The notes beneath the pieces are model-generated. The model ran no database searches and was not told where the DNA came from. It saw nothing but the letters and a program-made list of their open reading frames with translations. From the IMG/VR virus record IMGVR_UViG_3300028886_000042: DNA of 64,000 nucleotides; one strand, 5' to 3'. Every line of letters begins with the position of its first letter. Position 1 is the first letter of the stretch. Below, in pieces: positions 1-64,000 of this stretch. The position numbers and the translations under genes were made by a program. The DNA comes from a virus (taxonomy: Duplodnaviria; Caudoviricetes).

Positions 1-984
1 AGCCTTAACAACGGGAATTAAATCCTTAATCCAGTATCTGCTGTCTTTTTCAGATAAATCCTCGTCAATAACAAACAGTTTATCATTCAGTGTTGCAAAA
101 CCGTTCTTGACCTTAACAGTTTCCTTATAATCATGCTTTTCTATTTCCCTCATCAAAGATACCGTAGATAAGTTATTTGTGAAATAGAAACAGTTATTGA
201 CGGTAAATGTTTTCAAAGGACGTGTTGCGATGTAGTCAATATCCTTATATTCTGAATTGAACCTGTACAGTGTTATACCTTCATCCTCTTCCTTACCGTT
301 GTCAATTTCGGTAATCATAGTAAATGTAGTTGAATTCGGGAACACTTTTTCATGACCCAGTACGATGACATCAGACAGCTTGTTATTGTCTATAAGATAT
401 TTTCTGAATGTTTTTCCCGCCAAACTTGAAGTCCATGAACTTGGTGTAATATAGATAAGCTTACCGTTTTCTGACAACATGCTTATCCCGGCTTCAAAAA
501 ACGCAAGATAAGTGTCAGCCATTCCGTCACTTGTAAAGGAAAACGATTTTATAATTCCGTAATTTTCGCCGAAATCATGCACATTTACATACGGTGGGTT
601 TCCTACTACATAATCCATATTTTTATAGTATTCAACACCTTCGGTAAGTGCATCTGCATTAATGATATCCCACTCAACACCGGTAACACCATATTCAGAA
701 GCAACCTTGTCCAAATTTCTGATTGTTTCTTCGTAGCATTCCATGTCAATCTCGATACCATGTATATATGTTGACAGTTCTTCCTTTAGTTCTGAAACAC
801 TGTTAAAAATATTATACTTAAAAGCCTGACAATATCTTCTGACAACTTCTGTAAGAAATGCACCTTTTCCACAACTGTTGTCGATTATATGCCTTAGAAG
901 TATATCAGAAGGATTTTTGTAGCCGACCTTGTCAAGCATAAGCTTAACCATCCACTCAGGGGTAAATACCTTTTCGTTATGCAT
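1..984 (-). CDS. N6-adenine DNA methyltransferase (Eco57I/TaqI-like), 3' end beyond the window edge
   Basis: Manual translation from ATG at 984: MHNEKVFTPEWMV...IIDNSCGKGAFL (motif I)...MDYVVGNPPYV (motif IV NPPY)...GKLIYITPSSW. Open to position 1; missing from the ORF track. Confidence 0.88.
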   Translation of the reverse strand, partial: MHNEKVFTPEWMVKLMLDKVGYKNPSDILLRHIIDNSCGKGAFLTEVVRRYCQAFKYNIFNSVSELKEELSTYIHGIEIDMECYEETIRNLDKVASEYGVTGVEWDIINADALTEGVEYYKNMDYVVGNPPYVNVHDFGENYGIIKSFSFTSDGMADTYLAFFEAGISMLSENGKLIYITPSSWTSSLAGKTFRKYLIDNNKLSDVIVLGHEKVFPNSTTFTMITEIDNGKEEDEGITLYRFNSEYKDIDYIATRPLKTFTVNNCFYFTNNLSTVSLMREIEKHDYKETVKVKNGFATLNDKLFVIDEDLSEKDSRYWIKDLIPVVKA

Positions 985-990
985 GTATTG

Positions 991-1920
991 TTATATTAAT
1001 TTAGGCAGTTGTTCTTTATGTTGTATGAAACTGTTTCCGAATGACAGATATTCGTAGGCTATTTTAGGAATGTATCTGTTTATTTTATTTTCCAAAGAAT
1101 TATACTTATTATGAAAATATCTGATAAAATCCTTATATGTCCTAAAAGTCAGTTCAGACAAATCAGATACAGTGTATAATATATGGTTCTGTGTATCTTT
1201 GTCTCTTATGGTTGAAAAATAGTTAATGTATTCTTTTATAACAGAATATCTTTGGTATATGTCGGTCTGTTTAAGAAAATCTACTATTTCACTTATATTG
1301 AAAAAATGTCTGTCCGTATTTTCCAACTCTCCCTTTATCTGTGACAGATGCGCATTAACCTCAAAATCAGTCAGATAATAAATTGTGTAGGATATGTATT
1401 TGTCAATCTGAGAATAATCACCTTTTAAAACATTCTTATAATAGCCGGTATCAAGGATTTTCTGTTTCAGACTTCCTTTCCCCTTAATTCTACGGTTGTA
1501 GTCCTCATATGCATGTGTAAGTTTATGCATAATGTCAACCGTTATATTTTCCGATGCTACATTAACAGTCAGCATTAACGGTGAAAATTTCCTTTTTCCG
1601 TTGCATAGTATAATTTCAGATTCGGGGTTATAAGAAGCACATGTATCTGAATATTCATCTGAATATAGAATAACAGAAAACGAGTTTATCCAACTGAAAT
1701 TATTAATTGTCAGCTTAATAACCTTTGATTCGCCGTTTTTTATCTGTTCTTCCTTAATCCTATCTGTTATCCGCTTTGCTATGTTATAACATCCACCGAA
1801 AACACCATAGGATTCATTGAGTTCAGACTGTGATAATTTTGAATTATGCTCGTTCAGAAATTTCAAACCTTTTCTGTAGTAGAACTCGATGAACACATGA
1901 GTTGAGAAACTGTCAGCCAT
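991..1920 (-). CDS. Gluzincin-like metallopeptidase paralog with degenerate HKxxH motif
   Basis: IMHKLTHAYEDY...EVNAHLSQI; paralogous to 3715..4635. Likely start MADSF at 1920 (ORF track starts at 1944). Confidence 0.6.
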   Translation of the reverse strand: MADSFSTHVFIEFYYRKGLKFLNEHNSKLSQSELNESYGVFGGCYNIAKRITDRIKEEQIKNGESKVIKLTINNFSWINSFSVILYSDEYSDTCASYNPESEIILCNGKRKFSPLMLTVNVASENITVDIMHKLTHAYEDYNRRIKGKGSLKQKILDTGYYKNVLKGDYSQIDKYISYTIYYLTDFEVNAHLSQIKGELENTDRHFFNISEIVDFLKQTDIYQRYSVIKEYINYFSTIRDKDTQNHILYTVSDLSELTFRTYKDFIRYFHNKYNSLENKINRYIPKIAYEYLSFGNSFIQHKEQLPKLI

Positions 1921-1924
1921 GAAG

Positions 1925-3589
1925 TTAGATTTCAATATCCTCAATAATCTTTATCAGAGCATCCATACCTATAGTATTTGACTTAATAGTATCGAAGATA
2001 TGCTCACTCCAACCGCAGATATTAAGAATACGCTGGCTTCTGTGAAATACGGAGTTACCCTTAACCTGTCGTAAGTTACATACGATAAAGTTACACGTCG
2101 GATTAATTTTCTTGAACTCCTTGAACAGTTCCTGAAATCCGTAACTACGTTCTTCACTTGATTCGCCGTACCATGATGTAGAGGCGTTTTCACCAAGCTG
2201 ACAGTCAGAGAAAACTATGACATTGTCAATCTTCTTCTTTTCACGTATCGCTTTGCGCATAAACTGATACATTCCTGATTCAGTACTACCACCGCAAATA
2301 CCACCGGTACTGTCGAGGTAACTGGCAAAATCAAGCATTCTCTTTGTACGGTCAACACTTACATTTATCAGTCTGTCACCGAAAAGGCCGATATATATGT
2401 CCTTCTGCTTCCAACCTAACATAGCAGCAAACAGATGGCCGATTGAAGAGGTGTGTGTTTTTGAGAATGCTGATACACGTGAATGATTAAAATTGTCGCT
2501 CTGCATAGAACCGCTGTCGTCGCAAAGTAGGTAAATATTACCATCTAATTCAGGAATATTCTCGCATGCATATTCAAGAGCATCTTCAAGTGCGTTAAGT
2601 ACCTTTTCCTTGATATCATCGAATTCCTCCTCAGAAACCTTCATTTCAGTTTTTTCACTTTCCAGTGCTATAGAAGAAATGGGGTCTTCTGTTTCATATT
2701 TCATTCTCTCGATTTCACTATAAGCAGTAGCGAATCTGAATGGAAGGAGTTTTGAATTAATAATCTTTTCCTTTGTTGTGAGTTGTGAAATAGCATCATC
2801 GATACGGTTTGGTGCATATATGATGATATTACGCAGGTTACGCAGCAAATTAAATATAGGCATACCCTTTACGTTGTCAAGGACAGCTGAAATAGCCTCT
2901 TCTTTGGCTTTGGCCTTTTCTTCTTCGGTTTCAGCCGATTGACCTGACTTTGACATTTCCTTTTCAAGGATTTTGCTGTCATACAGCCCTTCAAGCGATT
3001 CTCCGTTCATGAGACGCTTGTATGCTTCACTGTTTTTCTCAGAAGGTGTAGGATGCAGTAGGTTTACAAGGTCGATAAGGCTTACCTGTCTCCTTTTCAT
3101 CTTGTACTTGTCAATCTGATAGGCATCAAAGTTTTCGAGTGCAGCCTTAAATCCCTTCTTCATGGAATTAGGTATCTTACGAAGGGATTTGTTGGACAGT
3201 TCCATGTCATTCAGTTTACCGTAGCATGACAGTATTTCGGACAAATCATCCGGACGAACTATTAGTTTTTTATAGAATCTTGCAGCGTACCCTTGCCCTG
3301 AGATATACTTCGCCAAAGCAGCACCGAGAAGATGGCTTGAAGAGCGCATCTTACCCTCGTTTCTTGTATATAGTGCCAGCTTAGCAACAAAAAGAGGGTC
3401 AACCTTCTCGATACACTTAAGGATTCTGTCAATTATTTCAGATTCCTGCTCATAGTAGGAATCTTGTATGAACGTCGTTAAAACCGTTTGAACAAGCTCT
3501 TCTTTGGGCGATAATTCAAACGCTCTCTCATTCATTTCGTTAATCACTGTTGGTTTCACGCTCTCTTTCTTATCGTTAAACTTTGCCAT
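1925..3589 (-). CDS. TROVE-domain (Ro60/Rsr-like) RNA-binding protein with C-terminal vWA domain
   Basis: LALYTRNEGKMRS, DAYQIDKYK, DLVNLLHPTP, NLLRNLRNI, LPFRFATAY; vWA MIDAS-like CDDSGSM and VIVFSDCQ. Confidence 0.9.
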   Translation of the reverse strand: MAKFNDKKESVKPTVINEMNERAFELSPKEELVQTVLTTFIQDSYYEQESEIIDRILKCIEKVDPLFVAKLALYTRNEGKMRSSSHLLGAALAKYISGQGYAARFYKKLIVRPDDLSEILSCYGKLNDMELSNKSLRKIPNSMKKGFKAALENFDAYQIDKYKMKRRQVSLIDLVNLLHPTPSEKNSEAYKRLMNGESLEGLYDSKILEKEMSKSGQSAETEEEKAKAKEEAISAVLDNVKGMPIFNLLRNLRNIIIYAPNRIDDAISQLTTKEKIINSKLLPFRFATAYSEIERMKYETEDPISSIALESEKTEMKVSEEEFDDIKEKVLNALEDALEYACENIPELDGNIYLLCDDSGSMQSDNFNHSRVSAFSKTHTSSIGHLFAAMLGWKQKDIYIGLFGDRLINVSVDRTKRMLDFASYLDSTGGICGGSTESGMYQFMRKAIREKKKIDNVIVFSDCQLGENASTSWYGESSEERSYGFQELFKEFKKINPTCNFIVCNLRQVKGNSVFHRSQRILNICGWSEHIFDTIKSNTIGMDALIKIIEDIEI

Positions 3590-3654
3590 AGAATCACTGT
3601 TTAATTTGTTGTTATTAAAAGAAAAATTATCTCTGTCTGTATGTTTTTCGACTG

Positions 3655-3662
3655 CAAAGATA
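3655..3662 (-). promoter_or_regulatory. Bacteroidetes-type -7 promoter element (TATCTTTG) upstream of the TROVE gene
   Basis: Matches TAnnTTTG. Similar sites at 4652(-), 6405(+), 14539(-), 17058(+), 24616(+), 26501(-), 33212(+), 37100(+), ~43977(-), 44262(+), ~51986(+). Confidence 0.7.
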
Positions 3663-3714
3663 CAACCTTTTTATAATATACCAAAATTTCTGAAGTTAAT
3701 TTTTGTTAATTCAG

Positions 3715-4635
3715 TTATAAACCTATATTTTTATCTATTCTTTTGTTTGGGTTAGGTGACAGAACTTCATCTAATTTAAGATATTTGCATATGTATTTAG
3801 GAAGTGTTTCGCTTAATTTGTGTTTGCATTTAGAGCATTTATTTTCAAGCCATTTTATAAATGCCTTATACTCAGAAAACGTATATCTTCCGTATTTATT
3901 TGCATAGGTCAGTATCTTATTCTGACGTTCCTTGTCTGTTATTTCAGACAGTTTATCAGCGGCGGTAAATATATCCTTATAATTCTGATATGTTACGGTA
4001 TTCTTGATAAAATCCATGATATCATTAACCGTTCCGAAACTTTTTATGTTACAGGAACCGAGTTCTCCGCTTATCTGAGACAGATATGCACCTCTCTCGA
4101 ATTCATTTAGAAAATTCAATACATATACAACCCTTGCCTCGTCAATATCCTTATAAACAGTTAAGGTCTGTTTGAAATAATTTGATTTTTCGAGTTCGTT
4201 TCTTAGCGTTTTTCCTTTCAGTCTAAGTTTATAGTCCTGATAAGCATGTGTAAGTTCATGCATAATAACGCCTAAACCTGTATTTTTACCAGTGTTTATC
4301 CTTATTTCGATTTCATCGAACTTATTACCCGTGAATTTGCTTTTTTCGGGATTATACTCACCGGAACTCGAATCAGATTCCGTATTTCTTATTATATGTA
4401 CTATATTGACGAACTGATTGAACAACGGTACGTACAGTTCTTTTGAATCAGGGTATGCAGATATTTCGTTAGCTATCTTCTTTGCATCTTCCTCGCATGA
4501 CTTGTATACTCCGTAGTTCTCGAAAATCAGTTCAGTACCCTTTATAAGATGTTCTCTTATAAACATCCTGCCAGGTCTGTAGAAGTATTCCAGAAAAACA
4601 TGCGATGCCAAATCCGATAGTATATTATCTGTCAT
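3715..4635 (-). CDS. Gluzincin-like zinc metallopeptidase (HExxH)
   Basis: VIMHELTHAYQDY plus a downstream third-ligand-like ERGAYLSQI. Confidence 0.65.
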   Translation of the reverse strand: MTDNILSDLASHVFLEYFYRPGRMFIREHLIKGTELIFENYGVYKSCEEDAKKIANEISAYPDSKELYVPLFNQFVNIVHIIRNTESDSSSGEYNPEKSKFTGNKFDEIEIRINTGKNTGLGVIMHELTHAYQDYKLRLKGKTLRNELEKSNYFKQTLTVYKDIDEARVVYVLNFLNEFERGAYLSQISGELGSCNIKSFGTVNDIMDFIKNTVTYQNYKDIFTAADKLSEITDKERQNKILTYANKYGRYTFSEYKAFIKWLENKCSKCKHKLSETLPKYICKYLKLDEVLSPNPNKRIDKNIGL

Positions 4636-4740
4636 TTATCTGTTTTTTCGGCAAATATACTGCTTTATTGTGTATATGTAAAGTTAAATATTGTCAAAGT
4701 TTGGAAAATGCATGATATTTATATTAAAAGTTTTTTTGTT

Positions 4741-5151
4741 ATGGAATTAAGACAGATAACAGATATAATTTTCAGACTATACTTGTATGCAGATTTGACG
4801 AAGAAGATACACTATTCGACTGACAGTAATCATGCACATGAGATGTGTGACAAAATCAGGAATACGATAGTTGACTTTGCAGATGAGCTGGCAGAGGAAA
4901 CATTCGGATATTACGGAAAGCCTTCATACAGTGACTTGCCCAGTATTAACAGCCTTGAAATTAATGAGACGGATGATTTGGGCGAACTGTGTTCAAGGGC
5001 TTCAGAAACGGTTGACATACTCCGTACCGAGTTCAATAAAAACGAAAAACTCTCAGGAATTGTTTCTGTGATAGATGACTATAAGGGTGATATGCAGAAG
5101 AATATATTTCTGTGTTCATTTGACAAGGTTTCAAGTTATAAGGAAAAATAA
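4741..5151 (+). CDS. Ferritin/Dps-like four-helix protein (DUF5856-like)
   Basis: KKIHYSTDSNHAHEMCD...DFADELAEETFG pattern; TATTTAT at 4716-4722 supports the start at 4741. Confidence 0.65.
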   Translation: MELRQITDIIFRLYLYADLTKKIHYSTDSNHAHEMCDKIRNTIVDFADELAEETFGYYGKPSYSDLPSINSLEINETDDLGELCSRASETVDILRTEFNKNEKLSGIVSVIDDYKGDMQKNIFLCSFDKVSSYKEK

Positions 5152-5175
5152 TCAGTTTTAACAATATAGTTTCCG

Positions 5176-5307
5176 ATGGGTTGTAATTGTGGTTCTAAAA
5201 AGTTGGCTACACAGCCGAAGAAGATAATAAAAACACCGTCACATACGGTAGTGAAAAGCGGCGGTAATACATCCGTTCGTAGGGTAATAAGAAGGGTTGT
5301 ACGTTAG
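5176..5307 (+). CDS. 43-aa basic CxC peptide (MGCNCGSKK...RRVIRRVVR)
   Basis: Manual translation ATG 5176 to TAG 5307; fills the intergenic gap and is followed by a terminator; below the ORF-track cutoff. Confidence 0.7.
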   Translation: MGCNCGSKKLATQPKKIIKTPSHTVVKSGGNTSVRRVIRRVVR

Positions 5308-5326
5308 TCTGTACAACCCATTTTTT
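5294..5326 (+). terminator. Rho-independent terminator
   Basis: GGGTTGTAC-8nt-GTACAACCC followed by a T-tract. Confidence 0.75.
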
Positions 5327-5330
5327 CGTA

Positions 5331-5984
5331 TTATTCAGTAATCGGACTTGCTGTTAAGTCAAGTGTATCGACTTTGTATTTACACTGTTTTAGTATAGCA
5401 TTTGCAGTTTTAGTGGCTTCCTCCTTTGCGGTCTCCTTGAAAATTTCTGATATTTGTTCATCAGTCAGAAACTGTTGTGTACCATTTAGTGAAACTGAAA
5501 CGACCCTTATTTTCTTTCCGATAAGCGTATCATCATCATATTCACTTTCAGTTACGAACTTAGGATTTGATTTCCTGATATCATTAACTGAATAGCCGTT
5601 TCTTATTAACGTTTTCGTAGCATTCTTGAGTTCATTAATGTATCTGTCAACAAACGTTGCAGATTCATCACCGTGAAGTCCTACGGTAGGATTGAATTCG
5701 GAACCGTCGTATTTGTCACCGTCATCGATATAGTTCTGAAGCCATAAGTATTTTGTTTTTACTTCAGTTAACAGCGTTTGTCCGTCGTATTCCTTATATT
5801 CGATTTTAATATGAGGGAAGATAGTCGCAAGTTGCTCTTCCGGTTTTAATTTTTCTTCTTTTGTTCCGTCAGACCAAGGTGCCAGTCCGCATTCGTCCTT
5901 ATCCTGTATGCTCGAAATGGCGTAGATTATACTATTCTGAACGAAATAATACCATTTATAGAAATCCTTATTGTAATTAGCCAT
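5331..5984 (-). CDS. Hypothetical late protein
   Basis: 217-aa ORF; TATTTAT on - strand at 6006-6012. Confidence 0.7.
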   Translation of the reverse strand: MANYNKDFYKWYYFVQNSIIYAISSIQDKDECGLAPWSDGTKEEKLKPEEQLATIFPHIKIEYKEYDGQTLLTEVKTKYLWLQNYIDDGDKYDGSEFNPTVGLHGDESATFVDRYINELKNATKTLIRNGYSVNDIRKSNPKFVTESEYDDDTLIGKKIRVVSVSLNGTQQFLTDEQISEIFKETAKEEATKTANAILKQCKYKVDTLDLTASPITE

Positions 5985-6020
5985 ATTTTTTAAGTTTAAG
6001 TATATATAAATAATAGATGT

Positions 6021-6344
6021 TTACCTTCTTATTTCAAAAGAATATTGTATAACATTATTGGTTTCATCAGACCAACACACCGAAATATATGTTTCACCCA
6101 TTTTAAAAGTACTTATCATTCGTGTACCTCCCTCAGATGCCGAGCCTACCGCTTCTTGGTCAACCATTTTATACCCTTTACTTGACAAGTAATTAAACAT
6201 TTCTTGCTTATCCGTCGGTTGCTCCATTCTATTCATTGCATGAAGATAGAGGTTGTATGATGACTCTTTAAGTATTTTATTTACGCTTTCTTTTACGATT
6301 CTGCGTAAATTTGACTCCGTAAGTTTTATTTGTTGTTTCTTCAT
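6021..6344 (-). CDS. Small protein with LTES-type N-terminal leader (putative internal head protein)
   Basis: MKKQQIKLTESNLRRIVKESVNKILKES; TATTTAT at 6364-6370 (-). Confidence 0.7.
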   Translation of the reverse strand: MKKQQIKLTESNLRRIVKESVNKILKESSYNLYLHAMNRMEQPTDKQEMFNYLSSKGYKMVDQEAVGSASEGGTRMISTFKMGETYISVCWSDETNNVIQYSFEIRR

Positions 6345-6435
6345 AATATTCAGTTATTTAACAATAAATAGCATTAGAAGTTTATTTGTTACGTAAAAAA
6401 GTAGTATATTTGCACGTGATAAGGATAATTATGAA
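6344..6435. repeat. 92-bp divergent promoter module, copy 1 (inverted copy at 43953..44044)
   Basis: Manual alignment gives 85/92 identity; carries TATTTAT in one direction and TATATTTG in the other. Confidence 0.9.
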
Positions 6436-6643
6436 TAAGATGAGACACAATTTAAGCGAGAGTTATCTTCAGTCGCTGACTGAGCAACAAAGAATTGACG
6501 AGATGAGCCAATGGTCTGCAAGTGAATGGCAGCAGTACTATTGTCCCAATGGTACGATAACATTGGATGAATTCTTTGATGAAATATATAATAACGTAGA
6601 AAAAACTATTTCAGAGAAATATGGTGGTGATAGTGTCTGCTGA
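6431..6643 (+). CDS. Small acidic protein, putative antitoxin
   Basis: 70 aa from ATG 6431; overlaps the downstream RelE/ParE-like ORF; follows a TAnnTTTG promoter. Confidence 0.45.
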   Translation: MNKMRHNLSESYLQSLTEQQRIDEMSQWSASEWQQYYCPNGTITLDEFFDEIYNNVEKTISEKYGGDSVC

Positions 6644-7022
6644 TGTACGTAATAGCATAAGTGAATACACGAATGCTCTGACGAAATATCCTATAACAAT
6701 TGAAAGGGCGCGTCAGAAAATTGGCAATATGAAATCTGCATTACAAGCATTGGGTACTGCCATTTCAACACTGTCAGTATGCATGAACAAGGATTTGTTG
6801 CAGTCATTTGATAGCAATGGCAATCCAATGAATAAGAATCTGAAACGTTTCAACTACAAGGATGAAAGTGGTTTCCAATGGGCATTTGCTTGTTTGTATG
6901 ATTACGATAATGACACTATCACCATTCTGAAAATGATGGCAGCGTCATTGGTAAAGGAGTGCATTAGTGAATCGGTACGTCCGATATTGGAGTTCAATGA
7001 TAGACTAATGGCTATAAGATAA
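6621..7022 (+). CDS. RelE/ParE-like toxin-fold protein (putative)
   Basis: N-terminal strand plus two helices (VIVSADVRNSISEY...ARQKIGNMKSALQAL) then a beta-meander (LKRFNYK...WAFACLYD...TITILKM); size and gene pairing fit a type II TA module. Confidence 0.45.
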   Translation: MVVIVSADVRNSISEYTNALTKYPITIERARQKIGNMKSALQALGTAISTLSVCMNKDLLQSFDSNGNPMNKNLKRFNYKDESGFQWAFACLYDYDNDTITILKMMAASLVKECISESVRPILEFNDRLMAIR

Positions 7023-7149
7023 ATTAACTGAAATTGTTATCGGGGACAAGTAGTATATCATTCCATATAATTATCAGAAAAAAAAACGCCGGAAAAAATA
7101 CATTTCTCCGGCGAAAAAAAAATAACAATCTAAAAAAAATGGAAAAAAA

Positions 7150-8331
7150 TTATCTCTTATAGAATTCATCCCAAACTTCATCAGTCAGTCCACTGTCAAG
7201 GATTACAATCTTGTTCTCGTTATATCTTCTTACCATTCCGTAATTGTGTAATACCGTTAAATCACCGTATGGAGCATTATAGTTTAACATGTAATCGTAA
7301 ATATCATACAGTGTACGGTTGTTTTCAATCAGTTCATTAAGCCTGTTATCATCCATTTTAGGTAATGTAACTCTCCTCGTATACATTGAAGCTGCCTTTG
7401 CGATAAACATTACGAAATCATTCCAACTTATTCCTAGACACTGTTTGAAATCCTCTTCCTTCGCAGGTAATACATATTCAGCCAGGAGCCATTTACCGTC
7501 AGGGTCGTTGTCGTAAACCTTTGGAAAACAGTCAAGTTCTTCCTTGTAATAATCCACCTCATTATCGTTCTGTGCTATGCCGGCATTGTTTTTTGCAAGT
7601 TTTACACAAAGTTGGTCGTTATACTGATAGACTACTCTCGATGAGCCGTTGCCTATTCTTATTCCTAAATGTTGGTCACAGTATTTTAACCGTTGGGAAA
7701 AATTCGGAAGGGATGACAGAGTCTGAAAAGAAAACTCTCCGTCCTTTGCCTCAGTCAGCCTTATTATATCTTCGTTTGTCCTTAATACGAGTTTTGAAGG
7801 CTGTAGGTTTTCTATGGGTTTCGGCTTAAGTATATTCCATGTATTTCCTCCGTCAAGAGAAAACTCCCAGAATGTTTTTGACATGTGTCCTGTGCGTTTT
7901 GATATTTTCTCAAAGGTTTCTGAAGTAATAGTTCTGTATATAACTGATTTTCCGTTTCTCCTTGCACCTCCGTTCAGTGTGTCTATGGCACGTCTGAGTT
8001 CCTTTTCGCCTGCTGCACCGCTTCCGAAAAGATTAAGTGTCGATTCGATTGAATCGTTTCCGAAATTCTTGATTTTATATATAATCAGCTTATTGTCAGG
8101 TACTACGATGTTCTTGTCTGTTACAAAATTAGCACCGTTATTGTCAAATGTAGATACCTGTGATACGACATCCTGATTAGAATGTCCTCCGTTATCGGCG
8201 AACAGCGGATTGTCACCGAGATGCTTTCTTACATTCGAGCGTGTATTCAACGGTGTTATGCTTCCATCATAACGTCCTTCATTTATGACTTCCCTGACAA
8301 TGCTTTCAATAAGTTTTTTCAAGTTTTCCAT
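7150..8331 (-). CDS. Two-domain protein with C-terminal protein-kinase-like domain
   Basis: IGNGSSRVVY (Gly loop), CVKLAK, NDNE, FPKVYD, GDLTVLHNYG (catalytic loop), IVILDSG. Start MENLKKLIESIVREVINE at 8331, after TATTTAT at 8351-8357. Confidence 0.75.
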   Translation of the reverse strand: MENLKKLIESIVREVINEGRYDGSITPLNTRSNVRKHLGDNPLFADNGGHSNQDVVSQVSTFDNNGANFVTDKNIVVPDNKLIIYKIKNFGNDSIESTLNLFGSGAAGEKELRRAIDTLNGGARRNGKSVIYRTITSETFEKISKRTGHMSKTFWEFSLDGGNTWNILKPKPIENLQPSKLVLRTNEDIIRLTEAKDGEFSFQTLSSLPNFSQRLKYCDQHLGIRIGNGSSRVVYQYNDQLCVKLAKNNAGIAQNDNEVDYYKEELDCFPKVYDNDPDGKWLLAEYVLPAKEEDFKQCLGISWNDFVMFIAKAASMYTRRVTLPKMDDNRLNELIENNRTLYDIYDYMLNYNAPYGDLTVLHNYGMVRRYNENKIVILDSGLTDEVWDEFYKR

Positions 8332-8411
8332 AAAAATTATCTGATATACAATAAATATAGACTGAAAAGAGAAAAACAGTGCATATTTATTATTAAATAA
8401 GATTATAGGAA

Positions 8412-8741
8412 ATGGGTAATTATAACGAATACGGATATGACGAGGGCATGTATACACTTACAATACCTGAAGAAGCAAGGGACAAGTGGAGTGCATGGAA
8501 GAAGGAAACCCGTGAATGGAGGGAGTATATAGAAGGTCATATTGATGACAAGCATGCCGAAACGCAGTCACATGTTACAAACGAGGCCAACCGCGAGATA
8601 AACGAGATTAAGAATTCGATAGTATCTTCACGCGACTATGTTGTTGACGTAGTAAATACACGGTCTAATGAAATTAAGAGCAAGATTGACTCAAGCCGTA
8701 CAGTGATTGACAATATATGGAATGCTGTCAAGAATTTCTAA
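8412..8741 (+). CDS. Hypothetical late protein
   Basis: 109-aa helical ORF; TATTTAT at 8384-8390. Confidence 0.7.
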   Translation: MGNYNEYGYDEGMYTLTIPEEARDKWSAWKKETREWREYIEGHIDDKHAETQSHVTNEANREINEIKNSIVSSRDYVVDVVNTRSNEIKSKIDSSRTVIDNIWNAVKNF

Positions 8742-8780
8742 AGTAGAAAATAAGAAGTGATATAAACAACGGAAACTGAA

Positions 8781-9170
8781 ATGCCTAGAACATACAGACC
8801 ATACGAATATGACTATGATACGCCTTATTACGGACGAACGACTGTTATTGAGAATTATCTGAACAAGAAGTTCAGTGAAATATCAGTTGACCCGGATGAG
8901 ATAAGGGAGGTTATCGAGTCCTCAGTAAGCGAGTCACTTGGTGATGTAGACTGCAAGTTCTGTTCTGTACATCATCATATAGAGCGGGCCAAGAATGAGA
9001 TAATCGAACATGAGGGTTGCGGATGCAACTGTAATCTGGCTACAAAGGAGGATATAGCAAATGCAGTTACACAGATAAACACGCATACAGATGAGAAGTT
9101 CAATGACGTGGATTTCCTCAGTCATTTCGAAGACCTCAATCAGAAATTAGCAAATTTGAATAATCATTAA
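8781..9170 (+). CDS. Hypothetical protein
   Basis: 129-aa ORF co-oriented with its neighbours; Cys/His-rich patches. Confidence 0.7.
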   Translation: MPRTYRPYEYDYDTPYYGRTTVIENYLNKKFSEISVDPDEIREVIESSVSESLGDVDCKFCSVHHHIERAKNEIIEHEGCGCNCNLATKEDIANAVTQINTHTDEKFNDVDFLSHFEDLNQKLANLNNH

Positions 9171-9186
9171 AAAGAATTACAATACG

Positions 9187-9423
9187 ATGGCATATAACAA
9201 ATCAAACCCATTTGACTGGGGAAATACGGAACCTGCAACGGTAACAAAGGAGGAAGGTGAAAAGGATAAGTTCAACACCATCCCTACACAGAGAAATGCT
9301 TCCTATACAGAAGTTCCTGAGGAGCAGTTCATAAATACAGCATTAGACAGCTTTGTGGAAAATATTGAGGCTCCGACTCCGCAACTTAAGAAGATTTGCG
9401 GAATCGAATGTCCGAGTGCATAA
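9187..9423 (+). CDS. Hypothetical protein
   Basis: 78-aa ORF ending just before a terminator. Confidence 0.65.
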   Translation: MAYNKSNPFDWGNTEPATVTKEEGEKDKFNTIPTQRNASYTEVPEEQFINTALDSFVENIEAPTPQLKKICGIECPSA

Positions 9424-9424
9424 A

Positions 9425-9462
9425 AAGAGAAAACCGAGGCTTAAAGCTTCGGTTTCTTTTTT
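9425..9462. terminator. Bidirectional terminator
   Basis: AAACCGAGGC-TTAAA-GCTTCGGTTT with A/T tracts, between convergent genes. Confidence 0.75.
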
Positions 9463-11243
9463 CAACTGACAAAGTCGAGCAGTTCATTAAAGAGTGCGTT
9501 ATCTTCTTCTATCTTTTCCTTTTTGTCAAGGATTATGTTGTTTTCCAGTTTAGGCAAATCTTCTATTTTCGTTGCTGTTCTGATATTCATCTTTGCTATT
9601 TCAGACTTTTCCATTTTTATCATGGGTTCTTTGCCTAAAACCTTGCATATCTTATTCTCTATATAGTTCAGTTCATTCAGAATAGCAGAAGTTTCCGATA
9701 CATTTCCGCATGGCGGTACTTCCTTCTCAGATATGAAACCGAGTTTGTTCTTTGCCCTTGTGTATGCAACATATAGAAGGTTTTTCTCCTGTATCTTCTC
9801 CCATTCATGGGTTGTGTTCTTGCATGGCATCATCGAGTGGCATAGTATGTATACATTTTCCGACTCAAGCCCCTTTGCCTTGTGTATAGTTGACAGACAT
9901 ACCCCTTCACTGTCATCCTTGAATACCTTTCTGATATGTTCGATAAGTTCTGATTTCGTACTTACGCATTCGGCTAATATGTACAGTGAGTTTATTGAAT
10001 CATATGTGCTCATTATATATGAGGATAATGTGGCATCTTCAATGTCAAGCCCTCTTGTCATAATTAGTTTGTTCCTGTCATTGAAAAGTCTGTCATATAA
10101 CCGTGTAAATACACCGTCACCGTTAAGGTTAACATCAAGTTCTTCCGCGTCAATTGACTCTAACATGGAAATAAGATTCTTACTTATATCCTGTCCTTTG
10201 ATATAACAGTTCACTCCTCTTCGGATGAGTTTAGTATAGAGTTTTACAAGTGGTGCTTTTGAGCGTGACAGTACCATGTCACCGTTTTTAATCATTCCTA
10301 CGCTACAGTCGTTTATTATCATTCCCTCTTCGGCATCATCCCTGCATTTCATTTCCGGTACGAGTGTATTTGCAAGCCTTGTAATGCTTTTTGCACATCT
10401 GTATGATACAGGTAATGGGAATACCGTCGTATTAGGAAGGTTGCACATGAAATTGAATGCATCCTCAGAAGCACCGGCGAAACTGTATATTGCCTGTGAG
10501 CTGTCACCTAATGCGATGAACCTTGAACCCCGTTTAAGGCATTTAAGGAAAAGCTGTATTGACAGAAGTGACAAGTCCTGACATTCGTCTATGACAATCC
10601 AGTCGAATTGAAGTCCTGACGGTCTCAGTGACAGTTCATAAGGTAGCCAAACCATGTCCGTATAGTCGATTGAAGAGAAGTTTTCCTTACCCCATTCAAG
10701 GCATTTAAGCGTTACTTCACATTCGTCATAGAAAATCGGTATATCATATTTCGCAGCAACGGCCTTTATTTCGTTAACTGACTGTGCAAGATTGAAGCGT
10801 GAGTAGTCAATAAGTAATGTTATGTTATCTATATACTCCTGAATCATCTGTTTCGGTATTATATCTTCCATATCAGTAAGTTCAGACAGACTGTTCTTAA
10901 GGAAGGTACGGTATTTGTATTCATTTATCTCAATATCGTTTCCGAGATTCCTTCTTACGATAAGATACCCCAAACCGTGTATTGTCCTTACGGTACAGTT
11001 GTTATATCCCTCTAATTTTTTAGACAGTTCTTCAACAACACTCTTGTTGAATGCTATAAACAGGCATTTCTTGCTTTTTGGTACGAGTTTCATGGCAGAA
11101 ATACCGGTTGTTGTTTTTGCCGAACCTGCACTTGCCTTAATAACAGCATTTCCGACCCCGTTTGTAACGAAGTCGAAAATCTTCTGCTGATATTCAGACG
11201 GTATGAAACCGAAATCTATGTTTTTATTCCTTTTGCTTTGCAT
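9462..11243 (-). CDS. UvrD/Rep-like superfamily 1 helicase
   Basis: ASAGSAKTT, AFNK, TIHGLG, IVIDECQD, GDSSQAIYSFAGA, SYRC, STIHKAKGLE, LLYVAYTRAK; likely start MQSKRNK at 11243. Confidence 0.9.
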   Translation of the reverse strand: MQSKRNKNIDFGFIPSEYQQKIFDFVTNGVGNAVIKASAGSAKTTTGISAMKLVPKSKKCLFIAFNKSVVEELSKKLEGYNNCTVRTIHGLGYLIVRRNLGNDIEINEYKYRTFLKNSLSELTDMEDIIPKQMIQEYIDNITLLIDYSRFNLAQSVNEIKAVAAKYDIPIFYDECEVTLKCLEWGKENFSSIDYTDMVWLPYELSLRPSGLQFDWIVIDECQDLSLLSIQLFLKCLKRGSRFIALGDSSQAIYSFAGASEDAFNFMCNLPNTTVFPLPVSYRCAKSITRLANTLVPEMKCRDDAEEGMIINDCSVGMIKNGDMVLSRSKAPLVKLYTKLIRRGVNCYIKGQDISKNLISMLESIDAEELDVNLNGDGVFTRLYDRLFNDRNKLIMTRGLDIEDATLSSYIMSTYDSINSLYILAECVSTKSELIEHIRKVFKDDSEGVCLSTIHKAKGLESENVYILCHSMMPCKNTTHEWEKIQEKNLLYVAYTRAKNKLGFISEKEVPPCGNVSETSAILNELNYIENKICKVLGKEPMIKMEKSEIAKMNIRTATKIEDLPKLENNIILDKKEKIEEDNALFNELLDFVS

Positions 11244-11298
11244 TTCTTTTCTTTGAATATTCGTCAATTCCTTCCACTGTAATTGTAAGGTCTTCCTC
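11224..11298 (-). pseudogene. Orphaned 3' end of the gene interrupted by the IscB element
   Basis: EEDLTITVEGIDEYSKKRNAKQKE-stop directly after the element end, with no start codon of its own; overlaps the helicase start. Confidence 0.6.
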
Positions 11299-11330
11299 GT
11301 TGAAAAATTGTGCAAGGAGACCCACGTGTT

Positions 11331-12590
11331 TTAACCGTGGGATGAATTGCACCCTCTCTTTTCACTTTTTATTTTAATCAGTCTGTTACATATAGTAACT
11401 ATTCTCAAATGTTTGTAACCCACACCGTCACGTTCCTCTCCATCTAAACTCATCAGACGGAATGAACCACTGCTTCGTTTAGCCTTTATCAGATATGTGT
11501 TACTTTTGTACTTAACCACGTCCCATAAACGATAACCCTTTACACAGTATGCACTCTGATTACGTTTAAGTTTGCCGCCTTTACAGATATTGAACTTGTG
11601 TATCTGTCTGTTATGTCTACGTACCTGCCTTAACTCCCACATATCACAGCATAACTTCGCATTAAGATTACCACTTATCACTTGTGCATCGTTCGTATGA
11701 CTTTTCTCTATACCGTACTTTATACGGTTGTACTTCGTTATATACCCATACGTGTACCGAACAGTGATGTCACCGTTTTCCTCTTTTACAACCTCGTACA
11801 GACGGTCTTTGATTAGATTCATACCGGCTGCATCACGCATGGACTTACCGCGTTTAATGTTAAGCTCTATCTCGCCCCTATGATATGCATCATGACATGT
11901 ATGACATAACGTAACCAGATTATTCGGTGCATTACCGCCGGTCTTTCTGCTTTCAATGTGATGTACATTCAGTATTTTATCACCGGACTTACCGTGACAG
12001 TGCTGACATTCGTGATGGTCTCTGTACAGTACATACTCGCGTGTATTATATGACCCCTCCTGTTCCCCGTGCTGATAGTCCGTCCCTTTTATATCAGGAT
12101 TAGCAAGTTTTTGAATATCGAACGGTGCAACTTCCAAAATTATCGAGGTTATCGGTAGAAGTTTCCTTACGTACTTAACGACTTTGGCATGGAATGCCAC
12201 TTTGTTAAGAATGGAAGGCGCTAGCCATCCCTTTTTCTTAGATGTTATACGGTTATTGAATCTTTCGGGTCTGTAACGTAAACGGTTCCGGCGTGTTTTA
12301 CGTAGCTCCTTTCTTGTGGCAATCAGTTTAGTAGTGTCCCCACGCAGTATTGCCTCTGCTGAGTAAAGTACCTTGGTTTCCGTTGTAGCAGAAACACCGA
12401 TGTGTCTGGTTCCACAGTCAATACCAAGTGATACGTTTTGGGTATGCCTTGGCTTGTCAGTGGTAAGTTTAATGGTGAACGGATATACGGACACAACGGT
12501 TGCTTCCTTCTTTTTGAGGAGGAATCTTACTCTGTAATGCCTCTGTGTAGGCATTAAAGGTGTACCGTCTGTGTCTAATACGTAAACCAT
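11331..12590 (-). CDS. iscB: IscB RNA-guided endonuclease
   Basis: PLMP motif, RuvC-I LGIDCG, Arg-rich bridge helix RRNRLRYRPERF, RuvC-II ILEVAPFD, HNH CQHC...HHI...NLVTLCHTCH, RuvC-III SHTNDA. Confidence 0.95.
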   Translation of the reverse strand: MVYVLDTDGTPLMPTQRHYRVRFLLKKKEATVVSVYPFTIKLTTDKPRHTQNVSLGIDCGTRHIGVSATTETKVLYSAEAILRGDTTKLIATRKELRKTRRNRLRYRPERFNNRITSKKKGWLAPSILNKVAFHAKVVKYVRKLLPITSIILEVAPFDIQKLANPDIKGTDYQHGEQEGSYNTREYVLYRDHHECQHCHGKSGDKILNVHHIESRKTGGNAPNNLVTLCHTCHDAYHRGEIELNIKRGKSMRDAAGMNLIKDRLYEVVKEENGDITVRYTYGYITKYNRIKYGIEKSHTNDAQVISGNLNAKLCCDMWELRQVRRHNRQIHKFNICKGGKLKRNQSAYCVKGYRLWDVVKYKSNTYLIKAKRSSGSFRLMSLDGEERDGVGYKHLRIVTICNRLIKIKSEKRGCNSSHG

Positions 12591-12604
12591 TGTTTTTGTT
12601 TTTT

Positions 12605-12904
12605 AAAAATAACCCTGTTAGGGGTAAGTCTCCAACCTAAGTTGGGTAAGGCTCCCATCGCCAATGTTATTCCGTGGTTTCCTTTATTCGTCAGCAGCAC
12701 TGTCCCTACCTCTCAGGACTGTTTAACCACTGACCGCAGAGCGGCAGACTTGGAAGTATATCCACCGGTGCCTATGCATTCACGGATAACGGAGTTCAAG
12801 GGGATAAATCCCTATCACCAAGGCTAATCAATAAGGGCTTGTTTTCAGTAAGGCACGCTTGCCTCGCCTATCAAGCCCACTCCTTTTAGGGGTGGGTTAT
12901 TGAC
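12605..12904 (-). ncRNA. omegaRNA (HEARO-like) scaffold upstream of iscB
   Basis: About 300 nt of GC-enriched, hairpin-rich leader with typical blocks (GTCAATAACCC, ATTAGCCT, ATAGGCACC, GCTCTGCGG, TTAAACAG, AACATTGGCGATGGG); boundaries approximate. Confidence 0.85.
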
Positions 12905-13393
12905 GTAGCCTTCGATGAGTTTCTTAATCTTTTCGGCAAGTGTTTCTTCTTTTGAGTCTGTTTGATTAATGAATTCTTCGACTTCGTTTATATAATTGTC
13001 AAGGTCTTCTTCATTTTCAATATTCATATACTCAAGGAGTTTATTAATCTTTTCTCCAAGTATCTCACCTTTTGAGTTCCCGATAGTTTTTTCCAACAGC
13101 TGATTTCTGTTAACTGGTGGTGTATATCTTATATCCTCAAAGGTTATTCCTGAGCCGTTTAGCAGCATGATTATCGATATTAGGCGTGAGTCAACCTTGT
13201 TGACGGTTACTTCATCTTCAAGCCATTCCTTCAAATCTTCCTTATCTTTAACACTTAGAATATTTGCGATTTCAGCCGTAGTCAGTGAATATTCATCCTT
13301 AAGATTTAGAATATATTTTCTGATATAATTCAATAGTCTGCTGTTAATTACGTCCACTTCGTTGTCGAAGATATCCAAAACATTTTTGTCCAT
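12845..13393 (-). CDS. Hypothetical protein (possible HTH), C-terminus replaced by IscB-element sequence
   Basis: LTTAEIANILSV is HTH-like; the last 19 residues VNNPPLKG...PY are read from the element end. Confidence 0.65.
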   Translation of the reverse strand: MDKNVLDIFDNEVDVINSRLLNYIRKYILNLKDEYSLTTAEIANILSVKDKEDLKEWLEDEVTVNKVDSRLISIIMLLNGSGITFEDIRYTPPVNRNQLLEKTIGNSKGEILGEKINKLLEYMNIENEEDLDNYINEVEEFINQTDSKEETLAEKIKKLIEGYVNNPPLKGVGLIGEASVPY

Positions 13394-13414
13394 ATAAAAT
13401 TAATTAAAAGTCGT

Positions 13415-14032
13415 TTATTTCTGATAGTCTGTTTTCCTGTATTTCTCAAGTTCTTCCTGATATTTCCTTGTATTTACATATCCGCAGCAGTTAAGTTCCC
13501 TACAGAAGCCTGAATATACACAGTTCGGAACCATTTTGTCTGCCATTATGACATCCTGTTTTGCTATTTCATCCTTTACCATCTTCCATGCTTCCCTTGT
13601 TTCCCTTGAGGCACAGTTGCAAAGCCTTTTCCGTGATATGTTAATCAGGGTCTGTGCATTAACTACAAAGTCCTGGTCATTTGGTGTACCTTGCGGAAGT
13701 TCGTCACGCGAACAGTTCAGTTCCCTTCTGTCCTCCCTCTGTGAATGTATAAATGGTAGTGTATGTTCATGTCTCAGAAGGTGTACACCTACAAACTGTC
13801 TCAGGTTCTTGAATGAAATAAGATATTCTACGAGTTTAATCGGTGAATGTTCAGCTAACAGTATTTTTGCCTTCCAGTTATCTGAGGGTTCCTTGTCTAT
13901 AGGTTCTTTTCCTATTGTTCTCCTTGCAGCGTTTAATGCACGTTTCCATGGTGTTTCCTGTGTTACGGTAACTGAAAGGTCACTCCTGTTCTCCGATTTC
14001 TCCTTCATCTTCCGGTTTGCTGTAGATTCCAT
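13415..14032 (-). CDS. thyX: ThyX-like flavin-dependent thymidylate synthase
   Basis: EHSPI, HLLRHEH...HSQR, ISRKRLC...ETR, VPNCVYSGFCRE; the start may be at 14008. Confidence 0.7.
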   Translation of the reverse strand: MESTANRKMKEKSENRSDLSVTVTQETPWKRALNAARRTIGKEPIDKEPSDNWKAKILLAEHSPIKLVEYLISFKNLRQFVGVHLLRHEHTLPFIHSQREDRRELNCSRDELPQGTPNDQDFVVNAQTLINISRKRLCNCASRETREAWKMVKDEIAKQDVIMADKMVPNCVYSGFCRELNCCGYVNTRKYQEELEKYRKTDYQK

Positions 14033-14513
14033 TATCCTGTGCGTAAGTATAGTTTATATTCATTGACTTGAAAAGCCTTGTTATCGATACCTGATTCTCA
14101 ACACCTTCAAAAATCGGACGGTCATTTAGTTTCAGTACGAATTCACCTGTAACCCCGTTAAGGTCTATATGGTATTTAAGTCCCTTGAATGCATTTTCGG
14201 TCAGTTCGTTTTCCTCGTCAAAAATCTTTTTCAGTTCGTCAAGTTCTTCTTTCGTAGTATCTTCGATTCTGACACCCTTATATTTCTTTATTATGAATTT
14301 GTTAAGGGCATTTCCGCTTGATTCGGCATTCTTGAAAATAATATAGTCCTTTACTTCTATGTCCTTATAAAGGTATGTACGTCCTTCCTTGAATACGACC
14401 TTCAGTGTTTTCCTGTCCGTGTAAGTATCATAGCACACACTGTATACTACATTACTGCTGTCATACCATACATGGTCTTTGTTGTCTGAGTATTTGTTGT
14501 AAATTGCCGACAT
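13980..14513 (-). CDS. KTSC-domain protein
   Basis: DSSNV..CYD...TLKVVFKEGRTYLYKDI....F.NAESSG..LNKFI. Confidence 0.75.
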   Translation of the reverse strand: MSAIYNKYSDNKDHVWYDSSNVVYSVCYDTYTDRKTLKVVFKEGRTYLYKDIEVKDYIIFKNAESSGNALNKFIIKKYKGVRIEDTTKEELDELKKIFDEENELTENAFKGLKYHIDLNGVTGEFVLKLNDRPIFEGVENQVSITRLFKSMNINYTYAQDNGIYSKPEDEGEIGEQE

Positions 14514-14632
14514 AATAGAATAATAATTTTTTCGTTTGCAAATATACGTCATAAAAACGATAAAACAAAGTTATATATTGAAAAAAGTTATGCCAAACCA
14601 TATATTAAGAAGAAAGAATAAGCGAATTATCT

Positions 14633-17050
14633 ATGTTAGAGGCTAATTTTACGAGTGAAACGGCAAAAGTGTTTCAGTATATAAAGGATAAGCTTATCAA
14701 AGAATATCCTACTGATAATATTTCAATTGACTATTTTTTCCTGTCAGTGCTGGAAAACACTGATTCGGTAGCATATAAGATACTGTCAAAAACAACCATT
14801 ACAAGTACGCTTGACAGTATTCACAGGTGGTTTAAGGATATGATGTCCAAGGTACATAACTCAAATACCGGTGTCACTACGATTAAGTATGACGTACTGT
14901 ATGACCGGGCGATAGAGAAATCAAAGAAGGACTACGGTTCGGACGAGATTAATTCAGGTCATCTGCTGCTGTCAATACTTAAGATTAACGATACGATAGC
15001 AGCACCGTTCAAGGAGGTCGGCATAACACATTCACAGCTGCTTACGAACCTTAATTCGATGTTTCCGCAGAAGGAAAACAGAAAAGGAAACAATTTTACC
15101 GTAAAGATGCAGGTTACAAAGGGTGCTGTTGAGGAGATGCTGATTAACATGAACGAGCAGGCAGCGAACGGTAAGATAGATGACGTTATCGGTAATGATG
15201 ATGTAATCAGGCAGATATTCAACATACTTACTAAGAGAGACCGTAATAATGTGATAATAGTCGGTGATTCCGGAATAGGTAAAACAGCCACTGTATTGCA
15301 CATTGCGAATCTTCTCGTTGACGGAAAAGTACCAAAGCCTTTCAGAAACAAGAAGCTGATGAAGCTTGATTTCATGTCATTAGTATCCGGTGCCGCATTA
15401 AGGGGTAATTTCGAGACGAAGTTCAATGCCATAGTAACGGATGCCGTAAAGAAGAACGGCTATATTTTCTTCCTTGACGATATACAGTCCGTATTGTCCG
15501 AAAACAGCAAGTTTTCCGAGATAAACACCGATAATATATTAGACCCTATACTTTCGGAACGTAACATAGGCTTCATATGCACGTCAACAGAAAAATTCTA
15601 TAATACATACATAGCAAGCAGACCTTCGCTTAAACGCAGGTTTCAGAAGATAGTGATGCACGAGAAGGATGACAGTGAACTTAGGACTATCATTAATGTA
15701 TGCAAGCGCAAATATGAGAACTACCATAATGTTTCAATAGATGAAAATGTAGTGGAAACATGTATAAAACTCATAAGGAGATATGCAAAGGACGCAAAAC
15801 TTCCGGACTATGCCCTTGATATCCTTGACGAGGCGGCTGCAATGAAGACAATTGACGTGGTTGAGGATGAACGAGTGTTAAGATGTAATGCAAGGCTAAG
15901 TGAAATCGGTGAAAAACTTGGAATGTTAAGCGGAAGCACCGATAGCGGAAGTGATGAGGAGTTCGAGGAACTTAAGAAGGAGGAAATATCGGTTAAGTCA
16001 GAGCTTTCGCAGATTGAAAAGGAAAAGGCTTTCAAGAATACTGTAAAAGTAGTTACGGAAGATGATATACGCGAACTTATATCACTTAAGACAAACATAC
16101 CGGTAACAACACTTACGACTGATGAGGTAAGCAAACTCAAATCACTCGCAGACAGACTGAAGAAAAGCGTGATAGGTCAGGATGAGGCAGTTGACGAGGT
16201 ATGCAGGATAGTAAAGAGACAGCGTATCGGAATGAGCAGCAAGAACCGTCCGTCGGTACTGTTCTTTAGCGGAAGTACGGGTACAGGAAAAACCTATCTT
16301 GCTAAGAAACTTGCGGAAGAGGTGTTCGGTTCTGAAAAGGATATGGTAAGGCTTGATATGAGCGAGTATTCCGACAAGATGAGCGTGAACAAGCTTTACG
16401 GTGCTGCAAGCGGATATATAGGATATGACAAAGGCGGTATTCTTACCGAGGCGATTAAGAAGAACAATCACTGTGTACTTCTCCTTGACGAGATGGAAAA
16501 GGCGAATGAGGACGTGCATAATGTATTCTTACAGCTTTTCGACGAGGGCAGACTTACGGATAACATGGGAAATATTGTAGATTTTTCAAATGTCATAGTC
16601 ATAATGACATCTAACGTAGGTGCAAAGGACATAAGCGAGAAGGGAAAAGGAATCGGATTCATAAAAGATACAGATACCGAAAACCGTGAAATAATAGAAA
16701 AGGCGATGAAGAGGGTTTTCAAGCCTGAGTTCATTAACCGCATAGACTGTATTGTGCATTTCAACAGACTGAGTGAAGATAACATAAAGCATATCATTAA
16801 AACTGAGCTGGATAAACTTGCAGACAAACTTAAGTCAATTGACTATAAACTCGGGGAAACTTTCTTTGATGATGACTGTATAGCATACCTTTATAATAAG
16901 GTAATTGACAAACCCGAATACGGGGCACGGCCCGTAATCTATACGATACAGCGTGAAATAGAGGATAAAATAACAGATTATATCATTGAAAACCAACCGG
17001 TTAAGGGTTTTGTGTTCGAAACAGCGGATATTCCTTTGGTTTTTGACTGA
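14633..17050 (+). CDS. ClpC/ClpB-family AAA+ unfoldase
   Basis: Clp N-domain, GDSGIGKT, RRFQKI, LPDYALDILDEAAA, GSTGTGKT, LLLDEMEKA, GIGF loop, PEFINRID, YGARP. Confidence 0.92.
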   Translation: MLEANFTSETAKVFQYIKDKLIKEYPTDNISIDYFFLSVLENTDSVAYKILSKTTITSTLDSIHRWFKDMMSKVHNSNTGVTTIKYDVLYDRAIEKSKKDYGSDEINSGHLLLSILKINDTIAAPFKEVGITHSQLLTNLNSMFPQKENRKGNNFTVKMQVTKGAVEEMLINMNEQAANGKIDDVIGNDDVIRQIFNILTKRDRNNVIIVGDSGIGKTATVLHIANLLVDGKVPKPFRNKKLMKLDFMSLVSGAALRGNFETKFNAIVTDAVKKNGYIFFLDDIQSVLSENSKFSEINTDNILDPILSERNIGFICTSTEKFYNTYIASRPSLKRRFQKIVMHEKDDSELRTIINVCKRKYENYHNVSIDENVVETCIKLIRRYAKDAKLPDYALDILDEAAAMKTIDVVEDERVLRCNARLSEIGEKLGMLSGSTDSGSDEEFEELKKEEISVKSELSQIEKEKAFKNTVKVVTEDDIRELISLKTNIPVTTLTTDEVSKLKSLADRLKKSVIGQDEAVDEVCRIVKRQRIGMSSKNRPSVLFFSGSTGTGKTYLAKKLAEEVFGSEKDMVRLDMSEYSDKMSVNKLYGAASGYIGYDKGGILTEAIKKNNHCVLLLDEMEKANEDVHNVFLQLFDEGRLTDNMGNIVDFSNVIVIMTSNVGAKDISEKGKGIGFIKDTDTENREIIEKAMKRVFKPEFINRIDCIVHFNRLSEDNIKHIIKTELDKLADKLKSIDYKLGETFFDDDCIAYLYNKVIDKPEYGARPVIYTIQREIEDKITDYIIENQPVKGFVFETADIPLVFD

Positions 17051-17096
17051 AAAGGAGTATATTTGCAAAAAAATCTGAAACTGTATATTTATTTTT

Positions 17097-17474
17097 ATGG
17101 AACGGAAGATTGTTATAACAGAGGAAACGGAACAGAAACTGATAGGTGATATACTCACGGAAGGGTTTACACCTGACAGGGAGAAGGTTCTTATAGTAAA
17201 GGAATTCCTTGATGACGGTTTTTCACCGGTTGTTATTGACGATATTGACGCAAACGGATATCCTAAGAAGGTTAAGATGGTTAACATGGTTAGCGGGGGA
17301 CAGCCATTGAAAACAATGAGAATGAGGGAACTTCTGCTAATGCTTATGGATAAGTTTGCTCCTATGATAACCGATGAGAGTGACCGTAAGAAGTTTCTTG
17401 AAGAGATTGTAAGGGAATGGTATAGTGGGAAACTGTCAAAAAACGGCCTGTTGGCTGTTAACTTCATAAAATGA
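17097..17474 (+). CDS. Hypothetical protein with ITEE-type leader
   Basis: MERKIVITEETEQKLIGDILTE; TATTTAT at 17086-17092. Confidence 0.7.
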   Translation: MERKIVITEETEQKLIGDILTEGFTPDREKVLIVKEFLDDGFSPVVIDDIDANGYPKKVKMVNMVSGGQPLKTMRMRELLLMLMDKFAPMITDESDRKKFLEEIVREWYSGKLSKNGLLAVNFIK

Positions 17475-17579
17475 ATGCAGTTTTTCCATTGAAAAAATGT
17501 GAAAACGGCGCAGTTTTTATATCGAAAAATGTGATTTCTGTGCTGTTTTTCCATTGAAAATAAAAAATTAAATTTTAAG

Positions 17580-18047
17580 ATGAGACAAACACTAATTAAA
17601 GCGTTATTAACACTAACTTTCATGATTTGCGGCTTGGAAATCTTTTCGCAAAGTACACCGGCAGAAAACAGATGGGACAATTTAATAAAGGCAATTAGCG
17701 CAGTTGAGAGCAAAGGAAACCCAAAAGCAGTAGGAGGAATTCATGTAGGAATACTACAGATTTCACCGGTATTAGTAAATGAATGTAACCGTATAAACAA
17801 ACTAAAGAAAAACAACAGACGGTTTACATTGGATGACAGGTATAGTGTAGAAAAATCAGTTGAAATGTTCTGGATAGTCCAAAACTTCTATAAGCCTAAG
17901 CATGAAGTGACCGATTCACAACTCATGGAACATATGATAAGGCTTTGGAACGGAGGTTGCGGGTATATGAAAAACCCACGTGCAACAGACGGTTATCTGA
18001 ATAAAGTATTAAATGCATTAAGGAGAATTGAAAATGCCTCTGACTAA
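17580..18047 (+). CDS. Lysozyme-like/lytic transglycosylase with signal peptide
   Basis: Hydrophobic N-terminus; AISAVES (catalytic Glu), GILQIS, RLWNGG. Confidence 0.75.
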   Translation: MRQTLIKALLTLTFMICGLEIFSQSTPAENRWDNLIKAISAVESKGNPKAVGGIHVGILQISPVLVNECNRINKLKKNNRRFTLDDRYSVEKSVEMFWIVQNFYKPKHEVTDSQLMEHMIRLWNGGCGYMKNPRATDGYLNKVLNALRRIENASD

Positions 18048-18143
18048 GAGGTGTTTTTTTTATGCCTTTAGGGAAATCCATATTTGTCCTATGGAAAATC
18101 CCTAAATAACTGTTTTTCAGTTGGTTCTACAAATTTCTTAAAC

Positions 18144-18150
18144 TATTTAT
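18144..18150 (+). promoter_or_regulatory. Phage late-promoter motif TATTTAT (representative copy)
   Basis: Found on the sense strand, mostly about 15-40 nt upstream of about 20 genes, including terL, portal, protease and scaffold. Confidence 0.8.
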
Positions 18151-18174
18151 TAATAAAAAAAGGAGGATTTACCC

Positions 18175-18612
18175 ATGAAGAAAGTTTTAATTAATCTGTT
18201 TATATGCCTTATGGTAATATTCACGTTTTCATCCTGTGTAACAAGCGCATTAGGTCAGGAGGTAGTACTTACTACTGAGGATGCAAGCGTAGTTGTTAAT
18301 TTAGGTACACCGTACTATCTTGACGGAAGTATATATTATTACATCTATAATAACAGATACTATTATCCGAGATACATTGACGGAAGGGTTTATTATCATT
18401 CATATGCGAGACCGTTACCTCATCACTATCATATGCACGGAAACACACCACATTATCCGCACAGAGGACATACGGATGTATATAGGAGATATCCGACACG
18501 GCAGACACCCGGTAGTATAAACAGAGGCTCAGTCGGAAATTATAACAGAGGAATGCATAATCCGGTACCGAGAAGCGGAGGGAATATGTCAGTACCGAGA
18601 GGGAGGAGATAA
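18175..18612 (+). CDS. Putative lipoprotein, Tyr/His/Arg-rich
   Basis: Signal peptide with FSSC lipobox; TATTTAT at 18144-18150. Confidence 0.6.
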   Translation: MKKVLINLFICLMVIFTFSSCVTSALGQEVVLTTEDASVVVNLGTPYYLDGSIYYYIYNNRYYYPRYIDGRVYYHSYARPLPHHYHMHGNTPHYPHRGHTDVYRRYPTRQTPGSINRGSVGNYNRGMHNPVPRSGGNMSVPRGRR

Positions 18613-18685
18613 GGGCAGGTTTTTATAATCTGCCTTTTTTTTGTTATATATTTCGATATTTATATGAAATAAACATTAATTTAAA

Positions 18686-21600
18686 ATGGATAACAGTATA
18701 AACGAAAACATTAATCCTTGGATTTATGACTATTCAGGGGATTCAGGAACCGGTATGATTAAGCCGATTTCCGTTGAGGGTGTTGATGAGGGGGAATTGC
18801 ATGATGCAATAAATACTGCTGTTGACAACCTTGTGGACGGTGCACCGGAAGAACTGAACACAATCGGGGAACTTGCAAATGCGATACTTGATGACGAGGA
18901 TATAGAGGAAGAATTGCGTGAAGAAATAAACGCTAAGTTAAACATTTCAACCTATGAAGCCGATAAGGTTAACTTTGTAAGAAAGGAAGATTTGCCGACA
19001 AAGGTATCTGATTTGGAGAATGACCTTAATTTCACTACTGATGAAGCAGTTGAAGGGAAACTTGAAACCTATTTCAACAATGCCGCCTATAACAGTGATG
19101 CCAAACTTATCGAGTTCAAGCATAATGATAACACTCTTGTTACTATTGATGCTTCTGTTTTCATTAAGGACGGTATGATTGATGAGGTTAAGATTGTTGA
19201 CGGTAATCTCGTCATAACATTCAATACCGAATCCGGTAAAGAACCGATTTCAATACCTTTGACTGATATTTTCAATCCTGACAACTATTATACGAAGGAT
19301 GAAACAGACAGTCTGCTTGCTGCAAAGGCTAACGTTGCCGATGTATATACTAAGGATGATGTTGACAGTAAATTGTCTGAAAAAGCAAACACTGCTGATG
19401 TTGAAACCGCACTGGCCGGTAAGGCAAACACAGGTGATTCATATACTAAGTCTGAGGAAGATAGTCTGCTTGCTGCTAAGGCTAATGTAGGCGATTCTTA
19501 CACTAAGGATGAAACAGATACAAAGTTGTCGGAAAAGGCTAATATTTCTGATGTATATACTAAGGGTGAAACAGATGCAAAACTTGAGACAAAGGCTAAC
19601 GTAGGTGATTCATATACTAAGGACGAAGCAGATGTTAAATTGTCCGAAAAAGCAAACGTAGCCGATGTATATACTAAGGGTGAAACAGATACTGCTTTGA
19701 ATGCTAAAGCTGATACTACATTTGTAGAAACAGAACTTGCTAAGAAGGCAGATGCAGAGAATGTATATACAAAGGAAGAAACTGATAATAAATTAGCAGA
19801 AAAGGCTAATGTAGGTGAATCCTATACTAAGGCAGAGGAAGATGAACTGCTTGCTGTAAAGGCTGATTCAGATGATTTGGCTGCTGTTGCAACAAGCGGA
19901 AGTTATAATGATTTGGAAGATAAGCCTGAAATTCCTGTTGTACCTACTAATGTAAGTGCATTTGTAAATGATGCCGGTTATCTTACTGAGCATCAGTCAC
20001 TCGAAGATTACCCTACCAAGGAGGAAATGGCCGAGGCCGACAATACGGTTAAGAAGGATGTATTTACGAAGATTTGGTCTAACCCTACTAATGTGGATAA
20101 TGGTTATTTCCAGACAAAGTATGTGAATACAAAGGGTAATGAGGCTATGCTGTGGAACGAGTCCGACGGTGGCGGTGCATTGTTCAAGAATAAGGTTGCA
20201 AACATAAATTCATTCGTAGGTGTAAATGAGGATAACGCTGACGGTGTTTGTGTACAGATTTATTCAAAGGATGCCACTACTAATCAGGGTTCAAGGCTTA
20301 ATGCTAATCCTAACGGTATCTACTACGGTGTAGGTACGAGTGCTTCAATTGTCCCTGAGAAGGAACTTGCCGTTAAGGGTGATATAGCAGAGGCAGTTGA
20401 GGATTTGGCAAAGAAGAGTGATATACCCGTAAATGTTTCTCAGTTGAATAATGATGCCGGTTATCTTACACAACATCAGTCACTAAGTAACTATATTAAC
20501 AATGTTGACTATAATTCAGAAGCCAAGGCTATTCTTTTCAAACATGATGAAACTGTTCTTGATACGATTGATGCAACACCGTTTATAAAGGACGGTATGA
20601 TTAGTAACGTAGAGATTACAGACGGAAATCTTGTCATAACTTTCAATACTGATTCAGGTAAGGAGCCTATAACAATTCCTCTGACTGAAATATTCAATCC
20701 TGAGAATTACTATACAAAGGATGAAACAGATGTCAAGTTTGCAACAAAGGAGGAATCAGAAGCCGGTGATGAAGCTGCTAAGAAGGCTGTATTCACTAAG
20801 ATATGGTCTAATCCTACAAATGTGGATAACGGTTATTTCCAGACGAAGTATGTAAATGCTGATAACAGTACTGCTATGCTGTGGAATGAATCCGACGGTG
20901 GAGGTGCACTGTTTGACAACAAGACTACCGGTGTTAAAACATTCGTAGGTGTAAATAATGGTGAAGGTAATATCTATGCACAGATTTATTCTAAGAATGC
21001 AACTACTAATCAGGGTTCTAGACTGAATGTTAATCCTGACGGTATTTACTATGGTGTAGGTACAAGTGCTTCGATTGTTCCCGAAAAGGAACTTGCAGTT
21101 AAAGGTGACATTCCTGTTAATGTTTCTCAGTTGAATAATGATGCCGGTTATCTTACACAGCATCAGTCACTCGAAGATTATCCTACAAAGGAGGAAATGG
21201 CAGAAGCCGACAATTCCGTTAAGAATGCAGTATTCAGTAAGATTTGGTCTAATCCGTCAAATATTGAAAAGGGATGGTTTAAAACTGTTTATACAAATAC
21301 TGACGGCAGTTATGCACAGATTTGGAACGAATCTGACGGTGGCGGTTCACAGTTCTATAACTCATCTGAGAATATCATTACCTATGTAGGTGTTAATTCA
21401 GAGGGAAGAAACGGTGTATGTGCACAGATTTATTCAAAAGATAAGGCTACAAATGAAGGTTCGAGACTGAATGTAAACCCAACCGGTATCTACTACGGTG
21501 TAGGTACAAGTGCTTCAATAGTACCTGAAAAGGAACTTGCTGTTAAGGGTGACATCGCAACTGACAGAGCTGAGGTTGACGCTATTATAGCAGAAAAGGA

Positions 21601-22309
21601 TGCTAAGATAACCGAATTGAATAATAATCTTTACAACCTTAAAAAAATTGTCGGCAATATGGGTGGTGATGTTACTTATGACTTGCCAAATGAAGGTAAA
21701 TCATTCAATACACTTATGCAAAATAACGGTACAGTTAAGATGTCTGAAGATGTTACAACAGGTAGATTCGGCCCCGGTGTGATGGCAAGTAATACGGTCA
21801 CATTGAATCTGAACGGTCATACGCTTACTGTTAATACTACAGGCGATGCAGCAAGTATTCTTGCAAGGGGTACAGAGACAGTAACCATAAAGGGAACCGG
21901 TGCAAACAGTAAAATAGTAAATGAAACAGCAGATAAGATTGTTTGGTGTTCCGGAAGTGCAACTGTTAATATCCAAAGCGGTAATTTCATAGGACAGGGC
22001 ACTGACGGTTCTGAGGTAATCTATTGTGAAAGCGGTACTATTAACATTACAGGCGGTACATTCAGAAGTAATTGTGCTGACAAGCGTTATCTGCTGAACT
22101 GTAAGGACGATAACTTTGCAGCAGGTACGGCTAAGATTCTAATCAGCAGTACAAGTACTACTTCCGGCCCTAAGTTCTATGACTTTGACCCAAGCAATAA
22201 CCCCGAAGGTGAAGGTACAACTTACGTAGCAGAAGGAAATCATGTGATTTCTTCAACAGTTACAGAGGAAGGTGTTGAATATACCGTTTATACTGTTGTT
22301 AAGGACTGA
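18686..22309 (+). CDS. Large repetitive fibre/structural protein
   Basis: GAPEELNTIGELA, tandem KANxxDxYTKxExD repeats, NDAGYLT repeats, duplicated/triplicated domains, C-terminal beta-helix-like region; TATTTAT at 18657. Confidence 0.75.
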   Translation: MDNSINENINPWIYDYSGDSGTGMIKPISVEGVDEGELHDAINTAVDNLVDGAPEELNTIGELANAILDDEDIEEELREEINAKLNISTYEADKVNFVRKEDLPTKVSDLENDLNFTTDEAVEGKLETYFNNAAYNSDAKLIEFKHNDNTLVTIDASVFIKDGMIDEVKIVDGNLVITFNTESGKEPISIPLTDIFNPDNYYTKDETDSLLAAKANVADVYTKDDVDSKLSEKANTADVETALAGKANTGDSYTKSEEDSLLAAKANVGDSYTKDETDTKLSEKANISDVYTKGETDAKLETKANVGDSYTKDEADVKLSEKANVADVYTKGETDTALNAKADTTFVETELAKKADAENVYTKEETDNKLAEKANVGESYTKAEEDELLAVKADSDDLAAVATSGSYNDLEDKPEIPVVPTNVSAFVNDAGYLTEHQSLEDYPTKEEMAEADNTVKKDVFTKIWSNPTNVDNGYFQTKYVNTKGNEAMLWNESDGGGALFKNKVANINSFVGVNEDNADGVCVQIYSKDATTNQGSRLNANPNGIYYGVGTSASIVPEKELAVKGDIAEAVEDLAKKSDIPVNVSQLNNDAGYLTQHQSLSNYINNVDYNSEAKAILFKHDETVLDTIDATPFIKDGMISNVEITDGNLVITFNTDSGKEPITIPLTEIFNPENYYTKDETDVKFATKEESEAGDEAAKKAVFTKIWSNPTNVDNGYFQTKYVNADNSTAMLWNESDGGGALFDNKTTGVKTFVGVNNGEGNIYAQIYSKNATTNQGSRLNVNPDGIYYGVGTSASIVPEKELAVKGDIPVNVSQLNNDAGYLTQHQSLEDYPTKEEMAEADNSVKNAVFSKIWSNPSNIEKGWFKTVYTNTDGSYAQIWNESDGGGSQFYNSSENIITYVGVNSEGRNGVCAQIYSKDKATNEGSRLNVNPTGIYYGVGTSASIVPEKELAVKGDIATDRAEVDAIIAEKDAKITELNNNLYNLKKIVGNMGGDVTYDLPNEGKSFNTLMQNNGTVKMSEDVTTGRFGPGVMASNTVTLNLNGHTLTVNTTGDAASILARGTETVTIKGTGANSKIVNETADKIVWCSGSATVNIQSGNFIGQGTDGSEVIYCESGTINITGGTFRSNCADKRYLLNCKDDNFAAGTAKILISSTSTTSGPKFYDFDPSNNPEGEGTTYVAEGNHVISSTVTEEGVEYTVYTVVKD
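19285..19870 (+). repeat. Intragenic ~57-bp (19-aa) tandem repeats, about 10 copies
   Basis: Recurrent aaggctaaYgt...tatactaag encoding KANVGDSYTK/KANVADVYTK. Confidence 0.85.
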
Positions 22310-22413
22310 TAAGTGTTTTTTGTTCATATTATAATTTCAGAACCATCGATAATTGTTTCAGTTATCGGTGGTTTTTTATTTGGGAAGTATATTTATAAGA
22401 AAATTGAAGGTAA

Positions 22414-23160
22414 ATGAAACAAACTATAAAACTGTCTGAATCTAAACTCAGACACATGGTAAGGGAGGCTGTTAAACAAGAAATTGACAGAACTATAAAC
22501 GAGGTTGGTAATGGGCCGGATTTTCAAAGGAAACTTGGTGCGTTGCAAGCAAGAAAGGTTATTAATGCCGACGGTGAAACTTCTGATGAACTGTTTGATA
22601 ATCAAGCAAAAGAAGGGGGAAAAATTTATAACTATGCCAAGAATCAACGTTCATATTCAGGAAAAGACAGCGATGAATTTGGAAATACAGTAAATCCTTT
22701 GTATAAGGAATACACTAAAGGTTATCATGAATATCTTAATGCACATCCGGAAGAATTGTCTAAACGTCATAACAGATTGAGAGAACTTGGTTATTACGAC
22801 GAGTCCATTGACAGAGTAATAAAGGAATCGATTAAACATATTATCCGAGAGCATGAAGAGGATTGGTTCAATGAGGATGATACGGCATTTATAGGCAGAA
22901 CAGCAGCTTACTATGAGGATGATGATGATAGTATGTTTGTACCGGAAATGTGGACATATGACAACACACCCGATTCAAAGGATTTTGCCGGTGATGTTTT
23001 CAGATTGTCTGAAGAAGGTAAGAGCGAACTTAACTGGTGGATAAGATGTCAGAGATTTAATGAATATCAAAGGAAAAATGCATTTAACCCTAACCTTAAA
23101 AATCCCGAAGAAGAATTTGAATATCTTGTCAAAAATTTTGCTGAGGAACAAATAAGATAA
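22414..23160 (+). CDS. Protein with LSES-type leader and a second internal leader-like segment
   Basis: MKQTIKLSESKLRHMVREAVKQEIDRTINE; internal DESIDRVIKESIKHIIRE; TATTTAT at 22390. Confidence 0.7.
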   Translation: MKQTIKLSESKLRHMVREAVKQEIDRTINEVGNGPDFQRKLGALQARKVINADGETSDELFDNQAKEGGKIYNYAKNQRSYSGKDSDEFGNTVNPLYKEYTKGYHEYLNAHPEELSKRHNRLRELGYYDESIDRVIKESIKHIIREHEEDWFNEDDTAFIGRTAAYYEDDDDSMFVPEMWTYDNTPDSKDFAGDVFRLSEEGKSELNWWIRCQRFNEYQRKNAFNPNLKNPEEEFEYLVKNFAEEQIR

Positions 23161-23179
23161 TTGACTGTTAATTTCATTA

Positions 23180-23380
23180 TATCAAAAAAAGTGAATCGTG
23201 AACTACCACTGAACTAAAGATTCAGTGGCATCCTTTCCCTTTCGGGTTAGGATTTTCCTGCTTCATCGAGAATACTTGCTTCAAGGTTTCCCTAAAAGTA
23301 GCGGCACTCTCTCCACCGGCGCGTTTAAATTTAGTATACGGGACACCACAGCACCCATGGAAGTCTCGTAGAAATTCATC
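23180..23380 (-). ncRNA. TnpB omegaRNA (reRNA) with flank-derived guide
   Basis: Overlaps the tnpB 3' end and the right-end hairpin; predicted guide begins GATTCACTTTTTTT. The 5' boundary is a guess. Confidence 0.6.
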
Positions 23381-24745
23381 ACGTATATTCAACGATGCAT
23401 TACGGTCTCTGTCTATAATACAACCGCATACCGGGCATACCCATTCACGGTCTGACAGCTGTAACGCACTGTTTTTACTACCGCATTCATGGCAGGTTTT
23501 CGAGGATGCAAACCATTTATCCACCTTATAAACAAAGGCATCGTACTTCTCTGCTTCCTTCTCCAACCAACTGACGAATTTCCCCCAACCTAAATCCATG
23601 ACACTTTTACCTAAGTTCAGAGTACGGGACATGGCCTGAATATCCAAATCCTCTATACTTATCACATCGTACTTACGCACGAAATACAAAGCCAACTTTA
23701 TAATGAAATCCTCACGCCTTCTGGCTACCTTGCCGTGCAATCGGGCAAGCCTCTTTCTGGCTTTCTTGTAATTCTCAGTCTCCACCTTCTTCTCCACTCC
23801 GTCCACAATTACTTTCTTGTAATGTGTCTTCCTGGATAATACATGGCTTAGCTTCTTGATATGCTCCTCCTCCTTACGGTAATTGTGCTCATACTTGATT
23901 CTCGTATCATCACTACTTTCAGAGGAAACGCAGAATTTAGGAAGGGACATATCCAAACCCACTACGTTCGGGTCAGATATGCTGTTATATCTGTTAAGCA
24001 ACGGAAGTTGCTTTTCACATTCTATGTTAAGGGAAACATGGAATTCCCCTGCACTGGTCATTGATACTGTTACACGTTTAATCGTACCGTTATCAGGTAA
24101 CGGCCTATGCTGTACCACATTGACCCAACCCAACTTGGGCAGTTTTATTTGCGTGTTACTCTCGTTAAAACGTATGTTACTGCCTTGGTTCGATGTCTGG
24201 TAGGCAAATCTGGACTTACGTCTCGACTTGAGTTTAGGGAAACCGACTTTTCTGCCTTTACGTTTACCTTTTTTTGACTTGAAAAACGTATTAAGTGCAT
24301 TGACGAAATTCATTCTGGCACAGGACAGTGCCAATGCATCGGCCTGCTTCATCCATGGCTTGCCATCGAGTTGTATTTCCTTTGCTGTCGGTATAGTATC
24401 ATCGAATTCCCCTTGCGGTTTACCGTTTTCGACCCATTTCCGGTAGTTGTCCGTGTACGTAGTCAGACAGGTGTTATACACGACACGGCAACATCCGCAA
24501 GTCTGTAGAATGGCTTGCTGCTGCTGTTCGTTTGGGTATATTCTGTATTTACGTACAATAGTCATGGTTTTTAACGGAATTTAACGCAAAATTTGTTTAT
24601 GTCTCTGAAACGTAGTACATTTGCATCGTAAAACGTAACAGAGGTTATATATTATAAATATAGAGTGAAATGGTTTTTTAAATCAATAGTAGATGTGGAT
24701 TCATCCCCTAAACTGAAGATTTAGGGGAATTCTCCAGTAAAGTTT
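23198..24745 (-). mobile_element. Non-autonomous IS200/IS605-family (IS1341-like) TnpB element
   Basis: Left-end hairpin CCCCTAAA-TCTTCAG-TTTAGGGG; right-end hairpin CCACTGAA-TCTTTAG-TTCAGTGG ending TAGTTCAC; putative TAM TTAAT at 24746-24750; no tnpA. Confidence 0.85.
23222..24565 (-). CDS. tnpB: TnpB RNA-guided endonuclease
   Basis: YRIYPN...GCCRVVYN, RuvC-I VGLDMS, RuvC-II ISIEDL, Zn ribbon CHECG/CPVCG, RuvC-III DRDRNASLNI. Confidence 0.95.
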   Translation of the reverse strand: MTIVRKYRIYPNEQQQQAILQTCGCCRVVYNTCLTTYTDNYRKWVENGKPQGEFDDTIPTAKEIQLDGKPWMKQADALALSCARMNFVNALNTFFKSKKGKRKGRKVGFPKLKSRRKSRFAYQTSNQGSNIRFNESNTQIKLPKLGWVNVVQHRPLPDNGTIKRVTVSMTSAGEFHVSLNIECEKQLPLLNRYNSISDPNVVGLDMSLPKFCVSSESSDDTRIKYEHNYRKEEEHIKKLSHVLSRKTHYKKVIVDGVEKKVETENYKKARKRLARLHGKVARRREDFIIKLALYFVRKYDVISIEDLDIQAMSRTLNLGKSVMDLGWGKFVSWLEKEAEKYDAFVYKVDKWFASSKTCHECGSKNSALQLSDREWVCPVCGCIIDRDRNASLNIRDEFLRDFHGCCGVPYTKFKRAGGESAATFRETLKQVFSMKQENPNPKGKGCH

Positions 24746-24770
24746 ATTAAATTAGATTCACTTTTTTGTT

Positions 24771-25124
24771 TTATTCCTCAATATTTTCGTATATGTTGTT
24801 TTTCTCTTCCTCCTGTTTTTTGGTTTCCTCGTTTTCGGCAGTTACATTCTCTATGGTATTGATTTCCTTTAGGATTTTCGACAGACTTGTTGTTTCCTTC
24901 TGATATACTTTATTATCCTTTTCGTGGTCAACGAGTATCTGTTCTACTTTTACATCCCTTATAATCTTTTTGATACCTGCTTTTGACAGTACTTCATCAT
25001 CAAATATAACACCCTGTTTAATAAGTGCGAAGATAATCTTCTTGTCTGTCACTAAGTCACCTACTGTTTTACCTTTGTATTTACCTGACGTAATTTCCGA
25101 ATTGATATTAAGTGTCTGGTTCAT
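24771..25124 (-). CDS. Hypothetical protein
   Basis: 117-aa ORF with ITSGKYKGKTV motif. Confidence 0.65.
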   Translation of the reverse strand: MNQTLNINSEITSGKYKGKTVGDLVTDKKIIFALIKQGVIFDDEVLSKAGIKKIIRDVKVEQILVDHEKDNKVYQKETTSLSKILKEINTIENVTAENEETKKQEEEKNNIYENIEE

Positions 25125-25294
25125 TTTTTTGCGAAAATTGAAAAAATATTAAATGTTAGCTAACTCTTTGTTTAATCCTGTACTGAACAATGATAATTAT
25201 ATTATAAAAAAGTACCTCCTTCCTAACGTCACAGATGTGCTAAGAATATATGCCTTGTACGTTGTAGTTTAGGGGGTACTTTCTTTTAAGCGTA

Positions 25295-26467
25295 TCAGGC
25301 AGCCTCAGTTAATTTTTTGCTATAGTTTTTGAACATTTCCTCTGTTACGGTAAGTTTAACCCTTTCCTTCTGGTAGCCTCCGTATTCAAACATAATGTCG
25401 GCAAGGAGTTTGTCAATAACACCGCGAAGGCTTCTTGCACCTGTTTTTGCCTTGTATGCTTCTTTGGCAATAGCCCTTAATGCACCCTCCTCGAATTCAA
25501 TTTCAATGTTGTCAATCCAAAATAGTTTCTTGTATTGTTTGATAATTGAATTCTTCGTATCTGTAAGAATCTGATACAGCTGTTCCTCAGTAAGATGCTT
25601 TACATGTGTAACGAGAGGGAATCTTCCTATAAGTTCAGGAATGAATCCGAATTTCTTAAGGTCATCTGAAGTTACCTCAGCAAGCAAGTCCTCTTCCTCT
25701 GTGTTGGTTTTATCTTCAGTTGAAACAGTATTGAAACCGATTCTTTTCTTGTTCTTGCGCTTTTCGATAATTCTTTCAATGCCGTCAAAAGCACCGATAC
25801 CGAAGAAAAGGATATTAGTAGTATCAACCGGAATACATTCCTGTTCAGGATGTTTTCTTCCTCCGTTTGGCGGTACGTTAACAATGCTTCCTTCTACAAG
25901 TTTAAGTAATGACTGCTGTACACCTTCTCCACCGACATCCCTTGTAATTGAAGGATTTTCGGACTTCCTCGTTATCTTGTCAAATTCATCGAATACGATA
26001 ATTGCATGCTGCGTTGCCTGAATGTTGAAGTTGGCATTTCTCAACGCACCGAGAACAGCGTTTTCAACATCATCACCGACATATCCGGCAGAACTTAATG
26101 ATGTTGCATCCTGTATATAGAAAGGTATATTCAAATGTTTGGCCAACAGCCTTAGCATATAGGTTTTTCCACTTCCTGTATTCCCCATTATGATACAGTT
26201 TGTTTTTTCGATTTCAACTCCTTCATAAGGGTTGTTTTCATCATTTCTGGTATATCCGTAGATATTGTCCATGAAACGCTTGTAGTGGTTGTACACTGCA
26301 ACTGAAATGTACTTCTTCGCCTCCTCCTGTCCGATTACATACTGATTAAGGTAGTCATACAGATACTTCGGTGTTACCTTGTCCATAATCTCCCTCATCT
26401 GAGCCTTAATCTCGTTGATTTCTTCCTGAGTAAGTTCTTCCTGTTGTTCTTTTTTTGTTTTTGCCAT
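25295..26467 (-). CDS. clpX: ClpX-like AAA+ unfoldase lacking the N-terminal zinc-binding domain
   Basis: YVIGQEEAKK, AVYNHYKR, GNTGSGKT, AGYVGDDVE, DEFDKI, ITRDVGGEGVQQSLLK, GGRKHP, IGF, IPELIGR, TGARSLR; likely start at 26467. Confidence 0.93.
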   Translation of the reverse strand: MAKTKKEQQEELTQEEINEIKAQMREIMDKVTPKYLYDYLNQYVIGQEEAKKYISVAVYNHYKRFMDNIYGYTRNDENNPYEGVEIEKTNCIIMGNTGSGKTYMLRLLAKHLNIPFYIQDATSLSSAGYVGDDVENAVLGALRNANFNIQATQHAIIVFDEFDKITRKSENPSITRDVGGEGVQQSLLKLVEGSIVNVPPNGGRKHPEQECIPVDTTNILFFGIGAFDGIERIIEKRKNKKRIGFNTVSTEDKTNTEEEDLLAEVTSDDLKKFGFIPELIGRFPLVTHVKHLTEEQLYQILTDTKNSIIKQYKKLFWIDNIEIEFEEGALRAIAKEAYKAKTGARSLRGVIDKLLADIMFEYGGYQKERVKLTVTEEMFKNYSKKLTEAA

Positions 26468-26580
26468 TAGTAAAAAAGTTTTTTGTTTGATTTTCGACTG
26501 CAAAGGTACGAAATGTTTTCCTAAACACCAAATTTCCCTATATTTATTTTTATAAAATTTTGTATTTTTAACATTTAAGC

Positions 26581-28695
26581 ATGCCGGCATATAGTATTTT
26601 ATCAGAAATTAACGGTTATCACGGTACTTCACATGATTTTGAGAGATTCAATCATAAGAAATACCTCAATACGGGTGACGGTTCACAGTCGTTCGGATGG
26701 GGAACCTATATTACCGACAATCCTGATATCGCCGGAGAATATGCCGAACGTGACAAGGAATCAAATACAGGCACATATACGAAAAACCATGACAGGATAA
26801 CAGCCGAAAAACTCACGGAAATAGCCGAAGACACAATAGAAGATACCAACATCGTCAATGACATTGTTCACAGCCTGCGTATGGTTATGTATGTGACAAA
26901 AACGATTAATAATAAGGTTATAGAGGATGAATCCGAGAAGTTCGTTTCAAAATATCCGGAACACAGTGAGGAGATAACACGGTTCTTCAGTACACTGTCA
27001 GACTTGGAACCTGATTACTTTGAGGCTGATTCCTATGTATATGAGGTTGACATACCTGATAACAACGGTACTAACTACATTCCATGGTTCGGTACATTAT
27101 CGGAAGATATAATAAATAATGTAATGTCAGGTTTCAGCAGACTTGCCGTAAGATATCCTGAACTTGAGGGATATGAAGATACACTGTACAACTCAACTGG
27201 CAGCGGAGAGGAACTGTACGGTATGTTGGTCAGTCTGTTGGGTACGCCTAAGTCGGCTTCGCTGTTTCTGTATAATATGTGCGGTATTGAAGGTGTCGTA
27301 TATCCTATAGGCACTGTATACGGCTTTGACGGTGAAGAGGGTAATAACTATGTTATTTTCAATGCTTCTTCAGTTAAAATAATCAAGAAAAGTGTAAATG
27401 AACATAAAATGCATATTAATGAATGGAAGCCTTCATTTTATGATGAGTTACCCGAAACAATAAGACTGTATCACGGTACTGATGTAATGGCACTTAATGA
27501 CATTATAGAGGACGGTGTCATATCTGCCATGAGAAGCGGTAAGAGAAGCGAAACATACGGTGTTAACTGGTTCAGTACAAAACTTACGAATAATTTCGGT
27601 CAGGGTACGGTTTTCTCAATAGAAGTACCTAAGAGCGACTTTGAGGAATATAAGTTCAAGTTTATGAACAATACCGAAGTTATTTCCGAAACAAATGAAA
27701 TACCAGTACAGGACTATAATCTGAGAATAGAGAAGATAGGCGGTTGGGATGAGGAGAAATTCAGAAACCTGTTTGAAAGATGTAACGGGGACATATTCCT
27801 TTGGATTGAGAAACTTGATAAAATCAACCGTGAGTTCAATGAATATATGTTCAGTGTAGACTATCCGGTAGTAATGTATCTGATAAGACAGCTGTTTGGT
27901 GAAGAAGTATTAAGGAAAGAGGGTATAATAGAGTCAAGGCAGTATATTACCGAGGTGGATGCTGATGACGTAAGCCTCTCTTCATTCAAGGTAAAGGAAG
28001 AACTGAATGAGCATTTCTGGATTAATAACAGACTCAATTCAAGGGTAAGGGAAAAACTTCTTGACATAGCAGAGGATTTCATAGATGAGCTGTCAGTGCC
28101 TGATTTCAAGGAAAAGGATATCGTATTCACGGGGTCACTTGCCAACTACAACTGGTCACGCTATTCTGATATTGACATACATATAGTTGTCAGTTTCAAG
28201 GAAATATACAGGAAAACCGAATTCATAGACGATTATTTCAAGTCAAAGAAGGAGATTTGGAATCAGACGCATGAGAAACTTAAGATTTACGGTTATCCGG
28301 TAGAGATAAGCGTAGAAGATGCAGATGAACCGGGAGTATCATCAGGTGTATATTCACTGAAAAAGAATAAGTGGATAAAGGAACCGTCGAACTTTGATGA
28401 TGCAAAACTCAACGAGAAGTACATAAAGGAGTTTTCCGCGAAGATAATGACGGAAATCGACGACATCGAAAGGAAGATACACAAGACAAGGGGTAATTCG
28501 GCACTCGAAAAACTCAGTGACAGAATAATGGGTATCTTCAAACGTCTCAAGAACATCCGTAAGGAGGGACTTTCAAGAAGCGGTGAAATGTCAAGCGGAA
28601 ACATCATATACAAACTTCTCAGAAGAATGGGTTATCTTGACAAGATATGGGACATAATAAACAACACTTACAATAAAATGAATACGATAAAGTAG
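26581..28695 (+). CDS. Polyvalent protein: two ADP-ribosyltransferase-like domains plus a Pol-beta-type nucleotidyltransferase
   Basis: YHGTSHDF...FGWGTYITD...YEVDI; LYHGTD...WFST...VFSIEV; FTGSLANYNWSRYSDIDIHIV (GS...DxD); TATTTAT at 26541. Confidence 0.75.
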   Translation: MPAYSILSEINGYHGTSHDFERFNHKKYLNTGDGSQSFGWGTYITDNPDIAGEYAERDKESNTGTYTKNHDRITAEKLTEIAEDTIEDTNIVNDIVHSLRMVMYVTKTINNKVIEDESEKFVSKYPEHSEEITRFFSTLSDLEPDYFEADSYVYEVDIPDNNGTNYIPWFGTLSEDIINNVMSGFSRLAVRYPELEGYEDTLYNSTGSGEELYGMLVSLLGTPKSASLFLYNMCGIEGVVYPIGTVYGFDGEEGNNYVIFNASSVKIIKKSVNEHKMHINEWKPSFYDELPETIRLYHGTDVMALNDIIEDGVISAMRSGKRSETYGVNWFSTKLTNNFGQGTVFSIEVPKSDFEEYKFKFMNNTEVISETNEIPVQDYNLRIEKIGGWDEEKFRNLFERCNGDIFLWIEKLDKINREFNEYMFSVDYPVVMYLIRQLFGEEVLRKEGIIESRQYITEVDADDVSLSSFKVKEELNEHFWINNRLNSRVREKLLDIAEDFIDELSVPDFKEKDIVFTGSLANYNWSRYSDIDIHIVVSFKEIYRKTEFIDDYFKSKKEIWNQTHEKLKIYGYPVEISVEDADEPGVSSGVYSLKKNKWIKEPSNFDDAKLNEKYIKEFSAKIMTEIDDIERKIHKTRGNSALEKLSDRIMGIFKRLKNIRKEGLSRSGEMSSGNIIYKLLRRMGYLDKIWDIINNTYNKMNTIK

Positions 28696-28753
28696 TTTAT
28701 CGGAAATGGGAACTATTTATATTAAAATAAGCTTATTAGATTTTTGAAATAAC

Positions 28754-30256
28754 ATGAGTAATATCTATGACCAGCAACTTGACAGAATGAAGACCCTTAT
28801 GTCATATGGCATTAACGAGTCATCTGCAAGGGATTCACAGTCAGTAGTTGAATATAAGACTGAAGGTGCTGACGGTAAGACCTACGGAATTATCCGCGAG
28901 GGTAAGAAATTCTATATCAAATGTGCACCTAAGAAGGACACGAAAGTACTTGCAGAGGATTTTGACTATATCGGCGGTTTCATGAACAAGAAACAGTACG
29001 AATATCTTACATATCCTATTGCCTCAAAGCAGCTTGAACTTAAACTTATGTCGGTAAACGAGGCATGTGCCGTAAAGAAGCCCGTAATGGTTGAAGGCTG
29101 CAAAACCGAAACCTCAGAATGGCAGATTAATGAAACAAGGGAAATGAGAGCCGAACTTGACAGATATGCCGAAATCGTAAACAACGTGGACTGCATCATG
29201 GAAGGAAAGGACGGCGGTTTCACTATGAACCATGAACTTCCGGAGGCTCCTGCAAAGAACCCTTCAGACAAGAAAGTTAACGGCCCGTTCACTGAACCGG
29301 CAACAGCAAAACTCGACAAGGACTTGAAGGCTACACAGACAAATCCTGAAAAGGCAGGCGCACCGTTCAATCAGGACGGTACTGTATCAAGCAAGGATAT
29401 GCAGTCGGACAAGAAGCCACAAGGCGGTGACGGTGACGTATATACAGAGAAACCACAGTATGTTGAGACAGGTGTTGCAGGACAGAAACCAAGCGGAGGC
29501 AAGGTTGTAAGAGCAGAGGGTAAGGAAGGACGCACGGTAATCCTTACAGAGGAACAGGTTCTTGCATGGAACAAGTCAAAGGACTTCATGGATAAGTCAA
29601 ACGGTACTGAAATAGGAAGTTCAGCACCTTATACTGAGGAAGTTCCAGACGGACAGAGTAATCAGGGTGAATCAAGTGCCGAACCTATTCATGAGGAAGC
29701 ACCCGTAGTACACAATACGGACAATCAGAATTCTCCTGAACCCGGAACAGGTGACAAGGGTGACGGACAGCCATTTACCGAAAAGGTAAACGAGGAGGTC
29801 GTTGACGTTGATGACGTGGCCGGTATGGAAGAGGATGATGTTCCATTCCCCGAAGTAGAGGATAACGACGGAACATTCGAGGAAGATTTCAATGAATGGG
29901 ATAATGACGGTGAAGATGAATTTGAAATCGGTATTGAAGATGACGGGGATGATGAGGATATCTATGAGTTGGAGGATGAGAATCCCTATGAATGCGTAAA
30001 CCGTGTAGTGAATCAGGTTACTGAGGCAGTTCTGAATGATTTCGGAAAACATCCTGCTTACCGTAAGAAGCCTATGACAACACCCCCTAATGTTGAGATT
30101 GACAAGTTCGGAAGAGACTGGAACGACGATTCGGCAAAGGGTGACAAACCGTTCGGTATGCAGATAGGAAGTTCAGCACCTTATACGGAGGAAGTTATCG
30201 ACAAACTTACCGACATGGTTATGAAACGTATTGAAAGCAGTAAAAAAAAAGTCTGA
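28754..30256 (+). CDS. Acidic, probably head-associated protein
   Basis: Low-complexity acidic region, many INE/VNE/VTE sites, motifs shared with the scaffold; TATTTAT at 28714. Confidence 0.65.
   Translation: MSNIYDQQLDRMKTLMSYGINESSARDSQSVVEYKTEGADGKTYGIIREGKKFYIKCAPKKDTKVLAEDFDYIGGFMNKKQYEYLTYPIASKQLELKLMSVNEACAVKKPVMVEGCKTETSEWQINETREMRAELDRYAEIVNNVDCIMEGKDGGFTMNHELPEAPAKNPSDKKVNGPFTEPATAKLDKDLKATQTNPEKAGAPFNQDGTVSSKDMQSDKKPQGGDGDVYTEKPQYVETGVAGQKPSGGKVVRAEGKEGRTVILTEEQVLAWNKSKDFMDKSNGTEIGSSAPYTEEVPDGQSNQGESSAEPIHEEAPVVHNTDNQNSPEPGTGDKGDGQPFTEKVNEEVVDVDDVAGMEEDDVPFPEVEDNDGTFEEDFNEWDNDGEDEFEIGIEDDGDDEDIYELEDENPYECVNRVVNQVTEAVLNDFGKHPAYRKKPMTTPPNVEIDKFGRDWNDDSAKGDKPFGMQIGSSAPYTEEVIDKLTDMVMKRIESSKKKV
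30242..30250 (+). other. A9 slippery site (candidate -1 frameshift or transcriptional slippage)
   Basis: AGT AAA AAA AAA GTC TGA; the -1 frame is open from 30244 into ORF 30268..30879. Confidence 0.55.
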
Positions 30257-30267
30257 GTGAACGTAAG

Positions 30268-30879
30268 GTGTTAAAAGTGCCAAATCAGCCGGAAATGCCG
30301 GCTGAACCTATGGCAGAACCTCCTGTTCCCGCTGACGGAATGAATGACATGCCGCCTATGGATAACGGCCCTATGATGGGTGACGGAGGTAATCCGTATG
30401 ATACGGATTTCGACGCAGGTGTTGAGGCTGACGAGGAAACAGACCCTAAGAAGTATATCCAACAGCTGACAGGCAAATTAAGTCAGTCATTACGTTCGTA
30501 TAACGAGAACTTACCTCAACCTGATGCTGATTTGGATAAATACGTGGCCGGTATGATAGTGAAACAGGCAGTGGAAGGACTTTCTTTGGAAGACAGGAAC
30601 GACATACTGAATAAGATAAATTCCGATGATGAAGGTGATATGCCGCAAGGGGATATGGAGCAGAATGATGTGCCGCAAGATGATGAAAACGGAGGTCAGA
30701 TGCCGCCTGATAATATGGGAGAAAGTTTTTCAAGGGAAAGAAGAAAGAAGATAGACGAGATTTTCAATCAGGTAATGAATGGAAACAATGATGATGAAGA
30801 TGAAGGATATAATGAGATAAAAGGAAAATTCTCATATAAGAGAAAACCGTTTGTTTCACCTGAATTCAAAGATAAATAA
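30268..30879 (+). CDS. Acidic Pro-rich protein, probable frameshift extension of the upstream gene
   Basis: GTG start; in the -1 frame of the upstream ORF. Confidence 0.65.
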   Translation: MLKVPNQPEMPAEPMAEPPVPADGMNDMPPMDNGPMMGDGGNPYDTDFDAGVEADEETDPKKYIQQLTGKLSQSLRSYNENLPQPDADLDKYVAGMIVKQAVEGLSLEDRNDILNKINSDDEGDMPQGDMEQNDVPQDDENGGQMPPDNMGESFSRERRKKIDEIFNQVMNGNNDDEDEGYNEIKGKFSYKRKPFVSPEFKDK

Positions 30880-31049
30880 GATTTTTTCATACATTCCTCC
30901 GAAAAGAGGCAGGGATGATTATTAGTACTAACCATGAGAGCAGTCAAATAAGGCTGCTCTTTATCATTATAAGGAAGTTCCTATTTTTTTGTTGACTTAA
31001 TAACGGCTTTGGACTATTTATAATTATAAAGAAATACAGTGCTTAAGGA

Positions 31050-31676
31050 ATGAGAAAAATCAAGATAACAGAGGAGCAGAGACAGTATGCATTAAAGGAA
31101 GGACTTGTTATTGACGTAGACAGTAATGCAACCGGTGGTGATGATGTAAAGGCTCTTGAAAAGGCAAAACAACAGGCTGTAAACGCCGGTGCAGACCCTA
31201 ATAAGGTAACATTTAAAATACCCCCAAAGACCAACGAGAGTAGGGTAATAACAAAAAGAGAACTGATTGAGAACAGGCTGAAACATTTCAAGGAGAACTC
31301 GAAACTGTATTCTGTAAGCGGCTTCACGAAAAAAATAAACGAAGATTTGACGAATAGGCAGAAAAGAAATATTTTAGGTATTACTGATGATGACGAACTG
31401 AATGCAGCAGCAGAGGCAGAGGAAAAAGAGGAACTTGAATACACTATATGGAATGCCTTAAAGGAGATGACAGGCGGAGACCCAAGAAAAACAACATTTT
31501 CTTTCGCAGATTTATGTGATATGCTTAACAGTAAATTCGGAATGAAATATGTCGGAAGTAATGATGAAAACGAATGTCATGAATTCAGTGACGGGGTTAA
31601 TAAACTTGAAATTTTCCCGAATGTATATTATCCTGAACAAGGTACATTGAGATTTTTTAATATGCACGTTTACTAA
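31050..31676 (+). CDS. Hypothetical protein with ITEE-type leader
   Basis: MRKIKITEEQRQYALKE; TATTTAT at 31015. Confidence 0.7.
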   Translation: MRKIKITEEQRQYALKEGLVIDVDSNATGGDDVKALEKAKQQAVNAGADPNKVTFKIPPKTNESRVITKRELIENRLKHFKENSKLYSVSGFTKKINEDLTNRQKRNILGITDDDELNAAAEAEEKEELEYTIWNALKEMTGGDPRKTTFSFADLCDMLNSKFGMKYVGSNDENECHEFSDGVNKLEIFPNVYYPEQGTLRFFNMHVY

Positions 31677-31677
31677 T

Positions 31678-32979
31678 ATGTTGAAAATACCTGAATACAT
31701 ACTTGATTCACTTGAAAACGACAGAACTTCCTTGGGAAAACATCCTGCATTCCCGCCTGAGGAAGAAGAGAAGTTTATCGTAAATGCCGTTGCGGACAGA
31801 TTTACCGAACTTACGGAAAATATGGAAATAACGGACGTTGAACAACTTAAGAACGAACTTGGAAGGCTTATAGTCAAGTGCAAGAAAATAGAAAGAAAAA
31901 GTTCTGATGCCTTGGAACAGTTGTGTATCAGCATAGTAAGTGAACTTTTCAGTATTCCGGAAGATACGGTCAAGATAGAGGCAAACCTTGTTGACAGCGT
32001 AAACACCGACAATCAGAGAATGCTTCCCGAAAAGACACCTGATTTCAGTTTTGACAGTATAAAGGACATGAACCTGCTGTCAAAGGAAATATACAAGAGA
32101 AGAATGCTTAATGCACTTGTAACCGGTGCTGCAATGTACTATTCCGATAATATATCATATTATATAAGGGATTTGTTTGAAATAGATGATGAACTGCCTT
32201 CACTGTATAAGAAAATAGTAAGATATAACGAAATCCTTATATATTTGGAAAAGGACACACTGAATAAGGAGGATAATGATAATATAACAGACGGTGGAAA
32301 GGTTGACGTTGAAATAGGCTCTCTGCATGCAATGCCGGTAATAAAATCCGAAGGACTTATATTTCCCGTACTTCTGAATGAAACCATAAAAGGTGTTCTT
32401 GAACTTGCCATATCACACGGTTTACCCGAAAAAAGGGAAAAGGCAGAATATGTGATAAAAAAATCCGATTTCAGACTTGCTGAACTGTGGGATATGAGAC
32501 TCGGCTATGTATTGTGGGAGATAATAGCAGAACAGATTGAGGATATGGATGTCATTGAACCTAATTTTTTCCTCATGACGCTGTCAGAACTCCCGTGCGA
32601 TAAGTTCAATGACTGCCTTGGGGAGATTTTCGGAAAGACGAAGAGGGGAAAGAGAATACTCGACAATATAATAAGGAAAATCATGTACGAGAAAGAACGT
32701 GATGACTTTGATGACTTCATTGAAAGGGGTAAGGACGGACATCAGATTGAAGACGGATATTATACAAGCGAGGAACTTATAGCCGATTCTGACCTGCACG
32801 AATCAAAAAAGCAGAAAAAGAAGAAGAAAGTCAGAAAAAATGACGAAGGTAAAACAGTTCCGGAATTCTGTGACAAATGCGGTGCAAAAGTAGGTGTCTA
32901 TATACAGGGAGAACCGATTTTTAAATGCTCAAACAAGGAATGCGGAAAATATTTCGGAACAGTTCCTTTTCCGGATTAA
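31678..32979 (+). CDS. Hypothetical protein with C-terminal zinc ribbon
   Basis: 433 aa; CDKCG...CSNKECG after LHES and a Lys tract. Confidence 0.7.
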   Translation: MLKIPEYILDSLENDRTSLGKHPAFPPEEEEKFIVNAVADRFTELTENMEITDVEQLKNELGRLIVKCKKIERKSSDALEQLCISIVSELFSIPEDTVKIEANLVDSVNTDNQRMLPEKTPDFSFDSIKDMNLLSKEIYKRRMLNALVTGAAMYYSDNISYYIRDLFEIDDELPSLYKKIVRYNEILIYLEKDTLNKEDNDNITDGGKVDVEIGSLHAMPVIKSEGLIFPVLLNETIKGVLELAISHGLPEKREKAEYVIKKSDFRLAELWDMRLGYVLWEIIAEQIEDMDVIEPNFFLMTLSELPCDKFNDCLGEIFGKTKRGKRILDNIIRKIMYEKERDDFDDFIERGKDGHQIEDGYYTSEELIADSDLHESKKQKKKKKVRKNDEGKTVPEFCDKCGAKVGVYIQGEPIFKCSNKECGKYFGTVPFPD

Positions 32980-33266
32980 ACAACATAAGGCGGGCTGACT
33001 TAAGCCCGCTTCTTTGTTTATATGGTGTTAAGTACACTTTTCCATTCACTTATAAATTTAGGCATAAAGAATTTCCGTGAAAATGCTTATTTTCTGTAAA
33101 TATACTTTTTTTACCGTCATTTGCAAAGAGTATTAACAGTTAATAATATACAGTTAACACCTTTTTAAGAAATTTTAATGCTTTTTATTTGGTTATTAGT
33201 AATAAATGTGGTATATTTGCAGTATTAAAAATATTTATAAATGAAAAATTTAATAAATTAAAAGAT

Positions 33267-35117
33267 ATGGGAGTAATTAAATGGACTTACGAAAAATGCT
33301 ATGAGGTAGCAAGAAAATACGAAACAAACAAAGATTTTAGGGATAATGAACCTTCTGCTTATTCAGCTGCTTTAAGGTGGGATTGGGTAAAAGAATTTAC
33401 ATGGTTTAAACAACTCTGTACACCTGTTAATTATTGGACTTATGAACGTACCTATGAAGAAGCAAAGAAATACAAGTGTAAAGTCGATTTTCAAAGGGGT
33501 ACAAGGGGTGCATATAAAGCTGCTTTAAGAAATAATTGGCTTAATGACTATACATGGATGAAAACGCCGGAATCACATAATAAGAAATGGTGTTATGAAA
33601 CGTGTATGGAAGCAGCAAAACAGTTTACTATTTATACGGATTTTGCAAATGCATATCCAAAGGCATTAGACGTTGCAAGAAAAAACGGATGGGTTGATGA
33701 ATATACATGGTTGGAACGTAAATCAAAACCAAGTGGCTACTGGACTTATGAGCATTGTTATGAGGAAGCTAAGAAGTATAAATCACGTGTTGAGTTTGAA
33801 AAAGAAAGTGGCTCTGCATATGGTGTTGCAGTTAAAAATGGTTGGTTGGATGATTATACTTGGATTCCGAAACGCAAAAGTCCTGAGTGTAAATGGACTA
33901 AAGAAAAGTGTTTTGAAGTTGCTAAACAATTTAAAACCAAACAAGATTTCAGATATAGTAGACATGATGCTTATATGGCCGCTGTCAGACGTGATTGGAT
34001 GAAGGAAATGGATTGGTTTGTTCCGAAGGCAATTGAGGAAATGGCATTATTTAAGAAGATGCATTGTGTTTATGTTTATAAGGATGATGAATTAAATGTT
34101 GCTTATATCGGTTTGACAATCAATCTACACACAAGACATTTGAGACATAAGAAATGCGGTAGTGTGTTCAAGTTTTTTACTGAGGTTGGTAAGGAAATAC
34201 CTGAGCCGATTGTTTTAAAGGATAACCTTACACCCGAAGAAAGTAGATATTATGAAGATTATTATCTTAAGGAATTTCAGGAGAAAGGTTATCAGACACT
34301 TAATAAAGGTTGTACCGGAATATATTGTGGCTCATTTGGCGGTGGAAGGGTAATTTATACAGAGGAAAAGGCAATGGAAATTGCAAAAAAGTATAAAACT
34401 ATTAAAGATTTTCGTGAAAATGAACAATCTTGTTATGCTAGGTCAAAACTAATGGGTTGGCTTAAAGATTATACATGGTTAAAACGTGCCCATAAAGTTT
34501 GGACATATGAAATGTTTAAAGAAATTTTAGACAAATATGATGACTATTGTGAATTTCGTAAAAATGAACCAGGAGCTTATGAAGCAGCAATTAGAAATGG
34601 ATGGATGGATAGATTAAAGCGATTAGATAAAAAGGCTATTAATTGGACAAAGGAAATGGTTGAGGAGTTGGCCAGAAATTACACAACTAATTGGGATTTT
34701 AGAAAGAATGAACCCCTTGCATATAGTGCTGCAATTAGGCACAAATGGATTAATGACTTTACATGGTTAGAGAAGAGACAGAAGGAATTTGGGTATTGGT
34801 CAAAAGAGCGTATTATGGAAATAGCCAAAAACTACGAATACGTAACAGATTTCAGAAAATATGAAAAAGAAGCATATAGCCAAGCGACTAAAAAGGGTTT
34901 AATGAAAGAACTGACATGGCTTAAGTATAAAACCATGCCAAGCGGAACTTGGACAAAAGAAAAAGTTTTTGAGAAATCACGTGAATTTACCACCATTAAC
35001 GAGTTTGCCAAAAAAGCAAACGGGGCTTATACAGCAGCCTGTAGAAAAGGTTGGATTTCTGAAATAACATGGTTAACCCGCATTAAACAACCGACAAATC
35101 AAAAACCAAAAAAATAA
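33267..35117 (+). CDS. GIY-YIG endonuclease flanked by 5+5 helical repeats
   Basis: HCVYVY...AYIGLT...R..RH...E...N core; ten WTxExxxExAKKY...F...AY..A...GW repeats. Confidence 0.8.
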   Translation: MGVIKWTYEKCYEVARKYETNKDFRDNEPSAYSAALRWDWVKEFTWFKQLCTPVNYWTYERTYEEAKKYKCKVDFQRGTRGAYKAALRNNWLNDYTWMKTPESHNKKWCYETCMEAAKQFTIYTDFANAYPKALDVARKNGWVDEYTWLERKSKPSGYWTYEHCYEEAKKYKSRVEFEKESGSAYGVAVKNGWLDDYTWIPKRKSPECKWTKEKCFEVAKQFKTKQDFRYSRHDAYMAAVRRDWMKEMDWFVPKAIEEMALFKKMHCVYVYKDDELNVAYIGLTINLHTRHLRHKKCGSVFKFFTEVGKEIPEPIVLKDNLTPEESRYYEDYYLKEFQEKGYQTLNKGCTGIYCGSFGGGRVIYTEEKAMEIAKKYKTIKDFRENEQSCYARSKLMGWLKDYTWLKRAHKVWTYEMFKEILDKYDDYCEFRKNEPGAYEAAIRNGWMDRLKRLDKKAINWTKEMVEELARNYTTNWDFRKNEPLAYSAAIRHKWINDFTWLEKRQKEFGYWSKERIMEIAKNYEYVTDFRKYEKEAYSQATKKGLMKELTWLKYKTMPSGTWTKEKVFEKSREFTTINEFAKKANGAYTAACRKGWISEITWLTRIKQPTNQKPKK

Positions 35118-35188
35118 CTTTTTGGGTAACACTTGAAAAATAAGTACTATTTATGTTAATTTCATAATAATAGTACTTATTTTTTTGT

Positions 35189-37066
35189 ATGAGTAAACAG
35201 AGTGAATATCTAAAATGTTATAATGATAAAACGAGAATATACTTCATAGAGAATTATCTTTATACGTTCAACGCAATGGAACGTAGTGAAGTTCCGTTTA
35301 TCTTATTCCCAAGGCAAAAGGAATTCTTAAAAAGCTGTGCTGAAAATTCAAATACCGTTGCAGTAAAACATAGACAGAGTGGCGTATCAACAATATCAGC
35401 AGCATGGTCATGTGGTCAGTGTACATTTGCCAGTAAAAAATCACCTGAAATAATTTTGTGTATTGCAAATAAACTTGAGCAAGCAGTCGAATTAACTAAT
35501 AAAATTGTAAATTTCCTTGACCAAGTACCAAGATGGATGTGGGGTGGTGACTATTATTCACCTGACCCGGACAGTCCAAAGAATACAAAGTCGATTTATG
35601 TAAAACGAAATAAGAATTATATAGAATTATTTAATGGTTGTAAGATTTATGCACGTGCCTCAACACCGCACGCAGCAAGAGGAATTAGTGCAGTCTCTAT
35701 TTTGATAATCGACGAATGCGCGTACATTTTATCAGATGCCATGGCATCTTATACAGCAGCAGTTGCAGCACAAAGTACAGTTTCAAATCCTAAATGTCTG
35801 ATGGTCTCTACACCAAACGGTAAAGACCAGTTGTACTATAAAACATATAGTCAGGCAGTCAGGGGAGAAAACAATTTCCATGCAGTTGAATTCAAATGGT
35901 TTCAAGACCCCCGTTATAACAGAAATCTTAGATGGTACAAGAAGGATGAAAAAACCGGTGATATAAAATGGGATGAAGACCCTGTTATTGACAGAAAGGG
36001 TAATATAGAATACAATGAAGAGCGTTGGAGGAATCTTGAGAGGGACGGATGGACACCGACTTCTCCTTGGTTTGAAAACATGTGCAAGTCATTTAATAAT
36101 GACCAGCAGAAAATTGCACAGGAGTTGTTGGTTTCATTCCTCGGTTCTTCTGATAATGTTGTTGCACCTGAAGTAATAGAAATGCATCAGAAGCAGAATG
36201 TTATTCCCATTACACCTGACTGGCCACTAAGAGACCAGTTGATAAGTGATACTTGGATTTGGAAAGACCCGATTCCGGGGCATAGGTACATATGTTCAGT
36301 AGACCCTTCCAGTGGTTCCGGTACTGACTTTACTGCAATTGAGGTAATTGATGTTGATGCAGTAGATGAAAACGGTACACCGTTCTTTGAACAGGTACTT
36401 GAGTATAACGGTAAAATAAACGGTGAGGAAGTCGGTGAGTTGGTAAACAGATATGGAAGGGTTTATAATAATGCATTAGCTGTTGTCGAAGCTTTGGGCG
36501 GTTACGGTGATGCAGTTGTATTAACCCTTATGAATCTTGGTTATCCTAATTTGTATTATGATGAAAGTACCCTTAAAAACTACACTTCAGCCATTACAGC
36601 ATCTAAATTCAATAAAAAGGCGGGTGAAGCATTACCGGGATTCAGAAGTAACGGATTAAGAATACAGATGATTTCAAATTTTGTTGAAATGCTTAAAAAT
36701 GATTCATTCAGGGTAAGGAGTATGAGGGTTATCAGTGAATTGGAAACATGGATATTCAAGAATGGCCGACCAGACCATCAGGATGGTATGTGTGATGACC
36801 TGCTTACCTGTCTCGCAATGGGCTTGTTCGTTGCTGTATTCTATATGCTAAGAAATGAAAGAAAAAAAGCAAAGGATTCTCAGATTGTCAAGTCATGGTA
36901 TGTGAATAATGCTAATAATTCGGATTTCCGTTCATCAAAACTTGAAAACAGGATGATTATATCTTCCCCAAGGAAAATGCCTTTTTACAGTAATTCGCAG
37001 ATTGAGAAAAGGGAAAGGGCGAGATTCAATGCCATGCTTCTTTTAGGCGGTTTTAAGAGACATTAA
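35189..37066 (+). CDS. terL: Terminase large subunit (T4 gp17-like)
   Basis: LFPRQ, KHRQSGVST (Walker A), ILIIDE (Walker B), VSTPNG, VDPSSG, HQDGMCDD. Confidence 0.93.
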   Translation: MSKQSEYLKCYNDKTRIYFIENYLYTFNAMERSEVPFILFPRQKEFLKSCAENSNTVAVKHRQSGVSTISAAWSCGQCTFASKKSPEIILCIANKLEQAVELTNKIVNFLDQVPRWMWGGDYYSPDPDSPKNTKSIYVKRNKNYIELFNGCKIYARASTPHAARGISAVSILIIDECAYILSDAMASYTAAVAAQSTVSNPKCLMVSTPNGKDQLYYKTYSQAVRGENNFHAVEFKWFQDPRYNRNLRWYKKDEKTGDIKWDEDPVIDRKGNIEYNEERWRNLERDGWTPTSPWFENMCKSFNNDQQKIAQELLVSFLGSSDNVVAPEVIEMHQKQNVIPITPDWPLRDQLISDTWIWKDPIPGHRYICSVDPSSGSGTDFTAIEVIDVDAVDENGTPFFEQVLEYNGKINGEEVGELVNRYGRVYNNALAVVEALGGYGDAVVLTLMNLGYPNLYYDESTLKNYTSAITASKFNKKAGEALPGFRSNGLRIQMISNFVEMLKNDSFRVRSMRVISELETWIFKNGRPDHQDGMCDDLLTCLAMGLFVAVFYMLRNERKKAKDSQIVKSWYVNNANNSDFRSSKLENRMIISSPRKMPFYSNSQIEKRERARFNAMLLLGGFKRH

Positions 37067-37214
37067 CAGTTTTTATTTTGTAAATTGCCTGAAAAGGAGT
37101 ATCTTTGCAGTCAGACATATAAAGAGAATTAAAGGAACAGTGTAATATTGTTGCGAGAAAATTCTGATACTTAGGAATTAACTGTTATATTTATAATTAA
37201 ACTTTTAAAAAACG

Positions 37215-38381
37215 ATGAAGAAATTTTTATTTTTGTTTATAATGCTGATTTCACTGGTATCTTGCGGTGGAAGTTATGTCGAGCCTGTTAACGTAAGGGA
37301 GAACCTTCCTTCAACGGATGTATTTGTACAAGGCAGCCTGTTGGGTGACTTTGAGACAAGAAGTCACGGATATGGTGATGCATGGCCGAAGGTAAATGCT
37401 GAGGAAGGTTGGGAAGCCGCAAGGTTTTCAATCAGAATTGACGGTAAGATACCCGGTGTGATAAATCAGCCTTCAAATAAATACTGGGGCGGTTTCTCAG
37501 GGCCTAATCTCGGTAAGGTTACTATTGACTATCCTTACGGCCATTACGATGACAGGGGCTTTGACTACTATAAGGTTGACAAGGCAACGGGTGAGAATAC
37601 AGGTATGTTCCGTTATGTATTCGATTCAGATGGAATTGTTACGGAATCCGCTATAATTGAGAAACCTGATATGCGTGAAGTCCTTACACTTCTTAGGGAT
37701 AACAGTACTAATGCAAAGGAGAGGGCTATGTTGGATGAGGTATTATCTTCTTCTGAGCCACTTAAGATTATATGGTATGTTGTAAAGGAAGTCGGTATGA
37801 AGAACGGATGGCACGTTAACGGTGTACTTACACATGATACCGTTAAAAGTGTTGTAGATATACCGGGTATAAATGAAGAAATTGAAAAGGATGTCAAGGA
37901 ATATCAGTTTGAGGAGAGTGACAATGACCCTACAAAGGTAAAGGATAACATTGAGGTTGACATACACTTGCAGGAGCATAAGGACTGGAATGAAATAAAA
38001 ACTTCAATTCATATCAGGGAATATGCCGGTTCCATTAAGGTTAACATACCTTTGGATTATGAATACATTGTAGAACAGGATGATTTCGATATCAGGGTTT
38101 ATTCCTATTATTACAAACAGTATGAGGTAATTCCCGTAATTGAACATAACGATAAGGGTATAACAATAACCATAAACGGAATTGATGAGGAATTCATTAA
38201 TACACTTAAGGCAAAGTACGGTGACGGACTTACTGTAGAGGTACACAGTTACTGTACTGTAATTGACGAGGCATGGACTGACATAAAGAGGTCTACAGTA
38301 GTAACGGAATATGATGCTAATGTGGAAGGACAGATAACATCGGCATATAAACCGGAAGAAATTGTGATTATAGGAAATTGA
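37215..38381 (+). CDS. Putative lipoprotein
   Basis: MKKFLFLFIMLISLVSC lipobox; TATTTAT at 37188. Confidence 0.65.
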   Translation: MKKFLFLFIMLISLVSCGGSYVEPVNVRENLPSTDVFVQGSLLGDFETRSHGYGDAWPKVNAEEGWEAARFSIRIDGKIPGVINQPSNKYWGGFSGPNLGKVTIDYPYGHYDDRGFDYYKVDKATGENTGMFRYVFDSDGIVTESAIIEKPDMREVLTLLRDNSTNAKERAMLDEVLSSSEPLKIIWYVVKEVGMKNGWHVNGVLTHDTVKSVVDIPGINEEIEKDVKEYQFEESDNDPTKVKDNIEVDIHLQEHKDWNEIKTSIHIREYAGSIKVNIPLDYEYIVEQDDFDIRVYSYYYKQYEVIPVIEHNDKGITITINGIDEEFINTLKAKYGDGLTVEVHSYCTVIDEAWTDIKRSTVVTEYDANVEGQITSAYKPEEIVIIGN

Positions 38382-38478
38382 CGGTATAGACATCCCATCG
38401 GTACATATTCAATATGCTGATGGGATTTTTTTTGTTTTTATGCAACTATTTATTATTAAATACAAATAAGAATAGAAT

Positions 38479-39087
38479 ATGAAGAATAGAATAAGAATAA
38501 CAGAGAGTGACCTTCATAGAATTGTGAAAGAGTCTGTGAAAAGAGTATTGAGGGAATCAGCACATAGAACTATTGACAAAAAACAACGTCTAACTGAGGA
38601 TATTTATGTTGGAAATGGTGGTGGGTATTATGGTGGTTCTGCCATCTTTACAGTTAGAATGGAAGGTGATATGCCGACAAGTTATGAATTTAGTCCAAAA
38701 GGATGGGACTTTGATACAAAATCACAATTAGAGGCTGCTGCTGTATGTGCTTCTGCAAATAAGGGATTTCTTGAACAAATGAAAAACTCAGAATTGACAC
38801 AATTACCGGTTGTTCCGACTACCGAAGATGATAAGGCAAATGCACTATATTGGCTAACCGGTGGCAATGCTGAATGGAATCACGGATATTGGGCAGAAGG
38901 CGGTGTTCATTGGGGGGAAGCAGAGGAAATATTATTAAATGACACTGATATAATGGGACTATTGGATGATGCAATCTCTAATTCAAGCAATTTTTATGAA
39001 TTAGTCATAAATCTTAAAAGAGGTGAGTATATGCAGTATGCAGCAGATGTCATCCCAACTAACGACTATGATGAGGATGAGTATTAA
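38479..39087 (+). CDS. Leader-bearing cassette protein 1
   Basis: MKNRIRITESDLHRIVKESVKRVLRES; TATTTAT at 38447. Confidence 0.75.
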   Translation: MKNRIRITESDLHRIVKESVKRVLRESAHRTIDKKQRLTEDIYVGNGGGYYGGSAIFTVRMEGDMPTSYEFSPKGWDFDTKSQLEAAAVCASANKGFLEQMKNSELTQLPVVPTTEDDKANALYWLTGGNAEWNHGYWAEGGVHWGEAEEILLNDTDIMGLLDDAISNSSNFYELVINLKRGEYMQYAADVIPTNDYDEDEY

Positions 39088-39112
39088 ACCGCAATTAAAC
39101 CAACTCTAATCT

Positions 39113-39156
39113 CAGACCATTTGTGTACTAAGCCGATAGACTTTAAAAACATATAT
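39113..39156 (+). repeat. Conserved 44-bp 3' module, copy 1
   Basis: CAGACCATTT-14nt-TAGACTTTAAAAACATATAT; 36/44 identical to 39589..39632. Confidence 0.85.
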
Positions 39157-39229
39157 GAGCGAATCCATCCGGTTCGCTTGTTTTTTTTTTATTCAACTAT
39201 TTATTATTAAATACAATAAGAATATAATA

Positions 39230-39577
39230 ATGAAGAATAGAATAAGATTAACAGAATCAGACCTTCACAGAATTGTGAAAGAATCAGTAAATATGATATT
39301 ATCTGAAGCCAATAACCATTTAATATCAGTTGGAGGCATAGAAGACACTCCATTTACACGTAATAACAATAAAGGCTCTAATAGCATTAGAATAAATGGT
39401 GTGTTTAATACAACCAATTATAGCAATAACCCATCACGTGCGGCTATTGAGATGATGCAAGACAAATTACCATTTGATGAATTTATCGATTATTGCGAAC
39501 AACGCGGAATTAACCCATATGATTATATTGATACTAATGATTTTGAGGTAGAACAATGGATAGAAGATTACATATAG
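39230..39577 (+). CDS. Leader-bearing cassette protein 2
   Basis: MKNRIRLTESDLHRIVKESVNMILSE; TATTTAT at 39198; start at 39230. Confidence 0.75.
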   Translation: MKNRIRLTESDLHRIVKESVNMILSEANNHLISVGGIEDTPFTRNNNKGSNSIRINGVFNTTNYSNNPSRAAIEMMQDKLPFDEFIDYCEQRGINPYDYIDTNDFEVEQWIEDYI

Positions 39578-39588
39578 GTTTAATTGAG

Positions 39589-39632
39589 CAGACCATTTAC
39601 GAACAAGTCCAGTAGACTTTAAAAACATATAT
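39589..39632 (+). repeat. Conserved 44-bp 3' module, copy 2
   Basis: See 39113..39156; followed by a terminator hairpin. Confidence 0.85.
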
Positions 39633-39721
39633 ATTTAATACACCCGTTTCCGAGTGTATTTTTTTTTGTTGACAATGATTCATTTATTCCCTATATTTAT
39701 TATAAATAGGATAGAACTACA

Positions 39722-41764
39722 ATGCCAACAAAACCAACAATATTTCAGAGGCTTACTAATATACTTTCAAACAGTAATAATATACAGGGTGCTGTTAAAA
39801 AGGTAAATTCCTACGGTATAAACGATTCTGATATATTATTCCGTACTAATAACAAGGAAGAGTATGACAGTAAGTTAAAGGAACTCAGGCAGCAGCATTT
39901 GCTTGCTAAGCAGTGGAAGAAGGCGAACTATGACCTTACCAACAAGTCACTTGCCGGACTGAATGAAGTAAAGATGATGTACCGTGATGCAGACCTGATG
40001 GACTGTTTCCCTGAAATCGGTACTGCGCTTGATATAGTATCTGAGGAGGCATGTTTCGTGAAGGAGTTTATGGTTAACGTGACTTCCAAATCCGAACGTG
40101 TAAAATCAATTTTACAGGATTTGCTTGTAAACCGCTTGCAGATTAATATTATGCTTCCTATGGTATGCAGAAGTATGGCTAAGTACGGTAACACGTTCAT
40201 GCTTCTTGAGATAAATGAGGAAAACGGTGTTGTGAATTGGAGACAGTTACCGGTTTATGAGTTGGAGAGGTATGAAAACGGTATGGAAAATCCATATGCA
40301 AATGCTTATGTTAATCTGAATAATATAGACCTTAATCAGACGGATTCCACTAAATTTGTTTGGGTAGGTCAGACTGAATTCACGCCTTACAGAAACTGGC
40401 AGATAGCACATTTCAGACTGCTTTATGATTCGATATTCCTGCCATACGGTACGAGTTTTCTACAGAAGGCAAGAAGGCACTGGCGTATGTTGTCCATGAT
40501 GGAGGACATGATGCTTATATACAGAATGGAACGTTCAATTGAAAGACGTGTATTCAAGATAAACGTAGGTACGATTGATGATAAGGATGTTCCTGCTTAT
40601 GTTGAGGACATTGCAAACAACTTCAAACGTACACCTATTATAGACCCTCTGACAGGACAGTTGGACTTGAAGAAAAACATACTTAATGTATCTGAGGATT
40701 TCTTCATACCTGTACGTGATGATAATGCAAGCAACCCTATAGATACGTTGCAGGGAGCACAGAACATGACTGCGATGGATGACATAAAATTCATACAGAA
40801 TAAAGTATGTACAGCACTGAGAATACCCAAATCATATCTGAATTTCGAGGAAACCACCGGTGACGGTAAGAACCTTTCGTTACTTGACGTAAGATTCATG
40901 CGTACAGTAAACAGAATACAGCAGTCGTTGTTAATGGAACTGAATAAAATCTGTATCATACACCTTTATCTTTTAGGATTTGAAGATGAACTTACGAATT
41001 TCACTCTTACCATGAATAATCCTTCTTCACAGGCTGAAATGCTTGAGCTGGAAAACATGGCAAAGAAAATAACAACAGCAAAGGATGCTATTTCTGATGC
41101 CGGTAACGGAATACAGCTTATGTCATGGACGAGGGCATGTAAGCAGATTCTCGGTTGGTCTGATAAGGAAATTGAGGAAAACTTGCAGGAAATCAGACTT
41201 GAAAAGGCACTTGCGGCAGAGTTGGAGAAAACCGCACAGATTATCAAGCGTACTAATATATTCGATAAGGTTGACAATATATACGGCGAACCCGGTGCTG
41301 AATACTCGGAAGAGCCTGTAGGCGGTGAAGACGGTCAGGGCGGTATGGGCGGTGGAGCCGGCGGTATCGGTGGAGGTACTATAGGAGGCGGTGATTTCGA
41401 CTTCGGTGACGAAGGCGGTGACGAAATGGGTGCAGAAGGTGAAATGGGCATGGATGCAGCAGCCGATGAAATGACTCCTGAGCAGGGAGGAGCACCTGAA
41501 GCAGGAAACGAGCCTATACCTCCTATGGGAGAAGATTATCTCGGAAGGCTGTTCAAGAAGATGATTAACGAACAGCATGAGGTGCAGAAGGATATAGCGA
41601 GAAAGGGAAAGAAATACAGTGACAGACTGAAGGAGCGTAAGGAGAAATATGATATATCAAACCGTATAAACGAGAACGTACCGATATATCAGAAGAATTT
41701 CCTGATAAATGAGGATTTAAATTCGATGATTAAGCAGCTTGATGAAATTAACGCTAAGAAATAA
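39722..41764 (+). CDS. Portal protein (T4 gp20-like)
   Basis: PEIGTALDI, LSMMEDMMLIYR..RSIERRVFKINVG, EDFFIPVR, IDTLQGA, DDIKF, ALRIPKSYL. Confidence 0.93.
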   Translation: MPTKPTIFQRLTNILSNSNNIQGAVKKVNSYGINDSDILFRTNNKEEYDSKLKELRQQHLLAKQWKKANYDLTNKSLAGLNEVKMMYRDADLMDCFPEIGTALDIVSEEACFVKEFMVNVTSKSERVKSILQDLLVNRLQINIMLPMVCRSMAKYGNTFMLLEINEENGVVNWRQLPVYELERYENGMENPYANAYVNLNNIDLNQTDSTKFVWVGQTEFTPYRNWQIAHFRLLYDSIFLPYGTSFLQKARRHWRMLSMMEDMMLIYRMERSIERRVFKINVGTIDDKDVPAYVEDIANNFKRTPIIDPLTGQLDLKKNILNVSEDFFIPVRDDNASNPIDTLQGAQNMTAMDDIKFIQNKVCTALRIPKSYLNFEETTGDGKNLSLLDVRFMRTVNRIQQSLLMELNKICIIHLYLLGFEDELTNFTLTMNNPSSQAEMLELENMAKKITTAKDAISDAGNGIQLMSWTRACKQILGWSDKEIEENLQEIRLEKALAAELEKTAQIIKRTNIFDKVDNIYGEPGAEYSEEPVGGEDGQGGMGGGAGGIGGGTIGGGDFDFGDEGGDEMGAEGEMGMDAAADEMTPEQGGAPEAGNEPIPPMGEDYLGRLFKKMINEQHEVQKDIARKGKKYSDRLKERKEKYDISNRINENVPIYQKNFLINEDLNSMIKQLDEINAKK

Positions 41765-41793
41765 CATATTTATTATAAAATAATTTTTGTACG

Positions 41794-42984
41794 ATGAGTG
41801 AGTTTAACGATACATACCACAAGGCCGGTGTTCTTATGCAAAGTGCCTTGAAGAAATATGAGAAAGGTGATATTGAAGGGGGAAACAAGGACAGACAGAT
41901 GGCAAACGACATGTATGACCTTGCAGAAAAAGAAGTCGATTCGGAACAGGGCATGACAATGCTGTATGGGGAAAACCGTAACTTCGGTATCATATACAAA
42001 GTATTCGAGAGTAATGCACCGAAGCTTTTCAAGGAAAAGAACGGTAAGGTGAAACTCGGAAAAATACTGAATCTCATAAAGGAAAACAAGGTACTTAAAT
42101 CGGAATTCGACATTTACAAGTCTCTTGTCTATCCTGATTCAGTCTGTGATTCGGAAACTTATGTAAACGAGGCTGTTTCCGTCATACATCCGCTTAAAAA
42201 GGAAGATGTCGTAAGAAACAACGAGGAACTGATAAGGACATTCCGTAAACTCGGTTTGGATGAAATGGTTGAAATTTCAGACGATGACATGAAACTCATG
42301 GAATCAGTTGAGTTTGTCACATTAAACAGAAAGAACCTCAATAATGCCAACGAGTTTGCAAAGGCAAAGAAATGCCTGTCTGAGCATATAGATAAAAACT
42401 GCAAATACACTGAGGTAAACAGTAATTCAGTCGATGAGGTACTTAGGGAAGGTATTGACAGTGTTAATGAGAAATATGTATCAGACCTTACGGATGAAGA
42501 GAAGATGCTTGTAGAGAAACTTAACGGAATAACCTCAAAGGAAGCATATTTCGACATAGCAAAGAATGATACGATAAAGATACTGAATGAAAGGCTGAAT
42601 GAATGTGATGAGGAAAACTATACGGATTTGGAGAAGATAGTTGAAAACGTTGCCATGAAGACATATGATGAAGACAGGTTTATTTCAGACGCGGCAGAAT
42701 TCAGGGAAATAAAAGATACACTTACCGAATCTGAGAAAACAGATACCGATTCAGTTGAATCACTGTCAATAGAACTTGCAAGAAACTGTATAGGTGAAAG
42801 TACACGTAACAGAGACTGGATTATAAGTGAACTGTCATATATTACAGATGATGAGACAGATGCAAGTAAGATAGTGGAAGATATTGAAAGAATGGCTGAT
42901 AAATATAAACCGGAAAATATGGGTGGTATTATAAAAACAAACCTTAAAGCCGGTAAATATAAAGGTTGGTGGAAGAACATGTAA
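41794..42984 (+). CDS. Hypothetical head-module protein
   Basis: 396-aa helical ORF after the portal; TATTTAT at 41767. Confidence 0.7.
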   Translation: MSEFNDTYHKAGVLMQSALKKYEKGDIEGGNKDRQMANDMYDLAEKEVDSEQGMTMLYGENRNFGIIYKVFESNAPKLFKEKNGKVKLGKILNLIKENKVLKSEFDIYKSLVYPDSVCDSETYVNEAVSVIHPLKKEDVVRNNEELIRTFRKLGLDEMVEISDDDMKLMESVEFVTLNRKNLNNANEFAKAKKCLSEHIDKNCKYTEVNSNSVDEVLREGIDSVNEKYVSDLTDEEKMLVEKLNGITSKEAYFDIAKNDTIKILNERLNECDEENYTDLEKIVENVAMKTYDEDRFISDAAEFREIKDTLTESEKTDTDSVESLSIELARNCIGESTRNRDWIISELSYITDDETDASKIVEDIERMADKYKPENMGGIIKTNLKAGKYKGWWKNM

Positions 42985-42996
42985 TTTTTTCTTATA

Positions 42997-43027
42997 AAAC
43001 ACTCCGTTATTCGGGGTGTTTTTTTTG
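42997..43027. terminator. Bidirectional terminator
   Basis: AAAACACTCCG-TTATT-CGGGGTGTTTT between convergent genes. Confidence 0.75.
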
Positions 43028-43067
43028 TCTGAATGAGCCGTTAACGGGCAGTCATTGGTTTGGTGGC

Positions 43068-43934
43068 TCATTTTTCATTTGTTAATGGACTAAACAAAGT
43101 AAGAAATGTTATATCCTTTGGGTCAAACGTTTCCAATAATGCTTCTGCTGAATCAGAAATAGTCTTTCCACTTGTTACTGTATCATCAAGCACAAGTACT
43201 CGCTTTCCGTTAATGTCATTGGCTAATTCCAAATTACTTTTCACTTCATCAGAGATGTACATTGACTGAATTACGTATTGTCTATATTTTTCTTCAATAT
43301 ATTTGTATGAAAAAACCCCATCGTTTTTACGGTTCATTTTCATTATTGACCTTTCTATTTCTTTCTTACAATCCCTAAATTCTTCGTCTGTATTAGTCAT
43401 TTGGGCAATAAGGTCATCATCTATCATATAGTCAAGAACATAATTTGCATCATACTTTTTAAAGAAATCCTTTATTGCTTTCTCATGTGGAATAATTCTT
43501 TCAACTATACCAAAAATCCTATTATTAAGTTGATTATTAGATGGTGTTGTGATTATCACATCAAAATTCTCATTCAATTCTTTCGTGACAGCAACAAATC
43601 TGCGTAATAACGCCATTAAATCATAATGTTCATCTCTAAACCCCCAATCTTTATGTCCCTTTAAAGCCTTTATTAATGGGTTTGAATCATATCTGTCATT
43701 TGTCTTCTTTCTTGTGAATACAGAAATAACTTTATAGCCGTTGACATTATTGTAAATTGGATATGGATTCCAAGGGTCATTAGTATCAACATATTCTTGG
43801 TGATTAGGATTAAAGCCAACAGTATGCGGAATAGAATCAGTATCTATATCTATTCCTTCTATTACTTTCTGAACAGCCTCTTTTACAACTTCCTTCAGCT
43901 CATTTTCGGTTAGTCTTATCTGTTTCTTCCCCAT
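43068..43934 (-). CDS. Phosphoribosyltransferase-domain protein with LTEN leader
   Basis: MGKKQIRLTENELKEVVKEAVQKVIE; PRPP-binding loop VLVLDDTVTSGKT; IITTPS. Confidence 0.8.
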   Translation of the reverse strand: MGKKQIRLTENELKEVVKEAVQKVIEGIDIDTDSIPHTVGFNPNHQEYVDTNDPWNPYPIYNNVNGYKVISVFTRKKTNDRYDSNPLIKALKGHKDWGFRDEHYDLMALLRRFVAVTKELNENFDVIITTPSNNQLNNRIFGIVERIIPHEKAIKDFFKKYDANYVLDYMIDDDLIAQMTNTDEEFRDCKKEIERSIMKMNRKNDGVFSYKYIEEKYRQYVIQSMYISDEVKSNLELANDINGKRVLVLDDTVTSGKTISDSAEALLETFDPKDITFLTLFSPLTNEK

Positions 43935-43952
43935 ATACAGTACAGTTTATCG

Positions 43953-44044
43953 TTCATAATTATCCAAACCACGTGCAAATATACTACTTTTTCATGTAAC
44001 AAATAAACTTCTAAAGTTATTTATTGTTAAATAACTGAATATTA
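43953..44044. repeat. 92-bp divergent promoter module, copy 2 (inverted)
   Basis: Reverse complement matches 6344..6435 at 85/92. Confidence 0.9.
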
Positions 44045-44289
44045 CAGTAAAGAAGAACATACTACAAGCAATTGAATGTCTTAAAAATGCTGTTGCTACC
44101 GATGCTCAACTCTACTAAAGAGCCATTAGCGAGCCATTAACAGAAAGTTCAACATACTGAAAATAAATCTGTTGACAATGTTAAACAGAATTATCATGAG
44201 CCTTTAACAATTAAAGGTTCATTTTTTTTTAGTATTTTTTTGGAATTTATTAATAAAATAGTATATTTGCAATATATTCTAAATTTTTA

Positions 44290-44718
44290 ATGATTAAGAG
44301 AACAGCAAAGGAGTATAGTATCAGTGATGAAACTACCGGTCTTAAGACAAAATACGGTGCTTTGGACAAGAAGAATCCGGAAGTGATTTATATAAAGTCA
44401 CGTGCTACGATAACACCGAAGGTAAGGAAAAGGGATTTTTCAGACAGTATATCCAAACTGAAAAAGGTATTTGAGGATAATGTGAAGAAGACAATGGCAC
44501 ATCTGACTGACTATGACAAACGTCATATATGTACGTTGGAAATAAGTGAGAACGGTATATCATACGGAAAGAAAAGCCGTGTAAGATATGATATATTCAT
44601 AAAACCAAAAACAGTGAAGCCACTTGAGGAATACAGGGATGAAATTCAGAAACTTTCACATATTTTCAATACAGACCTTAAAACACTTCTTAATGATAAT
44701 AATATAGATGTCCGGTAA
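44290..44718 (+). CDS. Hypothetical protein
   Basis: 142-aa ORF upstream of the prohead protease. Confidence 0.7.
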   Translation: MIKRTAKEYSISDETTGLKTKYGALDKKNPEVIYIKSRATITPKVRKRDFSDSISKLKKVFEDNVKKTMAHLTDYDKRHICTLEISENGISYGKKSRVRYDIFIKPKTVKPLEEYRDEIQKLSHIFNTDLKTLLNDNNIDVR

Positions 44719-44765
44719 TATATTTATACGGATATAGTCATATTTATTAAAAAAGATTTTTTTCA

Positions 44766-45959
44766 ATGAAAAAGATACAGAATAAGGAACAGCTTGTAGA
44801 AATTAAGAAGGGACAGACAGGTTACGGACTGCTTATAGAGAATGACGGTCATATCACAGGAAAACCGGATATGATAAATCAGATTAAGGAGGATATTGAC
44901 AATAACCATAAATTTGTCATACCTGATGACTTTATAGTGTCGGCAGTATTTCAGAAATACGGTATAAAAAACGCAAACGGAAGAATCTATCCTGAGGATG
45001 TACTGAGAAGGGAAGTACAGAAATATTTGGAGACGAGAGTTGCCATGCATAATGCAATCGGGGCCTTAGACCATCCATCTTGTCAACTTGCAGATACACA
45101 AATATTTACAGAAAAAGGTTGGAAATATATAAGTGATGTTGAAGTTGGTGAGAATATACTTACGGTTACAGAAGATAAGAAAATCGAAATTAAACCTGTT
45201 TTACGTAAGATAGATGAACCGTATAAAGGAAAACTCATCCATTTAAAGGGTAGATTTATTGATATTAAGGTAACACCTAATCATCGTTTTCCTGTATTAG
45301 ACCGTAACCAGAAATGGAAAGGATTTTATACTGCACAGGATATATTGGACGGTAATGTACCTGACCAAAATCATTCATATTTTTTCAAAGTCGGCGAATG
45401 GAAGGGTGAAGAAGATAGTGAATTTGTTGTTAATGCATTAACAGATGCTGAAGTTACTGAAGAGGACTATGAAGGACGTGTATATTGTGTTGAGGTTGAA
45501 AACCATACTTTTTACACAATGTGCAATGACGGACATTGTTTATGGTCAGGTAATTCATCGAGCTTATCCGGTCATGATGTAACACATAATATCTTGGATT
45601 TAAGGTGGGAAAAGAATACACTTGTAGGAGAAATGAAACTTCATCTGTCACCCGGTTATAAAAAATATGGTATTTGTTCAACAAGTGGTGATTTGGTTGC
45701 TAATATGATACTTGACGGCATTCTTATAGGTGTATCTTCGAGAGGTGTAGGAAGTGTTGAACAAAAGTTCGGAACTACCTTAGTATCAGACGATTATGAG
45801 TTAATTTGTTGGGACGTTGTTATCGAAAATTCAACACCGGGTGCTTATATTAAAACTAACCCTGAAGACTTAAAGCCTTTTATAGAAGGTGATTTATCTA
45901 AAAATGGTGAACTTTTAAACGAAAAAATCAAAAAATTAGGTAAGATTTTGAATCTTTAG
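44766..45959 (+). CDS. Prohead protease (T4 gp21-like) containing an intein
   Basis: KNANGRIYP, GALDHP, GVSSRGVGS, WDVV..STPGA. Confidence 0.92.
   Translation: MKKIQNKEQLVEIKKGQTGYGLLIENDGHITGKPDMINQIKEDIDNNHKFVIPDDFIVSAVFQKYGIKNANGRIYPEDVLRREVQKYLETRVAMHNAIGALDHPSCQLADTQIFTEKGWKYISDVEVGENILTVTEDKKIEIKPVLRKIDEPYKGKLIHLKGRFIDIKVTPNHRFPVLDRNQKWKGFYTAQDILDGNVPDQNHSYFFKVGEWKGEEDSEFVVNALTDAEVTEEDYEGRVYCVEVENHTFYTMCNDGHCLWSGNSSSLSGHDVTHNILDLRWEKNTLVGEMKLHLSPGYKKYGICSTSGDLVANMILDGILIGVSSRGVGSVEQKFGTTLVSDDYELICWDVVIENSTPGAYIKTNPEDLKPFIEGDLSKNGELLNEKIKKLGKILNL
45081..45554 (+). mobile_element. 158-aa mini-intein in the prohead protease
   Basis: Block A CQLADTQIFTEKGW, block B VTPNHRF, block F/G YEGRVYCVEVENHTFY...WSGN followed by Ser; no endonuclease domain. 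Confidence 0.9.
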
Positions 45960-46015
45960 CATAATCCTATACTATTTATTGTAAATCTGCAACATATTTG
46001 CAGATAAAAAATAGT

Positions 46016-47221
46016 ATGTTTAAAGAAGATTATATTAAACGAGCACGGGAGATACATGGTGATAACTATGATTACAGTCAATTACCCGAAGAATTTAAAG
46101 GAACTGATAAAATCACAATTATTTGCAAAGAACACGGCCCGTTTGTTCAAATTGCAAGAAACCATATAAGTGTACAGCATTCAGGTTGTCCCATTTGCGG
46201 AAGAAAACGTGCAAATAGTAAATTAACAGATACTTTCGAAGAATTTGTTAAAAAGGCAAGAAAAGTACATGGTGAAAACTTTGAATATATTGAAAGTAGT
46301 TTCAAAAAAACCGGTTCTAAATTAAAGATAAAATGTAACAAATGTGGGAAAATATTCGAACAAACAGGTTCTATGCATTTATCCGGCAATGGGTGCTCAC
46401 ATTGCAATCCACCACATAAAAAGCGAACGACAGAAGATTTCGCTGCTGAACTTGCTATAACTCATCCAAATCTGGAACTGCTAAGTGAATATGTTAATAC
46501 AAATACACCTATTACTGTTAGATGTAAAATACATGACTATACTTATCAAACAACACCCCATCGTTTAAAACAGGGGGCAAATTGTCAAAAATGTTATGAT
46601 GATAGAAGAAGTGTAACTAATAGAAAACCTATTGAAAAAATACTTGAAGAAGTAGAAAAAATTCATGGGGATAAATATATTTTACCTTATATCAATACAG
46701 AGTACATAAACTCTAAGACAAAATTAACATGTAAATGCAAACACGGACATGAATTTAAAATTACTCTAAATAAACTGATAAACAGAGAACAGGGTTGTCC
46801 TATCTGTAATGAAAGTCATCTTGAGGAGAAAATCTCACTTTTAATCCCATCATTTGAGCGAAATAAGCATTATGACTGGCTTAAAAATCCAAAAACTAAT
46901 TGTATGTTAACATTAGATTCCTATGATGAAAAACTTAATGTAGCAATAGAATGTCAGGGAGACCAACATTTCAAACCGTATGAAATATGGGGTGGGGAAG
47001 TTTCATTTAAAAAGAACATTGAGCGTGACATTATTAAAAATAGGTTATGCAAAGAACATGGTACAAAATTAATTTATGTAATCCCTAAATCATACAAAAA
47101 TAAATTAAATGAAGAGAAATATAAGGGAATATATACTGACGATAATGTATTCTTTATTGAAGATATAGAAAAAGATTGCACAGATTTCATTAATATGATA
47201 TATGATTCTCAAAAAAAGTAA
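46016..47221 (+). CDS. Homing-type endonuclease with Zn-ribbon repeats and C-terminal PD-(D/E)xK domain
   Basis: Repeated ICKEHG...GCPIC units; LTLDSY...AIECQGDQH...RDIIKNRLC. Confidence 0.75.
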   Translation: MFKEDYIKRAREIHGDNYDYSQLPEEFKGTDKITIICKEHGPFVQIARNHISVQHSGCPICGRKRANSKLTDTFEEFVKKARKVHGENFEYIESSFKKTGSKLKIKCNKCGKIFEQTGSMHLSGNGCSHCNPPHKKRTTEDFAAELAITHPNLELLSEYVNTNTPITVRCKIHDYTYQTTPHRLKQGANCQKCYDDRRSVTNRKPIEKILEEVEKIHGDKYILPYINTEYINSKTKLTCKCKHGHEFKITLNKLINREQGCPICNESHLEEKISLLIPSFERNKHYDWLKNPKTNCMLTLDSYDEKLNVAIECQGDQHFKPYEIWGGEVSFKKNIERDIIKNRLCKEHGTKLIYVIPKSYKNKLNEEKYKGIYTDDNVFFIEDIEKDCTDFINMIYDSQKK

Positions 47222-47261
47222 CTATATATCTACTACATAATGCAGTCCGAAATTTATCTAA

Positions 47262-48230
47262 ATGGCAAGAAAGGTGAAAATAACAGAGGAAGTTTATAAT
47301 GCGTATCTTAACGGTGGTAGTGTAAGAAAGTCAATAATTGACGAGGCTTTGCATTACCCTTATTTTTTGGATGACCTGAAAGCAGAGGCAGAATTCTGTA
47401 TTAATGAAGAAGTACATTCAATGATGAAAAACAATGAGGTTGAAAGAACATTCAATCCTGTTTTGAGGGCTAATCAATATTTCAAGAATATAACAGTAAC
47501 ACTTAAACTGTTATATAATGAGGATATAGACACTAATGAGAATTATCATGGCTCTGCTAATTCAGATGAAACTTTGGAAGATAATCTTCTGAAAAATGCA
47601 TTTCTTGATTTTACATTTCCGGTATCATATACAAAAGAGCTGAATACAGGAAAGATGGATATGGCAATAGGACATGAGATAGGTCATCTGTATGATGATT
47701 ACAGTGATTTACTACGTGGCGGTAAGGGTGTATTCAACAGAGAAAGTACACCGTCAAAGAAAACAATCCTTTTCAATAAAACAAGAATATCCCGTGACAA
47801 ACTCTTGAATGCAATAGGTTCAATAGCATACTTGTCCATATATACTGAAAGCAATTCATTTACAGCACAGATAAAGGATGAACTAAAGGGGCTAAAGGCA
47901 ACTCATGATAATATACAGGATAAGTTCAAGGAGACGGTATCTTATCAAAATCTAAGAAAAACAGAAGATGAGTTTAATGATATTATAGACAAGTATACTG
48001 AAATTGAATTATTTCATACAAACTCAAGAATACTTAATGATTATGGCAATACTGATATACCTAAAATGAACAAATATGATTTTAACGGGGAAAAATACAG
48101 AGTAATGCTTAAGAGGTGGGCTGACAGGGTTTTGAGGAAACTTGCAAATAGATACAGGGGTGTTGTTCAGTTATATAAAGATGAATTAACTGAAAGTTAT
48201 TATACCAATAATTGTTTCATTGTTTTCTAG
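47262..48230 (+). CDS. Gluzincin-like HExxH protein with ITEE leader
   Basis: MARKVKITEE; IGHEIGHLYDDY...ESNSFTAQI; distant paralog of 3715..4635. Confidence 0.6.
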   Translation: MARKVKITEEVYNAYLNGGSVRKSIIDEALHYPYFLDDLKAEAEFCINEEVHSMMKNNEVERTFNPVLRANQYFKNITVTLKLLYNEDIDTNENYHGSANSDETLEDNLLKNAFLDFTFPVSYTKELNTGKMDMAIGHEIGHLYDDYSDLLRGGKGVFNRESTPSKKTILFNKTRISRDKLLNAIGSIAYLSIYTESNSFTAQIKDELKGLKATHDNIQDKFKETVSYQNLRKTEDEFNDIIDKYTEIELFHTNSRILNDYGNTDIPKMNKYDFNGEKYRVMLKRWADRVLRKLANRYRGVVQLYKDELTESYYTNNCFIVF

Positions 48231-48367
48231 ATAAACAGATATTTTATCAAAATTTTAAGTTTTTTTAACTAAAATATACCTCCGGGCCATGAAAATGACC
48301 CGTTTTTTTGTGTTTTTAAACAATTATATATATTTATATTTAAAATAATTGGATAAATTTAGTCATA

Positions 48368-49807
48368 ATGGCAAATAATATCAGAAGCGAATATATCAAG
48401 AATCTTGTTGAGGAAAGGGATAAGTTGACACAGAAGCTTGAAGATACTACGAAGAATACCCTACAGAACATCGTAGAGGAGAGTATCAACAAACAGCTGC
48501 GTAACATGATTTCAGAAGCCAACGACGATTTTGAAGAGGAAGAGGTGAAAACCGACACTGAGGAAATTACTGACGGTGACGTAGAAAATCCTGATGATAC
48601 TGATTCAGATACAGTTGATACGGACAGTGATACTGATACTGAAGACGTTGCAGGCGCGGAAGGCAGTGATGATACTGATGATGATACTGCAAGCGAGGAA
48701 ATGTGGGACGGACTTGAGGATTTCAAAGGTGAAGACGGTGAGTATGACCTGACTGGAATGGGTAAGGAAGACGTTATCAAAGTATTGAAGGTTATGAAAC
48801 CCGAAGACGGAGTGAGAGTTGTCAAGAACGGAAACGGTAGTGTTACCTTGACGGATGACGAAACTGAAAAGGAGTATATCATTGACATTGACGGTTCAAT
48901 CGAGTCTGAGGATGAATCCGGTACAGAAGATAACGACGAAGTTACATTTGAGCTTGAGACTGATGATATGACAGATGAATGCGGAATCAGAACCGGTAAT
49001 AAGGTTAATGAGGGTGAAGTAGACCTTGGATATACCACTGAATATCAGAAGGAGACTGCAATGACAACACCTGATAACCACGAACCTGCTGACAGTAAAG
49101 AAACATATTCCATGGATGCAGGTGTTCCAACCGGTACTGATAGACCTTGGGGTAAGAACAAGGGTGACGGTAAGCCTTTTACAGAAGGCAAGGTATGTCC
49201 TAATTGTGGAAAGGAAGATTGCACCTGTAACGAGGAAGAAATCAACGAAGTCCATACCTCAACCGAAAACAGTGCACAGGCAAGGGGTACTGCTATTACA
49301 AACTCCAACAGTAACAAACACCGTAAGTTTGCAAGAAATCAGCATGAGGAGGGCAAACAGGTAAGAGGTACCGGTGAAGGTTACTCAGAGGGTACTAATG
49401 AAAGCATTCAGATTATCAAGAAGAAGGCAAATTCAATCTTCAGGGAAAACAAGGAACTGAGAAGTATTGCAGAGGCAATAAAGAATAAACTTGAAGAGGC
49501 AATTGTCGTAAACAGCAGTCTTGGCAGCATTATCAAGCTTGTAACTGAAAACAGTACCACAATCGACGAGAAGAAGGATATAATCCGAAGATTTGACAAT
49601 GTTAAGACAATAAATGAGGGCAAGGCACTCTACAACACAATTGCAGAGGAACTTAAGAGAGCAAACAAGGTCAACAACACAAGTGAGAACAAACTTGACG
49701 GACAGCTGACGGAATCAAAGAAGACAAAACTTGTTGAAACCACAATGTACCAGTCAGCAGACCTGTCAGCAACACTGAGCCTGATGGAACGCCTTAACAA
49801 AATGTAA
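48368..49807 (+). CDS. Prohead core/scaffolding protein
   Basis: Acidic and coiled-coil, directly upstream of the major capsid gene, many hydrophobic-x-E sites; TATTTAT at 48331. Confidence 0.75.
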   Translation: MANNIRSEYIKNLVEERDKLTQKLEDTTKNTLQNIVEESINKQLRNMISEANDDFEEEEVKTDTEEITDGDVENPDDTDSDTVDTDSDTDTEDVAGAEGSDDTDDDTASEEMWDGLEDFKGEDGEYDLTGMGKEDVIKVLKVMKPEDGVRVVKNGNGSVTLTDDETEKEYIIDIDGSIESEDESGTEDNDEVTFELETDDMTDECGIRTGNKVNEGEVDLGYTTEYQKETAMTTPDNHEPADSKETYSMDAGVPTGTDRPWGKNKGDGKPFTEGKVCPNCGKEDCTCNEEEINEVHTSTENSAQARGTAITNSNSNKHRKFARNQHEEGKQVRGTGEGYSEGTNESIQIIKKKANSIFRENKELRSIAEAIKNKLEEAIVVNSSLGSIIKLVTENSTTIDEKKDIIRRFDNVKTINEGKALYNTIAEELKRANKVNNTSENKLDGQLTESKKTKLVETTMYQSADLSATLSLMERLNKM

Positions 49808-49862
49808 AGACTGATATTATATAATACAAATTAAATAAAAAATAAAGAAAGTATTAAAACAT

Positions 49863-51767
49863 ATGCGTGAATTACTTACAAGCGGTGCAGTAGGCTCAAT
49901 TGAACTTAATGCACAGAAGAAAATCAGACAGGATATCCAGGAAAGATGGCAGAAACTGGGACTTGTAAACGGTCTTGAAGGTCATATTATGGAAACTGTT
50001 GCAACACTTTATGAGAATCAGGCTAAGCACCTTATATATGAGGCTACAGCATCAGATAACTCCGGTTCATTCGAAACTGTTGTGTTCCCACTGATTCGCC
50101 GTGTATTCAGCAAGCTCCTTGCAAACGATATCGTTTCAGTACAGGCTATGAACCTTCCTATCGGTAAGCTGTTCTTCATCAAGCCCGTAACTTCTGAGCG
50201 TGACTGGAACTTTGCTTCCGATACACAGATTACAGACGGTGATACAGGTCGCCACCTAGGTCTTATGGGTTATAAGAGAACACAGAAGAACCGCCTCTAT
50301 GACGCTGACGGTAATCCTGAACCTTTCGATGCAAACGACGAGAGAACATGGAACTCAAAGAACCGTTACTATCTTCCTGACGAGGTTGTACAGCCTACAC
50401 AGACTGATGCTGATACCACAACTCCAGAAGTAACGAAGTACATGAAGAAGACTCTCTATGACCTCTTCTACAATGACTTCCTCTTCGATAATTCAAAGGG
50501 TAAGGTTACTATCAAGGTAGGCAGTGCTTCAGTTGTTACTATCCTTCCTAACGGTGACTATGAGGACGTTGACCCCGCTGACATTCCGGTTAGCCCACTT
50601 GACGGTTCTATCAGCTCACTTATGCTGAAGGTTGGCGGCTTTAGCCAGTTCAATGCAGGTCATCTGATTGGCCCTGACGGTAATGAAATGGACACTGAAT
50701 CATTCCTTGCTTCTCTGAAGGTTATCACTACAAAGGACTTCACTGATGACAGTGAGGACGGTAAGTATACCACATTCAAGAAGGGTGAATCAATCCAGTT
50801 CCGTGTTGTTACACAGAAGTATGCAACAGGTCTCGTAGACTATGCTCCTACATGTGACCCACAAGGACATATCTATATCGAACTCGACCTTACAAAGCCT
50901 TGCAAGAATCAGGGTACTACAATCAACGGTTATATCGGTCTGAACCCCGATACTACTATTGACCCTGCTACTGACTTCCAGGTTGCTTGGGCTGAGTATG
51001 ACTCTCTCGAACTCGAAACCGAGATGGGTGAGGTATCATTCCAGCTGACTTCAGTTACAGTTTCCGTTGAGGAAAGAAAACTCCGTGCAACATGGTCTCC
51101 TGAGTTGGCACAAGACGTGTCCGCATTCCATAACATTGACGCAGAGGCTGAGCTGACTGCTATCCTCTCTGAGCAGATTGCTGCTGAGATTGACCGTGAA
51201 ATTCTCCGTGATATCCGTAAGTCTGCTCCTTGGAAGGCTCGTTGGGACTACAACGGATGGCAGAGAATCGGTACTCCTTCAACTGTTTATACACAGAAGG
51301 ACTGGAATCAGACTCTTATGACTAAGATTAACATGATTTCAGCACAGATTCAGAAGTCAACACTCCGTGGCGGTGCAAGCTTCATTGTTGTATCTGCTGA
51401 GATTTCAGCTGTATTGAACGACCTTGAATACTTCCATGTAACAGATGCAAGTGCCGAGAGCGAACAGTACAACATGGGTATCGAGAAAATCGGTTCTTTG
51501 CAGGGACGTTATCAGGTTATTGTTGACCCATATGCACCTCACTGGTCATTGATTATGGGACACCACGGTACATCTTTGCTTGATACAGGTTATATCTATG
51601 CACCATATATTCCCATGGCTTTGACACCTGTAATGTACAACCCGTTCAACTTTGCGCCCGTAAAGGGGATATCCACAAGATATGCTAAGAAGTTAGTAAA
51701 CAACCGTTACTACGGTGCAATTCAATGCGACGGCTTGACCCATTGGTCGACAGACGAGTTGCGTTAA
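49863..51767 (+). CDS. Major capsid protein (T4 gp23-like)
   Basis: LYENQ, PLIRRVF, IVSVQAMNLPIGKLF, RKLRATWSPELAQD...HNIDAEAEL..ILSEQIAAEIDREI, GYIYAPYIP, TRYA. Confidence 0.95.
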   Translation: MRELLTSGAVGSIELNAQKKIRQDIQERWQKLGLVNGLEGHIMETVATLYENQAKHLIYEATASDNSGSFETVVFPLIRRVFSKLLANDIVSVQAMNLPIGKLFFIKPVTSERDWNFASDTQITDGDTGRHLGLMGYKRTQKNRLYDADGNPEPFDANDERTWNSKNRYYLPDEVVQPTQTDADTTTPEVTKYMKKTLYDLFYNDFLFDNSKGKVTIKVGSASVVTILPNGDYEDVDPADIPVSPLDGSISSLMLKVGGFSQFNAGHLIGPDGNEMDTESFLASLKVITTKDFTDDSEDGKYTTFKKGESIQFRVVTQKYATGLVDYAPTCDPQGHIYIELDLTKPCKNQGTTINGYIGLNPDTTIDPATDFQVAWAEYDSLELETEMGEVSFQLTSVTVSVEERKLRATWSPELAQDVSAFHNIDAEAELTAILSEQIAAEIDREILRDIRKSAPWKARWDYNGWQRIGTPSTVYTQKDWNQTLMTKINMISAQIQKSTLRGGASFIVVSAEISAVLNDLEYFHVTDASAESEQYNMGIEKIGSLQGRYQVIVDPYAPHWSLIMGHHGTSLLDTGYIYAPYIPMALTPVMYNPFNFAPVKGISTRYAKKLVNNRYYGAIQCDGLTHWSTDELR

Positions 51768-51802
51768 TTTGCTGATAATCAGTTACTTACGATATTTTAT
51801 TA

Positions 51803-51838
51803 AAGAAAGGGTTAAGTTATTTAACCCTTTCTTTTTTG
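51803..51838 (+). terminator. Rho-independent terminator after the major capsid gene
   Basis: AGAAAGGGTTAA-GTTAT-TTAACCCTTTCT plus T-tract. Confidence 0.8.
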
Positions 51839-52020
51839 TTCCTTATTAATAGTCAAGATATACCCTTTATAATCCGTTTAATTTACGACCCTCTTAAAGG
51901 TGTGACCTTGAAAATACCTATTTATTTTTGACATTTTTTTTGAAAAATCTAACTATTTATATTTGGTTATATAAAAATAAAGCAGTATATTTGCAACGAA
52001 ATTAAAAGGTTTAATAAAAA

Positions 52021-53694
52021 ATGAGAAAAAAGGTAATTTTAGATGAAAGTACAATTTGTAGTGAATATTTGAATGAAAGGGTTGGTGTTGAGACGTTAGC
52101 CTTGAAATATCATACCGGTAAAAAAAAGATTAAGGAAATATTAGGTAAGAATGGAATAGGGATAAAGAAAAGGGGCAAACAGCCTCTTACGGGTAATTTT
52201 GTATTATCTGATTGGAAGATTGAGAAATATCCGAAAGTAGAAGGTAAGTTTTATGTTGCTGTTGATAGGAATGATGGTTTTACAACAACTGACTACAAGA
52301 ATAAGGCAGGTGTATTAACATCACATATTAAGGAGAAATATAGTATAGACATACCGACACTTTATGACAGACGTGTGTATTACATGAGAACCGGAAACTA
52401 TTGGTGGGAACAGTGGTTTGACATAATTCTAAAAGATAAAGTACAAACAAAAAAATGTCCTTATTGTAATTGGGAAACAAAGGATATTAATAATCTAAGT
52501 GGGGTATTTGAGGTACATCTTAACAAAAAGCACTGTATGACAAAGTTTGAATACCTTGAAGAACATCCTGAAGACAGGGATTATTTTGCATTGGTTTCCC
52601 CTATTTTAAACAGACAGATGGAAACAAACCCTGATAATTATGTTATTTGTAAAATTTGTGGTAAGAAAGTCAGTCATATAGGTGGAAATCATATAAAATC
52701 ACATAATATGACATTAGAAAACTATGTAAGTATTTATGGTGATAAGGATATTGTTTGTAAGAATTTCCACGATAGCATGTCTAAATTTGCAATTAAAGCA
52801 AATACTGAAATGACACCTGTTAAGAGTTCAAAAGATGAATTGGAAATAAAGAGATTTATAGAAAAACATGGTGTATTATGTAAGCCTGACAGGTCTATTT
52901 TAAATGGTAGGGAAATTGATATATTCATACCATCCATGAATATTGGTATTGAATATAACGGTAATAAGTGGCACACAGAATTTTTCGGTAAGAAAAACAG
53001 GTATTACCACATATCAAAAAAGAATGACTGCTTAAAGAAGGGTGTGAGGTTAATTCAGATATTTGAAGATGAGTATACTTTACATAAGGATATTGTTATG
53101 AGTAAGCTTTCGCATATTCTTGGGTTTGATGGTAATAAGCCTAAAATATATGGCCGTAAATGTGAAATTAGGACTGTGTTAAAAAGTGAGGCTGATATAT
53201 TCTTAGAGAAATATCATATACAAGGTACTACACATTTTACTGTATCATTGGGGGCTTATTATAATGCCATGCTAATTGGTGTGATGTGTTTTTGTGTATT
53301 ACCTGATAATAATTGGGAGCTTGTAAGGTTTGCCTCGGATTATCATTTCAGGTGTAGTGGAGTTGGCGGTAAGCTCTTTAAGTATTTTGTAAGCAATTAT
53401 GAATTTAATGAAATAAAGTCATTTGCTGACAGAAGGTGGACAATTAATGAAGAGGATAATTTATACACTAAACTTGGGTTTATAAATGATGGTGTAACCA
53501 AACCATCCTTTACCTATTATTTTCCTAAATTATATGGCTGTGAGAGAAAACACAAATTAACGTTAAAGAAGACAAAAATGCTTAAGGAGCATCCTGAGTT
53601 TGAAGGTATGACAGAAAAGGAAATGACTCAAGAATTAGGTTATGACCGTATTTGGGATTGTGGGTTAATCAGATATATTTATAGGAATTCATGA
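52021..53694 (+). CDS. Hef-like endonuclease with Zn fingers and C-terminal GNAT/Mom-like region
   Basis: CPYC/CKICG fingers; EIDIFIP...GIEYNG..WH; ELVRFAS...GVGGKLF...SFADRRW...YTKLGF; RIWDCG. Confidence 0.7.
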   Translation: MRKKVILDESTICSEYLNERVGVETLALKYHTGKKKIKEILGKNGIGIKKRGKQPLTGNFVLSDWKIEKYPKVEGKFYVAVDRNDGFTTTDYKNKAGVLTSHIKEKYSIDIPTLYDRRVYYMRTGNYWWEQWFDIILKDKVQTKKCPYCNWETKDINNLSGVFEVHLNKKHCMTKFEYLEEHPEDRDYFALVSPILNRQMETNPDNYVICKICGKKVSHIGGNHIKSHNMTLENYVSIYGDKDIVCKNFHDSMSKFAIKANTEMTPVKSSKDELEIKRFIEKHGVLCKPDRSILNGREIDIFIPSMNIGIEYNGNKWHTEFFGKKNRYYHISKKNDCLKKGVRLIQIFEDEYTLHKDIVMSKLSHILGFDGNKPKIYGRKCEIRTVLKSEADIFLEKYHIQGTTHFTVSLGAYYNAMLIGVMCFCVLPDNNWELVRFASDYHFRCSGVGGKLFKYFVSNYEFNEIKSFADRRWTINEEDNLYTKLGFINDGVTKPSFTYYFPKLYGCERKHKLTLKKTKMLKEHPEFEGMTEKEMTQELGYDRIWDCGLIRYIYRNS

Positions 53695-55211
53695 AAACTG
53701 TTGAAGAGAGGAAGGATGATTTTATAAGGAGGGCAAAGGAAGTCCATAAGGGTGAAAACCTTGACTATTCGCAGGTTTTTTATGTCGATAACAGAACACC
53801 GGTAAAAATTATAGACAAAACTTTAGGCGAGTTTTGGCAGACTCCTTCTAATCATTTAAGGGGCAGCTCTCATCCTGACAGACGCGGAAGTAAGATATCA
53901 GAGTCAAAGAAGATGTCACAGGAGGAAGTGATTAGTAGGTTTATGGAGGTACATGCAGGTGAAAATCTTGACTATTCGCAGGTTGAGTATAATGGAATGC
54001 ATGTAAAGGTTAAGATAATATCCCACGAACTTCGTCCTGACGGTACTGAATACGGTGAATTCTGGCAGGAACCTGCCGTACACTTAAAAGGCTGTACGCA
54101 TCCTGATATATCAAGGGACAGACAGATTGAGAGACAGACTTCTAATACTGAGGAATTTATAAGAAAGGCGAAGTATATACATTCGACAAAAAACTATGAT
54201 TATTGCCGCGTTAATTATGTCAATAATAGGACTAAGGTTGAAATTATCTGTAATAAAATCGGTTCAAACGGTAAGCCTCACGGTATTTTCAGCATATCGC
54301 CTGATAATTTTCTAAGGGGTGAAGGCTGTCCTAAATGTGGAAATCATATATCAACAGGTGAGGATTATATTTATAATGAATTGTGTTCTTATTTTAATAA
54401 GGGTGAAATAATCAGGAATGACAGAAGTCTGTTAGACGGTTCAGAGTTGGATTTATACATACCGTCAAAGGGTGTTGCTATTGAGTTCAACGGATTACGC
54501 TGGCATTCGGAGAAATTCGGCAAGGATAAGTACTATCATTTGAAAAAGACACTGTTATGTAAGGAAAAAGGTATTACTTTGCTGCATATATTCGAGGATG
54601 AGTATATTTCAAGGAAGGAGATTGTACTGTCAAAGATTAGAAACATATTAGGATTAAACACAGGTTTGGAAAGGATAGGTGCGAGAAAATGTACCATAAA
54701 GGAAATTGACTATAAGAGTGCTTCTGTTTTTCTTGAAAATAACCATATTCAGGGAAAATGCAAAGCAAGTGTATATTTAGGCTTGTATCGTAATGAGAAA
54801 TTAGTAAGTGTAATGCTGTTTACCCATGAAAAGGGTGGTAAATGGATTTTGGTGCGTTTTGCTTCTGATATACATTATATAGTACAGGGTGCAGCTTCTA
54901 AGTTGTTTTCCTATTTCATAAGTAAGTATGAATTTACTGAAATAAGGACTTTTCTTGACAGACGGTTTGAGAATAACGCAGAGGATAATGTATATATAAA
55001 GTTAGGATTTGGGATTGACTCGTATTTGAAGCCTGATTATTATTACACAAACGGTCATGGTATAAGGAGGCACAAGTTCGGATTCAGGAAGAAGATATTA
55101 AGCAGAAAGTACGGTTTTCCGTTAACCATGACTGAATCTGAGATGGTAAGTCAGTTAGGATATTATAAAATATGGAATTGCGGTCTTATAGCCTACGTTT
55201 TTAACTGTTGA
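53691..55211 (+). CDS. Second Hef-like endonuclease with different N-terminal repeats
   Basis: LDYSQV.Y repeats; ELDLYIP...AIEFNG..WH; LVRFAS...GAASKLF...TFLDRRF...YIKLGF; KIWNCG. Confidence 0.7.
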   Translation: MKTVEERKDDFIRRAKEVHKGENLDYSQVFYVDNRTPVKIIDKTLGEFWQTPSNHLRGSSHPDRRGSKISESKKMSQEEVISRFMEVHAGENLDYSQVEYNGMHVKVKIISHELRPDGTEYGEFWQEPAVHLKGCTHPDISRDRQIERQTSNTEEFIRKAKYIHSTKNYDYCRVNYVNNRTKVEIICNKIGSNGKPHGIFSISPDNFLRGEGCPKCGNHISTGEDYIYNELCSYFNKGEIIRNDRSLLDGSELDLYIPSKGVAIEFNGLRWHSEKFGKDKYYHLKKTLLCKEKGITLLHIFEDEYISRKEIVLSKIRNILGLNTGLERIGARKCTIKEIDYKSASVFLENNHIQGKCKASVYLGLYRNEKLVSVMLFTHEKGGKWILVRFASDIHYIVQGAASKLFSYFISKYEFTEIRTFLDRRFENNAEDNVYIKLGFGIDSYLKPDYYYTNGHGIRRHKFGFRKKILSRKYGFPLTMTESEMVSQLGYYKIWNCGLIAYVFNC

Positions 55212-55249
55212 GACATATTTATAATATATAGGTTTTTTTAGGAAAGAAG

Positions 55250-55927
55250 ATGTTCGGATTAGATAAAAACGAAGGGATAAATATTGTTGAAAACGTAATT
55301 GAACGCCTTGTAAAAGAGGGTATTATGGATATTGAAGATACTGATGATAATCATTTCATTAACGACAATAACAGTATAATACTGAGGCTTATTGATGATA
55401 TGTGTGAAGGCTTAGGTCAATATACCGGATGTGATATGGATGACTATGAGGCATTTGCTGAGTTCGGTGACCTGATTGTTGTTGTAAGTGTTGATGATGA
55501 CGGTTATATCTATGTAAGCCGTATAGACGGAAGTGTTACCGGTGGTAAGAATGCTTCTGCTGAAGTATGGAATGACGTATGTTCGTTTATAGGTAAGATT
55601 AACAGTTTTGGCAAGAAGTTGGATGAACTTCAGATTTCAGGCAGTAATCCTACTGTTGAGAGCGTTGTCAGGGAAAGTGAGGAAGAATTCAAGAATAATC
55701 AGAATTATACTCATTTTGCAGTCAATAAAGATACCGGTAAGATTGTTAACGGTTGGGATTATTCTGATTATGATTCGGATGAATTAAAGGCATTTAAGAA
55801 GGATTATTTCTTTGCCGACTTGATTGACTATGACTTAGACCCGAAACAGTATAAGATACTGTCTGATGCGACTTTAAGGAAACGTGGAATAGACCCAGAT
55901 GATAATTCAAACTGGGCACAGAACTGA
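55250..55927 (+). CDS. Hypothetical late protein with leader-like segments
   Basis: IVENVIERLVKE and VESVVRES; TATTTAT at 55216. Confidence 0.65.
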   Translation: MFGLDKNEGINIVENVIERLVKEGIMDIEDTDDNHFINDNNSIILRLIDDMCEGLGQYTGCDMDDYEAFAEFGDLIVVVSVDDDGYIYVSRIDGSVTGGKNASAEVWNDVCSFIGKINSFGKKLDELQISGSNPTVESVVRESEEEFKNNQNYTHFAVNKDTGKIVNGWDYSDYDSDELKAFKKDYFFADLIDYDLDPKQYKILSDATLRKRGIDPDDNSNWAQN

Positions 55928-55935
55928 TAATACAT

Positions 55936-55967
55936 AAAATGCAGCCATTTCGGACTGCATTTTTTTT
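55936..55967. terminator. Bidirectional terminator
   Basis: AAAATGCAGCC-ATTTC-GGACTGCATTTT between convergent genes. Confidence 0.7.
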
Positions 55968-55968
55968 G

Positions 55969-57405
55969 CTACATAAAGTGTTCCTTTGCCTCGTTTATGA
56001 TGTCGAATTCGAGTATACCCCTATGGTATATTTCCTCCATATCATACTTTGCCTTTATGTCGATATAGTATCTTGAAGGTATCAGTTCGTTTGTATTTAT
56101 ATAGAAATAGTTTGAGTTGTACCCTCTTTCGACTTTTGAGTATCTGATTACCTCCACTTCATTTTCGCCCTGTTTTGTGTATAATCTGTATTCAAGGTTA
56201 TCCACTGCATACAGTTGGTCTGTAGTATAGGGTATTTTACAGTCAATTGACACTTTTCTTATATCACCTCTTTTGATACGTTCGAGATTATTGATACCAT
56301 ACAGGAACGGTTTGAACTTTTCAGTACCCTTTGTTTCAGAAGGTAAACCGAATGAATAATAACCGTCCGATGACTTTGTTACAAAATAAAGTTCCACATC
56401 TTTAATATGCTGTCCCTTGTACTTTATGTTGCTCCATGTGTCATAGTACATGGTATCAGTTTCATATTCCGATGAATTCATTCTGATATTCACGTAGTAA
56501 ACACCCTTTGTTGCTTGTTTTACGGCCATTTCAGAGCCGTTTATCTCACAGGTGGGCAGTTCATCCAAGTTAACGTTTTCGCCGCCTACTGAGGCGTAGA
56601 AATAGAGTTTATTATCCTTATCAAGGAAGAAGTCACCTCTGTCATCATCAATTGTTTCATTATAAGTTGTTTCTATATAGGGTTCGTAGAATGAATTTGT
56701 ATGCTGTGTAAAGAATCCTACATACTGTGTCATAAGAGTGTGCGTAAGTTCATACTGAGGTGAGTATGCTATTCCTATTCCGTAATTGCATAATTCGCCG
56801 GCGATGAATTTGTTGAAAATTTCGGTAATGTCAAGTTCTATAGGTTCGTTTCCGTAGTCGAAATGCTGATACCCTATTATGACTTTTGACAGGTTACCTT
56901 CCTTTGATGTGAACAAGTCCAGTTCCTTTGAGAGTCTGTCTGTTGAGTATATACCATCCTCATCCCATTTGCAGTAGTTTTTAAACTGATACCAGCTGCT
57001 TCCGTCGGTTGACACTGAACGGTGGTCTCTGTCATATAGGTCTAAAACGAAATCAAATCCTCTTCCGTTATCCCAGTCGTTCGGTATGAGGAAGAATATA
57101 AGGTCGAATGACATGGCGCGTTTCTTATGCTCATGATATTCACTGTCAAGCATCGGACAGTTTATGTTCCTGTCGTTCACGGATGCCGCGTTTGTCATGT
57201 GCAGCACATGTTTGAGTTTCGTTATGTCGGGATATACCTTATCCTCAACCATTTTCCTTACCTTATTATGGTCAAAGTATATCATACCCCTCGTAAGAGC
57301 CTTGCCATAGTCAAGTTCAAGTATAGGGTTAAGGCTTGTGTTGGCATAGTTATCCTTTATTATAGTATTGCATTTTGAAAGAAATGTCTTAGTATTAATA
57401 GCCAT
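55969..57405 (-). CDS. Probable virion structural protein
   Basis: 478 aa, beta-rich; TATTTAT at 57426-57432 (-); next to the spike gene. Confidence 0.6.
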   Translation of the reverse strand: MAINTKTFLSKCNTIIKDNYANTSLNPILELDYGKALTRGMIYFDHNKVRKMVEDKVYPDITKLKHVLHMTNAASVNDRNINCPMLDSEYHEHKKRAMSFDLIFFLIPNDWDNGRGFDFVLDLYDRDHRSVSTDGSSWYQFKNYCKWDEDGIYSTDRLSKELDLFTSKEGNLSKVIIGYQHFDYGNEPIELDITEIFNKFIAGELCNYGIGIAYSPQYELTHTLMTQYVGFFTQHTNSFYEPYIETTYNETIDDDRGDFFLDKDNKLYFYASVGGENVNLDELPTCEINGSEMAVKQATKGVYYVNIRMNSSEYETDTMYYDTWSNIKYKGQHIKDVELYFVTKSSDGYYSFGLPSETKGTEKFKPFLYGINNLERIKRGDIRKVSIDCKIPYTTDQLYAVDNLEYRLYTKQGENEVEVIRYSKVERGYNSNYFYINTNELIPSRYYIDIKAKYDMEEIYHRGILEFDIINEAKEHFM

Positions 57406-57435
57406 TGTTAAAAAACGTTATGTTAATAAATATTA

Positions 57436-58320
57436 TCAGTTAATCCTAATTGAGTCGGACAGCATTTCATCCAGATGTGATTTTGTCGTAAGTCTCTCCA
57501 AGTCAGGTTGTTTAAGTTTGGGTTTATCCATTGCAAACGGATGTGTATGGTTCAGGAAAATCCTGATGAAATCCTTTAGGAATGCTATGAGTTCGTCACC
57601 GTAAGGCAGCTGATGCGCTTTTTGGAAAATGTTTGCCATTTCCTCGTCGGTAATCAGTTTTTCAGGGTCTGAAAGTTCAAAATGTGTCTTTGAGTCATGT
57701 GAAAGGAGGTTTATTCTGTCACCTACAACATTTACGACACTTGAGAAGTCATTGTTTTTAGCGTCCTTCATTTTACCGTATTTCATCTGTACGTATGAAG
57801 GGTCTTCCTTGTTGAACTTGAGGCAGTTGTCAGTAAAGGCATATGAATTTACCTTATGTCCGCATCTTATCCTTAGTTCTGAATCTTTTAGTATTATGTC
57901 CGAGTTTCCACGTCCTTCAATTGCGATATCTTCCCTGTCAGGAAGTGTACCTCTGTTGTCAGGGTCTAAACTTGGTGCAGTCAGCGGTGCGGATATTATA
58001 TTTCCGTTCAAAAGACTTTGTGCCGAGTAGTCATATGCATCAAAGTTCATTTTCTGTGGTTGTGAAATAACAGGGCCTATGAAAAATCTGTTGCCGTTTG
58101 TAGCACCGGTATTCTGAAGTATTATAAGTACCATTTCACCCACTTTCGGGTTTACGTGCATGAATTTCGGCAGCAGCGGAAAAGCGTATGGCAAATCGTT
58201 TATACTTACAGTGTTATCATCATAGTAAGGGATTCTTACCTTTATTCTCAATCCGTCGCTATTATCGGTAACATATAGTACCGGGCACATATATATCAGA
58301 GTTTTTTCCTGTTCCATCAA
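57436..58320 (-). CDS. Baseplate hub/spike protein (gp5/gpV-like OB fold)
   Basis: RIKVRIP...LPYAFPLLP...PKVGEMVLI...FFIGPV; C-terminal HTH(P) metal-binding tip motif. Confidence 0.75.
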   Translation of the reverse strand: MMEQEKTLIYMCPVLYVTDNSDGLRIKVRIPYYDDNTVSINDLPYAFPLLPKFMHVNPKVGEMVLIILQNTGATNGNRFFIGPVISQPQKMNFDAYDYSAQSLLNGNIISAPLTAPSLDPDNRGTLPDREDIAIEGRGNSDIILKDSELRIRCGHKVNSYAFTDNCLKFNKEDPSYVQMKYGKMKDAKNNDFSSVVNVVGDRINLLSHDSKTHFELSDPEKLITDEEMANIFQKAHQLPYGDELIAFLKDFIRIFLNHTHPFAMDKPKLKQPDLERLTTKSHLDEMLSDSIRIN

Positions 58321-58493
58321 ATTTCAAAACCACGTTTGTTCATTATTTCAGTTACCTTTGCATAAGTATCCTGTGCCGACAGCATTATCTGGTAGGCATT
58401 TGAGATAATCTGCTTCTGTTTTTCAAACTCAATTTCAAGTTCCGTCTTAACGGTCTTGAGTTCTTCATTTGTCATAAGTTCTATGTTTTCCAT
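58317..58493 (-). CDS. 58-aa coiled-coil protein
   Basis: Manual translation MENIELMTNEELK...KRGFEI; fills the gap and its stop abuts the spike start. Confidence 0.65.
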   Translation of the reverse strand: MENIELMTNEELKTVKTELEIEFEKQKQIISNAYQIMLSAQDTYAKVTEIMNKRGFEI

Positions 58494-58514
58494 AATCAGT
58501 TCTTTGTATATATG

Positions 58515-58910
58515 TTAATGAAGTATTCCTAAAACTTTGGAGAAACTTGTGTTTATCGAGTGTACGACAACGGGGCCCGCTGCATTTGAGCCTGTACCTA
58601 CCGACATAACATTACCGGGTTCTAATGCACATGAAACCCTTGCATTGTTTTTCAGTTCGTTAACCATTTCCTCGCATATTATTCTTACGAAACCGTTTAT
58701 CTTGTTAGGTGAACCGTCTGGATTTACACCGGTTTCTATTCCTGCTTCGGGAAGCCTTCTTATGATTGCACTTGTCAGTGCCATTGCAGACAAACCGGGT
58801 CTTCGGTAGAGTTCACATATAAGCAGTAATGGCGGTATTACCGGAAATGGAGGTCTGATTTTATCGAAGGCTTTTTCTATCTGCTGTGATATTATACTAA
58901 TCCAACTCAT
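58515..58910 (-). CDS. Hypothetical protein (probably structural)
   Basis: 131-aa ORF co-oriented with the spike gene. Confidence 0.65.
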   Translation of the reverse strand: MSWISIISQQIEKAFDKIRPPFPVIPPLLLICELYRRPGLSAMALTSAIIRRLPEAGIETGVNPDGSPNKINGFVRIICEEMVNELKNNARVSCALEPGNVMSVGTGSNAAGPVVVHSINTSFSKVLGILH

Positions 58911-58953
58911 TTTCTTTTTGAAATTAATTAATTAATATAGATTAATTTTTTTG

Positions 58954-61023
58954 TCAGCATTCCTCTTGCGGTGCTGATTCTTCGTCATATATGTCTGCAT
59001 AGTCAACATTATCGACATTGAAATCAAGGTCATTGTCATTTCCTCCGAATGTTATACATGAATACAGTCTCCTTATGAGGTCTGCATAGTATATTGCCTG
59101 TTCTGCCGTAAGTTTTATGGCAACCCTTGAAGAGAGGTCTGCAAGTATTTTCGTAAGTTCGTTTAAAAGGTATTCTATAATCTTGTCCCTGATAAGCCTT
59201 ATGATACCTACGAGCATTTCCTTCTGTTTTTCTATGAGTTCGTCAAGTGTTGCAGTACTTTCACGTCCTAATATCTTGAGGTTAATGGCAAAAAGCAGAT
59301 AGACCTTCGGTGATAGTATTGACATTGTTATCACATATGCCAGATTGTTAATGATGTTTTCTATGAAATTTATCTGTGCACCGAAATTCCAACCGCTGTT
59401 GTCAGTATAGTTAACGTCTGATATCTGTTTGCTAAGTTCAATCAGGCTACCCTCGATTACGGACTGTATATTTTCCTTTGATGCAGCATCATTTATGCTG
59501 TTGAGCGTTTCAAGTACCGATTCTTTGTCTATGGTAACACCGGTTGGGTTGTTTACATTCATAGCATACAGTTTTTCCCTTGTGAGTTCTGACTTTTTCA
59601 GCATATCGTCATAGTCCTCATTAGAGAAGGTGAAGAAACAGTCGTTTATTACAACATCATCATTCTCGATTACACCCTTTACCATTTTCTGTGTCTCATA
59701 CTTTACTATGAGTTGTTCATACGAGAGATTGAGGTCAATTGAGATGAATCCTGTAAGTGCATCAAGCAGTTGTGTTGTAACGGTTTTCGAGTCAAACAGT
59801 TTCAATGACATTACATAGTCGGTATTGAATTCTATCAGTGTATGGTTATAGTAATAGTTCTGATAGTATTTCCGGTAATTGTCAGGTGAGTCAAGGTTCT
59901 TTAGTTCTTTGTTAAGTTCGTTTGCCTTTGTTTTCTTTTCACGTTCTTTTTCGGCTATCTTACCGTTAATACCCTTATTCTCTTCTGTTCCGTCACCGTT
60001 AAGACGTTTGTTTAAACCCTCGATTTCGCTGCTTATTCTGTCATATTCATCATGATAATAGTCTTCGTCAATCTTTTGTACTGAGAATTCATTATTAAGT
60101 GTTTCAATATCGTAATAGTCGGCGAAAATTTCATCCTTTACGGATTCTTTTTCTTCATTCAGTGTCTTGAGGTCTACATCTATTCTGTCAATTTCATTTT
60201 CAAGCCGGTCTATTTTAGTGTCATTGTCCTGTGTATTCCCCAAGAATACCTGAAGACAGTTATGATGCGGTATTTGGAGCATTGAATAATGTGTTACTAT
60301 TCCCTGTTCCGTGCTGTCATAGGATAATCCGTTACCTTCACAGTTTCTTAGTCCGTTAGGCCTTTCGCTATAGCTTAATGTTATTATACCGGCTTTTTTA
60401 GTACATTTCTCATCTTCCTGTGTCGGAACAGGTCCCGGTTCTTTTTGAAGAAGGATGTAGTCGTTTTCATCCTTTTCAAATGCAGAGTCGGAAAAAGTGT
60501 TCTTGAAATTGACTCCGTACCATACTCTTCTTCTTGCGGATTTGTTTTTGACATACCATAGGAATGCATTGAAATCAGCAGCCTGAACAAGTTGGTTAAT
60601 CTGTTTCATTCCACGGCAACCGAAATACATATACCCACCTTCATCCGACAACGGACAGTAGCTTAGGAGCGACATTACATCAACAGTACGCAAATCAAAC
60701 ACAACACCGTTCATTAGCAGTTCTTTACTGATGAACGGATTAAGTGAGCATGTAAGGAGGTTTTTGATATTTGTAAGGAGTTGTGCCTTGATTGCGAGTT
60801 CAAGAGGTGGCAACCCTAAAGCAATGAATCTTGAAATAATCCTAATTAGTATATCATAGCCTACGGTGGATTTGAACAAATCCATAAGGAACGGGAACGG
60901 ATTTGCTGAAATACCGGCTGACAGGTTTGTATTCGTGTCATCCAACTCAGGGAAATTATTCAGAGTTGTAAGTGCGCCGTTTATTATTGCAAGTGATTCC
61001 TTTTTAGTTTTTTCGAAATTCAT
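58954..61023 (-). CDS. Hypothetical protein with central coiled coil
   Basis: 689-aa ORF. Confidence 0.7.
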   Translation of the reverse strand: MNFEKTKKESLAIINGALTTLNNFPELDDTNTNLSAGISANPFPFLMDLFKSTVGYDILIRIISRFIALGLPPLELAIKAQLLTNIKNLLTCSLNPFISKELLMNGVVFDLRTVDVMSLLSYCPLSDEGGYMYFGCRGMKQINQLVQAADFNAFLWYVKNKSARRRVWYGVNFKNTFSDSAFEKDENDYILLQKEPGPVPTQEDEKCTKKAGIITLSYSERPNGLRNCEGNGLSYDSTEQGIVTHYSMLQIPHHNCLQVFLGNTQDNDTKIDRLENEIDRIDVDLKTLNEEKESVKDEIFADYYDIETLNNEFSVQKIDEDYYHDEYDRISSEIEGLNKRLNGDGTEENKGINGKIAEKEREKKTKANELNKELKNLDSPDNYRKYYQNYYYNHTLIEFNTDYVMSLKLFDSKTVTTQLLDALTGFISIDLNLSYEQLIVKYETQKMVKGVIENDDVVINDCFFTFSNEDYDDMLKKSELTREKLYAMNVNNPTGVTIDKESVLETLNSINDAASKENIQSVIEGSLIELSKQISDVNYTDNSGWNFGAQINFIENIINNLAYVITMSILSPKVYLLFAINLKILGRESTATLDELIEKQKEMLVGIIRLIRDKIIEYLLNELTKILADLSSRVAIKLTAEQAIYYADLIRRLYSCITFGGNDNDLDFNVDNVDYADIYDEESAPQEEC

Positions 61024-61039
61024 GCCTTTTTAGTTGAAA

Positions 61040-61450
61040 TCAGTTAAGTTTGTATTCTATTTTTTCCTCCTGTACAGGTTGTTCTTCTACCGTATTATTG
61101 TTAATTACGTCAATCAGTTTGCTCCAGTCACCGACAGCGTCGCTTTCCTCGAATGTCTTCTTGATATTTCCGTTGAACTTAAGTACTTCAGTCATAAGCT
61201 TTGCGATTTCAAGTTTTCTTCCAATAGCCTTGTCCTTGTTGGTAATGAAATCATTCATAGCCTTTGCGTACTTTGTTTTTGCGTCCACGATTTCTTCATT
61301 CAGATTAATTGAATTAGACAGTTTATTCATTTCATTCTGAATTGTTTCAACATTCCGGCATGACTCGTTATAGAGTTCCTGTAACAGTTCCTCTATTTTT
61401 TCAGCTGAATTCAGTTTCAGTTTGTATTTCTTCAAGGGTTTTATTACCAT
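61040..61450 (-). CDS. Hypothetical helical protein
   Basis: 136-aa ORF. Confidence 0.7.
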   Translation of the reverse strand: MVIKPLKKYKLKLNSAEKIEELLQELYNESCRNVETIQNEMNKLSNSINLNEEIVDAKTKYAKAMNDFITNKDKAIGRKLEIAKLMTEVLKFNGNIKKTFEESDAVGDWSKLIDVINNNTVEEQPVQEEKIEYKLN

Positions 61451-61482
61451 TTGTATTGCAGTATAATATGTTATTATTATAA

Positions 61483-62265
61483 TTATTCGTCAATGAGGTT
61501 TTGCTTTTCCTCAAAGTACATACCTTTGTATTTTTTCATGGCTTCCCTTACTTCCTTAGTACTGAGATTCGTATATTCCTTTACGAAGTATATAAATGCG
61601 GTTTTGTTGAATTTACGGTCATTTGACAGATTCGAGAAAATAAGTTCCCAGTTCATCAGAATCTCCAACAGTGCATAACCGACCTTTTTTTCCTTTTCGG
61701 TAAGTTTCTCATTGCTTTCAGGACTTAGCATATTCTGTATTTTCTCTATATTCCTGTTAATGAGTTCGTTGTTGAATGAAATCGTGGCTTTTTCATTGTC
61801 ATAGTCACTTCTGTCATTCTTGTTTCCGTCGAACATCGTTTCATAGGACAGTACGGTATCACGTTTTTTCATATCCGTTGACCTCTTCAGCAGCAGATAT
61901 CTCTTGCATACGGTTCCACAGTATGAATATGCCTTATACCCCTTACTGAAGTCAAATTTATCGACCTTTGTTATCAGGTAGGACATGGTATCGTTGAATG
62001 TATCTGAAAAATCCTCAGAAGGCGTGAACAGTCCGTATCTTCTCATAATCGACTCAATCATCTTAGTGAAGGCCGGATATAGTATTTTACTGAATATCCG
62101 GTCTTTGTATAGTTGGTCGTTACTTTCTATGTATTCCCTGAATGCCTTTTCCTCGTTTTCATAGAAATATCCTGTTCTTTTTTCCGGATTAGGCTTTCTC
62201 CCTCTTTTCTTCGGTTTCTTTTCTTCCTCTACATTATTTGTTTCGTTTTTGACAACATCGCACAT
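61483..62265 (-). CDS. Sigma-70 region-2 protein, probable late sigma factor (gp55-like)
   Basis: YFYENEE...DTMSYLITKVDKFDFSKGYKAYSYCGTVCKRYL resembles region 2.2-2.4 (FDPxKG.KxxSY); no obvious region 4. Confidence 0.7.
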   Translation of the reverse strand: MCDVVKNETNNVEEEKKPKKRGRKPNPEKRTGYFYENEEKAFREYIESNDQLYKDRIFSKILYPAFTKMIESIMRRYGLFTPSEDFSDTFNDTMSYLITKVDKFDFSKGYKAYSYCGTVCKRYLLLKRSTDMKKRDTVLSYETMFDGNKNDRSDYDNEKATISFNNELINRNIEKIQNMLSPESNEKLTEKEKKVGYALLEILMNWELIFSNLSNDRKFNKTAFIYFVKEYTNLSTKEVREAMKKYKGMYFEEKQNLIDE

Positions 62266-62290
62266 TAGTCTAACAAAGAACGCAAAAAAA

Positions 62291-63118
62291 TTATTTCAAC
62301 TCTTCTTCTTTTACTGTTATGATATCCTTCTTTCTGTCTGTATCATAACTGTATTCACGCAGTGCAAGTTCAAACCATTTGGTAACTTCCTCATCCGACA
62401 GTGTATTGTTGTACGTGTCAATCAGACTTCCCTTACGTGCTATATTGTGTACATAGCCTTCTTTTGGCACAACCATGCATTTCAGTCCCTTGTTAGTCAT
62501 TCTCAATAGGAGTTCATAGTTGAATGAAACCTTGATTGAAGGCTTGTATTTTCCGACTGAAATGAAATCCTTTCTGTTGAAGATACTTCCGGTAAGATTA
62601 AACAGTGAACAGTTTTCAATACGCTTGAAATTGATTATGCCTACCTCATCCGTATCGTCTGCATTCTCAGTAATGAATGCGTTTGACAGTGCGAATTCAT
62701 TTCCGAACTGCCACTTTTCATTGTTGGAATGTACGGCATTTATGGGGAGGAAAATACTGATACTCTCATTACCGTAGTAATAGTCATTTGCGATTCTGAA
62801 CCATTTAGGACGGTACACATCATCAAATTCCAGAATTGAGAAGAAATCAGATTCAATATTATCGACTGCATAGTTAATCATAGAACAGAAATCACTCTCT
62901 CCGTCATTGTAAATTACCCGTATGTCCTCAAAAATGTCCTGTATGTCGCTTTTTTCAATATCTTCCCTGATATTTTCCGTTGCGACAATTGTTACCGGCA
63001 GATTTCCGTCCTTATATTCGTTTCTGCACAGTTCAACACTTTTAAGTGCATTCTTAAGAAGTTCCGAGACGGTTTCGTTATATTCATGTACAGGTATTAT
63101 AATTGTAACTTCCTTCAT
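62291..63118 (-). CDS. Glycosyltransferase family 2
   Basis: VTIIIPVH, INYAV...FFSILEFDD. Confidence 0.8.
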   Translation of the reverse strand: MKEVTIIIPVHEYNETVSELLKNALKSVELCRNEYKDGNLPVTIVATENIREDIEKSDIQDIFEDIRVIYNDGESDFCSMINYAVDNIESDFFSILEFDDVYRPKWFRIANDYYYGNESISIFLPINAVHSNNEKWQFGNEFALSNAFITENADDTDEVGIINFKRIENCSLFNLTGSIFNRKDFISVGKYKPSIKVSFNYELLLRMTNKGLKCMVVPKEGYVHNIARKGSLIDTYNNTLSDEEVTKWFELALREYSYDTDRKKDIITVKEEELK

Positions 63119-64000
63119 TATCCAACGTCGTTTTTATCTTTATTTTCTTTTAATGATTCGAATTCGTCAATTCTGTTCTGGAATATTCCCATGATAAAGT
63201 TAGATACATTATCATTCCATTTCTTCGTGTTATAGTATTTCACGGTATTTTCCATTTCCTTGTAGATTTCTTCAGGAACCTCATCTTCAATCCATGTGTT
63301 TACAATTGAAGCTATCATGTCGGGAATCTTGTTTATCTCATCAACCCAAAGTCCGTTGTTTTTAAGTTCGCCATTTTCGTCTGTCATCCATTCGGGTATT
63401 AATTCCGGAATTTTTCCGATTACGATATCGCCGCATTTCATGGATTCCAAAGCATTCAGACCAAATGACGAATCGTTGTCAACCCATACTGTAATCGAGC
63501 CTTCCTGTAGCATTTCAGCATATTTTTCCCTTGGGAAGTTGACAAGGAACCTGAACGGTACAAAACTGAACAGAGGATATTTCCAGTAGAACATCTTAAC
63601 GATGTGTTCAGCATCCTCCTTTGTTTTAGTAACCATGTTGACAATAAGTTTCTTTGCCTTTAGCGGTTTTCTGAAATAGTCCGGTATTGCAGGGGGCAGA
63701 ACATATGTATTAGCATACTTGAATACTGACTTGACGAGGTCTGACTGTTTCTGTGAAGTTGTTATTGCATCTGTGATGCCGTATGAAGCCCACTGGTCAC
63801 CGAATGGAATGAATTCGGTTATATGTCTGAAATTCTCTACTATCACATATCTCTTACACGGTATTCTCTTTGAGTATGTTTCCCTCATAAGTCCGGCAAA
63901 TGCTTCCGGTATAAATAGGAAGTCTGAGGGTGAAACCTGCCATGTTCCGTTCGATATATTAAGGTGCTTCAGATTACCGTACTTTTCTCCGAGCCATTCG
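63118..64000 (-). CDS. GT-B (family 4-like) glycosyltransferase, 5' end beyond the window edge
   Basis: DFLFIPE upstream; SSFGLNALESMKCG motif; the frame stays open to the window end. Confidence 0.75.
   Translation of the reverse strand, partial: EWLGEKYGNLKHLNISNGTWQVSPSDFLFIPEAFAGLMRETYSKRIPCKRYVIVENFRHITEFIPFGDQWASYGITDAITTSQKQSDLVKSVFKYANTYVLPPAIPDYFRKPLKAKKLIVNMVTKTKEDAEHIVKMFYWKYPLFSFVPFRFLVNFPREKYAEMLQEGSITVWVDNDSSFGLNALESMKCGDIVIGKIPELIPEWMTDENGELKNNGLWVDEINKIPDMIASIVNTWIEDEVPEEIYKEMENTVKYYNTKKWNDNVSNFIMGIFQNRIDEFESLKENKDKNDVG

What the first reader, a model, noticed from the sequence alone, without database searches (positions are those of the whole stretch)
6021..48230. Candidate capsid-targeting leader system delivering diverse effector cargoes
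Unrelated proteins across the window begin with the same leader: IKLTESNLRRIVKESV (6344-), IKLSESKLRHMVREAV (22414), IRITESDLHRIVKESV (38479), IRLTESDLHRIVKESV (39230) and IRLTENELKEVVKEAV (43934-). Looser versions are IVITEE (17097), IKITEE (31050), VKITEE (47262) and KLIESIVREVINE (8331-). The leader usually ends in hydrophobic-x-E (LKE, INE, LRE, LSE, VIE) just before the payload, and most of these genes follow TATTTAT. Established: T4 gp21 cleaves after Glu in L/I-x-E, and T4 internal proteins use a short cleaved capsid-targeting sequence. A gp21-like protease is encoded here, and the capsid protein has LIYE/A near residue 60. Inference: a portable amphipathic-helix tag loads kinase, PRTase, peptidase and unknown domains into the prohead for proteolytic maturation and injection, giving a modular host-takeover or anti-defence arsenal.
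Basis: partly seen in the sequence, partly recalled or inferred. Interest (0 to 1): 0.85.

Follow-up and report, generated by a model that had tools for sequence, protein, structure and literature searches.

The report
Shared leader helix on phage proteins
A giant T4-like phage of rumen Prevotella, and its relatives, put the same 26-residue helix in front of thousands of otherwise unrelated small proteins, most likely as a label that loads them into the virus head and is then cut off, though neither step has been shown.

Summary
Five window genes (starts 6344-, 22414+, 38479+, 39230+, 43934-) begin with one helix, M-x-K-K-x-I-[KR]-[IL]-T-E-S-x-L-x-R-[IV]-V-K-E-[SA]-V-x-x-[IV]-L-x-E. A profile of it finds 5814 protein clusters.

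In 116 copies, conservation falls from about 4 bits to 0.6 right after [IV]-L-x-E. Codons vary freely, so selection acts on the protein.

The phage has a T4-type head module: portal, intein-split gp21-family protease, acidic scaffold-like protein and gp23-type capsid protein. Leader genes cluster beside these genes. They favour the TATTTAT box that also precedes head genes.

A T4-like capsid-targeting and cleavage tag is therefore the best reading, at about 0.45. No packaging or cleavage data exist.

- The four "looser" copies fail the profile.
- Kinase and peptidase cargoes are unsupported. Only the PRTase is recognisable, and it has a host-type promoter.
- Most cargoes are small unknown proteins.
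- The helix also occurs inside proteins, between modules.
- Three Prevotella isolates carry one chromosomal copy each.

The scan has already noted this motif elsewhere in this genome, and similar tags in other jumbo phages.

The parts
6264..6344 (-). Leader (27 aa, ends ILKE) of the 107-aa gene 6021-6344
   Evidence: (HMM E 7e-18)
22414..22503 (+). Leader (30 aa, ends TINE, with a 4-residue insertion) of the 248-aa gene 22414-23160. The cargo belongs to the common 'IGDT/GQ..LG' helical family.
   Evidence: (E 5e-11)
22813..22863 (+). Weak internal second copy of the core helix (RVIKESIKHIIRE) inside gene 22414-23160
   Evidence: E 0.055. The same position holds a core-helix copy in homologues L005 and L150.
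38479..38556 (+). Leader (26 aa, ends VLRE) of the 202-aa gene 38479-39087, between terminase and portal
   Evidence: (E 1e-17)
39230..39307 (+). Leader (26 aa, ends ILSE) of the 115-aa gene 39230-39577, immediately upstream of the portal gene
   Evidence: (E 9e-19)
43857..43934 (-). Leader (26 aa, ends KVIE) of the 288-aa ComF/ShosT-like phosphoribosyltransferase gene 43068-43934
   Evidence: (E 1e-12)
43976..43983 (-). Bacteroidota-type -7 promoter box TAnnTTTG upstream of the PRTase gene. This gene has no TATTTAT box.
38427..38465 (+). Shared 39-nt promoter segment containing TATTTAT (38447-38453). Second copy at 39178-39216 (92% identical).
39113..39156 (+). 44-nt 3' element shared by the two tandem cassettes. 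Second copy at 39589-39632 (82% identical).
35189..37066 (+). Terminase large subunit, TATTTAT at -41
39722..41764 (+). gp20-type portal protein, TATTTAT at -28
44766..45959 (+). gp21-family prohead protease (Peptidase_S77) interrupted by an intein, TATTTAT at -25
48368..49807 (+). Acidic scaffold-like protein at the gp22 position. Its N-terminal helices end in MISE|A, and residues 38-56 weakly resemble the leader core.
   Evidence: (E 0.15)
49863..51767 (+). gp23-type major capsid protein with candidate maturation site LIYE|A at residue 60
17097..17474 (+). 'Looser' gene beginning MERKIVITEE. Not a strict leader.
31050..31676 (+). 'Looser' gene beginning MRKIKITEE...ALKE|G. Homologues with the same start occur in IMG/VR loci L197 and L207.
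47262..48230 (+). 'Looser' gene beginning MARKVKITEE, between protease and scaffold genes. Contains HEIGH, with no family match.
7150..8331 (-). 'Looser' gene beginning MENLKKLIESIVREVINE|G. Not significant against the leader HMM. Matches phrog_4301 (unknown function).

Best explanation
The 26-27-residue leader consists of a short extended I-R-L segment, a T-E-S-D helix cap and an 18-residue helix ending in [IV]-L-x-E. It most likely works like the capsid-targeting sequence of T4 internal proteins, in four steps:
1. Late in infection, tagged proteins are made from TATTTAT promoters.
2. The helix docks them to the assembling prohead core (scaffold-like protein, protease and core proteins).
3. 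The gp21-family protease, which acts inside the prohead, cuts after the terminal Glu.
4. The freed small cargo proteins stay in the head and enter the next host cell with the DNA.

Core-helix copies inside longer proteins would act as cut marks that release several modules from one chain.

Shown here: the motif, its position, its sharp boundary, protein-level selection, its portability, its linkage to head genes and its promoter bias. Inferred: docking, cleavage, packaging, injection and any anti-defence role.
For: (1) Five strict copies in the window. There are more than 118 IMG/VR loci, nearly all with the motif 4-5 residues after Met, and 5814 clusters at E<=1e-3.

(2) Information content is about 4 bits per column up to the Glu of [IV]-L-x-E, then 0.65 bits. 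Ser5 is encoded by TCA 42 times and AGT 38 times, and GAA/GAG is near 1:1, so conservation is at the protein level.

(3) The same genome encodes a Peptidase_S77 protease, a gp23-type capsid protein, a gp20-type portal and an acidic scaffold-like protein. The 412-, 348-, 295- and 225-kb relatives that carry the leader also have the protease.

(4) The predicted capsid-protein maturation site is [IL]-x-E|AT (LIYE|A, LLKE|A). This is the same type of site as the leader end.

(5) In three complete relatives, leader genes abut the protease gene. Of 118 leader loci averaging 8 kb, 42 hold a head-module gene, against about 12% expected (p 3e-11).

(6) TATTTAT precedes the portal, protease, terminase, scaffold and tail-fibre-like genes. 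It precedes 74/145 leader genes against 182/582 other ORFs (p 1.6e-5). The host-type -7 box precedes 3/145 against 66/582 (p 2e-4).

(7) The tag is portable. The IGDT cargo family occurs with the leader, or without it. Cargoes are unrelated, and 87 of 93 have no Pfam hit. This matches T4 Ip proteins, which share only the leader (PMC12373910, PMC3012670).

(8) AlphaFold places the leader as a helix: residues 10-22 in the PRTase and 9-32 in gene 22414. In the PRTase model (pLDDT 89) it lies outside the PRTase core; the gene-22414 model is low-confidence (pLDDT 57).
Against: - There are no virion proteomics, no N-terminal mapping and no cultured relative. A tblastn search of cultured-phage records found nothing.
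- The only tagged enzyme, the PRTase, has a host-type promoter and no TATTTAT. Its whole family keeps an N-terminal helix that drifts with the protein. An 81%-identical protein is named by its source as from a 2.9-Mb Pseudoprevotella muciniphila contig.
- Three Prevotella/Segatella isolates carry one tagged gene each in ordinary chromosomal context.
- Among the top 152 hits, 119 have two or three copies. This selection is biased by summed scores. T4's CTS is only N-terminal.
- The residue after the Glu is varied (I, G and D most common), not the small residue recalled from memory for T4 sites.
- All faces of the helix are conserved, which suggests more than a loose amphipathic tag.
- There is no sequence similarity to T4's MKTYQEFIAE.
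- In other genomes of this scan, similar bold readings were later priced low, and one such tag turned out to be linked to an enzyme.
Confidence: 0.45

Rival explanations
1. The helix is a docking or assembly module for a shared partner outside the capsid. The partner could be a phage or host hub protein, a chaperone, or the Lon-like ATP-dependent protease at 14633-17050, or the helices could bind each other. It would recruit or regulate many variable small proteins in the cytoplasm.
For: - All faces of the helix are conserved, including polar residues H8, K12, E13, S14 and N16.
- Internal and repeated copies are common.
- The PRTase family keeps the helix as an inherited part of the protein and has a host-type promoter.
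- Tagged genes exist in bacterial chromosomes.
- A comparable tag in another phage proved to be enzyme-linked (e1-127136).
Against: - No enzyme or hub family is enriched next to leader genes. The enriched neighbours are portal, terminase, protease, scaffold and capsid genes.
- The late-type promoter bias and the conserved terminal L-x-E are not explained by this reading.
Confidence: 0.25
2. The helix is only an extended recognition and cut site for a protease, which splits chains of small modules. Any capsid localisation would come from other features or would not occur.
For: - Core copies ES.L.R[IV]VKES[VI]..[IV]L.E sit between modules.
- Internal full copies are often preceded by x-E-S-[KR].
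- The boundary after Glu is sharp.
Against: - About 89% of the proteins examined start with the leader (135/152), and most IMG/VR copies are single and N-terminal. Cutting a 26-residue piece off a one-module protein needs another reason.
- By analogy with T4 (from knowledge of that system, not tested here), the gp21-family protease acts in the prohead, so its substrates would have to be there anyway. This folds the rival back into the main reading.
Confidence: 0.12
3. The conserved segment is mainly a DNA-level recombination handle: promoter plus first codons, with a 3' element. It would let phages swap cassettes, as with the mobile regulatory cassettes of T4-type phages (a comparison recalled from memory). 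The peptide itself would have little function.
For: The two tandem cassettes at 38427-39156 and 39178-39632 share 39 nt (92%) and 71 nt (82%) at the 5' end and a 44-nt 3' element. Cargo families occur with and without the leader.
Against: - Across 116 copies the amino acids are kept while codons differ, including TCA and AGT for the same Ser.
- The upstream DNA is only AT-rich, not conserved.
- Internal copies lack any promoter.
Confidence: 0.06
4. The leader is a secretion or membrane-targeting signal.
For: It is N-terminal and sits on many unrelated small proteins.
Against: It has no hydrophobic core and no lipobox. It is a charged helix with about equal acidic and basic residues. True signal peptides occur on other window genes, such as 17580, 18175 and 37215.
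Confidence: 0.03

Closest known systems
Capsid-targeting sequence (CTS) of phage T4 internal proteins IPI, IPII and IPIII, removed by the gp21 prohead protease
   Same: - A short N-terminal leader is the only similarity among otherwise unrelated, fast-changing small proteins (PMC12373910; PMC3012670).
- The leader ends in hydrophobic-x-Glu.
- The genome encodes a gp21-family protease, a scaffold-like protein and a gp23-type capsid protein.
- The genes follow a putative late promoter that they share with the head genes.
   Different: - No sequence similarity to MKTYQEFIAE.
- 26-27 residues rather than 10.
- 9-20 tagged genes per complete genome and 5814 clusters overall, against 3 in T4 and about 10 known in T-even phages.
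- Frequent internal and tandem copies.
- Copies in host chromosomes.
- Packaging and cleavage are untested.
Proteolytic maturation of ejection and head proteins in giant phages (phiKZ, 201phi2-1, SPN3US)
   Same: Many head-internal proteins are cut by a prohead protease at x-x-Glu motifs, with propeptides removed (PMC7411985, PMC10052503).
   Different: Those phages use a different protease lineage and S/A/G-x-E sites (recalled from memory). A single near-invariant leader shared by unrelated cargo is not described for them.
Polyvalent proteins of phages and conjugative elements (Iyer et al. 2017, PMC5512222)
   Same: Modular chains of conflict-related domains, thought to be delivered with the DNA and processed. 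The window holds an ART-PolyVal plus nucleotidyltransferase protein at 26581-28695.
   Different: Leader proteins are small (median 132 aa) and have 1-3 modules without known domains. The ART-PolyVal protein itself lacks the leader.
Shared leader tags noted by this scan in other jumbo phages (e1-5340821, e1-5368238, e1-5373611, e1-370441)
   Same: The same general design: one N-terminal tag on dozens of unrelated small late proteins of uncultured jumbo phages, read as CTS-like.
   Different: This tag has its own sequence, its own Prevotella/rumen range and its internal 'punctuation' copies.

Membership tests
T4-type capsid-targeting sequence / internal-protein system | The same short leader at the N-terminus of otherwise unrelated proteins | tested here: met
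T4-type capsid-targeting sequence / internal-protein system | The leader ends at a gp21-type site (Leu/Ile-x-Glu) | tested here: met
   [IV]-L-x-E is kept in 107/116 copies, and conservation ends there. This is sequence evidence only.
T4-type capsid-targeting sequence / internal-protein system | A gp21-family protease, scaffold core and gp23-type capsid protein in the same genome | tested here: met
   The scaffold is assigned only by position and composition.
T4-type capsid-targeting sequence / internal-protein system | Sequence homology to the T4 CTS (MKTYQEFIAE) | tested here: not met
   No resemblance on direct comparison with the consensus
T4-type capsid-targeting sequence / internal-protein system | Proteins are physically present in proheads and virions | not testable with these tools
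   No cultured relative and no proteomics
T4-type capsid-targeting sequence / internal-protein system | The leader is removed by the prohead protease | not testable with these tools
   Needs N-terminal mapping or an in vitro assay
T4-type capsid-targeting sequence / internal-protein system | Late expression together with the head genes | tested here: inconclusive
   The TATTTAT box is shared with head genes and enriched on leader genes. Its timing is inferred. The PRTase gene has a host-type box instead.
Leader-plus-maturase systems (RiPP-like; radical-SAM tag seen elsewhere in the scan) | A modifying enzyme family encoded next to most tagged genes | tested here: not met
   Neighbour clustering of 118 loci gives head genes and unknown families, with no enzyme family
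Polyvalent proteins (PMC5512222) | Large chains of 2-15 recognisable conflict domains | tested here: not met
   Only 6 of 93 leader proteins have any Pfam hit. Median length is 132 aa.
Sec/Tat/lipoprotein signal peptides | Hydrophobic core, with or without a lipobox or twin arginine | tested here: not met
   The sequence is a charged amphipathic helix
Type I phosphoribosyltransferases, ComF/ShosT-like (cargo of gene 43068-43934) | PRTase fold and PRPP-binding loop | tested here: met
   Pfam Pribosyltran E 9.5e-8. The model (pLDDT 89) matches ComF at Z 10.2 over 155 residues (rmsd 3.2) and ShosT at Z 8.3 over 180 residues (rmsd 5.3).

The most novel reading that the evidence does not exclude
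The helix is a combined address-and-cut signal. With it, a whole clade of Prevotella jumbo phages would load strings of small, fast-evolving proteins into the head and release them there. The 5814 clusters would then be by far the largest known set of phage-injected proteins.

As a further twist, some Prevotella hosts have captured single tagged genes that still carry the phage TATTTAT box. Such genes would be switched on only by an infecting phage, and their products could ride into its progeny capsids as a Trojan-horse defence.
Probability: 0.3. Interest if true: 0.8.

Novelty: new variant of a known kind. Interest (0 to 1): 0.6.

Why it matters
If the tag does load cargo into capsids, one short profile would list the injected-protein repertoire of an abundant group of rumen and gut phages. 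These are thousands of small proteins of unknown function and would be prime candidates for anti-defence factors.

It would also give a natural, portable tag for packaging foreign proteins in Bacteroidota phages.

The internal copies would show that T4-type head proteases can process multi-module precursors. The host-borne copies would open the question of whether bacteria exploit a phage's own address label.

If the reading is wrong, the helix is still one of the most widespread and best conserved unexplained peptide modules in phage proteins.

Tried and rejected
- No whole genome is held for the window, so copies outside the window could not be counted. The window's contig was not found in IMG/VR.
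- Megablast of the head region against cultured-phage records gave no match. A tblastn search with the leader gave no match either.
- A literature search for motif strings gave 0 papers. Reviews on jumbo phages do not mention such a leader.
The Pseudoprevotella muciniphila PRTase locus could not be fetched by the search for related loci or by a DNA pattern, so its context is unknown.
- The ESM Atlas gave nothing for the domain upstream of internal leaders. jackhmmer showed that these upstream domains are not one family.
- An HMM built from the PRTase-family N-termini was too weak to detect 'degenerate' leaders in the window.
- The word-based search for long tagged proteins found none. The near-length search gave 30 hits, none with Pfam domains.
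- Similarity between the leader and the N-terminus of the scaffold-like protein is only a hint (E 0.06-0.97, at different positions in the orthologues). I do not count it as evidence.
- Chance or low complexity as an explanation is rejected.
- RNA-level or translation-start optimisation is rejected as the main cause, because internal copies exist and Ser switches between codon families.
Full report
**What is in the window**

The window is part of an uncultured tailed phage; its proteins map to a contig of about 209 kb. The phage has a T4-type head module:
- terminase large subunit at 35189-37066
- gp20-type portal at 39722-41764
- a Peptidase_S77 (gp21-family) prohead protease at 44766-45959, split by an intein
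- a very acidic 479-aa protein at the gp22 (scaffold) position, 48368-49807
- a gp23-type major capsid protein at 49863-51767

Several HNH homing endonuclease genes lie among these. The nearest cultured relatives of the portal are Microcystis and Flavobacterium myophages at about 36% identity. Leader matches in genome collections fall almost only in rumen Prevotellaceae and Bacteroidales assemblies, so a Prevotella-like host is likely.

**Check of the observation**

Five genes start with the same sequence, at exactly the stated coordinates. A degenerate DNA pattern for the motif hits 4 times in the window and never in 100 shuffles. An HMM built from 46 copies hits exactly these five ORFs, at E 9e-19 to 5e-11.

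The four 'looser' genes (17097, 31050, 47262, 8331) exist as described but do not match that HMM. Three of them share only a start of the form M-x-[RK]-K-[IV]-x-I-T-E-E. A broad regex covering that start gave 14 hits in the six frames; 8 of them lie 4-6 residues after the start of real genes (the five strict genes and these three). By my rough estimate, about 0.01 such N-terminal hits would be expected by chance. A DNA pattern for this start finds 48 IMG/VR loci from many biomes, including homologues of window genes 31050 and 31678.

In the PRTase family the N-terminal helix grades from the strict form through I-T-E-E forms to unrecognisable ones. The looser genes may therefore belong to a wider and older class, but this cannot be shown statistically here.

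**How widespread the leader is, and at what level it is conserved**

They lie on contigs of up to 412 kb. In nearly all of them the motif begins 4-5 residues after Met, and the consensus is MNKKL-IRLTESDLHRIVKESVNRILNE.

A five-sequence profile finds 5814 cluster representatives at E<=1e-3 among 1.84 billion, and 259 at E<=1e-10.

In 116 distinct copies, information content is near 4 bits per column. This includes positions the search pattern left free (S5, D6, H8, S14, and I/V18-L19-x-E21). It drops to 0.65 bits in the column after the Glu.

Codons vary freely. The same Ser is TCA 42 times and AGT 38 times, Leu uses both codon families, and GAA/GAG is about 1:1. The upstream DNA is only AT-rich. 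Selection therefore acts on the peptide.

**Cargo**

Of 93 tagged proteins of 170 aa or more, 87 have no Pfam hit. None of the 30 hits in the word-based search has one either. The median tagged protein is 132 aa. Median cargo is about 100 aa, with mixed pI and few I, L or V residues.

No family supports the 'kinase' (7150-8331) or the 'peptidase' (47262-48230), and neither gene carries the strict leader.

The one clear enzyme is the PRTase at 43068-43934. Pfam gives Pribosyltran. The AlphaFold model has pLDDT 89. Its best structural matches are ComF (Z 10.2) and the defence toxin ShosT (Z 8.3). The leader helix (residues 10-22) lies outside the PRTase core.

**Portability and internal copies**

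The commonest cargo, a helical 'IGDT...GQ..LG' module that includes window gene 22414, occurs in two arrangements:
- behind the leader
- leaderless, starting M-x-x-I-N-E-I-G-D-T, and then followed by E-S-K-T-MNKKL-leader and a second, unrelated cargo

Among the 152 top hits, 135 start with the leader and 119 hold two or three copies. This set is biased by summed scores. Internal copies are often only the core ES.L.R[IV]VKES[VI]..[IV]L.E. Full internal copies are often preceded by x-E-S-[KR].

The helix therefore punctuates modules, which fits a processing signal. The two tandem genes at 38479 and 39230 also share promoter DNA and a 44-nt 3' element, so cassette exchange probably spreads the tag.

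**Link to head assembly**

Complete relatives of 412, 348 and 295 kb carry 12, 20 and 9 profile matches. Each has the S77 protease. In each, tagged genes lie directly beside the protease, scaffold and capsid genes. By my count, about 8 of 35 tagged genes lie within 5 kb of that block, against 1.5 expected (Poisson p about 2e-4).

Clustering all neighbours of the 118 IMG/VR loci gives these as the commonest neighbour families:
- portal, 26 loci
- terminase, 21 loci
- protease, 16 loci
- scaffold-like, 15 loci
- capsid, 22 loci
- homologues of window genes 41794 and 44290, which sit at the gp67/gp68 position

No enzyme family stands out. In all, 42 of 118 loci hold a head gene, against about 12% expected (p 3e-11). 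The loci come from related phages, so these p-values overstate independence.

**Promoters**

TATTTAT lies 25-41 nt upstream of the portal, protease, terminase, scaffold and tail-fibre-like genes. It also precedes four of the five leader genes.

In relatives it precedes 74/145 leader genes and 182/582 other ORFs (p 1.6e-5). The Bacteroidota -7 box TAnnTTTG precedes 3/145 and 66/582 (p 2e-4). That TATTTAT is a late promoter is inferred from the genes it accompanies.

**Cleavage-site parallel**

Mature T4 gp23 residue 28 aligns with residue 72 of this capsid protein. Upstream of that point lies LIYE|ATASDNSG, which is conserved as [IL]-x-E|AT (LIYE or LLKE) in four relatives. This is the same kind of site as the leader's ILKE, ILNE and VLRE ends. 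The helical N-terminal region of the scaffold-like protein ends in LLSE|DDD or MISE|AND.

**What speaks against the capsid reading**

- Nothing shows packaging or cutting, and no cultured relative exists.
- The PRTase gene has a good host-type promoter. Its source names an 81%-identical protein from a 2.9-Mb Pseudoprevotella muciniphila contig. I could not fetch that locus.
- Segatella bryantii DSM 11371, Prevotella sp. MA2016 and Prevotella sp. tf2-5 each hold exactly one tagged gene. These sit among ordinary chromosomal genes with no head genes nearby. Two of them keep a TATTTAT box at -39 and -27.
- The residue after the Glu is varied.
- T4's CTS is much shorter and strictly N-terminal (PMC3012670).
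- Earlier work in this scan found that one similar tag belongs to a radical-SAM enzyme. Later checks priced the bold capsid readings of other similar tags low.

**Verdict**

The motif is real, very widespread and under strong protein-level selection. The best-supported mechanism is a T4-like address-and-cut tag for prohead loading (0.45).

The rivals are:
- a docking helix for a non-virion partner (0.25)
- a pure processing site (0.12)
- a recombination handle (0.06)
- a secretion signal (0.03)

It is a new variant of a known kind, not a member of the T4 CTS family by sequence. The scan has already flagged this same motif in other windows of this genome, and comparable tags in other jumbo phages.

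Noticed in passing
L143:6932-7195 (+), L149:5795-6823 (-), L151:53-874 (-): Three cultured Prevotella/Segatella isolates each carry exactly one leader-tagged gene in ordinary chromosomal surroundings: GH2, a UmuC-like polymerase, an IS1595-type transposase, a HigBA-like pair and sulfatase-family genes. Two of the genes keep the phage-style TATTTAT box. They could be captured phage genes or a host 'Trojan horse'.
   Followed up: partly
window 44766-45959: The prohead protease gene is interrupted by an intein (Pfam Intein_splicing, residues 118-250). Relatives have it with (607 aa) or without (231-236 aa) the intein.
   Followed up: partly
window 45998-47221, 52021-53694, 53691-55211: Three HNH homing endonuclease genes are wedged among the protease, scaffold and capsid genes. 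In relatives the portal, terminase and capsid ORFs are lengthened, probably by inteins or HNH insertions.
   Followed up: no
G015:C1:163148-163366 (L170), G003:C1:58291-58521, G001:C1:368983-369315: ORFs of 206-225 aa in related phages share only the first 90 or so residues of the major capsid protein, that is the propeptide and N-arm (41-43% identity). This may be a second targeting module or a truncated capsid paralogue.
   Followed up: partly
window 6621-7022 (+) and L143:6251-6625 (-): In the phage and in S. bryantii, the gene lying divergently next to a leader gene starts with the same M-V-(V)-I-V-S-x-D-V-R-N. The rest of the two proteins is unrelated (E 0.02 for the pair). This may be another short N-terminal tag, or chance.
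   Followed up: partly
L174-L221; window 31050, 47262, 17097: N-termini of the form M-x-K-K-[IV]-x-I-T-E-E-x-L-K-x-[IL]-[IV] occur in phage contigs from many biomes. Homologues of window gene 31678 carry M-P-K-K-I-F-I-T-E-E in relatives, although the window copy does not.
   Followed up: partly
window 43068-43934 (-): The tagged PRTase is ComF/ShosT-like by fold. It has 112 homologues, some on contigs of 300-550 kb. An 81%-identical protein is named from Pseudoprevotella muciniphila.
   Followed up: partly
window 26581-28695 (+): A 704-aa protein with ART-PolyVal, PARP-like and nucleotidyltransferase matches follows a TATTTAT box but has no leader. It starts MPAYSILSE|ING.
   Followed up: no
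window 39113-39156 and 39589-39632: A 44-nt element (82% identical between copies) follows both tandem leader genes, just before their terminators. Its function is unknown.
   Followed up: partly
window 14633-17050 (+): An 805-aa Lon-like ATP-dependent protease (phrog_4871, E 6e-175) is encoded by the phage. It is a conceivable alternative reader of the tag.
   Followed up: no
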